From positions 704,001-768,000 of the forward strand of contig CAWIKF010000002.1 in NCBI GenBank assembly GCA_963836755.1: a stretch of DNA of 64,000 bases, in the 5' to 3' direction. The notes beneath the pieces are model-generated. The model was given only the letters and a program-made list of their open reading frames with translations. It did not search any database and was not told the origin of the DNA. Position numbers and translations under genes: made by a program. This document shows positions 1 through 64,000 of this stretch, piece by piece; within the stretch, counting starts at the first letter, position 1; each line of letters opens with the position of its first letter. Source of the stretch: an uncultured Verrucomicrobiae bacterium. GTDB taxonomy: Bacteria > Verrucomicrobiota > Verrucomicrobiia > Chthoniobacterales > Chthoniobacteraceae.

Positions 1-832
1 AGCTTTCAAGCTCCGCGTGCATCGGAATCGTGACGAGCTTGCCCGTCTTTTCCGCGCGGTAAGTGATCGCCTTGCCGGGCAAGTCGATTGCATTCCAAGT
101 CATATTTGCCACGTCGCCCAGCCGCGCGCCGCTGAAGTAGGCCAAGAGAATCGCGCCGCGCCATTCCGCGCCCGCTTCAAAAACCGGCTTGCCATGCTCG
201 CGCGCAATGGCCGCGTCCAAAAGCGCCTCGACTTGCTCCGGTGTGAACACGGCGCGTTGCGTCTCGCCGCCGTCTTCGCCTTTCGCCGTGGCGGGAAGCT
301 CGACGGCTTCCGCCGGGTTGTGCGTGATGATGCCTTGCCGACGCGCCGCGTTGAACGGGATGCGCAGTTGCTTCACGAGATAGCGCACGGTGTTTGGATG
401 TTTCCCGCTTTCAATCTGCGCGTCGCGATAGCCCGCCACGTCTTTCGAGCCAATGGCCGCGATGTTCAACCGCGCGCGCGCGCCAAGGTGAGCAACGAAG
501 CTGTCAACCGTGTGCGCGTATTTCGTGTGCGTGTTTTCAGACTTGGAAACCTCTTTCCCGCGCAACCAATCGCGAAGCCAGCCTTCCGCCGTGTAGAAAG
601 CGACTGTCTCGCCGCTCGTGCGCTCCAAAACTTCGCCGATAAGCTCGCGCGCCCGCGTTTCCGTGAGCGTCCCGCGCGCGGCCATGTTCTCCGCGCGTTG
701 CAAGGTAAGGCAGAATTCCAGCGCTTTCGCGCGGTCTGTTTCGCCCGTCGATTTTTTGAGCCGCTGTCCGCTCGCGGAAGAATAGCAGCAATACCAGAAC
801 GGGGACTTTGTGCGTTTGTTGATTGAAGGCAT
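1..832 (-). CDS. Tyrosine recombinase/phage-type integrase (partial, runs off left edge)
   Basis: Not in the ORF track; translated by hand from ATG 832: MPSINKRTKSPFWYCCY...KKSTGETD...HNPAEAVELP...WRGAILLAYFSGARLGDVANMTWNAIDL...KTGKLVTIPMH. Contains the box I Arg (GARLGD) and the catalytic Lys region (KTG). Confidence 0.9.
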   Translation of the reverse strand, partial: MPSINKRTKSPFWYCCYSSASGQRLKKSTGETDRAKALEFCLTLQRAENMAARGTLTETRARELIGEVLERTSGETVAFYTAEGWLRDWLRGKEVSKSENTHTKYAHTVDSFVAHLGARARLNIAAIGSKDVAGYRDAQIESGKHPNTVRYLVKQLRIPFNAARRQGIITHNPAEAVELPATAKGEDGGETQRAVFTPEQVEALLDAAIAREHGKPVFEAGAEWRGAILLAYFSGARLGDVANMTWNAIDLPGKAITYRAEKTGKLVTIPMHAELES

Positions 833-850
833 AAGATTGAACTCCTTTGG

Positions 851-872
851 TAGTGAGAACAATAGTGAGAAC
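851..872. repeat. Direct repeat TAGTGAGAAC x2, candidate integrase arm-type sites
   Basis: Exact 10-mers at 851-860 and 863-872, between the integrase start and the att core. Confidence 0.5.
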
Positions 873-958
873 GTCCGCCCGTGTCAATAGCATCTTTGAA
901 TGTCACGGAATCCTGTATTTATGCGGCTTCGCGAGTCATGTTGATTTGAGGAATGGAC

Positions 959-988
959 ACGAGGGTTCGATTCCCTTCACCCGCTCCA
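959..988 (+). mobile_element. tRNA-Gly 3' fragment (T-arm, acceptor strand, CCA) = att junction of an integrative element
   Basis: ACGAGGGTTCGATTCCCTTCACCCGCTCCA resembles tRNA-Gly 3' ends. No 5' half upstream; adjacent to the integrase. Confidence 0.8.
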
Positions 989-1069
989 ATCCACTGATTT
1001 GCCCGGTGCTTTGTAATCAGCAGGTCATCCAAGTCAGAGCGTCACGACTTTCCCGCGCGAGCCGTCGCA

Positions 1070-4000
1070 CTACTTCACGAGCTCAAAAGGTTCGATGTTC
1101 CAACCGCTGACTAGAATCTTGTAGGTGTCCTGCTTCAGCAGCATCCTGTCGAATGCGAGATGGATGTCTCGCTTCTCGTGAGGAAGCAGCGAGACGTAGT
1201 TGTCATCATAGAAAATTGGCAAGACGCGCTCGCCAGGCGCTGAAGACTTGACTACCTTCACGCAAGTCATCATGGCGACATGCGCGGTGGGATTCTCGAG
1301 ATGAACATTCACATCCGTCTTCCCGTTCGCATCGGCTTCATCATAGGAACCTTTGAGGCTGACCTTTGGCATTGTGTTCAAAGCAACGTAGCTTTTTTGC
1401 ATTCCGCGCCAGTAGAAGTTTTCTGAGACAACTTTGGTCCCATTCATTAGCTTCAGCTTTACAAAATGAACGTCGGACAGGTCCTCCGGGAACTTTAGCT
1501 CGAAGCAATCGCTGGCCTTGCCCGACGCATCGATGTCGACTGATGCTTCCTGATGTGACTTTTGCACGCCGTCCAGGTTGTAGAGCCATGCCTCTGCATG
1601 CAATTGGGTAAAAGTCTTTCGTGAGTTATTTGCTACTTTGACTTTGTTGTCGAAGCAATCCCACAGAATGTGAAGTGGCTCATTGGCCAGCCGCGCGCCA
1701 AAATATGCGCCAGTCGGATTCAGATAGTAGTCATAGAATTGGCAAATCAACGAAGGCCATGCCGGGTGCGACATCCATGCCAAGCCGCCGCTGCCGGAGT
1801 TCGCCCGCCATGCTTCAAACATAGCCTTCGCATTCTCCCAATTTTGCAGTTGTGCCTTTTCGCAGAACTCATCGAGACCTTGCGATGGGCCGTATAGGTC
1901 GTTGATCCGCTTTGTATAAATACGATCGCGAGGCTGGGCGAAATCATGCAAGCCCCACATGTCGCTGATCGGCCACAGGTCCTTTGCCGGCATCATCAGT
2001 CTCATGGTATCCGAAGTAGGCACACAGACCAACCCTAGCTCGCTGTGCAGAGTGACTCCGCGATGCTGAAAATAGAAATCGTCATCCTTTGGCTCATAAG
2101 GACCATGTCCACTGACCAAGCCACCCGCGGAATTGGGTATATAGTAGCGTGTCCCGTCGAGCGACGCGGTCTCGGCCGCCATGCCGTGGTCCAGTTCCTT
2201 CGGCGGACCTCCTTCATTCCGTCCGCAATAGAGAGCGAGCGAAGGATGATTGCGAATGCGAGCGATGCGGTCGCGGACGTTCGCCATGAACATTTGGTTA
2301 TCGTCTGGATTCGGTCCATCCGCTGGATTCGCGAGCCAAAAGTCGTTCCAGACCAGGATGCCATACTTATCGCAGGCATCGAAGAACTCCTCTTTGCCAA
2401 CTTGACCTACCCAGTTGCGGATCATGACCATGTTCATTTCCTTGTGTAGGTGAATCGCAGTATCATAATCCTTTGCCTCGTAGCGTAACATGGTTTCATC
2501 CATCCCCCAGTTACCTCCGTTTAACTGGAGATGCTGCCCATTGCAGGATAGCTTCAGAATCCCATCGGAAGTATCATAGGCAAGTTCACGAATACCAAAA
2601 GTGACTACTCTGGTAGAACCCCCGCCTTTTCCAGTAGCTACGTCTAATCTCAGAACTTGCAGAGGCTGGTCGCCGTAACCGTTCGGCCACCATAGCTGAG
2701 GGTCTGCGACTGTTAGCTGAGGAAAAGTGTCTTTGTCCAGCTTGACGAGTTTCGTTTCGCGGCCTTGCAACGGCACCTTTTGGCTGAAGGATACTTTGTC
2801 GAAACTTCCAGTGAGGACTGCATCAACAGGAGTATCTTCCAGATTTTTTAGAGTTACCTCGACTGTTACCGATGCATGGTGCAAATCTTTCGCGACAGTC
2901 GTATGCACAAACGGGTCAACCAAGGCGACCGGTCCAGTCCTTTCCAAGTAAACATGATCCCAGATGCCGATGTCGCGTCCACGAACCGACGGCATCCAAT
3001 TCCAGCCAAGGCTCGCCACAAACGTCGGGCTATCCTTGCCGAGGATTCCTCCGTTATGCGACATGAAGGAGAGACTCTTTTCGTTGGTCGGCCCGGGGTG
3101 TTCACATTTGTGAATCAAAACAGCGAGGACGTTCGTCTTTCCCTGCAACAGCTTGCTGGTGACGTCAAATGCTCCGCGCTGAAATGCCCCGTCGATATGT
3201 CCGACCTTGTCTCCATTGAGGTAGATGTCTGCTTTCCAGTTGATTCCTTCAAAGTTCAAAGAGTAATGCCGGTCCGGTGAAAGCGGTGGCGGCAGAAACT
3301 CCTTGCGATACCAGAAATCATTCTGGAAGAAGGATTCCGAGATGAGGTGTTGCTGGTCGCCAAAGTTTGGATTCGGAAGTGCCCCTGCCAGCAGGTAGCT
3401 GGTGAGAGCTGTTGCAGGCACCTTTGCTGTAAGCCAGAAATCCACGGGATAGGAAGGCTTTGAGATCGCCTCTCCCGCGTCGTGAAGGAAAAGTGTGTTC
3501 TGCAATTTCCAATCAACGCCATCCAGTGAGATCTTCCCTTCCGCGTCTGGAGGTGCTAGGTCCACCACCTTTGCCGCGGGAGATGGCGGTGCCTCTCCTT
3601 CGACTATCAACTCATCGAGCTGGCAGCCTTTGGAAGCGCTCGCCTTGTCAGTAATCATCCGCACATAACGGGCTGTGACTGCTGAAAAGTTCTTGCTGCT
3701 TGTGCTGGAGCTGGAACAGGCGAGATGGACTACGTCATTCCATTTCGAAGGTGTGCCGGATTCATCGGAGACTTGGATGGAGCAACCGGCTGGAGCCAGG
3801 GCTCGCCACTTTAGTTTGATCCCGTCAATTTTTCGAAGTTCGCCTAGGTCGACGTAGATCCACGATTGTTCCTCCGGCTTGCTTTGCCAATAGGTCTCGT
3901 CGCTTCCATCCGTTGCCAATTGCGCGACGTTATCAGTATTGATCGCGCTGGAATGATAGGCTGCTCGATTCCGGGCCAAATCATAGCTTGCGTCCTGTGC

Positions 4001-4072
4001 CGCTCTCGTGATCGAGAATGAACCTACTATCAAAGTAAGGATGCTTGTTAGAAGGAGGGTATTCATTTTCAT
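1070..4072 (-). CDS. Secreted GH2 glycoside hydrolase (beta-mannosidase/exo-glucosaminidase-like) with F5/8 discoidin domain
   Basis: Signal peptide MKMNTLLL; discoidin motif (ATDGSDETYWQS, WIYVDLG); LWWPNGYGDQPL; RIRNHPSLALYCGRNE. Start trimmed from 4252. Confidence 0.85.
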   Translation of the reverse strand: MKMNTLLLTSILTLIVGSFSITRAAQDASYDLARNRAAYHSSAINTDNVAQLATDGSDETYWQSKPEEQSWIYVDLGELRKIDGIKLKWRALAPAGCSIQVSDESGTPSKWNDVVHLACSSSSTSSKNFSAVTARYVRMITDKASASKGCQLDELIVEGEAPPSPAAKVVDLAPPDAEGKISLDGVDWKLQNTLFLHDAGEAISKPSYPVDFWLTAKVPATALTSYLLAGALPNPNFGDQQHLISESFFQNDFWYRKEFLPPPLSPDRHYSLNFEGINWKADIYLNGDKVGHIDGAFQRGAFDVTSKLLQGKTNVLAVLIHKCEHPGPTNEKSLSFMSHNGGILGKDSPTFVASLGWNWMPSVRGRDIGIWDHVYLERTGPVALVDPFVHTTVAKDLHHASVTVEVTLKNLEDTPVDAVLTGSFDKVSFSQKVPLQGRETKLVKLDKDTFPQLTVADPQLWWPNGYGDQPLQVLRLDVATGKGGGSTRVVTFGIRELAYDTSDGILKLSCNGQHLQLNGGNWGMDETMLRYEAKDYDTAIHLHKEMNMVMIRNWVGQVGKEEFFDACDKYGILVWNDFWLANPADGPNPDDNQMFMANVRDRIARIRNHPSLALYCGRNEGGPPKELDHGMAAETASLDGTRYYIPNSAGGLVSGHGPYEPKDDDFYFQHRGVTLHSELGLVCVPTSDTMRLMMPAKDLWPISDMWGLHDFAQPRDRIYTKRINDLYGPSQGLDEFCEKAQLQNWENAKAMFEAWRANSGSGGLAWMSHPAWPSLICQFYDYYLNPTGAYFGARLANEPLHILWDCFDNKVKVANNSRKTFTQLHAEAWLYNLDGVQKSHQEASVDIDASGKASDCFELKFPEDLSDVHFVKLKLMNGTKVVSENFYWRGMQKSYVALNTMPKVSLKGSYDEADANGKTDVNVHLENPTAHVAMMTCVKVVKSSAPGERVLPIFYDDNYVSLLPHEKRDIHLAFDRMLLKQDTYKILVSGWNIEPFELVK

Positions 4073-4226
4073 GGTGCAGATACTTGAGGAAACTATCGGG
4101 AGACACAGTGGAACAAGCTCAATAGCAATCTGCCATGGGAAAAGCCATCGATTTCCACCTCCATGGTGAATATGGAGATGAACATTGACTGCAACTTTTT
4201 CCCGATTCCTCAGTTTCAATTCCATC

Positions 4227-4559
4227 ATGAAATACTTTTCCCTCTTTGCCACTCTCGGTCTCCTTTGCGCAGTATCCTTGGGAGCAGATGCTCCGGTGGT
4301 CGATCACAGAGCTGACGAGCTGGGGAAAAAGATTAAGGAAGACGTCTCTTCTGGAAAGGTGAGCAAGATCGATGGAGATCAACTTCAGCACGAACTCGAC
4401 CGGATCGAACGCGTCGAGGAGCAGGCAAGTCGCGGCGGAAAAATCACCAACAGAACGCGTGCGGACCTGAAGCGCGATTTGGATAAGCTCGAAAACGACA
4501 TTGCCCGCAAGGAAAAGAAAACTGCGGCAATGGGCTCGCCGAGCCCGTCCAAGCCTTGA
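4227..4559 (+). CDS. Small secreted helical hypothetical protein
   Basis: Signal peptide MKYFSLFATLGLLCAVSLGA followed by charged helical sequence. Confidence 0.7.
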   Translation: MKYFSLFATLGLLCAVSLGADAPVVDHRADELGKKIKEDVSSGKVSKIDGDQLQHELDRIERVEEQASRGGKITNRTRADLKRDLDKLENDIARKEKKTAAMGSPSPSKP

Positions 4560-4619
4560 GTCGGCCGGGCGGATTAAAGAATTAGCCAGCTAGCGTGGGT
4601 GGCGGGAGGGAATGGGGGC

Positions 4620-4750
4620 GAAAATCCCCGCGCTCGCTCCAAAATCCAGCGCGGACAGGGAAAGTTCGCGCGCGGACGCAGAAAATTCCGGCGCGGATAC
4701 GGAAAATCCCAGTATTTTCACGTGCAGTTCCAACCCTTTACTCTGTAGAG
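4620..4750 (+). repeat. Array A: about 5 degenerate 20-21 nt units (AAAATCC..GCGCGGA) plus terminal motif TTTACTCTGTAGAG
   Basis: A-tract unit starts at 4621, 4641, 4661, 4682, 4703; motif at 4737-4750. Confidence 0.75.
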
Positions 4751-5160
4751 CCACCGTGAAGGAGGTTTTTGCTTCCCCTTTGGACGACACCGACCGGTGC
4801 CGGAAACGGCTTGAAGTCCTAGAACGCACGCTCGCTTTTGATGGGTTTTGAAACCAATCGTTCACGAAAATCTCCATCCCGTCGCAGGTGTGTAATAATC
4901 TTTATTAGCTGATCGGGAAGAGTTTTTCTGCCAGCAATCACGGGGCAATATTACAACGTTTACGACGGTGAGATGGAGGTAAGCACGCCTTCAACTCTGC
5001 TCCGGCACCCTCTGTTAGTGCTCGGCAAAATGGCACAACTGAAGACCGTAAATGACACGCAAAAAAAGATGAAATCACCATAGCGACGACTACTCTTCAT
5101 ACAGCCTAACGGCCGTCTTCGACTGAACCCCCAGACCGTTCCACCAGTCTCCTCCCTAAA

Positions 5161-8100
5161 ATGAAATACAAGCAATCATTCGCTCTCAAGCTCCGTAGCC
5201 ACATCGCCGCGATTCTCGGCAGCGCCGCCGTGATCAGCATGTCCAGCCACTCCGCGCACGCGGCGACGAAAACATGGAACAACGCGGCAGGTGGCGATTT
5301 TAACGACCCTGCGAATTGGACCGGTGGCATCCCGGTGACGGCAGACACTGGGCTATTTAACATAATCCAGTCCGGGAACGTCACCCTTTCGGCGAACGCA
5401 AACCCGGGTTCCATCAATTTCGATACGAACGCGGACAACTCGACCACTCACAACCTAACGATTGGTGTGAACGGCGGTAATACGATCACGTTTGGCAACG
5501 GCGGGAATCTTTCTGTGCTGGCCACGCTTACCGGCACCGGCAAGACTTTCACCATCGCTGCTCCGGTGATCCTGACTCCGGCATCGGCCACGACGGCGGG
5601 TGCCTTTACCATCCAGAATAACGCCACCGATCCCACCAACACACTGGTCGTGAGCGGCGGTATTTCAAGTGGGACAACGAACAATACCGAGACCTTGACG
5701 CTCGCGGGCACCAACACCGGGACGAACACGATCAGCGGCGCAATCGTCAATGGCGGCGCCACCACATTTGCTTTGACGAAGAGTGGTGCGGGCACCTGGA
5801 TTCTGACCGGCGCAAACACCTATAATGGCGCGACCACGGTTAGTGCGGGTGTTCTGCAATTGAGCGGCGCGAACGGCGCCTTGGCTTCCGTAGCAGCGTC
5901 GGCGTTGAACGGCGGCTCTTTGATCCTGGATAACACCGGTGCCGGCAACAACAACAACAACCGTATCGCCGACACACAGGCACTCGCGCTCAACGGCGGC
6001 AGCTTCGTTTACAAAGGCTCTGATCAAGCGGCCACTAACTCCACGGAAACCATTCAAAACCTCAGCGGCACTGGCAATTCCACCATCACGATCTCCTTCG
6101 GCGGCACGAACGGGGCTACTCTCACGGCGGGAACCTTTACGCACGCAGCGGGCAATGCGACCGATTTGGTCAACGGCGTAAACCTTGGCGCGAACTCGAC
6201 GGATGCCGCGAGCTTCGCCCGTTTCATCAGCACCGCTCCGACGCTGACCGGCACAACGAACGCCCTCACGACGGGCATCAATGCCGCTGCTAAGAACACC
6301 AAAATCGTTCCGTTCCTGGTTGGCGAAGCGACTTCGACCACTGGCGGCTTGGGCACGGCGACCGGCACGGCGAACACTTTCCTTACCTACATTGCCGGCA
6401 GCGGCTATCGCCCGTTGAACCCGACCGACGAGTTCACCAACAATGCCATCACGGCAGCCAGCAACACTTACGTCACCACGGGCGCGACCAACACCGCCAA
6501 TACCGCCATCAATTCGCTCGTCATCAATGGCGGAGACGTGACGATCAATGATGGCACGACGCTCACCAATACCAGCGGCGCATTGCTCTTTGCTTCGTCC
6601 AACGCCATCAAACCCAGCGTCACGACCGGCATCTACACAGCCTCTGCTGAACACCAAGTCACGGTCAACTCCGGCATCACGGGCACGATCAGCGCGGTCA
6701 TCAACGGCGCCCAAGCCCTCACGAAATCCGGTGCAGGCACTTTGGTGTTGAGCGGCGCCAATACCTTCACCGGCGCGACGACGCTGACTGCGGGCACACT
6801 GAACCTTTCGAATCAGCTCGCGCTACAAAGCAGCACTTTAACCCAAACCGCGGGAACTTCCCTGGTGTTCGATGCGGCAGGCGGCACTGCCTTCAGCCTC
6901 GGCGGTCTGAACGGCGGCGTGAATATATTGCTGCAGAACACGGCGGCAGCGGCAGTCGCGCTGACGGTTGGCGGGAACAATAGCGGCGGCACCTATTCAG
7001 GTATTTTGAGCGGCACGGGCTCGCTGACCAAGATTGGCACTGGCAACCTCGTCATCAATAACGCCAACACCTACACCGGCGCGACGGTCGTCAATGGTGG
7101 CAAACTCACCTTGGGCAATGGCGCGACGATCAAGAACAGCTCCTCCGTCACGGTGACCGCACCGGGCTTGCTCGGCATTGGCACGGGCACTGAAAGCAAC
7201 CAGCTTGCTGCGGGAGTGGTGATCACAGGCACCGGTGGCGTGAGCGACGAGATCAACAACGCGAACACCACCATCACTTTGGATCGTCAAAACACTTATA
7301 CCGGGCAGACGACATGGGGATCCCGAGGCATCATCACTGCGGGTGTGTCCTCTACCTTTGACGGCAACGGCAACGCGATCAGCGGCCCCGTCGGCGTCAA
7401 TTCGCAGATCAATTTTAACGGCCAACAGGGCGAGTTGAATGTGAACGGGAAAACCGTCGAGGTGGGATCGCTGACCGGTTCGGTAGGCGGCGGCGGCGGT
7501 GTGATGCTGAGGGGTGGCACGATCATATTCGGCGGAGACGGGCTCACCGCCAGCACCTCGGCGCCGATCGGTAATAACTATCTACCCGGCACCGATTCCA
7601 ACGGCACTGGCGTGGGCGGTCAAGCTCCGGGCGGCAATGTCGTCAAGATCGGCGGCGGCACCCAGACGTTCTCTTCGACGACCAACCTCAACAGCTATGA
7701 GGGCACCACCACCATCAAAGGCGGTGTGATTAGCACCCCTGTGCTCGGAACGAGCGGCTTCGTGGCCCCGGCAACCAGCACGTTTGTCAGCGGCACTAAC
7801 ACTGTGACGGTCTCGAGCACTGCTGGTTTGGTCGTTGGGATGAATATCTTTGAAGTTAGGGCCACCGGTGCCAACACGACGATCACGGCGATCGATGCTG
7901 TGAACAACAAGATCACATTGTCCGGCAATGTTGGCTTCAGTGGAACCCAAAACATCGTGCCATACGGTTTTGGCAGCGGCATCGGCATTTCCGGCCCCGC
8001 GGCATCCAACCTCGTCCTCGACGGCGGCACGCTGCAATACACCGGCGGAGTCACCACCACCGACCGTCTCTTCACCGTCGGCTCGAATGAGGCGGGTGGC

Positions 8101-9279
8101 GTGACGGGAACACTCGATGCCTCCGGCGGGGGAGCGTTGACCTTCTCAAACACCGGCTCGATCGCCTACGGGACGGTCGATCAGGCTCGCACGCTCGGCT
8201 TGACCGGCAGCAGCGCAGCCGCAAATACCTTGGCTCCTCTCATCGCCGACAACGGCGCTGGCGCAGTGAGCGTCCTTAAAACTGGTGGGGGCACGTGGAT
8301 TCTGGCCAATACCAACACCTACACCGGCGGCACCATCGTGAGCGCGGGCACTTTGCAGAACGGCGTGAACAATGCCCTCGGCACCGGCCCGCTCACCGTC
8401 GGCAACAACGCCACCTATGACATCGCTGGCTTCAATCAAACCGTGGCCGGTCTTTCCGACGGCGGCTTCAACACCGGCTTCGTGATTGATAGCGGCGCGG
8501 CGGGAACTTTAACCGTCAGCAACCCCACCGCGAGCAGCTTCAGCGGAACTTTGACAGGCAACTTTGCCCTCATCAAGACTAACACCGGCGCCCAAACCCT
8601 CACCAGCACGAACTCCTACACCGGCCCGACCACTATCAGCGCCGGCGCGCTCTACGTGGACGGCTCCATCGGCAGCACCTCCGCCACCAGCGTCAGCGGC
8701 GGCACCGCACTCCTTGGCGGCAACAGCAGCGTCGCCAACGGGGTCGGCCCGGTCAGCGTCACCAACGGCGGCACCATCCGCCCCGGTTTCGATGGCACCG
8801 CGCACTTTGCCACCGTCACCAACGCCACCACCTTCACGCCGAACCTCAGCGCCAATTCGCTGACTCTCGACAGCACCTCCAAATACATCCTCGACCTGGG
8901 CGCAGGCTCCACTGGCGTGAATAACGGCACCGGCAGCCCGATCGGTCAAAGCGCACTACTGAAGGTTAATGGCAACCTCAGCCTTGGCGGCGCCACCCTC
9001 ACAGTGAACGACACCGGCGTCCCCACCACCTCCGGCGAAGTCTTCAAGTTCATCCAATACACGGGCACTTGGGACGGCACCACCTTTGCCGGCCTCGCAG
9101 ACGGGGCCTCCTACCTCAGCGCCAACGGCATTCAATACACCATCAACTACGCGGTCGGCGACCCGTTCGTCGAGCTGACCGTCGTCCCCGAGGGCAGCAC
9201 ATGGGCGATGATGCTCGGCGGCTTCGGCACCCTGGTTGTCTTCCAGCGCGCCCGCCGCCGGAAATCGCCCATCGCGTAA
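5161..9279 (+). CDS. Autotransporter-associated beta-strand repeat protein with PEP-CTERM-type sorting signal
   Basis: Repeated LTKSGAGTxxLxGANTYxGxTxVxxGxL motifs; C-terminus VPEGSTWAMMLGGFGTLVVFQRARRRK; signal peptide ending AHA. Confidence 0.92.
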   Translation: MKYKQSFALKLRSHIAAILGSAAVISMSSHSAHAATKTWNNAAGGDFNDPANWTGGIPVTADTGLFNIIQSGNVTLSANANPGSINFDTNADNSTTHNLTIGVNGGNTITFGNGGNLSVLATLTGTGKTFTIAAPVILTPASATTAGAFTIQNNATDPTNTLVVSGGISSGTTNNTETLTLAGTNTGTNTISGAIVNGGATTFALTKSGAGTWILTGANTYNGATTVSAGVLQLSGANGALASVAASALNGGSLILDNTGAGNNNNNRIADTQALALNGGSFVYKGSDQAATNSTETIQNLSGTGNSTITISFGGTNGATLTAGTFTHAAGNATDLVNGVNLGANSTDAASFARFISTAPTLTGTTNALTTGINAAAKNTKIVPFLVGEATSTTGGLGTATGTANTFLTYIAGSGYRPLNPTDEFTNNAITAASNTYVTTGATNTANTAINSLVINGGDVTINDGTTLTNTSGALLFASSNAIKPSVTTGIYTASAEHQVTVNSGITGTISAVINGAQALTKSGAGTLVLSGANTFTGATTLTAGTLNLSNQLALQSSTLTQTAGTSLVFDAAGGTAFSLGGLNGGVNILLQNTAAAAVALTVGGNNSGGTYSGILSGTGSLTKIGTGNLVINNANTYTGATVVNGGKLTLGNGATIKNSSSVTVTAPGLLGIGTGTESNQLAAGVVITGTGGVSDEINNANTTITLDRQNTYTGQTTWGSRGIITAGVSSTFDGNGNAISGPVGVNSQINFNGQQGELNVNGKTVEVGSLTGSVGGGGGVMLRGGTIIFGGDGLTASTSAPIGNNYLPGTDSNGTGVGGQAPGGNVVKIGGGTQTFSSTTNLNSYEGTTTIKGGVISTPVLGTSGFVAPATSTFVSGTNTVTVSSTAGLVVGMNIFEVRATGANTTITAIDAVNNKITLSGNVGFSGTQNIVPYGFGSGIGISGPAASNLVLDGGTLQYTGGVTTTDRLFTVGSNEAGGVTGTLDASGGGALTFSNTGSIAYGTVDQARTLGLTGSSAAANTLAPLIADNGAGAVSVLKTGGGTWILANTNTYTGGTIVSAGTLQNGVNNALGTGPLTVGNNATYDIAGFNQTVAGLSDGGFNTGFVIDSGAAGTLTVSNPTASSFSGTLTGNFALIKTNTGAQTLTSTNSYTGPTTISAGALYVDGSIGSTSATSVSGGTALLGGNSSVANGVGPVSVTNGGTIRPGFDGTAHFATVTNATTFTPNLSANSLTLDSTSKYILDLGAGSTGVNNGTGSPIGQSALLKVNGNLSLGGATLTVNDTGVPTTSGEVFKFIQYTGTWDGTTFAGLADGASYLSANGIQYTINYAVGDPFVELTVVPEGSTWAMMLGGFGTLVVFQRARRRKSPIA

Positions 9280-9303
9280 AAGAGGCGACCGCTTCCCGAA
9301 ACA

Positions 9304-9344
9304 GCGCCTCCCTGCCGCCCGGCACGGAGGCGCCGTTTGCTTTT
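9304..9344 (+). terminator. Probable intrinsic terminator
   Basis: GCGCCTCC...GGAGGCGC stem followed by a T-rich tail after the PEP-CTERM gene. Confidence 0.6.
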
Positions 9345-9514
9345 GCGCCTCTCAAAGCCGAACGCGTAACACCGCCAGCCGTGCCGTTGCTGCGGGTCAG
9401 TCACCGAATGCCCGCCGGTGAGAGCGCACGCGCCTTGATGAGCACAGAGGGTTATGCAGTCTTCACTGGAGAGGAAACAGTGGGTTCCTTTGCCCTTCGC
9501 GTGGACACCTAAAG

Positions 9515-9771
9515 GGAAAAGGTGGCCACTGGAACGGAAAAGGTGGCCACTGGAACGGAAAAGGTGGCCACTGGAACGGAAATGGTGGCCACCGGAATGG
9601 AAATGGTGGCCACCGGAATGGAAATGGTGGCCACTAAAATGAAAAGGTGGCCACTAAAATGAAAAGGTGGCCACTAAAATGAAAAGGTGGCCACTAAAAT
9701 GAAAAGGTGGCCACTGGAATGAGAAAAGTGGCCACTTTTCAGGAGCAGTTCTGGCCGTTTACTCTGTTGAG
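9515..9771 (+). repeat. Array B: 11 units of 20-21 nt around palindrome GTGGCCAC plus terminal motif TTTACTCTGTTGAG
   Basis: Cores at 9521, 9542, 9563, 9584, 9605, 9626, 9646, 9666, 9686, 9706, 9727; motif at 9758-9771. Confidence 0.95.
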
Positions 9772-9878
9772 CCGCTCCAAAGGAGGTGTTCGGCCCTTTC
9801 GACGACACGACCGCCGCCCGCGGAGACGGCCGGCCGCCGGAAGTCGATGCTCTCCTAGAATTCAATACAATCGCGGCT

Positions 9879-12800
9879 TCACCGGAAATCGTGCGAAGCC
9901 GAAACGGCCAGCTCATCACCTGCGAGCCGTTCGATCGTGCGGGCTTTCACATGGATGATCTCCTTGGCGTTTTGGAGTGAACCTTCGATCTGGAGAAAAC
10001 TTTCCTGCGTGATGAGCAATCGCATCTTTTCAAATAACTGCGGGGTCACGATCGCATTTGCCACGCCGGTTTCATCTTCGAGGCTGATGAAGACGAAGCC
10101 TTTCGCGGTGCCGGGTCTTTGACGACAAATGACCGCGCCCGCGATGCGCACTGTTTCACCAGCGCGCGCATGGACGAGATCGGCAGCGCACCAAATATTT
10201 TCCGCGAGCTTGGGCCGAATCAATGCCATCGGGTGTGGTCCTGTCGTCAAATTTGTGCCGACGTAATCGGCGCGCACGCGCTCAAACGCATCCATCGGGA
10301 TCAGCGGAGTTGCTTCCGCTTCACGCAGCGGAGCGAAGAGATCATTGGCGGCAAAGTCGCCTTCCACTTTCCAAAGCGCATCGCGCCGATGATCGGCCAG
10401 GCCGTTGAGTGCGCCAATGCTTGCGAGGGTCCGCAGCTCGCTTTTATCGACACGACTGCGGAGTTTGAAATCTTCCAGCGAGAAGTAACGCGCGCTCCTG
10501 GCCTCGGCTGCAATGCGTTCGCCCGTGGCGCGATTGAGTCCATTCACAATGCACAGCCCGAGCCGGATCGAGTCATCGTTTTCAATGGTGCAGCGATACT
10601 CGGAGCAGAGCACAGACACCGGCCGAATCCTCAGCCCATGCCTGCGCGCATCTTTGACGAGCGTGGCCGGTGAGTAAAAACCCATCGGCTGATTATTGAG
10701 CAGCGAGGCAAAAAATTCCGGTGCGCGATGCACTTTTAACCACGCGGAACCGTAGGCGATCAGCGCGAAGGAAATCGCATGGCTTTCAGGAAATCCATAG
10801 ACCGCAAACGACTGCACCGCCTTTGTGATTTGATCGACGACGTCTGGCGCAACGCCGTTTTTTTCCATCCCCGCGCGCAGTTTCACGCAGACTTTTTCCA
10901 TGCGTTCCTGCGACCGATGAAAGGAAAGCGCGCGCCGCAATTCCTCCGCTTCGCTGCCGCTGAAATCGGCCATGACCATCGCCATTTTCAGAAGTTGTTC
11001 CTGAAAAAGCGGGATGCCGAGCGTGCGCGCGAGCACCGGTTTCAAACGTTCGTCGAAAAAAGTCACCGCCTCCGTTCCCTCACGCCGCGCGAGATATGGA
11101 TGCACCATTTCACCCTGGATCGGGCCCGGCCGGATGATCGCGACCTCGACCACGACATCGTAAAAACATTTTGGTTTCAACCGCGGCAACGTTGCCATCT
11201 GCGCGCGACTCTCGATTTGAAACACGCCGATCGTATCCGCGCGGCACATCAAATCAAACGTCGCCACATCGTCTTTCGGAATCGCCGCGAGATCGACCGG
11301 CCGCTTCCGGTCAGCGCACAATTCGATCGTATCCTGCATCACCGCCATCATCCCGAGCCCGAGCAAATCCACCTTGATGATGCCGCGATCCTCGCAGTCA
11401 TCCTTGTCCCATTGCGCGACCACGCGGCCTGGCATCGACGCATTCTCCAGCGGCACGATCGAGTCGAGTTTTCCCTGGCAAATAATCATCCCGCCCGAGT
11501 GCTGCCCGAGATGTCGCGGCAGCCCGTAGATCCTTTGGTAGAGCCGCACGGCGGCCGATGCGCGCGGATGTTGCAGCGGCAATCCCGACTTCTGCATTTG
11601 CGTTTGCAAATCGAGCGTGTGCGGGAAATCGCCGCTCGCAAAAAGGCTCGAAAAACGGCTCAGCACATCGGTAGAAAAGTTGAGCGCCTTGCCGATTTCG
11701 CGCATCGCACTTTTGCCGCGAAATGTGATCACATTCGCCGTCATCGCCGCGCCATGTTTGCCGTAGCGCCGATAGATTTCCTGGATCACGCTCTCGCGCC
11801 GCTCGCCACTCGGCAGGTCGAGATCGATGTCAGGCCAGCTCGTCCGGCCTTCGCTCAGAAAACGCTCAAACAGCAGATTGTTTGAAATCGGATCGCACGC
11901 CGTGATGCCGAGCGAATAGCAGACCGCGGAGTTCGCCGCGCTGCCGCGACCTTGCATCAAAATGTTTTGCTCCGAGCAAAAATTCGCGATGTCCCAGACG
12001 ATCAAAAAGTAACCGGCAAACCCGAGCTTCTCGATCAGCGCGAGCTCGCGATTGAGCTGCGCGAGCACTTTTTTCCCGACGTGCGAATAGCGCGCCCGCG
12101 CGCCCGCCAGCGTCATCTTGCGCAAAAACGAGTCCATCGTTTCGCCATCGCGCACCGGATATTTAGGAAATTCATAGCCGAGATTTTCGAGCGAAAATTC
12201 CAGCCGTTCCGCCAGCGCCACGCTGTTTTCAATCGCGTCCGGATGATCGCGAAAAAGCGCGCGCATCTGCGCCGGACATTTCAAATACCGCTCGTCATTG
12301 CGCGCGAGCAATTTTCCCGCGGCATCGAGATGCGTGTGATTTCGCGCGCAGGTGAAAACATCCAGCACCTCGCGCTGATCGCGCGTCGCATGCGTCACGC
12401 CATTGGTCGCGAGCAGCGGCAGCGAAAAAGTGCGCGCGATTTCCGCGAGCTGATCGAGGAAATATTCTTCGCCTTGCACGAGATGCCGCTGCATTTCGAC
12501 GAACACATTTTGTTTTCCAAAAATGCGCGTCAAAGTTTCCACACTCTCGCGAGCGGCTTTCAAATCATCCCGCGCGATCGCGCGCCGCAGCGGACCTTCG
12601 TCATCGCCAGTCAGCGCCACGAGCCCTTCGGAAAATTCCGGCAGCTCATCCCATCGCACCGCACATTCCGTTTTCGTGCCGCGCAATTTCGCGCGCGTGA
12701 TCAGCCGGCAAAGATGTTGATAACCGGTGCGCGACTCGACCAGCACCGGCAAAATCGCGCCGCATTCCATCGTCAATTCCGCGCCGACAATCGCGCGGAT

Positions 12801-12986
12801 TCCCTGCTCTTTGGCTGCTGCATGCAGACGCGGCGAACCATAAACGCCGTCGCGGTCGCAAAGTGCAATCGCCTGCAAACCCAGCTGCGAAGCCACTTCC
12901 GCGAGATGCTCGGGAAATGCGGCACCGCGTAAAAAACTCAGCGCGCTCCGCGCGTGCAGCTCAACGTAGCGCGACAAATTCTTCAT
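9879..12986 (-). CDS. dnaE2: Error-prone DNA polymerase DnaE2 (ImuC)
   Basis: PHP start ELHARSALSFLRG; GRGSAANS; PDIDLD; GFPESHA; RQRPGTAKG; C-terminal SHDFR. Start trimmed to MKNLSRY. Confidence 0.95.
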   Translation of the reverse strand: MKNLSRYVELHARSALSFLRGAAFPEHLAEVASQLGLQAIALCDRDGVYGSPRLHAAAKEQGIRAIVGAELTMECGAILPVLVESRTGYQHLCRLITRAKLRGTKTECAVRWDELPEFSEGLVALTGDDEGPLRRAIARDDLKAARESVETLTRIFGKQNVFVEMQRHLVQGEEYFLDQLAEIARTFSLPLLATNGVTHATRDQREVLDVFTCARNHTHLDAAGKLLARNDERYLKCPAQMRALFRDHPDAIENSVALAERLEFSLENLGYEFPKYPVRDGETMDSFLRKMTLAGARARYSHVGKKVLAQLNRELALIEKLGFAGYFLIVWDIANFCSEQNILMQGRGSAANSAVCYSLGITACDPISNNLLFERFLSEGRTSWPDIDLDLPSGERRESVIQEIYRRYGKHGAAMTANVITFRGKSAMREIGKALNFSTDVLSRFSSLFASGDFPHTLDLQTQMQKSGLPLQHPRASAAVRLYQRIYGLPRHLGQHSGGMIICQGKLDSIVPLENASMPGRVVAQWDKDDCEDRGIIKVDLLGLGMMAVMQDTIELCADRKRPVDLAAIPKDDVATFDLMCRADTIGVFQIESRAQMATLPRLKPKCFYDVVVEVAIIRPGPIQGEMVHPYLARREGTEAVTFFDERLKPVLARTLGIPLFQEQLLKMAMVMADFSGSEAEELRRALSFHRSQERMEKVCVKLRAGMEKNGVAPDVVDQITKAVQSFAVYGFPESHAISFALIAYGSAWLKVHRAPEFFASLLNNQPMGFYSPATLVKDARRHGLRIRPVSVLCSEYRCTIENDDSIRLGLCIVNGLNRATGERIAAEARSARYFSLEDFKLRSRVDKSELRTLASIGALNGLADHRRDALWKVEGDFAANDLFAPLREAEATPLIPMDAFERVRADYVGTNLTTGPHPMALIRPKLAENIWCAADLVHARAGETVRIAGAVICRQRPGTAKGFVFISLEDETGVANAIVTPQLFEKMRLLITQESFLQIEGSLQNAKEIIHVKARTIERLAGDELAVSASHDFR

Positions 12987-14430
12987 AACATCCTTCGACA
13001 AGCCATTGGTCCTGCTGGCGGGAGAGGAGGTAAATTCCCTCCTCCGTCTCCACAATCCATTGCTCGATTGCCCACGCTTTTTCATCCCACCAATCGCCGG
13101 AGAGCCGGTGCGGACCGAGCGCATCTTTGATCGCGCCATGCGCTTTTTCCGAAACGACAAAATGGGGCGCGTGATTTTTCAGCGAAACCTGTGCGCGAAA
13201 TGGCGGACGAAAACGCCTCAGCGGCAGACCAACTTTGACGCCATTCGAGTGCTGAACTTCGGCGTCAAAGTTTGAAAAATCGGGCGCGCGCAATTCGCAC
13301 GCATCCGGCCGATGCGTCGGTTGCAGCGCGGGAAATCCGACGTTTTCCGCGCCAAGCAAAGCAGTGAGTCGGGCGAGCGTTTCGCTGAATCGATTCGGAT
13401 CGCGGATTGAATTTTCAAACAGCCCAAACTGTTGTCGATGCGGTTTGGACGGCTCCACGACAAGGTTTGCGGCGATCGGGCCGTGCTCAAGTTTGAGCTG
13501 CTCGAGATGCGTGTCGAGAATCCGGAACAGCACTTCGATCTCATTCGTTGGCGCTGGGATGGAAAATTCGCGTTCATGTTTTCCGCCATTGGAAAGCGGC
13601 AGCGTCAGCGTCATTTTCGCCGCGACGCGATAGGTGAGCTCGAGTCGCCGCGTCAGCGAATCGAGAAATCGCCGGATGATGAAAAGCAGCGGCTCGAGCG
13701 TTTCGATCTCGCGCTCGAAATCAAATGTCTCGCAGAAAATCTCCGGCGTGCGCACCAGTTTGAGCAAGCGCTCGCCGCGCCCATGCGCCGCATTCCAGAG
13801 GCGGTGACCTTCCTCGCCGAGCCGCGCCGTGAGCCCATCCAGCGGCAATCGCGCGAGATCGCCGAGATTGTGAATGCCCCAATCGCGCAGAATTTTCGCA
13901 GCGGTTGGATTCGGTGAAAGCGCAGTAAGCGGTTTTTGAAAAAGGAATTTCGCGCTGTCGCGAACGATGCAAACTGAATCGCTTGATTGGGCTGCAAGCA
14001 AGGCCAGGCCAGGGTTTACGGCGATTCCCACCTGTGCTTGCAGATCAAAGTCGGCGGCAACTTTGATCGCATTCGCCGCCCATTTTTCCATGTCGGTCAC
14101 CTGCGCGCATCGCAGGTCGAGCGTGCAAATTTCCGGCGCAGTCTGCTCCACATAAAGCGAAAGTGAGCATGCGATTTCGCGCAGCATTTCGCTCATCGCT
14201 TTTTCCTGATCGATGGCGCGCGAAAAAATTTGCAGCGCCGGCGAACGCGCCAGCGCCTGGCTCGATGTCATGCCGCGCTCGATCCCGTCGCGCTCCGTGC
14301 CCACGGAAAATTCGACAATTCGGCCCGGCTCGCCATCGACGATTGCAATAGGCGTTTGCGGAGACATTCGCGGGCGAAAACGGAGTGCGGCTTGCAATTG
14401 AAAACGAGGAAGAAAAATCGCGGCGAACAT
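12961..14430 (-). CDS. imuB: Inactive Y-family polymerase-like protein ImuB
   Basis: Y-family-like N-terminus; C-terminal GPHRLSGDWW motif; overlaps the dnaE2 start. Confidence 0.88.
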   Translation of the reverse strand: MFAAIFLPRFQLQAALRFRPRMSPQTPIAIVDGEPGRIVEFSVGTERDGIERGMTSSQALARSPALQIFSRAIDQEKAMSEMLREIACSLSLYVEQTAPEICTLDLRCAQVTDMEKWAANAIKVAADFDLQAQVGIAVNPGLALLAAQSSDSVCIVRDSAKFLFQKPLTALSPNPTAAKILRDWGIHNLGDLARLPLDGLTARLGEEGHRLWNAAHGRGERLLKLVRTPEIFCETFDFEREIETLEPLLFIIRRFLDSLTRRLELTYRVAAKMTLTLPLSNGGKHEREFSIPAPTNEIEVLFRILDTHLEQLKLEHGPIAANLVVEPSKPHRQQFGLFENSIRDPNRFSETLARLTALLGAENVGFPALQPTHRPDACELRAPDFSNFDAEVQHSNGVKVGLPLRRFRPPFRAQVSLKNHAPHFVVSEKAHGAIKDALGPHRLSGDWWDEKAWAIEQWIVETEEGIYLLSRQQDQWLVEGCYEEFVALR

Positions 14431-14434
14431 GGTG

Positions 14435-15109
14435 TCATGCGGTTTGCGCGAGCAGCGGCGCAGTGGCTTCGATCGATTGAAAACGTTGTTTGCAACTGGT
14501 GATCTGCAGCTCGCGCACGAGGTCTGCGCGGCGCATCCGCATCGCGCGCAAAGTCAATGGCCGCGCTGTTCCCAGCTGCAGGCGCAGCGTGGCGGCCTCG
14601 ATCATCGGCTTGGGCGTGAAGGCGATGAGTGTCGTCGTTTTTTTCTCCTCCAAAATGCGCTGGAAGCGATACCAGGTGCTCGCCGGGATGCGGCGCAGTT
14701 GCTGGGCTGGCGCGAATTGGAGATCGAGAATCAGCAGCGGCAAATTCCCATCTCTCACGAGGAGATCAGCGGCTTTAATCGCCTGCGCTGCCTCCGGACA
14801 ACGCACCCACAACAGTCGCGAAAGAGAATTTTCTAAAACTTCTTCGGGATGGAATCCTCCACCGTTGTCGATCAAACCTGCGAGCAATCCTCGCCGCGTC
14901 AGATCATCGAGAAGTGCAGCGCATAAAAGGGATCCGCGCGCAACGGAGACAGAAGTTTCCACAATCGAATATCGAGGAATGCCACCAAACATTTCATCGA
15001 GCTGGGGCAATCCTGTGGCGAAAAATTCCGTGCGCAGTGAGATTTGCGGAGGCGAAAATTTCGCGGCCAGCAGTCCACGAAGTTCGATGATTTTTCGAGA
15101 TGCCTCCAC
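14435..15109 (-). CDS. imuA: RecA-like ImuA-type protein
   Basis: ATGLPQLDEMFGGIPR and RLLWVRC...LLILD motifs; no intact Walker A; first gene before imuB-dnaE2. Confidence 0.75.
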   Translation of the reverse strand: MEASRKIIELRGLLAAKFSPPQISLRTEFFATGLPQLDEMFGGIPRYSIVETSVSVARGSLLCAALLDDLTRRGLLAGLIDNGGGFHPEEVLENSLSRLLWVRCPEAAQAIKAADLLVRDGNLPLLILDLQFAPAQQLRRIPASTWYRFQRILEEKKTTTLIAFTPKPMIEAATLRLQLGTARPLTLRAMRMRRADLVRELQITSCKQRFQSIEATAPLLAQTA

Positions 15110-15135
15110 ATCGGCACACTAAACTTTGTGAGAAA

Positions 15136-15153
15136 AGTGTTCAAGCGAACACT
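15136..15153. promoter_or_regulatory. LexA/SOS box of Verrucomicrobia type (TGTTC-N4-GAACA)
   Basis: AGTGTTCAAGCGAACACT palindrome about 27 nt upstream of the imuA start. Confidence 0.85.
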
Positions 15154-15413
15154 ATATTGGATGAGCAAGTAAATTCAATTTGGCCGTTTTTGAAGTAAAT
15201 GCGGTGCCGCTTAACTGCAAACCAGCGGAGGAATGCACGCTGGAAACAACCTCTCCCCAAGACTCAGTTTTAAAACCAAAGGGCGCTTAATTTGCTTGCC
15301 GGGAATGGAAAATCACGCGAGATAAACGCGTGTTTGGCTGACTGGCTGGCTTCGTTCTCCCCATCAGGCGAAACGAAGGCGGTTCCGGGCATTCCGAACG
15401 AAAACAAATTTTT

Positions 15414-15501
15414 GGTGAGGTGGCTGAGAGGTCGAAAGCAGCGCTTTGCTAAAGCGCCGTAGTCCAAAAGGCTACCGAGGGTTCGAATCCCTCCCTCACC
15501 G
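15414..15501 (+). tRNA. tRNA-Ser(GCT)
   Basis: Acceptor GGTGAGG/CCTCACC; anticodon arm GCGCT-TTGCTAA-AGCGC; long variable arm; GGTTCGAATCC; CCA not encoded. Confidence 0.95.
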
Positions 15502-15552
15502 TTTGTTTTTCGCCGCTACGGCTGGCGGCAAAGTTCCTAGTGCGCACGCTTT

Positions 15553-16143
15553 TTAAAGAATCCCCTTTGTGCTCGGGATGCCGGTGACGCGCGGATCAAG
15601 CTGGCATGCGGCGTCGACGGCTTTCGCGAGTCCCTTGAAGACGCTCTCGGCCATGTGGTGCGGGTCGCGCCCGTAAAGGATTTCGACGTGGAGGTTGATG
15701 CCGGCGTGGACGGCAAAGCCGCGCAGGAATTCCTCGACGAGCTGAAAGCTGAATGGGCCAATGGCCTCGACACCGGCGGGCGCGCGGTATTCGAGATAAG
15801 GTCTGCCGCTGAAATCGAGCGCCACGCGCGTCAAAGTTTCATCCATCGGCAGATACGCATGGCCGTAGCGGCGGATGCCGCGTTTGTCGCCGAGCGCTTT
15901 TGCAAAGGCCTGACCAAGCGCGATGCCGACATCCTCGACGGTGTGATGAAGATCGACGTCGATGTCGCCTTCGGCCTGCACTTCGAGATCGATGAGGCTG
16001 TGGCGCGCGAAAAGCGCGAGCATGTGATCGAAAAACGGAATCTGTGTCGCGACGGTGCTGGTGCCCGCGCCGTCGATGAGGAGATCGAGGACGATGCTGG
16101 TCTCGCTGGTTTTGCGCTCGATGCGCGCGGCTCGGGCGCTCAA
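15553..16143 (-). CDS. hisB: Imidazoleglycerol-phosphate dehydratase
   Basis: DLHHTVED, PMDETL, DPHHMAESVFK and PSTKG motifs. Confidence 0.97.
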   Translation of the reverse strand: MSARAARIERKTSETSIVLDLLIDGAGTSTVATQIPFFDHMLALFARHSLIDLEVQAEGDIDVDLHHTVEDVGIALGQAFAKALGDKRGIRRYGHAYLPMDETLTRVALDFSGRPYLEYRAPAGVEAIGPFSFQLVEEFLRGFAVHAGINLHVEILYGRDPHHMAESVFKGLAKAVDAACQLDPRVTGIPSTKGIL

Positions 16144-17417
16144 GCGCTGGTTTCCTTTCGCATCTGTTTCCGGCTGATGAAAGTTCCGACCGCGATGACC
16201 AATCCGACTGCGACGACGATGGTGGCGGCGCCGGGGATGGTCATGAAAAACGAATGCTCCTCTACCGGCGCGGGCGACGCGGCGGCTTGCGGAGCGGGCG
16301 AGGATACATGCCGTGGCGTGGGCGACGGGCCGGGGGTGGTGACTGCCTTGGGAGTCGGTGTGGGGGTGGCCTGTTGCTGTTTCAAGCGGCCGCTCCAGAA
16401 AATGGCAGCTTCGTTTTGCGGCCAGAGCGTGAGCGCGTCCTTGAACGACGCTTCCGCTGCAGAGTAATTTTTCGCATCGAGTGCGGTGCGGCCGGAATCA
16501 ACTTTCGCGATGGATTCGCGCATTTTGGCGACCGGCACATTCGCAAGCCGCTGGGCTTCGGACGGGACGATTTTTTGCAAGGCGATGACGCTGGTGGAGG
16601 AGCGGGCAATGAACGGCGTCCATTTCGCACCGGTCTTTTGCGCGGCGAGCACAGCGGCATCGTAGCCGGCCTGCTCGCGCTTCGCGGATTCGATCAGCTC
16701 CGATTTCTTCGGCTCAGAAGTCAGAGCGAGCACATCTTTAAATTGGTTGAGATCGTAGGCTTGCGTTTGCGCAGCGCCGGTCAATCCCTTCGCGAGACTC
16801 GCCAGCAGTTGCGACGCAAACACGACAGCGTCGGGATAAACACGGGTCGTCGCATAGCTTTTCTCGATCTGGTCAAACGTGTTCAGCGCGCCGATGACAT
16901 CACCGGAGGCAGCCTGCTGCGCCATTGTCCCATATAACTCCTGCGCTTGGATCTGGATCTTGCGCAACTCGGCCTGGTCCTTCGTGATCCAGCGCCCGAG
17001 ATATTTCACTTCGCCCGCGACCGCGTGCGTTTTTTCAGCCTCGAACGCGTCGATCTCGGTTTGAACTTCCGCGTGATGGCTGCTTTGCGGGAAGTTAGTT
17101 TGAAAGGCCTGCAGCGTCGTGAGGATGCGATCGTAGGTGCCGAGCCCGTAGGAACTTTGCGGGTTTGGCTTTAAACCTTTGAGGTCCGCGAATGCGATCT
17201 CATCCGGCTGCGCCTTTGCGATGTTCGCGATCTCGTCTCGATGAATGACGCGCTGATCGGTAATCGACGGAGAAACCTGCACTTCGACGGTGACGGCCGT
17301 CGCGGTCTCCTGGACAACTTTTCCGTCAACTTTTTCACCGGACTTTAACGTCACGGTATCGGCCGAAGCATCGTAGAGAATGACTGGTAGGAGGAACAGC
17401 CCGAACACTTTTCGCAT
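16140..17417 (-). CDS. Exported helical protein with C-terminal membrane anchor
   Basis: Signal peptide then ADTVTLKSGEKVDGKV; TPR-like helices; Pro/Thr linker; C-terminal TM segment plus basic tail; 4-nt overlap with hisB. Confidence 0.7.
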   Translation of the reverse strand: MRKVFGLFLLPVILYDASADTVTLKSGEKVDGKVVQETATAVTVEVQVSPSITDQRVIHRDEIANIAKAQPDEIAFADLKGLKPNPQSSYGLGTYDRILTTLQAFQTNFPQSSHHAEVQTEIDAFEAEKTHAVAGEVKYLGRWITKDQAELRKIQIQAQELYGTMAQQAASGDVIGALNTFDQIEKSYATTRVYPDAVVFASQLLASLAKGLTGAAQTQAYDLNQFKDVLALTSEPKKSELIESAKREQAGYDAAVLAAQKTGAKWTPFIARSSTSVIALQKIVPSEAQRLANVPVAKMRESIAKVDSGRTALDAKNYSAAEASFKDALTLWPQNEAAIFWSGRLKQQQATPTPTPKAVTTPGPSPTPRHVSSPAPQAAASPAPVEEHSFFMTIPGAATIVVAVGLVIAVGTFISRKQMRKETSA

Positions 17418-17459
17418 GTGCGAATGTTCGGGGCAGACTCAATTTGCGTCCAGCGGAAA

Positions 17460-20400
17460 TTAGGCGCGCGTGTGGAGCTGGCGCTTGAGGCTGATGTGTA
17501 AAAGCCCGAGCGTGATTCCAGAAAATGCGAGCAGCACGAAGGCGTTGAAAACGAGAACGCTGCACTCGAACCGGCCAAAGTTTTTCAACGGGCCGAAGAA
17601 AACGTTGATGCTTTTCGTGCGGCGATAATCGGCCTGCTCGGTCTCCGCCTTTGAGACGAGATCGGTGATCTTTTGATTGACGAAAACCTGCTCCGCCGAG
17701 ACCAAGCCGTGACGCGGTTTCAGCTCGGTGGCGGCGAGCGCCTGGCCTTGAATCACTCTGTCCACTTTCCGCAACCGCTTGTTTAACTCATCCACGTTGG
17801 TTGCCTCGAGCCCCGAAAGCAGAGCGAGAGTGTCTTTCAAGTCATCGAGACGGTCATTCTGCGCCGGCGTCCGCTCCTCGCGGGCGACGAGATCGTCGAT
17901 TTCATCCTGCAATTTTTCCTGGCGCAATGTGAGCGGATTCAGCTTCGCCTGCGAGACGACGAGCGCCTCGTAGCTCCAGCGCATCGGCATGAACTCGCAC
18001 AAAATCGGCACCTGCAAATCGCTCTCGCGCTTGCCCACCTCCGCGCCCGGATGCGTCGAAAAAAAGCGCTGCACTGTATAAATGAAATCGAGGTCGCGAT
18101 TCATGTCCTCATATTTAATGAGCGCGCCGCCGAGGATGATGTTCGGGATCAAAATCAGCGGGACAATGTTCGCCGCCGTTTTTCCATCAGCGACGAGCGA
18201 CGAGATGAAAAGGCCGAGCGTGACGCCGCCAAGCGCCGTGATGAAGTTGAAGAAAAAGTGCGGCCAAAACATTCCGCGCACCTCGAGGATCGCATTGCCG
18301 ATGAGGACGAAAAGCGCGCATTGCGCTGCTGCGAAAAGCGCGAGCGTTGTCGCTTTTGCAAAAATATAATACGGCAGGCGGACGTTTAAATTTCGCTCCC
18401 GCTGCAGCACTGCGCGGTCGCGAATGATGTCGTCCGCGCTGTTCGTGAGGCCGAGGAACATCCCGACCACGAGGCTCAAAAAAAGATACGTCGGGATGTG
18501 ATATGCCGACGCGAAATCATATGTCCCCGAGTCCGAGTAGCGGAGCACCGCGCCGATCAGCGCCGCGAGCACCGGCGCCTCGACGATCGTCGTGAGCAGG
18601 TTCGCGCGATTGCGCATTTTCGAGATGAAGGCGCGCTGCACCAAAATGCGCAGCTGCGTCCACTCGTCGCGCCAGCGCAATGCCTCGCGCTTCCGCACCG
18701 GAGCAGCCGGCAGCGGCAGCGGCTCCTTACGCACGGCGACCTGCCGCATATCCTGCAGCAGCCGGAATGACTCGTATTTATCGCGCCAAAAATCTGGCGA
18801 AAAACGCCGCGCCGGCATGAGCTGGCCCTCGGAATTTTCTTCAAAAATCATGTCGCCGCTCAAGTCGCGCAGCGGCGTCTCGAGCACATCGAAAATGAAC
18901 TCCGGCCGCGTCGTGCCACACGCCGGGCATTCGCCGAGCTCGGTGCCAAAATGCTGCTCGTGCTCGGCCTGCGCGAAATACGAAAGCATCTCGTGCGGTG
19001 TGCCGTAAAAAACGAGTTTCCCGCCTTTATCAAGCAGCAACGCCTTGCTAAACATCTGAAAAAGTTTCGACGTCGGCTGATGGATCGTCACGAGCACGAT
19101 TTTGTTGTGCGCCATCGCGCGGATGATCTCGATGACGTGCTCCGCGTCCTTTGACGAAAGGCCGCTCGTCGGCTCGTCAAAAAGGAAAACGTCGGCGCTG
19201 CCGATCATGTCGAGACCGATGTTGAGACGCTTGCGCTCGCCGCCGCTCAGCGTTTTTTTCACCGGACTTCCGACGACGCTGTCGCGCCGCTCGTTCAGAC
19301 CAAGCTCGATTAATTTTCCCTCGATCCGCCGCGCGCGATCCCGATTCGAGAGATGGGGCGCGCGGATCGCCGCGGCGAAATCGAGATTTTCCTCGATCGT
19401 CAAATGCTCGTCGAATGCGTCTTCCTGCGGGACGTAACTGATGTAACCTTTCAGCGCGTCGATGTGCTCGTAAAGGCGCTGGCCATTGAGCAAAATTTCT
19501 CCGCTTTGCGGCTGGAGCTGGCCCGCGAGCGTGCGCATGAGCGTGCTTTTTCCGGAGCCGCTCGCGCCCATCACGCAGACCATTTCGCCCCGCGTCACGG
19601 AGAACGAAACGCCGTCGAGCGCGGTCTCGCCTTCGCGGAAGCGATGGTTCAAATCGCGTAGCTCGAGCGTGCTGATGATGTTTCGCTCTTCCTCGATGAT
19701 CCGCTCGCCGAAATCGCAGCGCAGCACCTGGCCGGTATCGATGCGGATCGTGTCGCCATCAGCCAACGGCGCCGAATTGCGCACCGGAATTTCGCCGATC
19801 AAAATCGGCCGATCGGCTTGCAGCACATCGAGATGGCCGACTTTTTTTTCATAGTCGCATTGGATTTTTAAAAGCACCTCGCCGCCGGTTCCGGGCGAAA
19901 GCAAAATGTCGTCTTCCTCGAGCAGGCCGGGATTGTTTGAAACGAGATATTCGGACTTGTGCGCTTTGAGCTGAAAGCGCCCGCCGAGCGCGCGCGCGCG
20001 GCGTCGCAGGTCGATCAACGCCAGCTCGGAATCATTGTGAAAAATGATTTTGTCCTCGAGCGTTCCCTCGACCAAAGCGCCCGCATTCAGCCGCACGCCG
20101 TTTAGCACGGCGTCAATCGCCTTCAGCGCTTTCACCTGAACTTTGAGCCCAAACCGCACCTCGATCGCGCTGTCGCGTGAACGCGATTTTTCCAGCGACA
20201 CCTCATCTTCTTTGTTAACGCTCAGATAAACTTGCGCCAGCGAAACGTTTTTCTTCGCGTTAAAGTAATAGACGAGGTCCTGATACGTCAGCACCTGCTC
20301 GCCGAGCAAAATCCGCTGCCCGGAATAGACGCGGCAAAATTCGCCATTTGCGAGCGGCCGGCCGCGCACCGCGATTGGGCGATTGCTTTGATTTTTGAGC

Positions 20401-21047
20401 AAAATCAAGTCCTGGTAACGGAATGCGAGAAGCCGTTCGTGCGCGCCGAGATCTTTCAAAATCACGTCGGCAGTCCCGTTGTGGCCGATGCAGAGCGACT
20501 CCAGCGGCGAAGCGCCTTTTTGGAAAATCGACGGATCGGCATCCTGCGATGCGTTGAGCTGATAGACGATGTCGATCGCCTGCGCGGCCATGCCGAGCTG
20601 CGACATGAACGCGTAGTAGTTCGTGATTTGCTCCTGGTTCAATTCCGCCTTCGAAATCAAATCGTAGAGCTGCACGCCGAGCATGATTTTCCGGTTGTCG
20701 GTGAGCGACGCGGAAAGCTTTTGCGCCATCGCCATCAAGTCGTGCTGCTCGTTCAGCGCCTGGCGAAAAAGTTTGCGCAGCTCGGAGTAAACAGCCTCCG
20801 GATAATCGTAACGCAGGAAGCCGAGCGACGAATCAATTTCGTCCTCGAGCACCACACCGTCGACTTTGGAAAAAGCCGCGAGCACCTGGATCAGCAGCGG
20901 CAAAAGATTCGGCCCTTCCGCGAGCGTCCGCGGCTTTCGCAGCGCCCGGCGCGTGATTTTCCGCGTCGTGTTTTGCAGCCGGTAACCGAGCGGAATGAGC
21001 CGACGGACGCCGGTGCCGATTTTGTCGAGGATGGTGGGTTCGCTCAT
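17460..21047 (-). CDS. Fused ABC exporter (ATPase + ABC-2 permease) with long N-terminal extension
   Basis: GASGSGKS, LSGGERKR, FLFDEPTSGL; C-terminal TM helices; TerB-like (FSKVDGVVLEDEI) and FHA-like segments N-terminally. Start taken as MSEPT. Confidence 0.85.
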   Translation of the reverse strand: MSEPTILDKIGTGVRRLIPLGYRLQNTTRKITRRALRKPRTLAEGPNLLPLLIQVLAAFSKVDGVVLEDEIDSSLGFLRYDYPEAVYSELRKLFRQALNEQHDLMAMAQKLSASLTDNRKIMLGVQLYDLISKAELNQEQITNYYAFMSQLGMAAQAIDIVYQLNASQDADPSIFQKGASPLESLCIGHNGTADVILKDLGAHERLLAFRYQDLILLKNQSNRPIAVRGRPLANGEFCRVYSGQRILLGEQVLTYQDLVYYFNAKKNVSLAQVYLSVNKEDEVSLEKSRSRDSAIEVRFGLKVQVKALKAIDAVLNGVRLNAGALVEGTLEDKIIFHNDSELALIDLRRRARALGGRFQLKAHKSEYLVSNNPGLLEEDDILLSPGTGGEVLLKIQCDYEKKVGHLDVLQADRPILIGEIPVRNSAPLADGDTIRIDTGQVLRCDFGERIIEEERNIISTLELRDLNHRFREGETALDGVSFSVTRGEMVCVMGASGSGKSTLMRTLAGQLQPQSGEILLNGQRLYEHIDALKGYISYVPQEDAFDEHLTIEENLDFAAAIRAPHLSNRDRARRIEGKLIELGLNERRDSVVGSPVKKTLSGGERKRLNIGLDMIGSADVFLFDEPTSGLSSKDAEHVIEIIRAMAHNKIVLVTIHQPTSKLFQMFSKALLLDKGGKLVFYGTPHEMLSYFAQAEHEQHFGTELGECPACGTTRPEFIFDVLETPLRDLSGDMIFEENSEGQLMPARRFSPDFWRDKYESFRLLQDMRQVAVRKEPLPLPAAPVRKREALRWRDEWTQLRILVQRAFISKMRNRANLLTTIVEAPVLAALIGAVLRYSDSGTYDFASAYHIPTYLFLSLVVGMFLGLTNSADDIIRDRAVLQRERNLNVRLPYYIFAKATTLALFAAAQCALFVLIGNAILEVRGMFWPHFFFNFITALGGVTLGLFISSLVADGKTAANIVPLILIPNIILGGALIKYEDMNRDLDFIYTVQRFFSTHPGAEVGKRESDLQVPILCEFMPMRWSYEALVVSQAKLNPLTLRQEKLQDEIDDLVAREERTPAQNDRLDDLKDTLALLSGLEATNVDELNKRLRKVDRVIQGQALAATELKPRHGLVSAEQVFVNQKITDLVSKAETEQADYRRTKSINVFFGPLKNFGRFECSVLVFNAFVLLAFSGITLGLLHISLKRQLHTRA

Positions 21048-21134
21048 CGATGGCGCTCGAAAAAGCGCATGTGCAAAAGATAACGGATAAAGCGCGCGAC
21101 ACCATTTTTTCTTCCGCGCCGGAGCGCGGCGCAT

Positions 21135-22058
21135 TTATTTAACGGCTGTCGCAAAGACCGTTTGCAAATGCGGGCTTTCTGTTTCGCGCGCAACGACGTC
21201 GATCTCGATGTTGTTGAACCCGGCGTCTTTTAAAAATTGATGAAGCTGCGCTTCGCTGAACCCGAGCCACGCATCCGCGTAAAGCTCGCGCGCATTTTCA
21301 AAATGATGCGCCAGCAAATCGAGCACCGCGATGCGCCCGCCTTTTTTTAAGATGCGATGCGCCGCGGCTACCGCGCGCGCCGGACTCGCCGCGTGATGCA
21401 GCGCCTGGCTGAGGATCGCGAGATCGACCGTCTCGGGCTTGATTGGCGGATTTTCGATGTCGCCGCAGCGGTATTCCAGATTTTTGAAACCATGCTCGCG
21501 GGCAAGGCTGGCGCCGAAATCGACCATCTTTTCCGAGTTGTCGATCGCGATTACTTTCTTCGCGTGCCTCGCCAAAAGCTGCGCGATTGTTCCTTCGCCC
21601 GCGCCAAGATCGGCGACTGTGATCGGGCCGACGAGCGTGAGCAGCAGATGCGCGATCCCTTTCCACGTGCGGCCCGGGCAGTAGCTGCGGCCAAACTTTC
21701 CTGCGAGCTTGTTGAAATATTCGCGCGCCTTGTCCTGCCGTTTGCGCAGCGCCAGCTTGAGCGCGATGCGATCGTGCGCGGCCTCTGGGATTTCTTTTGC
21801 GCTCGCCTGCACCAGTCGCGCAATCGGCTCCAGTAAAGGATTCGCGGGCGCCAGCGCATAGTAGATATTTTTTCCCGCGCGCCGATCCACGAGCAATCCC
21901 GCGCGCTTGAGTTGCGCGAGATGGCTGGAAATTCGGGACTGCCCCATGCCGAGAATGTCTTGAATCTCAGCGACGGAAAGCTCCTCGTGCTCGAGCAAAA
22001 GCAGCAGCCGTAGCCGCGTGGGATCGGCGAGCAGGCGCAGGGATTTGACGAGCAACAT
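21135..22058 (-). CDS. ArsR HTH + SAM-methyltransferase-fold regulator (SahR-like)
   Basis: [10 protein letters not shown]...[23 protein letters not shown] motif I; divergent from metK-ahcY. Confidence 0.85.
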
Positions 22059-22185
22059 TATCGAGGCGGTGAACCAAAATGCAGTCGCTCGCGGTCTCGC
22101 GCAAGAAATAACGCATCATCGCATCAAGATTCATCAATATATTCTTGTTGACGAAAATGTTTCGTCGCGTATTCTCGCTCCCATC

Positions 22186-23358
22186 ATGTCTCGCCGTTAT
22201 ATTTTTTCCTCCGAGTCGGTTGGCGAAGGTCACCCCGACAAAGTTTGCGACACCATCTCCGACGCGATCCTCGACGCTTGTTTGGCGCAGGACAAAAAGA
22301 GCCGCGTGGCTTGCGAGACTTACGCGAAGAGCAACATCGTGATCGTCGGCGGCGAAATCACGACGCGCGCGAAGCTCGATTACGTGCAGCTCGTGCGCGA
22401 TGCCGTGCGCGAGATCGGCTACGTGAATGACGACGACGTTTTTCACGCCGACAAAATTTTCGTGACGAACATCATCACCGCGCAGTCGCCCGATATTTCG
22501 CAGGGCGTGGATGCGAAAAAAGCGAAGGGCAAAAAAAGTGCGGAGCAGGGCGCGGGCGACCAGGGATTGATGTTCGGCTACGCGTGCAATGAAACCCCTG
22601 AGCTGATGCCGGCGCCCATTATGTATGCGCATCGGCTCGGCCGCGAGCTCACCCGCATCCGCAAAAGTGGCAAGGCGAAATGGCTGCGGCCAGACGCGAA
22701 GTCGCAGGTCTCGGTCATTTACGAGGATGGAAAACCGGTCGGGATTTCCAACGTCGTCATTTCCACGCAGCACAGCGAGGACGTGGAGCACGCGGAGATC
22801 GAGAAATTTTGCATCGAGAAAATCGTCAAAAAAGTTTTGCCCGCGCAGATGCTCAACGCAAAAACCGAGTATCTCATCAACCCCACCGGGCGCTTCGTCG
22901 TCGGCGGACCGCAGGGTGATACCGGTTTAACGGGACGTAAAATCATCGTTGATACCTACGGCGGCATGGGACGCCACGGCGGCGGCGCATTTTCCGGCAA
23001 AGATCCGAGCAAAGTGGACCGCAGCGCGGCCTACATGGGCCGTTGGGTCGCGAAAAACGTTGTCGCCGCGGAGCTGGCCCAGCGTTGCGAAGTGCAGTTC
23101 GCCTACGCGATCGGCCATCCGCAGCCGGTGAGCGTGCACATCGACACGTTTGGCACGAACACCGTGCCGGAGGAAAACATCGAGCGCGCCGTTTTGAAAA
23201 CTTTCAGCTTCAAGCCGGCGGACATCGTTTCGCAGCTCGATTTGCTGCGGCCCATTTATTCGAAGACCACCAACTACGGACATTTCGGCAAAGACGACGC
23301 CGAGATTACCTGGGAAAAAACCGACAAGGCCGAGGCGCTGAAAAAAGCCGCCCGCTAA
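22186..23358 (+). CDS. metK: S-adenosylmethionine synthetase
   Basis: [17 protein letters not shown] and [16 protein letters not shown] signatures. Confidence 0.98.
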
Positions 23359-23386
23359 TTCCAAAACAAAGTTAAAAAACAAAAAC

Positions 23387-24817
23387 ATGAGCACCGCCAC
23401 CGCCACCAAAACCACTCCTGATTACAAAGTCGCCGACATCGGCCTCGCCGATTGGGGCCGCAAGGAAATCTCCATCGCCGAGCACGAAATGCCCGGCCTG
23501 ATGTCGATCCGCAAAAAATACGCAGCCGCCAAGCCGCTCGGCGGCGTCCGCATCACCGGCTCGCTCCACATGACCATCCAGACCGCGGTCTTGATCGAGA
23601 CACTCGTCGATCTCGGCGCCGACGTCCGCTGGGCCTCGTGCAATATTTTCTCCACACAAGACCACGCCGCAGCCGCCATCGCGAAAGCCGGCGTCCCGGT
23701 CTTCGCCTGGAAAGGCGAGACGCTCGAGGAGTATTGGGAATGCACGGAACGCGCGCTCAGTTTTCCTGAAGGCAAAGGCCCGCAGCTCGTCGTCGATGAC
23801 GGCGGCGACGTCACTTTACTCATCCACAAAGGCTACGAGCTCGAGGACGGCAGCGATTGGATCGACACCGAATCCAGCGCCCATGAAGAAAAAGTCATCA
23901 AGGACCTCCTGCGCCAGATCAAGGCCGAGGACCCGCTCCGCTGGCATAACGTCGTGAAAGATTGGCGCGGCGTCTCCGAGGAAACCACAACCGGCGTGCA
24001 TCGCCTCTACCAGATGCTCGAAAAAGGCAAACTCCTCGTCCCGGCCATCAACGTCAACGACACCGCGACCAAATCAAAGTTCGACAACCTCTACGGCTGC
24101 CGCCATTCGCTCATCGACGGCATCAACCGCGCCCTCGACGTCATGGTCAGCGGCAAAGTCGCCGTCGTCTGCGGCTATGGCGATGTCGGCAAAGGCTGCG
24201 CCCAATCCCTCAAAGGCCAGGGCGCACGCGTCATCGTCACCGAGATCGATCCGATCAACGCGCTCCAAGCCGCCATGGAAGGCTACGAAGTCACCACGAT
24301 CGAGGACACCCTCGGCCGCGGCGACCTTTACGTCACCACTACCGGCAACGTCGACATCATCACCTACGAGCACATGACGAAAATGAAAGACCAGGCCGTC
24401 ATCTGCAACATCGGCCACTTCGACAACGAAATTCAGGTCGATCTCCTCAATACCGCCAAGGGCGTGAAGAAAACCAACATCAAGCCGCAGGTGGATAAAT
24501 ACACATTCCCCGACGGGCACGAGATTTTCATGCTGGCCGAGGGCCGGCTCGTCAATCTCGGCTGCGCCACCGGCCACCCGAGCTTCGTGATGAGCAATTC
24601 GTTCTCAAACCAGACGCTCGCGCAGCTCGATCTCTGGAAAAACCGGGATACGAACAAACCGGGCGTTTACATCCTGCCGAAGATCCTCGACGAAGAAGTT
24701 GCGCGCCTGCATTTGGATAAAATCGGCGTCAAGCTCACCAAGCTGACGAAAAAACAAGCCGATTACCTTGGCGTCAGCGCCGACGGTCCCTACAAGCCCG
24801 CGCACTACCGCTACTAA
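23387..24817 (+). CDS. ahcY: Adenosylhomocysteinase
   Basis: [52 protein letters not shown]. Confidence 0.98.
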
Positions 24818-24870
24818 ACTTTGTCGCCACGCGCAGCGCCGGTTCTGCCGGCTTTGCGTGGGAGTCGCTA

Positions 24871-25140
24871 AAACGGCTCCCGTTGCGACCGATCCTGCGT
24901 TCAGGTTTGGTCAAACGGCTCCCGTTTGAGCGATCCGGCGTCCAGGATCGTCCGCACAGCTCCGTTTTGAGCGATCCTGGAGCCCGGGTCGCTCGCGCGG
25001 CTCCGTTTTGACCGATCCTGAAGCCCGGGTCCTCCGCACAGCTCCGTTTTGAACGATCCTGAAGCCCGGCTCGCTCGCACAGCTCCGATTTGACCGATCC
25101 TGAACGCCGGGTCGGTCAAAAAAGCGGTTTTACTCTGTTG
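24871..25140 (+). repeat. Array C: 6 units of 41-42 nt (GCTCCGTTTTGAnCGATCCTGAAGCCCGGGTC...) plus terminal motif TTTACTCTGTTG
   Basis: CTCC(C)G starts at 24877, 24919, 24960, 25001, 25042, 25083; motif at 25129-25140. Confidence 0.92.
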
Positions 25141-25220
25141 CCACATGCCGCGACGACGCCAAAACCGGTCCGCCGACGCGGCAGCCTTGCAATTTGAAGG
25201 CCGCTGCCGAAAGTAGCGCC

Positions 25221-26651
25221 ATGTCCGGCGCGTGGTCCCTCATTTTCATCGCGATCGCCGCCCTCCTCGCGGGCGCAGCCGGCGCCGCGCTTTTTTTCCG
25301 TCAAAGATTGCTCCTCTGCCTCGAAAAAGCCCACGGCGCGAATGCCGCCGCGCTCGCGACCGCGCAGCAAATCGGCGCGCGCGTGCCGGAGCTCGAGTCG
25401 CAAATCCGCGAGCTGCTCGCCGAAAAGTCGGGCGTGAGCTCACAGCTCGCCGCCGCCGTTGCCCAAGCCGAGGAGGAGCGAAAGGCGGCTGCGGAAAAGT
25501 TGGCGCTCATTGATGATGCGACGAAAAAGTTGAGCGACGCCTTTCACGCGCTTTCGGCGAAAGCGCTGCGCGACAACAATCAATCCTTTCTCGAAATGGC
25601 GGAAAGCAAGCTGGCAAAGTTCCAGGAAGGTGCGCGCGGCGACCTCGAGAAACGGCAGCAGGCGATCAACGAAATCGTGAAGCCGGTGCGCGAATCTTTG
25701 GAAAAAGTGGACGCAAAAATTGCCGAGATGGAAAAGACGCGCGCGGGCGCCTACGAATCGCTGACGACGCAGGTGCGCGGCCTTTTTGAAACGCAAAACG
25801 AGCTGCGCCGCGAAACTTCGAACCTTGTGCGCGCGCTCCATTCGCCGACCGTGCGCGGGCGGTGGGGCGAGGTGCAGCTGCGGCGCGTGGTCGAGATGGC
25901 GGGCATGGTCGATCATTGCGATTTCGCCGAGCAAATTTCCGTGAATACCGACGAAGGCCGGCTGCGTCCGGACCTCATCGTGAAACTGCCCGGAGGCAAA
26001 AGTATCGTCGTTGATTCCAAAGCGGCGATCCACGCCTATGTCGAGGCGATCGAGGCGACCGATGAGCTCGTGCGCGCCGAGCGGCTCGCGCGGCACGCGG
26101 CGCAGGTGCGCGGGCATGTGGAGGCGCTGTCGCGCAAGGCGTATTGGGAGCAATTCGAGCACGCGCCGGAGTTTGTCGTGCTTTTTTTGCCGGGCGAAAT
26201 GTTCTTCAGCGCGGCGCTCGAGCGCGATCCGCAGCTGATCGAATTCGCCGCGGACAAGCGCGTGATTTTAGCTACGCCGACAACTTTGATCGCATTATTA
26301 AAAGCAGTTTTCTACGGCTGGCGGCAGCAAAAGCTCGCGGAAAACGCGCAGGAAATCAGCGCGCTCGGCCGCGATCTTTACCAGCGCCTGAGCCTTGTCG
26401 GGGGACACATGGAAAACGTGGGCCGCAGCCTCAATAAAAGCGTCGAGAGCTACAACAAGGCGGTCGCTTCGCTTGAGAGCCGCGTGATGGTGACGGCACG
26501 AAAATTTCGCGATCTCGAAGCTGCTGCGCCCGGCGCCGAGATGGAGCCGATCTCGCCGGTGGAGCAAATCGCGCGGACGATCCAAGCGCCGGAATTGCTG
26601 CCGCCGGGCGAGCGCGATGTGCTGGAAAATCTCACCGGCGACTCGGTCTGA
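25221..26651 (+). CDS. rmuC: DNA recombination protein RmuC
   Basis: N-terminal TM and coiled coil; RGRWGEVQL, RPDLIVKLPG, VDSK, FVVLFLPGE, ATPTTLIALL. Confidence 0.93.
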   Translation: MSGAWSLIFIAIAALLAGAAGAALFFRQRLLLCLEKAHGANAAALATAQQIGARVPELESQIRELLAEKSGVSSQLAAAVAQAEEERKAAAEKLALIDDATKKLSDAFHALSAKALRDNNQSFLEMAESKLAKFQEGARGDLEKRQQAINEIVKPVRESLEKVDAKIAEMEKTRAGAYESLTTQVRGLFETQNELRRETSNLVRALHSPTVRGRWGEVQLRRVVEMAGMVDHCDFAEQISVNTDEGRLRPDLIVKLPGGKSIVVDSKAAIHAYVEAIEATDELVRAERLARHAAQVRGHVEALSRKAYWEQFEHAPEFVVLFLPGEMFFSAALERDPQLIEFAADKRVILATPTTLIALLKAVFYGWRQQKLAENAQEISALGRDLYQRLSLVGGHMENVGRSLNKSVESYNKAVASLESRVMVTARKFRDLEAAAPGAEMEPISPVEQIARTIQAPELLPPGERDVLENLTGDSV

Positions 26652-26714
26652 CTTTTATTTCATTCGGCAGCCTCTGCTGGACGGCGCTTGCGGTTTTTGC
26701 TACGGACTCCGTTC

Positions 26715-27251
26715 ATGAAATCGTCCGCTGATTTAGGCGCACCGGCGCAGTCCGCATCACCGCGTCATCACTTTCGGTTTCACATGCCACACGTGCATCT
26801 CGCGCCGGTTTTTGGGAGTGATTGGTTTGCATTAAAGGCGGAAGCTTTCGCGCGTTTTTTTGGAACGCCGGTATTTCTCGTCGCGCAGACCGGGATCGTT
26901 GCTGCCTGGATTACCTTAAATGTCCTCAATGTTTTCCACTTTGACGTCTATCCATTCATCCTTCTCAATCTCGCCTTCAGCCTTCAGGCAGCCTACGCGG
27001 CACCGCTGATCTTGCTCGCGCAAACGCGGCAGGCCGATCGCGACAAAGCCCACGCGGAAGCTGACGCGCAGCACCGCGAAGCGCTGGCGAATGCGAGTGA
27101 GGAGCGGCAGGCGATGGCCGCGCGGCAGACGGCGCAATTGCTGGACCTCATGCATCAGAATACGGAACTGACGCAATTGACGAAGGAGCTGAGCCAGCGC
27201 ATCGAGATGCTGACCGCTGAGATGCACCAGCGGGTTTTGGCGGTAAAGTAG
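26715..27251 (+). CDS. DUF1003-type membrane protein
   Basis: FDVYPFILLNLAFSLQAAYAAPLILLAQTRQ motif. Confidence 0.85.
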   Translation: MKSSADLGAPAQSASPRHHFRFHMPHVHLAPVFGSDWFALKAEAFARFFGTPVFLVAQTGIVAAWITLNVLNVFHFDVYPFILLNLAFSLQAAYAAPLILLAQTRQADRDKAHAEADAQHREALANASEERQAMAARQTAQLLDLMHQNTELTQLTKELSQRIEMLTAEMHQRVLAVK

Positions 27252-27263
27252 CGCGCCAACTTT

Positions 27264-27335
27264 GTCCCCGTAGTTCAACGGATAGAACGGAGGTTTCCTA
27301 AACCTTAGATGCGGGTTCGATTCCCACCGGGGACA
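27264..27335 (+). tRNA. tRNA-Arg(CCT)
   Basis: Acceptor GTCCCCG/CGGGGAC; anticodon loop TTCCTAA; GGTTCGATTCC. Confidence 0.95.
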
Positions 27336-27444
27336 TCTAATCTGAGTAAAAAGACGGTGCCGCGGCCAGGCTCACTCCGGCGCTCTTCCTCGCTTTTGAA
27401 AATTCATCTTTGGCTGTGCGCCACTTCTGCCGATGATGCCGCGC

Positions 27445-28557
27445 ATGTCACCCGACCAACCGCGCGATGTAGTGGAGCTGCTGCAAGCGCTGATCCGCAT
27501 CCCGAGCGTGAATCCCGACGGGCAGCCGGGCACGGATCAGGTCGGCGAGCAGGCGTGCGCAGAACTCGTCGGAACGTTTTTAGAAAAATGCGGCGCGCAC
27601 GTGGAAATGCAAAATGTGCTGCCGGGTCGGCCGAATGTGATCGGGAAATTTCCGACGCAGCGCGAAACAAAATCGCGTGTCGTTTTTGCGCCGCACACAG
27701 ACACGGTCAGCATTGCCGGCATGACAATTCCGCCTTTCGCCGCGGAGCTGCGCGACGGAAAAGTTTTCGGCCGCGGCGCCAGCGATACCAAAGGCTCGAT
27801 GGCTGCGATGCTTTGGGCATTGTGGAAAATGCGTGAGAAAATCGCGGCGCTCTCGCACGAGATTTGGTTCATCGGTTTGGCCGGCGAGGAAGCGGGGCAG
27901 CACGGCGCGAAAGCTTTTTGCGCGAAGCACCACGCGGATTTTGCGCTGGTGGGTGAGCCGACGAATTGCGACATCGTCCACACGCACAAAGGCTCGATGT
28001 GGCTGACGTTGCGCGCGCGCGGCGTCGCCGCCCACGCATCCACGCCCGAGCGCGGCGACAACGCTATTTATAAAATGGCCGACGCGATCCACTGGCTGCG
28101 CGACGAGCTTGCGCCGCGGCTCGCGGAGCTGCGCGATCCGGTGCTCGGCTCGCCGACGATGAATGTCGGCACGATTTCCGGTGGCAGCAAAACGAACATT
28201 GTTCCCGATCTTTGCACCGCGACCGTTGACATCCGCACCGTGCCCGCGCAGGACACCGGAGCGCTTCTCTCGGATTTTGCGGCGAGATTTCCAAGCCTCG
28301 AAATCGTCACAAAACAATCACAGCCGCTCTTCACCGATCCCGCGCATCCGATGGTTGCACTGCTCGAGGGAGCCGGCGGCAAATGCGTGGGCGCGCCCTG
28401 GTTTTGCGACGCGGCGATTTTCGCGCAAGCTGGCATCCCGGCAGTCGCTGCGGGTCCCGGCTCGATCGCGCAGGCGCACACGAATGACGAATGGATTGCC
28501 GTCGATGAACTCGAGCGCGGCGTAAACTTTTACGGCAAATTTTTAGAAAAGTTATGA
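27445..28557 (+). CDS. M20 metallopeptidase (ArgE/DapE family)
   Basis: HTDTV, GRGASDTKG, GEE, VGEPT, AHTNDEWI. Confidence 0.9.
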   Translation: MSPDQPRDVVELLQALIRIPSVNPDGQPGTDQVGEQACAELVGTFLEKCGAHVEMQNVLPGRPNVIGKFPTQRETKSRVVFAPHTDTVSIAGMTIPPFAAELRDGKVFGRGASDTKGSMAAMLWALWKMREKIAALSHEIWFIGLAGEEAGQHGAKAFCAKHHADFALVGEPTNCDIVHTHKGSMWLTLRARGVAAHASTPERGDNAIYKMADAIHWLRDELAPRLAELRDPVLGSPTMNVGTISGGSKTNIVPDLCTATVDIRTVPAQDTGALLSDFAARFPSLEIVTKQSQPLFTDPAHPMVALLEGAGGKCVGAPWFCDAAIFAQAGIPAVAAGPGSIAQAHTNDEWIAVDELERGVNFYGKFLEKL

Positions 28558-30086
28558 GCGAACAAAACAAAACGGCCATCACTCCGACGCGCGCCGAGGA
28601 TTTTCCCGAGTGGTATCAGCAAGTCGTGCGCGCCGCCGATCTCGCGGAAAATTCCGACGTGCGCGGCTGCATGGTCATCAAGCCGTGGGGCTATGGAATC
28701 TGGGAAACCATGCAACGCGGTCTCGACCGGATGTTTAAACGAACGGGACACCGCAACGCTTATTTTCCTTTGCTTATCCCTTTGTCGTATCTTGAGAAAG
28801 AAGCCGCGCACGTGGAAGGTTTCGCGAAGGAATGCGCGGTCGTGACGCATCATCGCCTCGAAGTCGGCGCGGATGGAAAGATGCGCGTGGCGCCATCGGC
28901 GCAGCTCGCGGAGCCTTTGGTGGTGCGGCCTACAAGCGAAACGATCATCGGCGCGACTTATGCGAAATGGGTTCGGTCGTGGCGGGATCTGCCGATTTTG
29001 ATCAACCAATGGGCAAACGTCGTGCGCTGGGAAATGCGCCCGCGCGTGTTTTTGCGGACGACGGAATTTCTCTGGCAGGAAGGTCACACGGCGCACGAGA
29101 CCGAAGCCGAGGCGCTGGCCGAGACCGAAAAAATGCTCGGCGTTTATGAAACTTTTGCGCGCGAGTTTCTGGCGCTGCCGGTTTTCACCGGCGAGAAAAG
29201 TGAAAGCGAACGCTTTCCAGGCGCTGTTAAAACATTGTGCATCGAAGCGATGGTGCAGGATCGAAAAGCGATCCAGGCCGGCACGTCGCATTTTCTCGGG
29301 CAAAATTTTGCGGAAGCGAGCGGGATCAAATTTTTGTCGCGCGAAAATCGCGAGGAGTTCGCGTGGACGACGAGTTGGGGCGTGAGCACGCGCCTCATCG
29401 GCGCGGCGATCATGATGCACGCGGATGATGACGGCATGATCGTGCCGCCGCGGATCGCGCCGACGCATGTGGTGATTTTGCCGGTGACGCCGAAGCCGGA
29501 GACGCGTGAGGCGGTGCTCGCGGCCGCGGAAACAATCGCGGAAAAAATTCGCGCCCAAAGTTTTCACAGCGCGTCCATCGAAGTGGAAGTGGACAAGCGC
29601 GAAATTGGCGGCGGGACGAAAAATTGGGAATGGATCAAGCGTGGCGTGCCGTTGCGAATCGAAATTGGCCCGCGCGATCTGGAAAAAAATTCAGTCGCGC
29701 TTTCCCGTCGTGATCAGGGCGTGAAGGAGAAGCAGTTTCTGCCCGCGAATGAAGCTGTGGAGCAGATCGCGGCAATTTTGCAGTCGATCCAGGATGAGCT
29801 TTTTGCGCGCGCTCTTGCGTTGCGCGACGCGCACACGCGCAACATTGACGCGCGTGACGAGTTTTACGCGTTCTTCACTCCGTTAAACACCAGCAAGCCG
29901 GAGATTCACGGCGGATTTGCCCGCTCGCATTGGTGCGGCAGCGCCCAGTGCGAGGCGAAAATCAAAGCGGATTTGAAAGTGACGATCCGCTGCATTCCCT
30001 TCGAAGCGCCCGAGGAGAATGGCACGTGCGTCTGCGGTTGCGGCTCACCGAGCCGACGGCGCGTGCTATGGGCGAAGTCTTATTGA
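28554..30086 (+). CDS. proS: Proline--tRNA ligase (archaeal/eukaryotic type)
   Basis: RPTSET, NQWANVVRWE, FLRTTEFLWQEGHT, QAGTSHFLGQNFA, C-terminal AKSY. Confidence 0.96.
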   Translation: MSEQNKTAITPTRAEDFPEWYQQVVRAADLAENSDVRGCMVIKPWGYGIWETMQRGLDRMFKRTGHRNAYFPLLIPLSYLEKEAAHVEGFAKECAVVTHHRLEVGADGKMRVAPSAQLAEPLVVRPTSETIIGATYAKWVRSWRDLPILINQWANVVRWEMRPRVFLRTTEFLWQEGHTAHETEAEALAETEKMLGVYETFAREFLALPVFTGEKSESERFPGAVKTLCIEAMVQDRKAIQAGTSHFLGQNFAEASGIKFLSRENREEFAWTTSWGVSTRLIGAAIMMHADDDGMIVPPRIAPTHVVILPVTPKPETREAVLAAAETIAEKIRAQSFHSASIEVEVDKREIGGGTKNWEWIKRGVPLRIEIGPRDLEKNSVALSRRDQGVKEKQFLPANEAVEQIAAILQSIQDELFARALALRDAHTRNIDARDEFYAFFTPLNTSKPEIHGGFARSHWCGSAQCEAKIKADLKVTIRCIPFEAPEENGTCVCGCGSPSRRRVLWAKSY

Positions 30087-30161
30087 ACAATTGACGCAGC
30101 GCGTGAATTAGCCGCGAGGTTCTTGCGGTGAGCGGCGCGTTCATCGAAACTGCGCGTTCGC

Positions 30162-32147
30162 ATGATTGCCCTGCGCGAAAATTTACCGAGCGACTTCGTG
30201 TCGCGCATCGCGGAAATTTTCTCGCCGAACGGATTGCTGGCGCAGGCAAAGAATTTTGAGTTTCGCGCGGAGCAGCAGGAAATGGCGGTGGCTGTGGCGC
30301 GAGCCTTGGAGGACGAAACGCATCTCGTGGTCGAGGCGGGGACGGGCGTCGGCAAATCGCTCGCGTATCTGGTGCCGTCAATCTTGTTTGCGCTCAAAAA
30401 CCAAAAGAAAGCAGTTGTTTCGACATATACTATCAACCTGCAGGAGCAGTTGATTTACAAAGACATCCCGATTTTGCAAAAACTTTTGCCCGAGGAATTT
30501 GAGGCGGCGCTGTGGAAGGGGCGGCAGAATTATTTGTGTCCGCTGCGGCTGGAGCGCGCGATGGCGCACGCGGGTGAGCTTTTCACGGGGCCGGAGCAGG
30601 AGGAGTTGAAGCGGATTCAAGAATGGGCGCAGACGACGCGTGAGGGGACGCTGTCGGATTTTACCGTCGAGCCGGACTCGGCAGTGTGGGCGCAGGTGTG
30701 CAGCGAGCAGCATATTTGCACGACGAAAACCTGCGGACAAAACACGCGCTGCTTTTATCAGCAGGCGCGGAAGCGGTTGGTCTCGGCGGATCTGGTGGTG
30801 ATGAATCACACGCTCTTTTTCATGAATCTCGGGACGCTCGCGGAGATCGAGGAAAAGGAGTCGGGCTACATTTTCGCGAATGACTTCGTGATCTTTGACG
30901 AGGCGCACACGCTCGAGGCGGTGGCGGCGAAACAGATCGGGATCGGTGTGTCGCAATATGGGCTGCGGTATGTTTTGCAGCGGTTATACAACCCCAAAAC
31001 GAAGAAGGGGCTGTTCACGGTTTCGCGGAACGCGGAAGGAGTGCGCGAAGTTGCGGCGCTGCTGGACGACATCGAGCAGTTTTTTAAACAAGTGGAAGCG
31101 CGGGCGAATTTTAAAAAAGGACGCGAGTTCCGTGTGCGCGAGCCAGATTTTGTCGAGGACGCGCTGACGGCGAAGCTGGCGAGACTGCAGGCGCTGATTG
31201 TGAACACTCTGAAAAGTTCCGAGGACGAAACATTAAAATCGGAGCTGCAGGATCTCGGGCGACGGGTGCGCGACGCGCGCGAGGGCTTGGCAGAATTTTT
31301 GAGCCAGAGCGCGGCGGAGGATTACGTTTATTGGGTGGAAAAAACGGGGCGCACGGAAAAGTGGCTGAGCTTGAATGCAGCGCCGGTGGATATTGCCGCG
31401 CATTTGCGGCAGATGCTTTTTCGCGATGCGCAGCATTGTGTGATGACGAGCGCGACGCTTTCTGTCGGGAGTGAAAAATTGGCATATTTCCGCAATCGCG
31501 TCGGCGCGGAGGAGGTCGAAGCGATGCAGATCGGAAGTCCGTTTGATTACGAGACGCAGATGAAACTTTACGTCACGCGGAAGATGCCGGACCCGCGTGA
31601 CGAGGCTTACGAGGGCGAGCTCGCGAAGCAGATCGAGCATTTCGTGGAGATGAGCGCGGGGCGGGCTTTCGTGCTTTTCACAAGCTACAGAGCGATGCAG
31701 GCGCTGGCGGAGCGGTTGGAGACAAAGTTTAACGACGCGAAATGGAAACTGCTCGTGCAGGGAAAAGGCGCGCCGCGGCATCGGCTGATCGAGGAATTTA
31801 AAAACGGCGAACGCTGCGTGCTGTTCGGCACAGATAGTTTTTGGAGCGGCGTCGATGTGCCGGGCGAGGCGCTCAGCAATGTGATCATCACGCGGCTGCC
31901 GTTCGCGGTGCCCGATCATCCGATGGTTGAGGCGAAGCTTGAGATGATCGAAGCGCGCGGCGGCGACCCATTTTCGGAATACTCGCTGCCGGAGGCGATT
32001 CTGAAATTGCGACAGGGCGTGGGGCGGCTGATCCGGACGAAAGCCGATCGCGGGATCGTTGTGATTTTGGATCCGCGGATTCTGACGAAGAATTACGGCC
32101 GCGCATTTATGAAGGCGCTTCCGGAATGTCCGGTGGAGATCGTGTAG
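30162..32147 (+). CDS. DinG/YoaA-family Fe-S helicase
   Basis: EAGTGVGKS, KGRQNYLC, DEAH, TSATL, FWSGVDVPG, QGVGRLIR. Confidence 0.92.
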   Translation: MIALRENLPSDFVSRIAEIFSPNGLLAQAKNFEFRAEQQEMAVAVARALEDETHLVVEAGTGVGKSLAYLVPSILFALKNQKKAVVSTYTINLQEQLIYKDIPILQKLLPEEFEAALWKGRQNYLCPLRLERAMAHAGELFTGPEQEELKRIQEWAQTTREGTLSDFTVEPDSAVWAQVCSEQHICTTKTCGQNTRCFYQQARKRLVSADLVVMNHTLFFMNLGTLAEIEEKESGYIFANDFVIFDEAHTLEAVAAKQIGIGVSQYGLRYVLQRLYNPKTKKGLFTVSRNAEGVREVAALLDDIEQFFKQVEARANFKKGREFRVREPDFVEDALTAKLARLQALIVNTLKSSEDETLKSELQDLGRRVRDAREGLAEFLSQSAAEDYVYWVEKTGRTEKWLSLNAAPVDIAAHLRQMLFRDAQHCVMTSATLSVGSEKLAYFRNRVGAEEVEAMQIGSPFDYETQMKLYVTRKMPDPRDEAYEGELAKQIEHFVEMSAGRAFVLFTSYRAMQALAERLETKFNDAKWKLLVQGKGAPRHRLIEEFKNGERCVLFGTDSFWSGVDVPGEALSNVIITRLPFAVPDHPMVEAKLEMIEARGGDPFSEYSLPEAILKLRQGVGRLIRTKADRGIVVILDPRILTKNYGRAFMKALPECPVEIV

Positions 32148-32300
32148 GCGATTTTTGGCTGGCGATTTTTAACCAATCCCAGCGAATCCTGCCTCGAATT
32201 TCGCTTTTCGCATTTTCAAGAAATGCAGGCGAAAGAAAAGTTGCTTAGTAAGTCGCTCGAAAACAGAGACTTAAGTTTTGGACACGAAGTATTTCGTTCG

Positions 32301-32317
32301 TTGGCAAGCATGCTGCT
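32301..32317 (+). promoter_or_regulatory. Candidate sigma54 (-24/-12) promoter
   Basis: TTGGCAAGCATGCTGCT has GG-N10-GC spacing, upstream of a nitrogen-uptake operon. Confidence 0.6.
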
Positions 32318-32375
32318 AATGCGCTGTGTGCCGTTTTTTAACGGTCTACAAACAACACAATCAACCAAGGAATAC

Positions 32376-33278
32376 ATGCTAAAACAAACTACCCTAAAAA
32401 TCGCGGCCACCGCTGCGGTGCTGCTCGGTGCTTATCTTCCGTCCTCAAGTTTTGCGGGCGTTGAGACGGCCGGCAAAACAACCAAGAACCCCGTCGTGGA
32501 AGAAGCGACGAAGTCGTGCATCACCGGTGATCTCGGTGTGACCTTCGTCACCAAATACTTCTCGCGCGGCATCAACAACGGCGATCAAGGCGTGATCGCG
32601 CAACCGTATGTCGATATCTACTTCAAGGTATTCGACGGCGGCGAGAGCGCGTTCATCAACGGAGTGACGATCAACGCGAGTGCGTGGTCCAGCATTCACT
32701 CGCACCCGGTTTCCACGGCGAATAACAACGTGAAAAACTGGCAGGAGTTCGATTACACGCCCGGCATCGCGGTGCAGTTCATGAAGAACTTCACGCTGAC
32801 GACGAGCTACTTCGAATTCGATTACCCGAGCGGCGCTTCGGATCCGCAGCGCAGCATCAATGTCAGCCTTGCTTACAATGATGCCGATCTGCTCGGCATG
32901 TGGGCGCTTCACCCGCACTTCACCGTGCTGAGGGAGCTCCCTGGCGCCGCGGCTGGTCTTGGCCCGGACGGCTGGTATTTCGAGCCAGGCATTGCTCCGG
33001 CTTTCACCTTGGTGAAAGACGGGATGTTCCCGGTCACGCTGACTCTGCCGATCACTGGCGGCTTCGGTGGTGGCAAGTTCTATAACGGCCATGGATTCGG
33101 CTACTTCTCAGCCGGCGGCAACGTCGCAGTGGGACTCGGGTTCTTCCCGAAATGCCTCGGCTCCTGGACTGCCACAGTCGGAGCGACCTATTACTACCTG
33201 CACGAAGACCTCGCACGGGTGGACAACGGTTACCACAACGACTGGGTCGGCTCGGCCGCCCTCGGCGTCACGTTCTAA
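32376..33278 (+). CDS. Outer-membrane beta-barrel protein (putative porin)
   Basis: AAGGA RBS; signal peptide; YFSRG and EFDY motifs; amphipathic strands; C-terminal Phe (LGVTF). Confidence 0.75.
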   Translation: MLKQTTLKIAATAAVLLGAYLPSSSFAGVETAGKTTKNPVVEEATKSCITGDLGVTFVTKYFSRGINNGDQGVIAQPYVDIYFKVFDGGESAFINGVTINASAWSSIHSHPVSTANNNVKNWQEFDYTPGIAVQFMKNFTLTTSYFEFDYPSGASDPQRSINVSLAYNDADLLGMWALHPHFTVLRELPGAAAGLGPDGWYFEPGIAPAFTLVKDGMFPVTLTLPITGGFGGGKFYNGHGFGYFSAGGNVAVGLGFFPKCLGSWTATVGATYYYLHEDLARVDNGYHNDWVGSAALGVTF

Positions 33279-33430
33279 AACCACCTAACTCTCAACACCT
33301 CCGGGTTCCTCCTGCATTGGTTTGTTTGGAGGAGCCCGGAGTGTGTGAAGGTTTCCGTCAGTAAAGTCAAAGTCAGCTCCCTGCGGCCCGCTTCTTTCCC
33401 CGAAAGTCAGTCAACTCAAAAAACCCAATC

Positions 33431-34762
33431 ATGAAAAAATTCTATAAAATCTGCAGTTTAGTTTCGGCCATCGCAATCTCGCTAGCGCACGGGGCGCGGG
33501 CCGAGGACAAAGTCAAAGTCGGCGTGCTCCATTCACTCAGCGGCACCATGGCGATCAGCGAGACCTCGCTGCGCGACGTGCTTCTCTTCGCGTTCGACGA
33601 GATCAACAAAAAAGGCGGCGTCATGGGCAAACAAATCGATCCGGTCATCGTCGACGGCGCATCGAACTGGCCGCTCTTCGCCGAAAAAGCCAAGCAGCTC
33701 CTCGAGCAGGACAAAGTCGCCTGCACATTCGGCTGCTGGACTTCCGTCAGCCGCAAATCCGTCCTGCCAGTCTTCGAGAAAGACAACGGCATGCTCTTTT
33801 ACCCCGTGCAATACGAGGGTGAGGAGCTTTCCAAAAACATTTTCTACACCGCCGAGGCGGTCAACCAGCAGGCGACTCCCGCCGTTGATTACCTGTTGAA
33901 GCAGGGCAAGAAGAAATTCTACCTCATCGGCACGGACTACGTTTATCCGCAGACCACGAACCTCATCCTGTTCAAATACCTCCTGTTGCACGGCGTCGCC
34001 GTGGACGACATCGGCGGCGGTTTGCGCAAGGACGACTCCGGCAAAGTCATCTCCGCCGGCAAATACGTGCCGTTCGGCCACACCGACTTCCAGCAGATCG
34101 TGGCTGACATCAAGCAATTCGCCGCCAGCGGCGACGCCTGCGTGATCAACACCATCAACGGCGACTCCAACGTTCCGTTCTTCAAGGAAATCGCCGCTGC
34201 CGGCCTTTCCCCGGCTGATTGCCCGGTCGTTTCCTTCAGCCTCGCGGAAGACGAACTCCGCGCGCTCCCGACGAAAGACCTCGTCGGCGAACTCGGCTGC
34301 TGGACTTACTTCATGTCGCTCAAGACGCCTGAAAACAAAAAGTTCCTGGCCAACTGGGACGCATGGCTCAAGACCGAAAACCATGACGGCGTGATCAAGG
34401 AAAAGCGCGTCGTGGACAGCCCGATGGTCCTTTCCTATGACGGCGTCTATCTCTGGAAAAAAGCGGTCGAGAAGGCGAAATCGTTCGACGTGGATAAAGT
34501 CCGCGAAGTCCTCGAGTCCGGCGACATCAGCTTCGACGGCCCCGGCGGCACAGTCACGATGCAGAAAAACCATCACGTGACGAAGAACGTTTACATCGGC
34601 GAGACCAAGGCCGACGGCCAGTTCAAGATCGTCAAGACTTTCCCGCAGGTGAAAGGCGAGCCGTTCCTGCTGAAGAAGCTCGACGAAGAACTCGACAAAA
34701 AGAAAGCGGCCGACGTGACCGCCCCGACTGGCGCGCCGCAGGTCGCCGCAGTGGCGCCTTGA
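33431..34762 (+). CDS. urtA: Urea ABC transporter substrate-binding protein
   Basis: [42 protein letters not shown]. Confidence 0.93.
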
Positions 34763-34805
34763 TGCTGCCCGCCGTCAACCCGCCATTTGGCGTTGAAGGT
34801 TTATG

Positions 34806-34844
34806 AAAAGAGGGCGGGGCTCAAACTCCGCCCTCTTTTTCTTT
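34806..34844 (+). terminator. Intra-operon hairpin/terminator between urtA and urtB
   Basis: AAAAGAGGGCGG...CCGCCCTCTTTT followed by further Ts. Confidence 0.8.
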
Positions 34845-34853
34845 AAAAATTTC

Positions 34854-36582
34854 ATGAGCAAATTCAGAATCCTCGTGCTTTTGCTGCTCGGCTGCCTCAT
34901 CGGCCGGCTCCATGCCGCACCGCCCGCCGCGAAGGCTGCCGGGGAAAAACCCGAAGTCCGCACGGAACTCACGCAGGCGCTTTTGACCGAAGGCGACGAC
35001 CAACTGAAGCTCCTCAACCAGCTCGGCGATTCGGGATCAAAGTTCGTGCACGACGTCCTCGTCGCCTGGACGCGTGACGCGGTCTTCATCTTCACGGCGC
35101 CCGACGGCACCAAAGTCCCGCTTTTGCTCGAGGAACAGCAGGATGCCGATGGAAAAGCCGCCGCGATCCGCATCGATACCGGCGCGGGCTTCAAGGATGC
35201 GCAGGGGAAAGAGCAGCACTTCGCTCCCGATGAGTTGCCGACGGCGGAAACCGATATGCGGCTGCGCAGCGCGATCAGCCAGACGCTCGACCGGCTCGCG
35301 CTCGCCGATCCCGACGCCGATGCGCGGCGCGGCGCGGCGCAGAAGCTCGGCAAGTCGGGTAAAAAACAATATCTCCCGATCCTCGAGGCGCGGCTTCGCA
35401 AAGGAAACCGATCCGACCGTGAAAAAAGCCCTGCGCGCCGGACTCGCGACGCTCCGGCTCAGCGACCCCGATCCGAACGTCAAGATCGCCTCCATTCAGG
35501 AACTCGGAAACCTTGACGCCATCGGCAGCCTCGACGACCTCCAGCGTGCCGCCGCCGCGCCGGGCGCGCCTCCGGATGTCGTCCACGCGGCGAACCTCGC
35601 CATCAAAAAAATCAACGGCTACATCTCCTGGGTCAACTTTTTCGGCACCCTCTTTCGCGGCGTCAGCCTTGGCTCGATCCTGCTCGTCGTCGCGCTCGGC
35701 CTCGCCATCACCTTCGGCCTCATGGGCGTCATCAACATGGCGCACGGCGAGATGATCGCCATCGGCGCCTACACGGTTTACGTGGTCGAAAACATTGCCG
35801 GCCCCGGCCTCTGGCTCTCGCCGTTCGGTCTCAAAATCCACTTCCCGGCCCTCAACCTCGGCGGCTGGCAATACGAATGCTATTTCCTCGTCGCCATCCC
35901 GCTCGCCTTCCTCACCGCGGCGTTCGCCGGGCTCATCCTCGAGCGCACCGTCATCCGGTTTCTCTATCGCCGCCCGCTCGAATCGCTCCTCGCGACGTGG
36001 GGCGTCTCGCTCATCATGCAGCAGATGTTTCGCCTCGTCTTCGGCGCGAATAACGTGCAGGTGAACTCGCCCTCGTGGCTGAGCGGCAACTACACGCTGC
36101 ACGACGTCATCTTCGGCTACAACCGCCTTTTCGTCATCGGATTCGCCGTGGTCATCGTCATCGGCACGTGGCTGCTTTTGACAAAAACTCCGCTCGGCCT
36201 GCTGATCCGCTCCGTCATGCAAAACCGCCACATGGCCGCGTGCATGGGCGTCCGCACCGAGCGGGTGAATATGCTCACCTTCGCCTTTGGCAGCGGGCTC
36301 GCGGGACTCGCCGGCGCGTTCCTCTCGCAGATCGGCAACGTCGGGCCGAGCCTGGGTCAAAGTTACATCGTCGATTGCTTCATGACGGTCGTCGTCGGCG
36401 GCGTCGGGAACATCGTCGGCACGGTTTGCTCCGCGCTCGGCATCGGGATGATCGACCAGACCTTGCAGCCGATCATCGGCCCGGTGATGGGTAAAATCAC
36501 GGTGCTGGCGGGGATCATTTTGTTTTTGCAATGGCGACCCGCCGGGTTGTTTGTCACGAAAAGCCGGAGTCTGGAGGGGTAA
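34854..36582 (+). pseudogene. urtB: Urea ABC permease UrtB with a +1 frameshift near 35395 (possibly sequencing error)
   Basis: MSKFRIL...LPILEARL continues in another frame as AKETDP...GLMGVINMAHGE, RPLESLLATWG. Confidence 0.85.
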
Positions 36583-36640
36583 ATGGGAGGAATGTTGTTG
36601 TTCAACGCGGTTTTCGGAGAATGGCAGAGCGAGGGGTATT

Positions 36641-36789
36641 TCCCGGGTAGGGTGGGCGTCCCGCCCGCCGGTTTCGGCGTCTCGCCGAAACGAACTTCGC
36701 CAACGAGTTTCCCGCACGCATGTTCCGCCGAAAAGTTCGCCAAGGCAGGATGCCTTGGCCGGCGGGCGGGACGCCCACCCTACCCGGGA
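36641..36789. repeat. REPIN-like element: inverted pair of GTAG-type REPs
   Basis: Perfect 31-bp inverted repeats TCCCGGGTAGGGTGGGCGTCCCGCCCGCCGG (36641-36671 and 36759-36789) with internal hairpins. Confidence 0.85.
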
Positions 36790-36825
36790 GCTATCAGCTC
36801 CGCGCCGGTGGGAAATGGCTCCTCT

Positions 36826-37114
36826 GTCAGCGTCTTTTTCGGGCGTGTCAGCGTCTTTTTTGGGCGTGTCAGTCACATTTTATACAGCGTCAGCGTCTTT
36901 TTCGGGGCTGTCAGTCGCTTTTTATACAGCGTCAGCGTCTCCACGAGGGTCGTTAGCGTCTGCGCGGGGGTCGTTGGCGTCTCCACGGGGCGCGTCAGCG
37001 TCTCCACGCGCTTGGTCAGCGTCTGCGCGCGACTCGGAAACGTCTTTTCGCGCTCGGTTAGCGTCTTTTCGGGGCTCGGAAAGCCGTTTTCACGAGCAAA
37101 ACAGCCGTTTCCTC
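36826..37114 (+). repeat. Array E: 13 degenerate units of strict 21-nt period (GTCAGCGTCT...)
   Basis: Unit starts every 21 nt from 36826 to 37078; ends TTTTCACGAGCAAAACAGCCGTTTCCTC. Confidence 0.9.
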
Positions 37115-37134
37115 ATCCAAACCGGAGCCTGCCG

Positions 37135-38314
37135 ATGAATAAAAAGTCCGAAGCGCTCTGGGTCGGGTTGGTCGCGCTGGTCGCGATCGTCCGTTCTGCC
37201 CTGCCTCAACGCCTTCACTCCCGAGACCAGCCTGCTCCACATCTCGGATTTCTCGATCAATCTCTACGGGAAATACCTCACGCTCTGCGTGCTCGCGATC
37301 AGCATCGATCTCCTGTGGGGTTACACCGGGTTGTTGTCGCTCGGCCAATGCCTCTTTTTCGCGCTCGGCGGCTATGCGCTCGGCATGCATCTCATGCTGA
37401 TGATCGGCAAGCTCGGGCAGTATCACAGCGATCTGCCCGATTTCATGGTCTTCCTCGGCTACCCGAAATTGCCGGCGCATTGGGTGCCGTTTTATCATTT
37501 CTGGTTCGCGGCGGCGATGGTCGTGGTCGTGCCGGGGCTCGTCGCGCTCGTGTTCGGCTTCCTCGCGTTCCGGTCGCGGATCAAGGGCGTCTATTTTTCC
37601 ATCCTGACGCAGGCGCTGACTTACGCGGCGTGCCTGATGTTTTTCCGCAACGACTTCACCTTTGGCGGCAATAACGGCCTGACCGATTACAAGACGATCC
37701 TCGGCTACGATATCCGCAGCCCCGCGACGCAGCGGGCGCTTTACATCGCGACGGCGGTGCTGCTTTTGCTCACGTATCTCTTCTGCCGCTGGCTGACCTC
37801 GACGAAGTTCGGCAAAGTGCAGCGCGCGGTGCGCGACAGTGAGGTGCGCGTGCTTTTCTCGGGCTATGCGGCGGCGAATTTCAAGCTGTTCGTCTTCGTG
37901 ACGTGCGCGATCATCGCGGGTCTGGGCGGCGCGCTTTACGTCCCGCAGGTCGGCATCATCAACCCGAGCGAAATGGCGACCGACAAGTCGCTGGAAGCCG
38001 TCGTCTGGGTCGCGGTCGGCGGGCGCGGGACGCTGGTCGGTCCGATCATCGGATGCCTTTTCGTCAATGCGCTCAAAAGCTGGGCGACGCGCGCGTATCC
38101 CGATTACTGGCTGATCATCCTGGGTGGAATGTTCATGCTGGTCGTGCTGTTTTTACCGAAGGGAATCGTCGGGCTGTTCGGGCAGGTGAAGGATTTGATT
38201 TTTAAGCAACGGATGGACGAAGACGCGCCGCCGGTGAAGACTTTCAAGGAGGAAAAACCGCCGGCATCCGTGTTCGACCCGGTCGCCGGCGTGGCAAAGG
38301 AGCCGCTGAAATAG
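37135..38314 (+). pseudogene. urtC: Urea ABC permease UrtC with a +1 frameshift near 37191 (possibly sequencing error)
   Basis: [19 protein letters not shown] resumes after removing one C as VLPCLNAF...[38 protein letters not shown]. Confidence 0.85.
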
Positions 38315-39082
38315 ATGAGCGACCGGAAACGATTCATGCTGACGGCGGAGAACGTGAACAAGACGTTCGACGGCTTCAAGGCGATCACGGATTTGAACTT
38401 TTACATGGATGAAGGCGAGCTGCGGACGGTCATCGGGCCGAACGGGGCGGGGAAGACGACTTTCCTCGATTTGATCACCGGCCGCTCGAAGCCGGACACG
38501 GGCACGATCCAGTTCGGTCGCGACAACGCGGAGCTGACGAAGCTCAACGAGTATCAGATTTACCGGCTCGGCATCGGGCGGAAATTCCAGACGCCGACGG
38601 TCTATGTGGATCACACGGTTTTCGAGAATATCCTGCTGTCGCTCGAGGGAAGCCGCGGGGTGTTTTCGGCGCTATTCGCGCGGGTCACGCCGGCGCAGAA
38701 GGAGCGGATTCATGAGGTTTTGAAGATCATCAACCTCTCGCACAAGGCGCACGACAAAGCTGGCTCGCTCGCGCACGGCCAGAAGCAATGGCTCGAGATC
38801 GGGATGTTGCTCGCGCAAAACGCGAAGCTGCTGCTGGTGGATGAACCGGCCGCCGGCATGACCGACGAGGAGACCGCAAAGACGGGCGAACTTTTACTCA
38901 GTCTCGCAGGGCATCACACGATCATCGTCATCGAGCACGACATGGTTTTCGTGCGGCAGATTGCGACAAAAGTCACGGTGCTGCACCAGGGGACGGTGCT
39001 CTGCGAAGGGACCGTGGACGAAGTGCAGAACAACGAGCGCGTCATCGAGGTCTATCTCGGCCGCAAGAAAGCCCACGATTAA
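38315..39082 (+). CDS. urtD: Urea ABC ATP-binding protein
   Basis: GPNGAGKTT, GIGRKFQ, HGQKQWLEIG, DEPAAG. Confidence 0.93.
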   Translation: MSDRKRFMLTAENVNKTFDGFKAITDLNFYMDEGELRTVIGPNGAGKTTFLDLITGRSKPDTGTIQFGRDNAELTKLNEYQIYRLGIGRKFQTPTVYVDHTVFENILLSLEGSRGVFSALFARVTPAQKERIHEVLKIINLSHKAHDKAGSLAHGQKQWLEIGMLLAQNAKLLLVDEPAAGMTDEETAKTGELLLSLAGHHTIIVIEHDMVFVRQIATKVTVLHQGTVLCEGTVDEVQNNERVIEVYLGRKKAHD

Positions 39083-39799
39083 ATGACCGCGCCCGTCTCG
39101 CCGCTGCTCAGTGTCTCCGCGTTGAACGTCTCCATCGGCGGCTCGCGGATTTTGCGCGGCGTGAACCTCGAGATTCCGCCGCGGCAGGTGATGTGCCTCA
39201 TGGGGCGCAACGGCGTCGGCAAGACGACCACGCTGCGGACGATCGTCGGCCTGCAAAAGGCGTCGAGCGGCCATGTCCGCCTCGCCGATGAGGAAGTGAC
39301 CGGCCTCAAACCCGAGGCGCGGGCGCGCAAAGGCATCGGCTTCGTCCCGCAAGGGCGCGAGATTTTCCCGAACATGACCGTGATGGAGAATTTGCACATC
39401 GGCCCCGTCGCGATGGGAAGAAAGTTGAACGGCCAGCTCGACCGCGTCTTCCAGCTTTTCCCGATCTTGAAAGATTTCCTCGCGCGCAAAGGCGGCATGC
39501 TCAGCGGCGGCCAGCAACAGCAGCTCGCCATCGCCCGCGCGCTGCTCACCGAGCCGAAAGTTCTGATCCTCGACGAGCCGACCGAGGGGATTCAGCCAAA
39601 CATCATCGACCAGATCGGCGACACGATCAAAGTTCTCCGCGCCGAGGGCAAAATGAGCATCCTGCTCGTCGAGCAATACCTCGATTTCTGCAAAGAGCTC
39701 GCCGATACCTTCGCGATCATGGACCGCGGCGCCGTAGTCGCCAGCGGCGGCATCGCCGACCTCACCGACGAAGTCATCCGCCAGCATTTGATCGTGTAA
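39083..39799 (+). CDS. urtE: Urea ABC ATP-binding protein
   Basis: GRNGVGKTT, PQGREIF, LSGGQQQQLAI, DEPTEGIQP. Confidence 0.93.
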   Translation: MTAPVSPLLSVSALNVSIGGSRILRGVNLEIPPRQVMCLMGRNGVGKTTTLRTIVGLQKASSGHVRLADEEVTGLKPEARARKGIGFVPQGREIFPNMTVMENLHIGPVAMGRKLNGQLDRVFQLFPILKDFLARKGGMLSGGQQQQLAIARALLTEPKVLILDEPTEGIQPNIIDQIGDTIKVLRAEGKMSILLVEQYLDFCKELADTFAIMDRGAVVASGGIADLTDEVIRQHLIV

Positions 39800-39851
39800 A
39801 GGCTGGCGTCATTGACAGACCGGGCGTCGCGGCTTTTAGTCTCTCACTCCG

Positions 39852-40166
39852 ATGCTCTCGCGTCTTGTGACCTCGCTACTCTTCCTTGCGATGGCTTTTC
39901 TTTCGCAGACGACGCGCGCGACTCCCGTTGACATGCCCCGCATGAGCTGCTGCGCCAAGCCTCATCAGCATCAGAGCTGCCCGGATTGCCCGGCGTCGCC
40001 CAGCGGCAATCACTCATGCTGCACCCTCCCGGCGTCGCTCGTCTTGTTTCTCGAGCATCATCGCTCGCCGGTCATCTCCTTTTCCATCGCCCGCCATCGG
40101 ATCGCGGACGATCTCTTCGCGAGCCGGAGCGAGGCTCCGTTGCTGCCTCCGCCGAAGATCGCCTGA
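39852..40166 (+). CDS. Small exported Cys/His-rich protein with Pro-rich C-terminus (DUF2946/CutF/CruR-like)
   Basis: Signal-like N-terminus; SCC, HQHQSCPDC, HSCC; ends RSEAPLLPPPKIA. Confidence 0.65.
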   Translation: MLSRLVTSLLFLAMAFLSQTTRATPVDMPRMSCCAKPHQHQSCPDCPASPSGNHSCCTLPASLVLFLEHHRSPVISFSIARHRIADDLFASRSEAPLLPPPKIA

Positions 40167-40250
40167 TTCCCTCCGCGCCAGCTCACCCGAGTCGCTTCGA
40201 TTTCGGGCGAGGTCAACTTTGATTCCAAAATCCTACAAAAGGAGACTTAA

Positions 40251-40415
40251 ATGAAATCACTACTGCTCATCGCCTCGGCCATCATGGCCGTCGCATCGCC
40301 CTTCACCACCCAGGTGAAGGCGGCCGCTGATTGCTGCGACTGCTGCAGCACCGGCGTGTGCGGGTGCGCGCAATGCACCTGCTGCGATTGCGCGACCTGC
40401 CCGAGCTGCCAGTAA
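40251..40415 (+). CDS. 54-aa secreted metallothionein-like peptide (12 Cys)
   Basis: Below the ORF-track cutoff. AAGGAG RBS at 40239-40244; MKSLLLIASAIMAVASPFTTQVKAAADCCDCCSTGVCGCAQCTCCDCATCPSCQ*. Confidence 0.85.
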   Translation: MKSLLLIASAIMAVASPFTTQVKAAADCCDCCSTGVCGCAQCTCCDCATCPSCQ

Positions 40416-40583
40416 ACTCGGCTGCTCGACCTGGAGCGCCCGCCGGTCCTCGTGGCCGGCGGGCGTTTCCATTTCCGGAGATCGAGGAATGGAAAAAGGC
40501 GTGCCAGTTTCCCGGCGCGCTTTCAAGCATGAGGCAGAGGCGCAAAAATATTGAGGCAAACGTGAGAACGGCGCGGTTTGAAG

Positions 40584-43500
40584 TCAAAGAGCATCGGCTT
40601 CGTGCAAGCCGGGTAGCCCTTTTTCGGCGCGCCAGCGGCGGGCGCGAAAGGCGAGGCGGTCGAGGTAAAGGTAGATGACGGGCGTGGTGTAGAGCGTGAG
40701 GAATTGCGAAAGCAAAAGGCCGCCGACGATGGCGATGCCCATCGGTTTGCGCAGTTCGGAGCCGGTGCCATTTTCGAGCGCGAGCGGGAGCGCGCCGAGC
40801 AACGCCGCGAAGGTGGTCATCATGATCGGCCGGAAACGGAGCAGGCACGCTTGGTAGATCGATTTCTCCGGCGGCAGGCCTTCGTTGCGCTCCGCATCGA
40901 GGGCGAAGTCGATCATCATGATCGCATTTTTTTTCACGATGCCGATGAGCAGGATGATGCCGATGAGCGCGATGAGGCTCAGGTCGTAGCCCGTCAAAAT
41001 CAGCGCGAGCAGCGCGCCGACGCCGGCGCTCGGGAGGCTCGACAGAATGGTGAGCGGGTGGATGTAACTTTCGTAAAGAACGCCGAGGACGATGTAGATG
41101 ACGACGACGGCGGCGAGGATGAGGAACGGCTCGCTTTGGAGCGAGGTGCGGAACTCGGCGGCGCTGCCGGAAAAAGTCGGGACGACGGTTTCGGGAAGCC
41201 CGATTTGCTGTCGCGCGTCCTGAATGGCGGTGACGGCTTTGCCGAGCGAGCTGCCGGGGCGAAGGTTAAAGGAAAGTGTGACCGCGGGGAATTGTCCTTC
41301 GTGGATGATGGAGAGGGGCGCGGTGACGGTGGATAATTTCGCAAAGGCGCTGAGCGGGACCATCTGGCCCGTGGAGTTTTTGACGTAAATCTTCGCGAGC
41401 GAGGCTGGCGTGAGCTGGAAGTGCGGCTCGACCTCGAGGATGACGCGGTATTGGTTGAGCTGCGTGAAGATGATGGAGACCTGCCGCTGGCCGAAGGCGT
41501 CGTAAAGTGTGTCGTCGATGGCCTGCGTGAGGATGTTGTAGCGCGCGGCCTGCTCGCGATCGATGTCGACGCTGAGCTGGAGGCCGCCGTTTTGCTGGTC
41601 GCTGGCGACGTCAGCGAGCTCGGGCAATGTGCGGAATTTTGCGAGGAGCTTCGGCGCCCATTCGGCGAGCTCGGCTTCGTCGGCATCCTGCAGCGTGTAT
41701 TGGTATTGCGTGCGGCTGACGCGGCTGTCGATTTGCACGTCCTGCACGGCCTGCATGTAAAGCGAGATCCCCTCGGCATTGCGCGTGGCGTCGCGAAGCC
41801 GGTCGATGATTTCGCTCGCGCTGGCGCTGCGCTGGTCGCGCGGCTTGAGGCCGATGTAAAGCCGGCCGGTGTTGACGGTGGCGTTGATCGTGCCCGCGCC
41901 GACCATCGACGTGACGCTGACGACGTCGGGATCGCGCCGGACGATCTCGGCGATTTTTCGCTGTCGCTCGACCATTGCTTTAAACGAAATCGACTGCGCC
42001 GAATCGGTGATGCCCAAAATCAGCCCCGTGTCCTGCTGCGGCAGCAAACCTTTCGGCACGATGAGGTAGAGCCAGATCGTGGCGACGAGCGTCGCTGCCG
42101 CGATCATCAGCGTGAAGAATTGATGCCGCAAAACCCATTGCAGGCCGCGCTCGTAACCGCCGAGCATTCTTTCCCAAATCCGTTCCGTCGTTTGAAAAAA
42201 GCGCCCGTGCTTTTCCCCGCTCTCCGGTTTTAACAACCGCGCGCACATCATCGGCGTTAACGTGAGTGAAACAAATGCGGATGCGGCCACAGCGACGCTC
42301 AGCGTGATCGCGAACTCGCGAAACAAGCGCCCGACGACGCCGGTCATGAACAGCAGCGGAATGAAAACCGCGATGAGCGACACGCTCAGCGAGATGATCG
42401 TGAAGCCGATTTGCCGCGCGCCTTTCAACGCCGCTTCCATCGGCGTCTCGCCCATCTCGATGTAGCGGACGATGTTTTCAATCATCACGATTGCATCGTC
42501 GACGACGAAGCCGGTGGAAATCGTCAGCGCCATCAGCGAAAGATTGTCGAGGCTGAACCCGACGAGTTTCATCACGCCGAAAGTGCCGATGATCGCGAGC
42601 GGCAGCGCGACACTCGGGATCACTGTCGCCCAAAATTTTCGCAGGAAAACAAAGATCACCATCACGACCAGCGCGATCGTGAGCAGCAGCGTAAACTGCA
42701 CGTCGCGCACCGACGCGCGGATGGTCGCAGTGCGGTCGGTGAGCAGCTCGACTTTGACCGACGGCGGCAATGACGCGCGCAATTTCGGCAACAGCGCTTT
42801 CACGCGGTCCGCCGTTTCGATGATGTTCGCGCCCGGCTGGCGCTGGATGTCGAGGATGATCGCGGGCTGATTGTTGACCCAGCTCGCGAGGCGGACGTTC
42901 TCGACGTTGTCGACGATTTCGCCGAGATCGCCGAGCCGCACGGGCGCACCGTTTTTGTAGGCGACAACCAGATCCGCATATTGCTGCGCGGAAAAAATCT
43001 GGTCGTTCGCGCCGATGGAATACGCCTGCCGCGCGCCGTCAAAACTTCCTTTCGGCGCGTTAACGTTGTTTTGCACAAGCGCGTTGCGAATGTCCTCGAG
43101 GCTTGTGCCGAGCGCGGCGATGGCGGCGGGATTGATGCGCACCCGCACCGCCGGTTTTTGATTGCCCTCGATCGTCACCAATCCGACGCCGGTGACCTCG
43201 CTCAACTTTTGCGCGAGCACGGTGTCGGCGAGGTCGTTCACTTTTTCCAGCGGCAGCGAATCGCTCGTGAGCGAGAACGTCAGGATCGGCGTGTCGGCCG
43301 GGTTCACCTTCGCGTAAACCGGCGGGTTCGGCATGGTTTTTGGCAGCACGCCGCCGGCCGCATTGATCGCGGCCTGCACATCCTGCGCCGCTGCGTCGAT
43401 GTCGCGGTCGAGCACGAATTGTAAAACAATCGACGTCGTTCCGAACGAGCTGATGGAATTCATGTTCGCCAGCCCGCTGATCTGGCCGAACTGCCGCTCG

Positions 43501-43700
43501 AGCGGCGTCGTGACTGATGACGCCATCACTTCCGGGCTCGCGCCGGGATATTGCGCGGTCACCTGGATCGTCGGGAAATCGACCGGCGGCAATGCGGAGA
43601 TCGGCAGCATCGAGTAGCCGAGAAGTCCCATGATGATCACGCCCGCCATGAGCAGCGAAGTCGCGATGGGTCGCCGGATGAAAATCTCGGAAATGTTCAT
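40584..43700 (-). CDS. RND efflux permease, MdtB/MuxB-like
   Basis: FIRRPIAT, GFVVDDAIV, GIVKKNAIMMIDFA, RFRPIMMTT. Confidence 0.93.
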   Translation of the reverse strand: MNISEIFIRRPIATSLLMAGVIIMGLLGYSMLPISALPPVDFPTIQVTAQYPGASPEVMASSVTTPLERQFGQISGLANMNSISSFGTTSIVLQFVLDRDIDAAAQDVQAAINAAGGVLPKTMPNPPVYAKVNPADTPILTFSLTSDSLPLEKVNDLADTVLAQKLSEVTGVGLVTIEGNQKPAVRVRINPAAIAALGTSLEDIRNALVQNNVNAPKGSFDGARQAYSIGANDQIFSAQQYADLVVAYKNGAPVRLGDLGEIVDNVENVRLASWVNNQPAIILDIQRQPGANIIETADRVKALLPKLRASLPPSVKVELLTDRTATIRASVRDVQFTLLLTIALVVMVIFVFLRKFWATVIPSVALPLAIIGTFGVMKLVGFSLDNLSLMALTISTGFVVDDAIVMIENIVRYIEMGETPMEAALKGARQIGFTIISLSVSLIAVFIPLLFMTGVVGRLFREFAITLSVAVAASAFVSLTLTPMMCARLLKPESGEKHGRFFQTTERIWERMLGGYERGLQWVLRHQFFTLMIAAATLVATIWLYLIVPKGLLPQQDTGLILGITDSAQSISFKAMVERQRKIAEIVRRDPDVVSVTSMVGAGTINATVNTGRLYIGLKPRDQRSASASEIIDRLRDATRNAEGISLYMQAVQDVQIDSRVSRTQYQYTLQDADEAELAEWAPKLLAKFRTLPELADVASDQQNGGLQLSVDIDREQAARYNILTQAIDDTLYDAFGQRQVSIIFTQLNQYRVILEVEPHFQLTPASLAKIYVKNSTGQMVPLSAFAKLSTVTAPLSIIHEGQFPAVTLSFNLRPGSSLGKAVTAIQDARQQIGLPETVVPTFSGSAAEFRTSLQSEPFLILAAVVVIYIVLGVLYESYIHPLTILSSLPSAGVGALLALILTGYDLSLIALIGIILLIGIVKKNAIMMIDFALDAERNEGLPPEKSIYQACLLRFRPIMMTTFAALLGALPLALENGTGSELRKPMGIAIVGGLLLSQFLTLYTTPVIYLYLDRLAFRARRWRAEKGLPGLHEADAL

Positions 43701-43724
43701 GCGAAAAGGCGAACGCCGCCCGTG

Positions 43725-44999
43725 TTACTTCGGCCGGTGAGCGCCACCGGCCGGCGCGGCTCCCGCGGGCTCGGGCGGTTTTACGTGCGAGCCTTGCTGC
43801 AATTTATATTGCCCATCGACGACAACTTTTTCGCCAGCCTTCAAGCCGTCGTCGATCAACGCCTGGCCCTCGTCGATCTGCGCAACTTTGACAAGGCGGA
43901 TTTCCACGGTGTTGTCGGATTGGATGACAAACGCATACGCACCGTTTGGCCCGCGCTGAATGACGGACGCAGGGACGACGAGTCCGTTTTTGCGCGTGGT
44001 CAAATGCAGCCGCGCGTTCATGAACTGCCCCGGCCAAAGCTGGCGCTGCGGGTTTGGAAACACGGCCTTCAACCGGAACGTGCCGGTGGAAGTGTCGATC
44101 GCATTGTCGATGACGGTGAGCTCACCGGTATCGAGCACGGTCTTGTTGTCTGGGCCCATCGCGAGCACTTCCAACTTTTCGCCAGCGGCCGTGTGCTGAT
44201 GGATCTCGAGCAAATTCTGTTGCGGCAAAGTGAAGACCAGCGCGATCGGCTGGAGCTGGGCGATGGTGACCAACCCGTTCGTGTCGGTCGCGTGAACGAT
44301 GTTACCTTCATCGACATTGCGCAGGCCGGTGCGGCCATCGATCGGCGAAAGGATGCTCGTGTAATCGAGCTGCACTTGCGCGCTTTGCACAGCCGCGGCA
44401 TCGGTGCGAACGGCGGCGGCGAGCTGCGCGACGAGTGATTTCTGCGTGTCGTATTGCTGCGACGCGATCACTTTTTTCGCCACCAAATCGGTGTCGCGCG
44501 TGAGGTCGAGCTGCGCGTTTGAAAGCTGTGCCTGATCCTGATTTTGCTTCGCCTGCGCCTGCTCCAGCGAGGCGCGAAACGGCGCGGGATCGATCACGGC
44601 GAGCAATTGCCCCTTTTTCACATCCTGCCCTTCGTCGAACGCGATGCTCACCAGCTCGCCGTCGACACGCGGCCGCACGGTCACTGTGTTCAGCGCCTGA
44701 ATCGTGCCGATGCCGTCGAGATAAATCGGCACATCTTTTTGCGCGACGACGCCCATCACGACTGGCACCGGCGCGTTTTGCGGATGCGCCGCGGCCTGCG
44801 CGCGCGCTTGCGAATTTTCGCGGAGGCGATGAACCACGAGGAAAAGTCCGACGATGAGCAAAACGATGACGATCCAGAAAGTTTTGCCCTTGCGCTTTCG
44901 CGGCTGTTGCGTGCTCGCGCGGCCGAGCGGCGCGGTTGGGAGCAAAGTTGTTTGCAGCGGGTCGGCAGTTTTTGCCGCGATTGGTTTCAAATCGTCCAT
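43725..44999 (-). CDS. RND membrane fusion protein, MdtA-like
   Basis: N-terminal TM; VRPRVDGEL, SPIDGRTG, IDNAIDTSTGT, LWPGQF. Confidence 0.92.
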   Translation of the reverse strand: MDDLKPIAAKTADPLQTTLLPTAPLGRASTQQPRKRKGKTFWIVIVLLIVGLFLVVHRLRENSQARAQAAAHPQNAPVPVVMGVVAQKDVPIYLDGIGTIQALNTVTVRPRVDGELVSIAFDEGQDVKKGQLLAVIDPAPFRASLEQAQAKQNQDQAQLSNAQLDLTRDTDLVAKKVIASQQYDTQKSLVAQLAAAVRTDAAAVQSAQVQLDYTSILSPIDGRTGLRNVDEGNIVHATDTNGLVTIAQLQPIALVFTLPQQNLLEIHQHTAAGEKLEVLAMGPDNKTVLDTGELTVIDNAIDTSTGTFRLKAVFPNPQRQLWPGQFMNARLHLTTRKNGLVVPASVIQRGPNGAYAFVIQSDNTVEIRLVKVAQIDEGQALIDDGLKAGEKVVVDGQYKLQQGSHVKPPEPAGAAPAGGAHRPK

Positions 45000-45015
45000 T
45001 GGTCTTACAGTTCGA

Positions 45016-45504
45016 TCACCGCGAAACTTTTGCGGCGGCGTTACGTTTTTTTAAAACCCCGCTCGTTGTGGAAACGCTGGAGATTTCTTTTAAAATTTGC
45101 GTCGCCCGGAAAATCTCGCGCCGCTTTTTCTCGTCGAGCTCCGCAAACTTTTCCGTGAAAAAATCGCGTGCCTCCGCGCGCGCGATGCCGTGCCGCTTCC
45201 TGCCCGCGCTCGTCAACGCGAGCACGACATATCGACGATCGCCCGCGTGAGTCTTGCGCGTCGCGAGTTTCGCCGCCACCAATCCCTCGACAAGTTTTGA
45301 CGCCGTTGGAAGCGTCAGGCCGAGATGCGTGGCGACATCGGAAAGCGAAACGCCGTCGCCGCGGCCGATGAACGCGAGCGTCCGAAACTGCGGGATCGAC
45401 AGGTCACTGCCGCGACTCGCCTGCACCTTTGCGCGAATAACGCGCATCAGCATCGGCACTGTGTCGAGCAGCTCCGTGGCGCATTGTTCCGGGGAGACAT
45501 TCAT
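45016..45504 (-). CDS. MarR-family regulator
   Basis: LSIPQFRTL; HTH; DRR..LALT..G wing motif. Confidence 0.9.
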   Translation of the reverse strand: MNVSPEQCATELLDTVPMLMRVIRAKVQASRGSDLSIPQFRTLAFIGRGDGVSLSDVATHLGLTLPTASKLVEGLVAAKLATRKTHAGDRRYVVLALTSAGRKRHGIARAEARDFFTEKFAELDEKKRREIFRATQILKEISSVSTTSGVLKKRNAAAKVSR

Positions 45505-45597
45505 TGGTTGAATGAAGAAACAGTGTCATAAGCTAACTAACTTACAACCGGTTCTTCTCCCGGCTGGAATCGCGGCGCCGAACTTTGACGCGCGTGG

Positions 45598-46458
45598 TTA
45601 CGCGGATTTCTCGATCGGCTTGCGCACGCTGTTGCCCCACTCGGTCCACGAACCGTCGTAGTTGCGCACGTTTTTGTAGCCGAGGAGATAGTTCAGCACG
45701 AACCAGGTGTGGCTCGATCGCTCGCCGATGCGGCAATAGGCGATGATGTCGTCCTCTTTTTTCAGGCCGCAATTATCGGTGTAAATTTTCCGCAGTTCTT
45801 CGGCCGACTTGAATGTCGAATCTTCGCGCACCGCTGTTTTCCACGGGACGCTTTTCGCGCCGGGAATGTGGCCGCCGCGAAGCACGCCCTCCTGCGGATA
45901 CTCGGGCATGTGCGTGATCGTCCCTTGATATTCGCCCGGCGAGCGGACGTCGATGAGCGGCCGGCCTGCCTGGCTTTGCGCGAGCGCATCGTCGGCGAAA
46001 GCGCGGATTTCCGCGTCGAGCCGTTTCGGCGGCACTGGATAATCGGCAGGTGCGAACTTTGGTTTTTCGCGCGTCATCTCCCGGCCTTCCGCCGTCCATT
46101 TGTCGCGGCCGCCGTCCATGATTTTCACTTTCGTGTGGCCGAACAAACGGAAAACCCAGAGCGCGTAGCAGGCCCACCAGTTGGCTTTGTCGCCGTAAAA
46201 AATGCAGGTCGTCGCGGGCGTGATGCCGTTGCGCGAGCAGAGCTCCGCGAACTTTTCGCACGAAACGTAATCGCGCACCACCGGGTCGTTCAGGTCGGCG
46301 TGCCAGTCGATGTGCACCGCGCCGGGGATGTGGCCGGTATCGTAAAGCAGCACGTCTTCATTGCTCTCGACGATGCGATAGCCCGGCTCGCCGCCGTGTT
46401 CAGCGACCCACTCGGTGCTGACGAGGACATCGGGGTTTGCGTAATTGGAATCGTTCAT
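45598..46458 (-). CDS. Tandem-domain rhodanese/sulfurtransferase
   Basis: GHIPGA twice; [17 protein letters not shown]. Confidence 0.93.
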
Positions 46459-46519
46459 GTCGGGCAAAAATATCGCGCGCCTCCGCGCGGCTCAATGTAA
46501 ATGCGCGCGCCGCTTTTCG

Positions 46520-47554
46520 CTACGCAGCCGCCGACTCGAGTTCCATCGTTCCCTTGAACTTCGACGGCTCCTCCTCCACGCCAAAATTCTCGGCATGGAG
46601 CTCCGCGATTCGTGCCATCTCTTCCGCGGTGAGCGGCGGGCAATCGGGCGCGGCGGCGAATTCCTCGATCTGCTTTTCCTCGTAAATATTCGGCAGCGTG
46701 GAGGCGACGCGCGGATCGGCCAGCAGCCATTGCAGCGCCGCCTGCCCGAGCGTCCGCTCCGAGTTTTCGAGAAAACGGAGCTGCGCGATTTTTTTCACGC
46801 CATTCAACAGCCACGAGCGCGGGCGATGCCGGCGGTGATCGTTTTCCGCGAAGACTGTGTCGGCGGTGTAATGCCCCTCGAGCATCCCGGAGCTGTGCGG
46901 CACGCGGATCAAAAACATCGTGTCGCGCCCCGCCTCCTCCGCCGCCGCGTGCATCGCCCGGCCGGGATGCTGCTCGAGCATATTATAAATGTGCTGCACG
47001 CTCGCGATCTCGCGTTCGCGGATCGCATTGACCCCTTCGTAAAGCCAGCCGATCGCCGGCCCGAGCGCGACGCCCGCGTGCCGGATTTTGCCGGCATCGC
47101 GCAGCTTTTCCAGCGTCGTCCAGATCGGATCGTCATAGACCTGCTCCATCCGGATGTTGTGGAGCTGCATCAAATCGATCCGGTCCGTCCTCAATCGCCG
47201 CAGCGCCGCATCCGTCGCACGCACGAGCGCCTCGGGCGAAAAATCATGCGGAATCTCCCGCTGCCCGCGCCCGCGCTCATTGCCGAAATTGACAAAATCG
47301 TAGCCGATCTTCGTCGCGATCACGATCTCATCGCGCCGGCCCGGGAACGCCTTCGCGATCAACTCCTCGCTCAAGCCGTTGCCGTAGGTATCCGCCGCGT
47401 CGAAAAGCGTCACGCCGCGGTCAAACGCCTTATGCATGAGCGCGATTGCTTCGCCCTCGGTGAAATTTCCCCACCAGCCGGTCGAAACCGTCCACATGCC
47501 GAAGCCGACTTCGCTCACAGTGAGATCGGTATTTTTGAAAGTGCGATACTTCAT
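46520..47554 (-). CDS. Aldo/keto reductase
   Basis: MKYRTF..VSEVGFG, FDAADTYG, IATK, LRRLRTDRIDL. The ORF-track N-terminal extension is read-through of array D. Confidence 0.9.
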   Translation of the reverse strand: MKYRTFKNTDLTVSEVGFGMWTVSTGWWGNFTEGEAIALMHKAFDRGVTLFDAADTYGNGLSEELIAKAFPGRRDEIVIATKIGYDFVNFGNERGRGQREIPHDFSPEALVRATDAALRRLRTDRIDLMQLHNIRMEQVYDDPIWTTLEKLRDAGKIRHAGVALGPAIGWLYEGVNAIREREIASVQHIYNMLEQHPGRAMHAAAEEAGRDTMFLIRVPHSSGMLEGHYTADTVFAENDHRRHRPRSWLLNGVKKIAQLRFLENSERTLGQAALQWLLADPRVASTLPNIYEEKQIEEFAAAPDCPPLTAEEMARIAELHAENFGVEEEPSKFKGTMELESAAA

Positions 47555-47654
47555 AAAAGCGGCAGCAGCATCGCGGCTCCGCGGCGCGTTGTAAAGCCGA
47601 GCGCTCCAGTTGCGGTCGCACGAATGAACGCCGGCCGCTGACGATTCGCCGTCA

Positions 47655-47987
47655 GAATCCCAGCGCGGACACCAGGACGGAGGCGGAAAATCCCAGGACG
47701 GATGCGGAAAATCCCAGCGACGGAATGGGAAAATCCCAGGACGGACGCGGAAAATCCCAGGACGGATGCGGAAAATCTCAGGACGGATGCGGAAAATCCC
47801 AGGACGGAATAGGAAAATCCCAGGACGGAATGGGAAAATCCCAGGACGGAATGGGAAAATCCCAGCGCGGAATGGGAAAATCCCAGGACGGAATGGGAAA
47901 ATCCCAGGACGGAATTGGGAAAATCCCAGCGCGGACATCCAAAATCCTGGGATTTTTGCCGTCAGTTCAGCCTTTTACTCTGTAGAG
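47655..47987 (+). repeat. Array D: about 13 units of 21 nt (GAAAATCCCAGGACGGAATGG) plus terminal motif TTTACTCTGTAGAG
   Basis: Unit starts 47686 to 47940 at 21 (twice 22) nt spacing; motif at 47974-47987. Confidence 0.95.
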
Positions 47988-48223
47988 CATCCGCGAACTG
48001 CCCTTTTCACCCCCAACATCGCCACCGCTCCAGCCGCGGCTGACTCCATTCCATCGTCATGCCGCTTTCTCCCGGTAAAACTTTGACGCCAACCCAGCGT
48101 TGCGCTCCACCAGATATCGGCCCACGCCAAAGATCGCGAAAGAGCTGCTTCCGACGATGATCCAAAACTGAGCCATCGAATGAAGCCCGAAGTGCCGCAC
48201 CAGTGACGCTACGAATCATGGCG

Positions 48224-48682
48224 TCATTTGTTTCGCTGCCTCTTGGAGTATTCGATGACGCCTCGAATCGACTTATCAAGGGCGCGCATGACCTCTGGCG
48301 GAACGTCGCGGCCGGAATCGAGCTCGATCACGAGCGCCTGGTCGCCGCCTTCCGGTGGCGGAATCTCAACCATCCGATGCGTCACCGCACCGTGTCGCTC
48401 GGTGCGGTCCGAGAGTGCTTTGACTTCGCTGGCATCGCGCACGGCGACATTGAGGTAAATGCCGTGCTCCGACGGGTCCATTTCCGATTGTCGAAAGCCC
48501 GGAAACGAGTCAGCGCGCGCGATGAATCCCCGAAGGGTCGTCTCGATCCGAGCTTTCTCGAACTTGGTCAAAATGGGAACGAGTGCGCCAGAAAAGCCAG
48601 TGACTGGACTATAGAATGGGCCGCCGGGATTCGACCAGAATGCGGAGGTAGCAAGGATGAGAAGCAAAAACGCGATTTTCAT
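48224..48682 (-). CDS. Hypothetical exported protein
   Basis: Signal-like MKIAFLLLILATSA; no family recognised. Confidence 0.5.
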   Translation of the reverse strand: MKIAFLLLILATSAFWSNPGGPFYSPVTGFSGALVPILTKFEKARIETTLRGFIARADSFPGFRQSEMDPSEHGIYLNVAVRDASEVKALSDRTERHGAVTHRMVEIPPPEGGDQALVIELDSGRDVPPEVMRALDKSIRGVIEYSKRQRNK

Positions 48683-48811
48683 AGGAGGGACACGCGCAGC
48701 ACGGAGCGGTAGTATCCTGGATCAACAGGATTTCCCATTATTTCTGATTGCATCGTCGCATCGGCGGTTTCGCCGCTATTGGGCTGCGCCAGATCTGCGC
48801 AGGCGACTTCG

Positions 48812-51091
48812 TCAATCCACCCGTTCCAGCCGGTAAGTCTGACCAGCCTGCGTGGCAAAAGATGAGATGCCATTGCTCGTCGTGACGGGAAGCGGAGATC
48901 CGCCACCTTGCGGCAAAACGCGGAAGGTGCCGCCCCAAGGGCTTACCATCTTCACCGGGCCGCCAACGGTGGATTTGATCCGCACGTTGCCGATGTGTCC
49001 GCCGGTTTGCTCGGCCGAGACTTCAAAGCCGCCGTAGGCAAGGAGATTGGTAAAGCGGGCGTCGGTCCCGCTTGGCCATGCGGGAAAGATGCGGATGATG
49101 TCACTAACGCTTTGCAGGAGCAGCTCATTCACCAGCCGAGCTACCGCCACTTGCTCCGAGATGTAGAAGCCGTGTCCCGCCCAGAAGAACAGGCCGTTAG
49201 GCTGCTCTCGCGAATATCCTTTGTCCGCCGAAAAGCACATCTTCGCATTCGCGATTGCTTCATCGGTAAGGCCAAGCCTCGCGCGGGCAACGTTGATGGT
49301 GACATTGGAATTGGCGTGCGTGGTGGATCGCTCCACGCGGTTGATGGTGCGGACGCCAAGCGCTTTCAGCTCGGGGCTGGAGAACCAGTTGATGACTCCC
49401 GCCGGGAAGATGCCCTGCACCGCCGTCGCGTGCCGGTCCGAGCCGGATTCGAATTTCGCGCCCAGCCACGGTTCGATCACCGTCTGCCCATTCTGCATCG
49501 GGTCAGGCTGCGTGCCGTATGTCGGAACTTGATCGATGACCGCGTCGATGCGCTTGATGAGCGCGGTGTCATTCTTTAACGTCGCGGCCTCCCGCGCGAT
49601 CCGCAGCCCGGCGGTCACGTAGCTGATATCATAGCAAACGTTGAACTCATCATACTTACCCAGCTCAGGAAAGTAGCTTGGGCCCATCTTGCGCTTGCCA
49701 TCGACGAGCGGACACTTTTCCAACAGCGAACAATAGAACGTCCCGAAATCGCGGATTAAAGGATACACGCGATCGAGGTGCGCCGGCGTCGGGGCGGACT
49801 TGTAATAATCCCAGAACACGACGGCCGTCTGTCCGGCCATGCCCCATGAGTAGCCATAAGGCATGTAGGCCTGTTGATGCTTTAAGGGCGTCTTGCACAG
49901 AGCTGGGTCAGGCTCGAAGGGCCACATATCGCTGTGAAAGAACGCGCCTTCGGCGCCGGTGAAACAGGTGCGCGCAAACCACTCCGCGCGCGACCGGTTG
50001 CGATTGAGCGCATCAATGAAGGGCTCCACCATTTCAGGATGATTTAGCGGCGCAGCGCCCAGATAGGTTTGCTGGATGTTATAGTTTAGCTTGAGCGAAT
50101 TGTGCCAGCCCGCCAGTCCCGGGAAACAGGCGGCGAGGCCTACAGTGTTGCCATTCCCGCGGGCGAAGGTGCGGTCGAAGTAGAGCATGCGATACCACCA
50201 GTTTTGCAATTGCTTGTCCCCAAGTTCGATGCCGCTCTTCGACCAGAAATCCTGCCACGCGGCTTCGTGCTTCGCGACGGCACTGGCGTCGTTCAGCGTG
50301 GAACTTACCAAGGCGACCGCATCGGGAAGCGGATGCGCCGAGTCGCGAGAGGTCGTCACGGCGATTGCCTGCAGATCGCCTTTGCGCCCCGCAACCACGT
50401 AGAGGTCCATGCCGCTAACGTCTTCGTCGCCCGGGATGTTCTGGTGCAGATAACGGTAACCGCTTTGCTCGCCCTCGTCCGCTTGGCTCACCCAAGTCTC
50501 GATCGGAACGCTCTTCGGCCGCGGCTTCTTGTCCTTTAGGAGATCCTGATCGCCTATGAACGAGACGGGTCGTTTGGAATGGATCAAGATGACGTTGCTC
50601 TGCGCCAGCACGCGCACATCCGCGGTCTCCTCCGCGGTTTTGATCGTGGCGACTGCGCGCCCGAGATCCAGCGTCGCGCCGGTCACGGCTGTTTGGCCAT
50701 CCGCGCCCAGCACCACCTCGCCGACTGGCAGCGCCGTCGGGTAGGGATGAGTCCAGCTGCCGGCGTTCCCGTGAGCACCTATTGCTTTGCCAGCGGCAAT
50801 ATCAACCACCGGGAGCGGCGGATCGTTCTTCGTGTCTATCCGCATGTCCCAGCAGTCATTCTTGCTGATCCGGAGGTGCAGATCGTTGTCGGGGGAGGAA
50901 TAGATGATGGCGTTCATCTCACCATTGCCGACGACTAATCCAAACTTACGAATGTCTGAGATATCACTCTCCGAAACCGCAGCCGCCGCTAACGCACCCG
51001 GGTATGGAATCGTCTGCGCAGCGCAGGCGCTGGAATCGAACACAGCGGCGGCGGCGATCAGCGTGACGATGGAATGAGGGAAGTAGGGCAT
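48812..51091 (-). CDS. Secreted GH95-like (alpha/alpha)6 glycoside hydrolase
   Basis: VGNGEM, HEAAWQDFWSKS, KLNYNIQQ, ELLLQS, IRIFPAWP, GGFEVSA. Confidence 0.7.
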   Translation of the reverse strand: MPYFPHSIVTLIAAAAVFDSSACAAQTIPYPGALAAAAVSESDISDIRKFGLVVGNGEMNAIIYSSPDNDLHLRISKNDCWDMRIDTKNDPPLPVVDIAAGKAIGAHGNAGSWTHPYPTALPVGEVVLGADGQTAVTGATLDLGRAVATIKTAEETADVRVLAQSNVILIHSKRPVSFIGDQDLLKDKKPRPKSVPIETWVSQADEGEQSGYRYLHQNIPGDEDVSGMDLYVVAGRKGDLQAIAVTTSRDSAHPLPDAVALVSSTLNDASAVAKHEAAWQDFWSKSGIELGDKQLQNWWYRMLYFDRTFARGNGNTVGLAACFPGLAGWHNSLKLNYNIQQTYLGAAPLNHPEMVEPFIDALNRNRSRAEWFARTCFTGAEGAFFHSDMWPFEPDPALCKTPLKHQQAYMPYGYSWGMAGQTAVVFWDYYKSAPTPAHLDRVYPLIRDFGTFYCSLLEKCPLVDGKRKMGPSYFPELGKYDEFNVCYDISYVTAGLRIAREAATLKNDTALIKRIDAVIDQVPTYGTQPDPMQNGQTVIEPWLGAKFESGSDRHATAVQGIFPAGVINWFSSPELKALGVRTINRVERSTTHANSNVTINVARARLGLTDEAIANAKMCFSADKGYSREQPNGLFFWAGHGFYISEQVAVARLVNELLLQSVSDIIRIFPAWPSGTDARFTNLLAYGGFEVSAEQTGGHIGNVRIKSTVGGPVKMVSPWGGTFRVLPQGGGSPLPVTTSNGISSFATQAGQTYRLERVD

Positions 51092-51160
51092 GATGGGTTT
51101 ACTTGGATCGAATCCGATCGGATAACGTCAGCTTCTGCTAAGCCCGCCGCAGACGCAGGC

Positions 51161-52303
51161 TTAATGCGACTGTGACTGGCTTGACTGCAATGGGAGGTTT
51201 GTTGCCGTCTTTTGCAAATCGTGATCCAAGCCAGCGCCATCAAAAGGAATAACGATGATCTTGCTGCCGTGGTTGTCATTCCCATGTTCCTCTTCCTTCG
51301 GCACGTCGATGACAGCGAGAGTGACAGCGGCGACATGGCCGTTCTCGATATAAACACTCGCGCGTTCGAGTTTGTTCCAGTGATTAACGGTGCCGTCGGT
51401 GTAGCGCACAAAATCCCTAGCCTGATCATAAGCGAGTCCGCGAAAGGTCCAGCCGTTGATGCCATCAGTGGAGGTAAGATGATACGCTTTCCGGTCGCTC
51501 CAGTTGTTGACGACGATGTGATATAGGCCGCCGCTGAACCAGATGACAGGGTCTTCGAGGTGCTGCAGGCTATGCTTTGGAAGGTTGGCAATCCCGGGAT
51601 AAATGCTAGGACCTTGGACAGTGTAAGGACCTAGGATGCCATTCGTGCTGATCATGATGGCGCCGGAGCGCGGCACGATCTCGAAATTTCCATCGGGACG
51701 AATCATCATGCTCACGTTCGACATGCGTCCCAGTTTGCTGAATTCATTGTCGGCGACCTGAATCTTTCCAAGGTGTTCCCAAGGACCGTTCAAGGACTTG
51801 GAAACAAACACATCGCCCGGCCGCGTCTCACTAACTATGACGGCGTAGCGGCCATCCGGCAAAACCAACGCAATCACATTATGGCCTTGGCCGGTTTGAT
51901 TGTCTGGCCAACAAACTCCTTGGTCGATATAAGGGCCAGTCAGGCTGTCGCTGACGGCATGAATGGCTTTCGACCCGCCCCATTCAACACCCCTCGGCAT
52001 ATCTCCTTTATGTCCACCGGACTGGTCCCAGCGGCTTGCAAACAAATGATACACTCCGTCGCTTCCCTTGATGATCTTTCCATCCCAGTAGTTCCAATGT
52101 TTCATCGTCGCGTCTTCGAGACCGTTCTTCGGATCGCGAGGGCCCACAGTCGCTGCGCCCCACACAGTAGTGGATAGCGAACTTGTAATCGGCATCGGCA
52201 GGAAATAATCGATGAATGTCTTGCTGGTCTTGGGTTCCTGTCCAAAACCGGCGCAAAGGGTCGCCATGTAGGCAAAGCCTGCTAGCAGTGTTGCTGGATT
52301 CAA
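51161..52303 (-). CDS. Secreted beta-propeller glycoside hydrolase (GH43-like)
   Basis: YWDG, YHLFASRW, HAVSDSLTGPY, LEDPVIW, KLER. Confidence 0.7.
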   Translation of the reverse strand: MNPATLLAGFAYMATLCAGFGQEPKTSKTFIDYFLPMPITSSLSTTVWGAATVGPRDPKNGLEDATMKHWNYWDGKIIKGSDGVYHLFASRWDQSGGHKGDMPRGVEWGGSKAIHAVSDSLTGPYIDQGVCWPDNQTGQGHNVIALVLPDGRYAVIVSETRPGDVFVSKSLNGPWEHLGKIQVADNEFSKLGRMSNVSMMIRPDGNFEIVPRSGAIMISTNGILGPYTVQGPSIYPGIANLPKHSLQHLEDPVIWFSGGLYHIVVNNWSDRKAYHLTSTDGINGWTFRGLAYDQARDFVRYTDGTVNHWNKLERASVYIENGHVAAVTLAVIDVPKEEEHGNDNHGSKIIVIPFDGAGLDHDLQKTATNLPLQSSQSQSH

Positions 52304-52346
52304 AGTTCAACTATTCTTCGTGAGAAGGTGAATGCGCGGAAAAAAC

Positions 52347-54746
52347 TTATTCGATGCCCCATGACTTGTTCGGCTCGGGGCCCAGAACCAGCTCCAAAGT
52401 TCCTCCCGCGGTGATTTCCGAATAGTTGAGCCAGCAACGGTTGAATGGTTGTCCATTCAGTGTCGCTGACTGGATGTAGGGATTGGCTGGTGAATTGTTC
52501 TTCGCCGTAATGGTAAAGCTTTTGCCCGTGGCGTATTTCGGGTCAAACCTTAGCGTGATCTTGTCGAAGAGTGGCGTAGAAACCTCGAAGCGCGGATCAC
52601 CGGGATTCAACTGTGCAAGACCTATGGCGCTCAGCACATACCATGCAGACATTTGTCCCACATCGTCATCTCCGGGCAGACCTTCCGGGCCGATGTTATA
52701 AATGTTCTCTTCCTGGAGCACCCACTTTTGCGTCAGCCATGGCGCACCGGCGCGGTTAAAAAGATAAGCGATAAGTTCGGTCGGTTCATTGCCGGGATTG
52801 TTATAAGGACTCGACCACGATCTGCCGCCAGTCGGGTTCGGCTTTCCCATGTAGGGATTCCAACTGGTGTAGTCGGGAGAGCGCTTGAAGAAATCGTCGA
52901 GCTTCTCGACGAAAAGTTCCTTGCCGCCGAGCAAATCGATCAACCCCGGCACATCATTGTAAACCGTCCATCCAGTCTGGTAAACGCTCGACTCTCTTCC
53001 GCCCTTCGGAGATGTAAGACCAAGCCACGGCTCAAAGTTGCCGTTCCCATCCTTTACGCGAAACCAACCTTTCCACGCCGGTTTCGCATCCGTCCCGGCG
53101 GCATCGTAAGTCCACGCTTGGTTCGGATCGAACAAATGTTTGTAAGATAATGACGACTGCAAATACTTTTCCGCATCCTGCTTGTAACCGAGAGATAGTG
53201 CGAACTTACCGAGGTTCCACTCATCCACACCGTAGTCGATAGTCTCCGCAATCGATTCGCGGCGATAACCAGCGGCACCGTTCCCGTTCTTATATGTGGT
53301 GTTGACTGCATACTCGTAGGCCTTCTTGCTGTCAAAGTTACGGATGCCCTTCTGCCACGCGTCATTGATTACGGGCACTTCCGGGTTTCCAGTCATGACG
53401 CCGGTGTAGCTTCCCATGATCTCCCAGCGATCATAGAAATGCGTTCCATTGAGATCGGCAAGCGTGACCATGCTATTGATCTGGTCGTTGACAACGTCCG
53501 GAGCTACCAGCGTCAAAAGTGGATATTCACTCCGATAACCATCCCATCCACTGAAGAGTGTCCTATTCACAAAGGCGCTGGTCTTATGCGGCTTGTGGTC
53601 GCCGCCGGGGAAACTCCCGTCAAGGTCAGCGTAGATCATCGGGAAAAGCATCGCTCGGTAAAGCGCGCTATAGAATATCGTCTTATGATCTTCCGTCCCG
53701 CCCTCCACAGTCATCCGATCCAGCGCCTTCACCCACGACTCGCGCGCTTGACGATGCACGCCGTCGAAATCCCATGCCGGTATTTCCGCAGTGAGGTTCG
53801 CGCGCGCGCCATCGATGCTGACATAGGAGATGCCAGCTTTCACCATCACCACTTCGCCAGGCTTTGTCGGAAATTCCGCATAGAAACCGAGATGCTGCCC
53901 TTCCTTCTCGCGGCAATCAGGAATAACCGCTGCATTTTTACAAGCCTCGATGAATGCAGGATCACTCACAGTCTTGCCAGGGGCATGGTAAGGAACTTTG
54001 GCGTCATTCCAAACCTGCGGAAGCGTCGCGCTCCAGACACCTACCTTCGTTATAGGTCTGCTAAACTCCATGTGATAGTAGAGCGTGTAGGAAGTATGGC
54101 CGAAACGCCATCCGCCGCCCTGCCACGGACAATCGACCACACCTTCGATGGTATGATCGTCCGTCATCTTCACACTTTGGTGCAGCGAAGTCCCATCGTT
54201 GCGGTGCGAAAGGTCGATCTGAATGCGCGAAGCTGCATTCTCGGGAAAGGTAAAACGGAGCATCCCGCTATGCGGCGCAGCCGTCGCTTCCGCGCGAATA
54301 TTGTAGTCATCCAAGGTCACCGCGTAATACCCCGCGGAAGCAGTTTCGGTGTTCTTGGAAAAAGCCGAGCAATAGCCGGTCCCAGCCTTTCCCCGCTGTC
54401 CCCAATAAGTATGCAAAGGTCCCGTAGTCGCAGTCGTCAAAAGGTTCGCCAGCTCCGCGCCATCCGCGCCGCCGATGTGATTGAAGCTAAAGCCGCTCAG
54501 CGTTTTGTCGGAGTAATAATAGCTGACCACGCCGGCGGTCACGGTATCAGGACTCACCTTCGCCATGCCGAACGGCGTCGATGCGCCCGGAAAATCTTTT
54601 CCCTGACTTCCCGTGCCGATGAAAGGATCGATGTAATCCACAGGCTCCTTTGCAACAAGCGCGCAGAGGCCGTTGAAAAAAAGGAGCAGGAAGATAGCCG
54701 CCAGCGAGCGGCTATGACTGCGTGGAAACGAGGGGCAGATTCTCAT
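52347..54746 (-). CDS. GH92 alpha-mannosidase family protein
   Basis: YIDPFIGT, FPGASTPFGM, GYYAVTL, GNEP, GLPGDDDVGQMSAWYV. Confidence 0.92.
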   Translation of the reverse strand: MRICPSFPRSHSRSLAAIFLLLFFNGLCALVAKEPVDYIDPFIGTGSQGKDFPGASTPFGMAKVSPDTVTAGVVSYYYSDKTLSGFSFNHIGGADGAELANLLTTATTGPLHTYWGQRGKAGTGYCSAFSKNTETASAGYYAVTLDDYNIRAEATAAPHSGMLRFTFPENAASRIQIDLSHRNDGTSLHQSVKMTDDHTIEGVVDCPWQGGGWRFGHTSYTLYYHMEFSRPITKVGVWSATLPQVWNDAKVPYHAPGKTVSDPAFIEACKNAAVIPDCREKEGQHLGFYAEFPTKPGEVVMVKAGISYVSIDGARANLTAEIPAWDFDGVHRQARESWVKALDRMTVEGGTEDHKTIFYSALYRAMLFPMIYADLDGSFPGGDHKPHKTSAFVNRTLFSGWDGYRSEYPLLTLVAPDVVNDQINSMVTLADLNGTHFYDRWEIMGSYTGVMTGNPEVPVINDAWQKGIRNFDSKKAYEYAVNTTYKNGNGAAGYRRESIAETIDYGVDEWNLGKFALSLGYKQDAEKYLQSSLSYKHLFDPNQAWTYDAAGTDAKPAWKGWFRVKDGNGNFEPWLGLTSPKGGRESSVYQTGWTVYNDVPGLIDLLGGKELFVEKLDDFFKRSPDYTSWNPYMGKPNPTGGRSWSSPYNNPGNEPTELIAYLFNRAGAPWLTQKWVLQEENIYNIGPEGLPGDDDVGQMSAWYVLSAIGLAQLNPGDPRFEVSTPLFDKITLRFDPKYATGKSFTITAKNNSPANPYIQSATLNGQPFNRCWLNYSEITAGGTLELVLGPEPNKSWGIE

Positions 54747-54825
54747 GAGTCTCAGGCTAATGGATGCGTGACCGATGACAACCAGTTCTTGAAGGAGTGA
54801 TGCGGTTCACGGAAGCGAGCAGAGC

Positions 54826-57466
54826 TTAATGTTCAATCGTCGCTGACAGGTCGTCGACCGAGAGGCTATGGATTCCAGACGCAACCTGAACCTTCCAATG
54901 CAGCGTCGATTCCGCATCACGGTCCAGCTTGACCTGCTGCGACTGCACCGGTTGCCCATCAATCGATACTGTGACTGGGCAAGAGCCGCGGAGGCTGCCG
55001 ATGTTGCGGGCAGTCACGGTGACCGAACAGAGCCCGGCGGTATCAGTTTGGGCTTGCAGATCACGACACTCCAAAAGGGGGCCATACCGGCACTTACTCA
55101 AGATGGTGCAGTGGTTATTTCCTCCGCTGAAATGCCAGAGCCAGCCGTCCTTTACAATCGTCTGACCCGGGAACACGGACCCATTCGTCGCCGTGAAATC
55201 TTCGGGCGCATCTGTGGGAGCATTGCCATACCAATCGGTTAGCCACGGAAGATCGCAACGCCAAAGAACCTTCGTCGGATCCGACCCGCTTAGAACTCCC
55301 TCGCCGATGGAGCAAAGGCGGTTGCCGACGATTCCCTTGCCACGAGGTTTTCCTTCGTTTACGCCGATTTGGGATTCGAAACGGATGTTGTTGTCGGAAT
55401 CAACGAAGATGTCGCCCGAGCACTCATGGTCCGTGCACCAAGCGTCCCGGCTGCCTCTCAGGTTGGCGCTGCCGGCCTTGATCCACTGGTGTAGGTCGGT
55501 GGAAAGATCGATAGCCCCTTCCTCAATCATCGTGACGTAGCGATAAGGCGTGCCTTCAAATTGGATGGCAGGAATAGCGGGGTCATCCTGGGTGTCGATA
55601 AACCCACCCATCTTGCCCGGAGTTTTTCCCATGTTGAGAAGCCACGGAACGCTCCAGTGGATGAAGTCCGAACTGGAGCACATCACTTCTCCACCTGGCC
55701 GTTTGCCGGGCTTGAGCTTCGCCTGAATCTCCGGCGGCAGCGGGAAGGTGTTAATATGGGAGTTCTCTTCCAGATAGACCTGATCGCTTCCTTTGGGCCA
55801 GATCAAATCGGGATCCTCCTTGCTGTCACCGCCAGATTCCCTCGGAAAGATGGGGTTGGCCGGACTTTTTATCCAATGGATTCCATCGGCACTCGTGGCG
55901 AGGCCAAGTTCACTGTTGGGAGGACCATTCGGCGGAGCAGCCTTCGCATTTCCCCGATAAACCATATGCCATGTGCCGTTCCGCACGACGACGGCTGGGT
56001 TGAAGGCTCCTTTCGCGTCCCAAGACCCCGGCGCTCCGGGACGAAGCACGATCCGGAGACTGTCCGGGTCCCATTTATAGACGAGCTTGTTAAGAAGACG
56101 GAGGGATACTTTGTCGAAACTTGCTTTTCCCGACAAAGAAACCACCACGGGATGATCAGGCGTGCGGACATCGCTCAGATCGCGTAGCGTCACGGCGGGC
56201 GAACCATCAGAGGGAGCGAGAGTCGCCATGATGCAACCGGAGCGGCGTGAATAGGCGAGTTTCAACTCAAACGCGGTTCCGGGCGGGAGCGTGATCGGCT
56301 TGGCGGCGATTTCCCAAGTGATGGCATCGCCCTCCGTGCGTTCGTTCCAGCCCTCTACCTGATAAGCCTTCGGCGTGACGTCAAAGATGGAGTAGCGGTT
56401 GGATCCTTCCACCTTCCGTTCGAGGCGGAGTTCGCTGCGGGTCAGATCAACAACGGCACAAAGTTGCGTGCCGTCATCGGCTTGGAATCCTACTCCCATC
56501 ACAGAATCCGCGCCGCCGGGTTTGATGCGCACCGAAAGCTCGCCTTCGGTTTTGTCGAGACGGATTGTTTTGCGCATGGCCAAACCGGGCCCGGCTGCTT
56601 CGAGACCCGGAGCTGTCGCCGCCTTTGGAAATCGTCATTCCCTTCAGCAGCCATGTGTCGGGATTCAGCGAGGAGAAATCCTCGGAAAACTCGCTGAACG
56701 GATAGGGAGGCGGAGGACCAACGACGAAGGAAAACATGTTCGAGGGTTGCAGTTTTCCATCCGCTCGCGCGGCGATGACGCGCCAGTGGTGGGGACCGGC
56801 CGCGAGACCGGTCGTCTGGAAGGACGCAGCCGAAGCATCCACCGATTTCACGACCGAGCCGTCCACCTCGACTTGATACTTTCCCGCCTGCGGCAAGGGA
56901 TTCCAGCGGAGGAGGACATCGCCGGTGGTCTGACATGAGCCGTTAGGGGAAAGCAGGGTGAAACCATGCACAGGCGTCAGAGTGATGCGCGCCAGCGCGA
57001 GGTCTGAACCGCTGGATGCAGGATTCTTCCCGCTCACGCGAAAGCGAAACGAGTTGTTTGTAGCTTTGAGGAACGTCACCTCGCCGAAGGAAACCGTCGC
57101 GAGCGATTCACCGGCCGACGCGTAGCAATCCACCGGCTCACCCACCGGGTCGCCATTCACCTGTAGCTGGCAAATCCCTTTGTCCGGCCCTTTGAGCAGG
57201 CCGACATCCACGCGGTAAGTCCCCGGTTGATCGACCTGTATGAAAAACTCCCCCCAAACGCCGGCTTTCTCAGCATGGAGCACGCTTACGGCGCTCCCGT
57301 CTGGATTCTCCCGGCGGAGCAGTTGATTCGGCGGAAAGGAATTGAAAGGAAGCTCAGCGCATTTCTCCGAAAGCTCGCGGGCCTTCTGATCCTGCGCTAA
57401 TACACGCGTGGCATCGACGGTGACAAACAGCAAAAGAGCTGTGGTCATTACTAATTTCGGGTTCAT
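54826..57466 (-). pseudogene. Secreted multidomain glycosidase (CBM-like + beta-propeller GH130/GH32-like + Ig-like), +1 frameshift near 56607
   Basis: The ORFs 56474-57466 and 54826-56583 join as ...GGDSS-GLEAAGPGLAMRK if one G is removed; WDAKGAFNPAVV, LGLATSADGIHW, EDP. Confidence 0.7.
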
Positions 57467-57609
57467 AGGGAGGTTCCAGGACGGATGTATTTTTGCGCCT
57501 GCAAGGGGAAAGACGCCCTATAAACAAGTCAGGGCACCGAAAGTTGCAGCGAAGTAAAACTCTGAGCGCGAGTCAAAGTCGGCCGCACCAAGAGAGCCCT
57601 TCGAAAACT

Positions 57610-58371
57610 CTAATTCCCGCTCGCCCATTGAATCGCCCCCAGGATATGAGAGGCGAATATCGGATCATCGAAAGACCCTTCATGGCCGAAGGACGTGAAA
57701 AAAGCCCGGCCACCATCATAGGTGTGATACCAGGCGGCGGGATAGGCGGGATCCTGCAGATCCAGATCCCGTAGCTTCCGGCCATCGACCGTCAAGACGA
57801 CGTGCAAGCCGGAGCCCATGTTTTTGAAACGAAAGTATTGATCCTTGTGAGCAAAGTCTGACGGCAGCCCCGCGGTGGAAGGGTGGGTGGCGTCCATCAC
57901 ATGAATCGGGGCCGGTTCGAAATGCCTGTCCCCTGCGGAGGAAGCGCCGACCAGGCCGGCAAACCAAGGCCAGCTCTTTTCGCAATCGACCACCGCATGA
58001 ACGCCGACAAAGGCCCCGCCGCCCTCGATATATTGCTTGAGAGCTTGTTGCTGGGCGGCGTCGAGCACTTCTCCACACGCATTCAGGAAGACAAGCACCT
58101 TGTATGGCTTGAGCCCTTCTGGCGTGAAAACCGATGCGTCGGAGTTGATATCCGCCGTGAAACCATGCGCCGGACCGAGAGCTTGCAAGGCAGTGCTCGC
58201 CGCTGGAATCCCTTTGTCGTGATATGCCTTGAATGTTTTGTTAAAAATCAAGATCCGATACGGCTCCGCGGCTGTCCCCCGCACGGTCGATAAACAAAGA
58301 AGGCTGCATGCGATCAGGCGAAGAACGGCGCGAATAGTCATGACAGTGTTAGGCTTTCCAAAGGTGCTCAT
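57610..58371 (-). CDS. ThuA-domain protein
   Basis: ILIFNKT..YH, GGAFVGVH, GGRAFFTSFGH. Confidence 0.85.
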   Translation of the reverse strand: MSTFGKPNTVMTIRAVLRLIACSLLCLSTVRGTAAEPYRILIFNKTFKAYHDKGIPAASTALQALGPAHGFTADINSDASVFTPEGLKPYKVLVFLNACGEVLDAAQQQALKQYIEGGGAFVGVHAVVDCEKSWPWFAGLVGASSAGDRHFEPAPIHVMDATHPSTAGLPSDFAHKDQYFRFKNMGSGLHVVLTVDGRKLRDLDLQDPAYPAAWYHTYDGGRAFFTSFGHEGSFDDPIFASHILGAIQWASGN

Positions 58372-59243
58372 CAGTTACTCAAGTTCAGAACCACGGGCGA
58401 GGGCGATGGTGTGGCGTCCTTCGGCTCTTCCATTCCTCCCGCCCACCGGACGGCCGATAGCATCAGCACCCGCATCTCCGGTTCCAGGAAAGATTCTGCA
58501 AAGTGGCCCATCGCCGAGTAGAAAACCCGCCCTCCTTCAAACTCATGGCACCAGCAGATCACATGCGGCGCGACGATGGCGGCAGGATCGCCAACCGGAG
58601 GAACCGGCCCACCCTTCGTCCCTTTCTCCACGATCCCATCTCCATGCCATCGCGTCTCGCTGACCGTGAGGAGCGGCGTTACATGCGCAGGCTCGGGCTT
58701 GAACGTATACCATTCATCCGTGCGGCTCCAGGAAGGCGGCAGGCCCCGCACCGCTGGTTCAGCGCGATCCACCACCGTGACCGTCGCCTTTTGCACCCAT
58801 GGATGACTCAGGAACTTTGCTCCCAACAATTGCTGATACCATGGCCACGCCTTTTCCGCCGTGGAGGCCCCGTGCAATCCCACGAATCCCCCGCCGCCAT
58901 GGATATAGTCCATCAACGCAGTCCGCTGCTCCGGCGAGAAAAGATCGCCGCTATTGTTGAGGAAAATCAATACGCGATAAGGCTTCAATCCCTCCGCGGT
59001 GAATCGAGCGGAGTCATCAGTCTGGTCCACCGTCATGTGGTCGGCCTCCAGCACACTGGCGAGGTTCTTCGCCGAGATGGGTGTCATCTTATGCACGTAG
59101 CCGGTCATCTTCGTAAAGATCAGCACGCGAGGTTGCTCCGCGGCCTCCATGCCAGCAGTAAGGACGCACGTAAGAGCGACCATCAGGATGACCCATCGGA
59201 TGGAAGCTCTCGCCCGGGAGTTCGCAGGGGGATTAGTCTTCAT
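58371..59243 (-). CDS. ThuA-domain protein
   Basis: VLIFTKMTGYVH, GGGFVGLH, TDEWY, GGRVFYSAMGH. Confidence 0.85.
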   Translation of the reverse strand: MKTNPPANSRARASIRWVILMVALTCVLTAGMEAAEQPRVLIFTKMTGYVHKMTPISAKNLASVLEADHMTVDQTDDSARFTAEGLKPYRVLIFLNNSGDLFSPEQRTALMDYIHGGGGFVGLHGASTAEKAWPWYQQLLGAKFLSHPWVQKATVTVVDRAEPAVRGLPPSWSRTDEWYTFKPEPAHVTPLLTVSETRWHGDGIVEKGTKGGPVPPVGDPAAIVAPHVICWCHEFEGGRVFYSAMGHFAESFLEPEMRVLMLSAVRWAGGMEEPKDATPSPSPVVLNLSN

Positions 59244-59421
59244 AGGCTGTAGCAGCTTTGTATCTGACAAAGGTTCGTGAGGGAGCTAGCTGAGGGCGCC
59301 GTCTTAGGCGGTTGGATCGACTTTATAAACAGTCGACTTCTGAGCGATAGGATACCACCAGGGAAGTGTAAACAACAAAGCATCACCGAGACGAACGCCG
59401 CCCGCTTGCGATATGCTTCAC

Positions 59422-59462
59422 AAAAAAAAAGAGCGGCAGCCCCTCTCAAAAGGCTGCCGCTC
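59422..59462 (-). terminator. Intrinsic terminator after the FN3 gene
   Basis: GAGCGGCAGCC/GGCTGCCGCTC stem followed by T9 on the minus strand. Confidence 0.85.
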
Positions 59463-59488
59463 CCACTCAACTCAAAACTTTTACGCGA

Positions 59489-60535
59489 TTACCTGCGCGC
59501 GATCTCCGGATGAATGTTGCTGGGGCCATTCGCATGACCGTTTCCATTGGCAGAGCCATTGCCATTCGAGATGGGCGCGGGCTCGGCTGCCACGACTTTC
59601 ACCTCAGCCACCTTCTCCAGCGGCAGCGTGAAAACAATGGGATCACTCGGCACGCCTTGCAGATTCCCATTCACCGCCTGCACGATGATCTGCACCGGCT
59701 TGCCCGGCACGTAGCCAGACAATGACGCCATCGGCTGCGTCGTGCTTGCGGCTAAAATGTAGTCGGTCTGCAAGCCCACCAGCAGCGTCCGCCAGCGATA
59801 ACGCTTTGCCAGCGGCACCGCGTGGCATTGCACGATGATCGCGCCAGTGCCGTCAGTCGTCGCCGTCACATTCACCGGCTTGCCCGGAGTGGAAGGCGTC
59901 GCCGGCGATGTCAGGCCAAAGTCGGGCCAGCGCGGGTCGTCGGCAGCCATCGTCGAAAGGAGGATGCCGATCAAACTCCGCATCGTGCCGATGAGAGTAT
60001 CATAGGCCGTGTTCCATTGCGTGGTGAGCGTATCAAAGGCCGACTGCTCATCCTTGAGCGCCTGCTTCGCGGTGGAAAGCGCCGTCTGCAGCGCTGTCCC
60101 CTGCGCCGCGGTCACCTTCGTCTTTGGCACCTCATAGCTTGGGTTGCTGGTCAGGAAAGCAGTCATCGCCATTCCTAGCGAAGCCTGTTTGCCGATCGTG
60201 CCCGGGATTTCCAGCGAGGGCGAGATGAAGCCGACCGCGATCCATTGCGAGTTCCATTGATTGCCAAAGGAGCTGCAGAGCGCGTTCTTTACCACCAGCA
60301 GCCACGCCGCGAGATCGGCCTGCGCCGCCTGCACCGCGTCGCTCAAACCCTGGCGCTTGGTGCGCTCGGCATTGTAGCTGGCATCGACTGCGAGGAAGGC
60401 CGCGAGCTGTGTCGCGATCTCCGCCGGGGTTACCTGTGTTAGTTTTAAAGCCGACGCCCATTTGGTGAGGCCCGCTTCCATGTCATTCCCCAGCTCGTCG
60501 AGCTGGGCCGTTGTTAATGTAGATATATCGATCAT
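59489..60535 (-). CDS. Helical-repeat protein with C-terminal fibronectin type III-like domain
   Basis: Two Ala-rich helical halves ending W..xG[FL]; PGKPVNVTAT...VQAVN...G.PS FN3 pattern; no signal peptide. Confidence 0.7.
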   Translation of the reverse strand: MIDISTLTTAQLDELGNDMEAGLTKWASALKLTQVTPAEIATQLAAFLAVDASYNAERTKRQGLSDAVQAAQADLAAWLLVVKNALCSSFGNQWNSQWIAVGFISPSLEIPGTIGKQASLGMAMTAFLTSNPSYEVPKTKVTAAQGTALQTALSTAKQALKDEQSAFDTLTTQWNTAYDTLIGTMRSLIGILLSTMAADDPRWPDFGLTSPATPSTPGKPVNVTATTDGTGAIIVQCHAVPLAKRYRWRTLLVGLQTDYILAASTTQPMASLSGYVPGKPVQIIVQAVNGNLQGVPSDPIVFTLPLEKVAEVKVVAAEPAPISNGNGSANGNGHANGPSNIHPEIARR

Positions 60536-60552
60536 ACTAGGTGCAGAGACTT

Positions 60553-60568
60553 AGCAGGCACCGTGCCA
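60553..60568 (-). promoter_or_regulatory. Candidate sigma54 promoter of the FN3 gene
   Basis: Minus strand reads TGGCACGGTGCCTGCT (TGGCACG-N4-CTGC), 18 nt before the ATG. Confidence 0.6.
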
Positions 60569-60675
60569 CATCGAGATGAGTTAAAAGTGAAGAGTTAGGA
60601 GCTACGAACCAGCTCCACGAGCCAGAAGCTACTCCAGCCAACCCCACGATAGCTCTCCCGAGCGTCCAGACGCCC

Positions 60676-61011
60676 TATCTGGACTGCAAAACAGCATCTG
60701 GCGCCGCCAGACGCCTTTTTGAAGCCACAAATTCTCATCTGGCGCCGCCAGACGGCATTTTGAAGCCACAAATTCTCATCTGGCGCGGCCAGACGGCGTT
60801 TTGAAGCCACAAATTCTCATCTGGCGCGGCCAGACGGCGTTTTGAAGCCACAAATTCTCATCTGGCGCGGCCAGACGGCGTTTTGAAGCCACAAATTCTC
60901 ATCTGGCGCGGCCAGACGGCGTTTTGAAGCCACAAATTCTCATCTGGCGCGGCCAGACGCCATTTTGAAGCCACAAATTCTCATCTGGCGCCGCCAGACG
61001 CCGTTTTGAAG
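60676..61011 (+). repeat. Array F: 7-8 near-perfect 41-nt units with internal palindrome TCTGGC-N3-GCCAGA
   Basis: GAAG at 60721, 60762, 60803, 60844, 60885, 60926, 60967, 61008. Confidence 0.95.
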
Positions 61012-61049
61012 TCTCGAACCCGCTCCACGCCGGACTGGGGGCCGCGCGT

Positions 61050-62066
61050 TTACCCTGAGTCGAGCGGACTGCGCACGCCGAGGCCCGGCTTGTTGAGCAC
61101 ATGGGTGTAGATCATCGTCGTCGAGACATCGCGGTGGCCGAGAAGCTCCTGCACCGTGCGAATGTCGTAGCCATTCTCCAGCAGGTGCGTGGCAAAGCTG
61201 TGCCGGAAGGTGTGGCAGCTCGCCGCCTTGGCGATGCCGGCCTCTCGGATCGCCCGCTTCACCGCGCGCTGGAGGGTGCTTTCATCGAGATGATGCCGCC
61301 GCTCCACGCCCGTGCGCCCGTCCAGCCCCGGCCGCGGATCATGCGAGCGCTGGGCGGAGGGGAAGACATATTGCCACGCCCACGCGCGCCCGGCTTCTGG
61401 ATACTTCCGCGCGAGCGCGAAAGGGAGATATACCTCGCCAAAGCCCTTCCGCACATCGTCCGCGTGCAGGTTTTTCACCTCCTCGAGATGTGCGCGCAGG
61501 CGGGGAATCAACCGCTCCGGCAGCATCGTGACCCGATCCTTGAACCCCTTGCCATCGCGCACCGTGATCTGGTGGTAGCCAAAGTCGATGTCCTTCACGC
61601 GCAGCCGCACGCATTCCATGAGCCGCAGGCCACTGCCATATAATAAGAGCGCCATGATGCGCGGCACCCCGGTCAGCTTCCCGAGGATGGCGCGCGACTC
61701 CGCGCTCGTGAGCACCACCGGCACGCGCACCGGCATCTTCGAGCGCTCAATGTCCGCGATCCAGCCGAGCTCCTGCTTTAAAACCTCGCGGTAGAGGAAA
61801 AGAATCGCGCTGAAAGCCTGGTTCTGGGTCGATGCCGCCACCGCGCCCTCCACGGCCAGATGGCTGAGGAACGCGCGCACCTCCGGCTCCCCCATCTCGC
61901 GCGGATGGCGTTTCCCGTGGAAAAGGATGAAGCGGCGGATCCAAGCGAGATAAGCCTCCTCGGTGCGGATGCTGTAGTGCTTGAAGCGGATGACCTCGCG
62001 CACCTGCTCGATTAATTTTAATCTCGGCTTGCCCCCTATGCCCGAAACTAATAATCTAGCCTCCAT
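61050..62066 (-). CDS. intI: Integron integrase
   Basis: [35 protein letters not shown]...WQYVFP...RRHHL (integron-specific insert), [21 protein letters not shown]. Confidence 0.97.
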
Positions 62067-62102
62067 GCGCCGCTTTATAACACGACATAAAGGGAAAACG
62101 CA

Positions 62103-62138
62103 AGAATTAGACGGCACGCCGTCTAATTCTCGTTAGGC
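62103..62138 (+). mobile_element. Putative attI
   Basis: GTCTAAT-TCTC-GTTAGGC core upstream of intI; the first cassette begins GTTAGGCGC and ends with the complementary GCGCCTAAC. Confidence 0.75.
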
Positions 62139-62178
62139 GCTGAGCCACGTTACCCTTGAAAGACCCTGAGAGTTTTCA

Positions 62179-62625
62179 ATGTCGATTATCCTTCGTTTCA
62201 TAATCGCAGCGATCAGCATCACTGCGATATTTCCGATCGTCGGCGGAGCTATCTTCCTTTACGGCATGGGGCGAGCATTTGGCCCACGTTTTTATCCGCA
62301 AGACGTGCTTCTACTAAGCGGCATGGGGCTCGCCGCCGTTTACTTCTTTGCGGCACTCCTGACCTGTTTTTCGGCTCCGTATCTTTCATCTCGAAGCGTC
62401 GGCATCATTCTTCACTGTTTCATCATGCCCATGTCGATACTTCTTGTTTGCGTTGGCGACGGCTCTCGTGGGGCTATCTATCTAGTTCCTGGAGGCCTTT
62501 TCGCGGGACTATGGTTTCTTGCATCCCGCGTTACTCCCCCACCAGAAATAGCGGCTTCTCAAGCGGCGAATACTCGTCCGACGCAACCCCGACAGACAGA
62601 ATCTAATCAGCGCTTTGACTACTGA
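62179..62625 (+). CDS. Cassette 1: hypothetical membrane protein (about 4 TM)
   Basis: Hydrophobic ORF between attI and attC1. Confidence 0.75.
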   Translation: MSIILRFIIAAISITAIFPIVGGAIFLYGMGRAFGPRFYPQDVLLLSGMGLAAVYFFAALLTCFSAPYLSSRSVGIILHCFIMPMSILLVCVGDGSRGAIYLVPGGLFAGLWFLASRVTPPPEIAASQAANTRPTQPRQTESNQRFDY

Positions 62626-62637
62626 ACCACACAAAGC

Positions 62638-62755
62638 GCCTAACCATGCGATGCAGCCTAACAGGCTCCGCGCGTCACGGTAGCTGCTCCCCGCAGACCC
62701 GCCGCGCAGCTACCGCGCCGCGCTCCGCCTGTAGCTGATCTTGTTCTCGTTAGGC
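62638..62755 (+). mobile_element. attC1 (118 bp)
   Basis: GCCTAAC...GTTAGGC with internal dyad symmetry. Confidence 0.93.
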
Positions 62756-62776
62756 GTCATTCCACTTTCATCCGAC

Positions 62777-63199
62777 ATGAAGCTACCAATACAGATCATC
62801 ACTTCAATTTTGATGCTCGCAAGCATCGCCACTGCCGCAACTCCAGAAGAAGAAACTCGATTTCTGACTGCCGTGCGAGATGCCTACACTAAGAAAGACA
62901 AAGATGCGATTATTGCCCTGACCTGCTGGGACCGCGTAACTGACCAGCACAAGAAGCTTGCTCCGAAGGTCATTGATTACGCCGTCAGCCGTCCAATCAA
63001 GTCGGTTCAGTATCGGGCGCTCGATACTTCCGAAGCCCACACATACACCAAGGACGGGATTACTTACGGCCCCAATCTACCGATTACCAAAGAGATTGAG
63101 ATCGAATACGCGGTGGATTCGGGCAGCCAGAAATCAGAGTTGTTTATCGGAGAGAAGGAAGGCAAGCTTATGATCGTCAATCTAGCTCCACAACCATGA
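62777..63199 (+). CDS. Cassette 2: secreted hypothetical protein
   Basis: Signal peptide MKLPIQIITSILMLASIATA; stop abuts attC2. Confidence 0.8.
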   Translation: MKLPIQIITSILMLASIATAATPEEETRFLTAVRDAYTKKDKDAIIALTCWDRVTDQHKKLAPKVIDYAVSRPIKSVQYRALDTSEAHTYTKDGITYGPNLPITKEIEIEYAVDSGSQKSELFIGEKEGKLMIVNLAPQP

Positions 63200-63200
63200 C

Positions 63201-63260
63201 GCCTAACCATGCGATGCAGCTAACAGGCTCCGCCTGTAGCTGAGCTTGTTCTCGTTAGGC
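63201..63260 (+). mobile_element. attC2 (60 bp)
   Basis: GCCTAAC...GTTAGGC; arms nearly identical to attC1. Confidence 0.93.
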
Positions 63261-63263
63261 GTC

Positions 63264-63626
63264 ATGCGTTACCGGCTGATCAACGCACTTGTCGTGCTCT
63301 TGCTTCCTTCATGCGCTCAGCCTGTGGTGGACGCGAGAATTTCACGCGAAGACGTCCGAGCGATTTGCGGGGCTGTTCGCACGCGCAGCCATGCGCCTGT
63401 CACACGCATCGAGTCGGATATCTCTTCCCATTATGCTCCGGGCGCGATCCCTCACGACATGCTTGCTGTTACGTCCAGAGGCAGCACGCCCATAAAACGG
63501 TATATTCGGAATGATCTCGTATTGGTGATTCTGGCCGCCCGAGAAGGGACCGGCAGGGAGGTTTATGCAGTGCAAAAGTCACATGGATGTTGGGAAGTAG
63601 TCGGAGCGGGCGGTCTGATGCAGTGA
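63264..63626 (+). CDS. Cassette 3: putative lipoprotein
   Basis: MRYRLINALVVLLLPSC lipobox-like sequence. Confidence 0.7.
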   Translation: MRYRLINALVVLLLPSCAQPVVDARISREDVRAICGAVRTRSHAPVTRIESDISSHYAPGAIPHDMLAVTSRGSTPIKRYIRNDLVLVILAAREGTGREVYAVQKSHGCWEVVGAGGLMQ

Positions 63627-63632
63627 ACCCAA

Positions 63633-63735
63633 GCCTAACTACGCGCTCCAGCGAACAGAGGCTGGCAGTCAGCTCCTTTTTCCATGGCACGCTTGACTTA
63701 GCCAGCCTCTGTCGCTGAGCTTGGAGCCGTTAGGC
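63633..63735 (+). mobile_element. attC3 (103 bp)
   Basis: GCCTAAC...GCTCCAGCGA...TCGCTGAGC...GTTAGGC with ACAGAGGCTGGC/GCCAGCCTCTGT stem. Confidence 0.93.
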
Positions 63736-63746
63736 GCAAAGCCACC

Positions 63747-64000
63747 ATGATCAGAAGCATTACCGGCTTGATTCATACCATTGCTGCATGTTGCGCTTTA
63801 CTGAGCGGGGTTGTTATTTTCTCCCGACCCAAGGCGACTTTATTCCACAAGACCTTGGGATACATTTATTCTGCTTCAATGGTGATTCTTATCGTGACGG
63901 CTTTTTTCACCTATCATCTCACTAAGTCATTCAATGTCCTTCATATCGCAGCGATTATGGCCTGTCCGCCTCTTGTTGTCGGCGTTTCCGCTGCGATAAC
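63747..64000 (+). CDS. Cassette 4: DUF2306-like membrane protein (partial)
   Basis: Hand-translated MIRSITGLIHTIAACCALLSG...PKATLFHKTLGYIY...HIAA; open to the window edge. Confidence 0.7.
   Translation, partial: MIRSITGLIHTIAACCALLSGVVIFSRPKATLFHKTLGYIYSASMVILIVTAFFTYHLTKSFNVLHIAAIMACPPLVVGVSAAI

Follow-up and report, generated by a model that had tools for sequence, protein, structure and literature searches.

The 64-kb window analysed here, by which we mean the whole stretch of DNA under study, contains four intergenic tandem arrays (A to D) whose units are not all alike and which are each followed by the same short word, TTTACTCTGT. This raises the question of whether the word is the fixed end of an element carrying interchangeable units, as a preliminary description of this DNA suggested, or a site with some other role. 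On balance we favour the reading that the word is bound by a DNA-bending protein of the host, with the order's IHF-like protein as the likeliest binder, and that A, B, and D are probably copies of an array-plus-gene cassette that lack the gene. This reading draws on the presence of the word beside 19 of the 70 arrays of the genome together with its presence at attachment (att) sites of unrelated integrase islands.

Copies of the word and their linkage to arrays

A scan for the exact word finds the four copies where they were first reported, each beside an array (Table 1), and a further match with one mismatch, at 38893, lies inside a gene. The resulting five matches at ≤1 mismatch compare with a mean of 0.91 in shuffled sequence, and none of 100 shuffles reached five. 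The sequence TTTT..CAGTTC that had been noticed upstream is found in A, B, and D.

Linkage to arrays also extends to the whole genome, where nine of the 11 exact matches lie just 3' of a 21-, 41-, or 42-bp array, as do eight of the 38 one-mismatch matches, in a zone that makes up 0.3% of the genome. Twenty of the 31 copies of the 8-bp core are at arrays, which cover 1.1% of the genome, and the word ranks first in a de novo 8-mer enrichment of array flanks, for which the two underlying k-mer tables are mirror images of each other. A PWM count of outward versus inward array flanks was set aside because its training set consisted of the outward flanks. The full consensus of the word is WTTACTCTG(T/G)(A/T)R.

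The constant plus-strand orientation first described holds within the window but not genome-wide, where the 19 array-linked sites at ≤1 mismatch are divided into 13 plus and six minus; the relative G008 has 14 forward and 15 reverse copies. Seventeen of the 19 sites point outward from the array. Cumulative GC skew of the four unordered contigs gave no usable origin for a plot of orientation against the replichores. The idea that the word closes a coding sequence (Glu-stop, minus strand) was rejected, since most reading frames entering it are interrupted. Literature searches, mostly outside subscription journals, found no publication describing the word.

Table 1. Positions of arrays, word copies, and an array-associated gene in the window
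Feature	Coordinates	Strand	Remarks
Array A	4620..4719	+	Degenerate 21-bp A/D-family units; TRF 4641-4707, 3.2 copies, 72%; end is an 18-bp imperfect palindrome, 4702-4719
Word copy A	4737..4748	+	Downstream foot homologous to B and to gene-bearing copy C1:228709, reaching ~4815
Array B	9515..9740	+	21 bp x 10.8, palindromic core; TRF 9515-9736; end is a perfect 18-bp palindrome, 9723-9740
Word copy B	9758..9769	+	Exact word match and flank alignment
Array C	24871..25120	+	41-bp units, ahcY-rmuC intergenic; TRF 24871-25114; terminal inverted repeat 25089-25120
Word copy C	25129..25140	+	Only the short word in common with A, B, and D
Degenerate word copy	27338..27351	-	Directly after tRNA-Arg; top of 45 tRNA flanks here, alone not significant
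21-bp array without word	36825..37082	+	TRF; no cassette gene
Array D	47655..47956	+	21 bp x 12.2, A/D family; TRF 47672-47929; terminal palindrome 47941-47956
Word copy D	47974..47985	+	Exact word match
Array-associated gene	59489..60535	-	348 aa, no Pfam family; upstream array 60695..61011
41-bp array without word	60695..61011		TRF, 7.7 copies, 97%; upstream of cassette gene

Array families, their units, and the cassette gene

TRF identifies two arrays in the window, both without the word, that were absent from the preliminary list. The assignment of A and D to one unit family stands, with the correction that A is a short, degenerate form of the D unit. The fold-back structure is likewise present: A, B, C, and D each end in a palindrome whose centre is 24-26 nt ahead of the word. 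It is not general, since only five of 17 outward sites have their best inverted repeat at -24 to -26, and terminal windows have a mean score of 6.1, little different from the 5.6 of array interiors. Array B begins immediately past a stop codon. Read support comes from the short-read contigs of one soil run, possibly the source sample, which cover array B at an identity of at least 95%; among the matches listed, no joint skips array A, B, or C.

The genome has 70 periodic tracts, with 14 dispersed groups of two to seven copies, and 111 of its 311 TRF rows have a period of 21, 39 a period of 42, and 12 a period of 41. A single genome thus has several families that agree in period but not in sequence, which is the pattern of constant-length 20-21-nt repeats. 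The preliminary description recognised no account of such arrays, but constant-length arrays of variable sequence have already been described by Subirana and Messeguer (PMC8161180), who report 20-21-nt tandem repeats in Bacillus and, in general terms, in many bacteria, and who propose a protein that polymerises on them. Their repeats resemble ours in having several families per genome with equal period (two helical turns) and different sequence, but the linked gene family and the flanking host site found here are not named in the parts of that paper cited here. One of the two-member groups in our genome is a coding coiled coil.

A and B are 74% alike over 99 bp though their units differ, A matches the gene-bearing B-type copy at 76% over 71 bp, also with different units, and B is 92% identical over 281 bp to the copy at C1:29617, with unrelated flanks. 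The part of the proposal that concerns interchangeable units is supported for A, B, and D, which have a homologous foot and different units; C has only the short word in common with them. Across A, B, and D the repeat unit has turned over and the foot is conserved. Homology past the word stops at varying points (about +20 to +75), the arrays are polar with ragged far ends, and their internal units drift in blocks, as slippage would give.

The product of the array-associated gene clusters with those of other array-adjacent genes and of genes that follow the word in G001, and the structure predicted for the cassette protein is helical with FN3, a fold that does not in itself imply DNA binding. 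Cassette proteins are encoded at C1:227791 and C2:1902901. The B family has four copies and the A/D family five, each with one gene-bearing copy, and the proteins of these two copies are 75% identical whereas their array units differ. We consider arrays A, B, and D likely to be gene-less copies or relatives of this cassette of array and helical/FN3 gene. Four profiles find no cassette gene at 52 of the 70 arrays in this genome, and the array C family has one at neither of its two copies here. In the five gene-bearing cassettes with the word, it is proximal and sense in two, distal and antisense in two, and distal and sense in one, thus taking three different positions relative to the gene, on either side and strand.

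The word at attachment sites of islands

The word is common to array flanks and to tRNA/tmRNA att sites of unrelated islands across the order, a connection that is new. Within 35 nt of a tRNA/tmRNA T-arm, the 8-bp core has 21 matches in 20 of 151 family genomes, compared with two matches for a shuffled word and three for canonical IHF letters, and in reverse orientation it has 13 matches in 13 of the 151. A sample of the order gives 32 matches of core and T-arm in 25 of 301 genomes, representing eight of 16 families; the word is absent from all 48 genomes of family f14 in this sample, and outside the order it is at chance level (4/200). Letters outside the searched core agree between sets (A at +10 in 20/21 versus 15/26, a purine at +11 in 21/21 versus 24/26, and A at +12 in 16/21 versus 16/26). 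The tRNA ends of our own genome are not enriched for the word (2/45 against a background of 1-2%).

At these att sites arm-like repeats and an integrase often follow the word, and nine of the 31 ORFs scanned beside T-arm sites encode PF00589 integrases, the other 22 not being integrases. An island in G003 is illustrative: its 46-bp tRNA-Arg core is duplicated, and within each end the word is present, with short direct repeats after it; here as at the other islands the arm sites are short direct repeats assigned by position, not by binding. The word thus lies between the core and the arm-like sites of tyrosine-integrase att sites, which is the position of an IHF site: in lambda-type attP, attL, and attR, the IHF (H) site is placed between core and arms. 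Presence at the tRNA insertion sites of unrelated islands argues against the word as the end of a new mobile element. In G008, 22 of the 29 copies are within a repeat unrelated to the arrays. The downstream flank derived from att sites scores above shuffles for the arrays of relatives and for this G008 repeat, but not for the array sites of our own genome (p=0.23).

A candidate host protein

The genome has one HU gene, at C2:306265, and one IHF-like gene, at C2:193241-193558. The product of the latter has single-chain IHF as its best PDB match, keeps the equivalents of beta-E44 and R46 and lacks R42 (residue roles from 10.1101/057489), and is under the NCBIfam IHF cut-offs, with 70 versus 111 and 65 versus 115 bits. 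Unlike IHF alpha/beta it derives from a single gene and is presumably a homodimer. Orthologues are present in every genome of the order examined, and the strand that follows the GF motif sets them apart from the proteins of other orders; the proteins are kin and not independent, so the covariation of residues with presence of the word is kept as a lead only. The protein of family f14 has FQP in place of FEV.

The H sites of lambda-type att sites resemble the predicted site in being short host sites between a core and arm-like direct repeats, in either orientation and common to unrelated elements; the partial consensus match and the encoded IHF-like protein are further points of likeness. IHF is required at att sites of this type (PMC2603039). 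The H sites differ from the site predicted here in that its invariant letters are TTACTCTG and that the word also recurs beside long 21-bp arrays. The reverse complement of the word aligns with the IHF consensus WATCARnnnnTTR (PMC8407004), with an invariant G for the first T of TTR and the W-A-T start partly matched. The word does not match this E. coli-type consensus, and its best-conserved letters fall in the free N4 positions of IHF. An AT-rich tract is found at +18..+23 of the word, which we take to be about 5 nt nearer than in the lambda H' geometry. We regard the order's IHF-like protein as the leading, though unproven, candidate binder.

It is possible, but in our judgement unlikely, that the shared site is bound by some other, order-specific factor (Fis/Xis-like or other), perhaps within a recombination pathway by which array cassettes are moved as well. 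That the invariant letters of the word fit the IHF consensus poorly speaks for such a factor, as does the restriction of the word to the order when the IHF-like protein is phylum-wide; the dnaA loci of five genomes also have no exact copy of the core, oriC itself not having been located. However, at many tRNAs, in both orientations and beside different integrases, the word is found where lambda-type att sites have IHF, with the core on one side and arm-like repeats on the other, and the order's distinctive strand after the GF motif, albeit among kin, belongs to its IHF-like proteins.

A possible role for the arrays

In the model we propose, a dimer of the cassette's helical/FN3 protein would recognise each palindromic unit as an operator, and the terminal palindrome would be the primary operator, about three helical turns centre-to-centre from the host site, a spacing that would tie the 20-21-nt constant-length repeats to an intasome-like geometry. 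By bending the DNA, the host protein would fold the array into a nucleoprotein complex with a regulatory effect on the cassette gene. The repeat unit would be rewritten by local slippage and homogenisation, and gene-less copies would arise by duplication of array and foot or by gene loss. If this is right, the word would be the first sequence signature that we could find of an architectural host protein in this soil lineage, which is abundant but barely cultured, as well as a marker of island junctions in that lineage, and would suggest that IHF-family specificity can shift between lineages.

A comparable arrangement is P1 parS, in which an IHF site lies between two clusters of ParB boxes (PMC10999674). 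As far as the cited account goes, both have repeated operator sites by a host bending site and near the gene of the presumed binder, which is predicted in our case; but here ParA and ParB are absent, the host site flanks the repeats instead of splitting them, and dozens of copies with different units are dispersed over the chromosome. A bolder and rather doubtful extension is that array, bending site, and the cognate helical/FN3 protein together make up a self-spreading module, resembling an att site or a centromere, of a kind not yet described. The protein would coat palindromic repeats that are two turns apart, an IHF-like protein of rewired sequence preference would fold the terminus in intasome-like fashion, and borrowed recombination machinery would copy the module, or its gene-less array, to new intergenic sites. 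Were this true, the unexplained 21-bp constant-length repeats of bacteria would gain both a protein that binds them and a means of dispersal.

Other explanations

That the word is the fixed right end of a non-autonomous, MITE-like element with an interchangeable internal unit is quite unlikely. The homologous foot of A, B, and D, the 92% identity of B and C1:29617 between unrelated flanks, and the outward reading of the array-linked sites speak for it. An array-bearing insert of ~310 bp between two conserved genes is absent in G002, which makes this A/D-family array an insertion specific to one lineage, with an empty site too diverged to show the junction. However, the differing points at which homology stops past the word are against it, and neither terminal inverted repeats nor target duplications rise above chance in the flanks of A-D (longest inverted word 7-8 nt, random mean 7, 95th percentile 9; longest direct word 5-8 nt, random mean 7). 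Moreover, 51 of the 70 arrays have no copy of the word, the array that is missing from G002 lacks one at ≤1 mismatch, and att sites have the word without arrays. The placement of the word on either side and strand of the gene is likewise at odds with an anchor. The empty site sought at ahcY-rmuC was not obtained, as these two genes are neighbours in none of the 12 relatives searched; at seven further loci, in three to five relatives each, both flanks are still adjacent at one only. BrickBuilt, a minisatellite MITE of Porphyromonas gingivalis with one 23-nt unit and inverted-repeat ends (PMC4596501), is similar, in the cited description, in its intergenic array of ~20-bp units, conserved leader or tail, and many genome copies, but differs from our arrays, which have many units, no terminal inverted repeats, and a conserved word common to att sites.

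Improbable too, and slightly more so, is a promoter element, with TACTCT as a -10 box or the word as an alternative sigma factor site. In G001 array-linked genes begin 20-30 nt after it and share its strand, and TTG-like hexamers are seen by eye 14-15 nt upstream of several copies; a 14-15-nt spacer is short for sigma-70. The mixed positions in the five gene-bearing cassettes and the occurrence of both orientations after tRNAs (21 versus 13) are contrary to this role.

Synthesis of the arrays by a reverse transcriptase primed at the word, or their membership in a non-coding RNA family, is very improbable, for although the units are palindromic, with terminal hairpins, and the arrays polar and ragged, the 96%-complete genome has no match to PF00078 (the one reverse transcriptase family searched), Rfam recognises no family in the window besides two tRNAs and none at the arrays, and the block-wise drift of units is as from slippage.

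The exclusion of CRISPR in the preliminary description is borne out by head-to-tail units without unique spacers and by the lack of an Rfam CRISPR match, and that of a REP/RAYT system, in which GTAG-type stem-loops flank a Y1 transposase, by the two PF01797 matches, C2:2206408 and C1:60318, which are both far from A-D. Each of these two matches is 1-3 kb from another array.

Occurrence of the motif at tandem arrays and tRNA sites

The motif WTTACTCTG(T/G)(A/T)R was originally noticed as four exact 10-mers, one beside each of four arrays (A to D); all are present, and the 10-mer count in the window exceeds that of every one of 100 shuffled sequences. Across the genome (G000, in which the window occupies C2:704001-768000) there are 11 exact matches, nine of them directly 3' of an array (period 20-22 or 41-43), one on the 5' side of an array and one unrelated, and 38 further matches with one mismatch, eight array-3' and one array-5'; the array-3' zone comprises 0.3% of the genome. 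The fold-back is also confirmed, as a palindrome closes each of arrays A to D, its centre 24-26 nt upstream of the motif, which puts the two centres some three helical turns apart; genome-wide, the best inverted repeat has this placement in only five of 17 outward sites.

Among 31 genomes the motif 12-mer has 79 matches, distributed over 17 of them, compared with four for the reversed control. Context was examined for 68 of the 70 non-self matches: 11 follow an array (7/8 in relative G001, 3/5 in G002 and one in G011), one precedes an array, 22 are inside a different short-repeat element of G008, and for nine of the remaining 34 a tRNA, tmRNA or T-arm fragment is no more than 100 nt away. When 151 family genomes were searched for the 8-bp core within 35 nt after a T-arm, 21 matches were found in 20 genomes and the reversed core gave 13 matches in 13 genomes, with two matches for a shuffled word and three for the canonical IHF letters. 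Besides tmRNA, at least ten tRNA species are represented among the targets, and T-arm and array copies agree at positions outside the search word (+10 A, +11 purine, +12 A). Tyrosine integrases represent nine of 31 scanned ORFs neighbouring the T-arm sites. A 37-kb island in G003 has a duplicated 46-bp tRNA-Arg core, with one word 18 nt inside its left end and another a few nt inside its right end, both pointing inward, with short direct repeats after each.

The T-arm-linked core has 32 matches in the order sample, in 25 of 301 genomes and 8 of 16 families, with none in the 48 genomes of family f14 of the order Chthoniobacterales, and is near chance (four matches) in 200 genomes from elsewhere in the phylum. 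Outside the order the whole-genome 13-mer gave 15 matches against 34 for its control, and a GTDB-wide 12-mer scan yielded 36 loci, eight of them verrucomicrobial.

A candidate host-protein site

The word is common to different integrases and tRNAs, occurs in both orientations and between core and arm-like repeats, and is found in two unrelated repeat systems; the simplest reading of these sequence patterns is that it is quite probably a shared site of a host protein. In att sites of the lambda type, the place of IHF is between the core and arm sites. IHF is described as required in lambda-type recombination (PMC2603039) and as acting beside repeated operators in P1 parS (PMC10999674), the latter resembling the word, a candidate IHF-type site, in its position next to repeated units.

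An IHF-like protein is a candidate binder, to which we would assign not quite even confidence. The genome has a single HU gene and a single gene for an IHF-like protein. Among PDB structures the IHF-like protein matches single-chain IHF best. Of beta-E44, R46 and R42, which reportedly determine the specificity of IHF (10.1101/057489), the first two have equivalents in this protein and the third has none. The reverse complement of the word resembles the IHF consensus WATCARnnnnTTR, in the form quoted from PMC8407004, but differs at an invariant position. Against such a binder, the protein scores under the NCBIfam IHF cut-offs and is also found where the word is not enriched, an att-derived flank fails to score the G000 array sites (p=0.23), the genome's own tRNA ends are not enriched (2/45), and the exact core is absent from the dnaA loci of five genomes.

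A cassette with exchangeable units

TRF reports 311 rows in the genome (period 21, 111; period 42, 39; period 41, 12), and our own detector 70 periodic tracts, two of them coding, which sort into 14 groups with more than one copy plus 22 singletons. Genes of four protein clusters, with products mostly of 200-260 aa, are directly downstream of 18 of these tracts. The B family (four copies) and the A/D family (five copies) each have one gene-bearing copy, and these are 75% identical in their proteins and 79% in their leaders. The feet – the sequences at the motif end of an array, running past the motif – of A, B and the gene-bearing B-type copy are 74-76% alike over 71-99 bp, with A carrying the other unit. 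The conservation of protein, leader and feet despite differing units indicates that the unit has been turned over inside a retained gene-leader-array-foot cassette. Gene and leader are absent from A, B and D, which are probably gene-less copies of the cassette; neither G000 copy of the array C family has a cassette gene.

The A/D-family protein is predicted to combine a helical half at the N-terminus with an FN3 fold at the C-terminus (pLDDT 91, 33-sequence alignment; FN3 match Z 10.8, rmsd 2.4, 90 residues), and nearly all of its 44 matches are unnamed. Linkage and symmetry suggest that the palindromic units are putative binding sites of the cassette protein, which would occupy them while a host bending protein bound the word beside the terminal palindrome.

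The preliminary description took the motif as the fixed end of a dispersed element with exchangeable units. The foot homology across differing units in A and B sustains the second part; the first is not supported, in that 51 of 70 arrays lack the motif at up to one mismatch (of the 19 with it, 14 are without and five with a gene), its place in the five gene-bearing cassettes varies (two proximal/sense, two distal/antisense, one distal/sense), and homology between copies breaks off at differing points past it. Terminal inverted or direct repeats at array copies do not exceed chance. Lineage-specific insertion accounts for at least one array, since ABC-transporter and methyltransferase genes are about 100 nt apart in G002, with no array, and in G000 an A/D-type array lies in the roughly 410 nt between them; no junction signature is readable in this comparison.

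Relationship to known repeats

The arrays match a class of repeats described in PMC8161180, constant in length (20-21 nt) and variable in sequence. BrickBuilt elements (PMC4596501) are similar, but inverted ends of that type are not found here above chance. Among the papers listed by a literature search, none describes the word. The observation thus stands and is not trivial; it resolves into a repeat class already described, the cassette and a likely lineage-specific host bending site, the last being the new part. CRISPR and REP/RAYT readings do not hold when tested, nor does templated repeat synthesis by an RT, for which a PF00078 search of the 96%-complete genome gave no match.

Features of the window and other loci
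Location	Position	Strand	Feature
Window	5161-9279	+	PATR-repeat autotransporter-like gene between homologous feet of A (4716-4815) and B (9737-9830), direct repeats, 74% over 99 bp
Window	9069-9512		ORF in another frame than the autotransporter-like gene; stops just before array B
Window	9879-15109	-	DNA polymerase III alpha paralogue; IMS-family gene and third ORF upstream, arranged like an imuA-imuB-dnaE2 cassette
Window	36641-36789		REP-like inverted pair, 57-nt arms, 81%; beside motif-less 21-bp array, inside urea/branched-chain ABC operon
Window	59489-60535		Array-associated cassette gene
Window	61050-62117	-	Integron integrase, scoring above the TIGR02249 cut-off; 3' end abuts the 41-bp array with its cassette gene; upstream, possible cassettes in three short + ORFs
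G000 C1	742592-743451		Array-linked cassette gene, apparent frameshift break; motif 58 nt before gene start
G000 C2, C1	2206408, 60318		The genome's two Y1-transposase matches, each with a 21-bp array at a distance of 1-3 kb
G008 L034-L060			Dispersed element, 22 copies; motif flanked by short direct repeats rich in A/C, with phased A- and T-tracts
L139	2530-2560	motif strand	Two inverted motif copies back to back, after tRNA-Asn, before integrase
f14 L263-L267			IHF-like protein with proline in strand after GF motif, 5/5 examined
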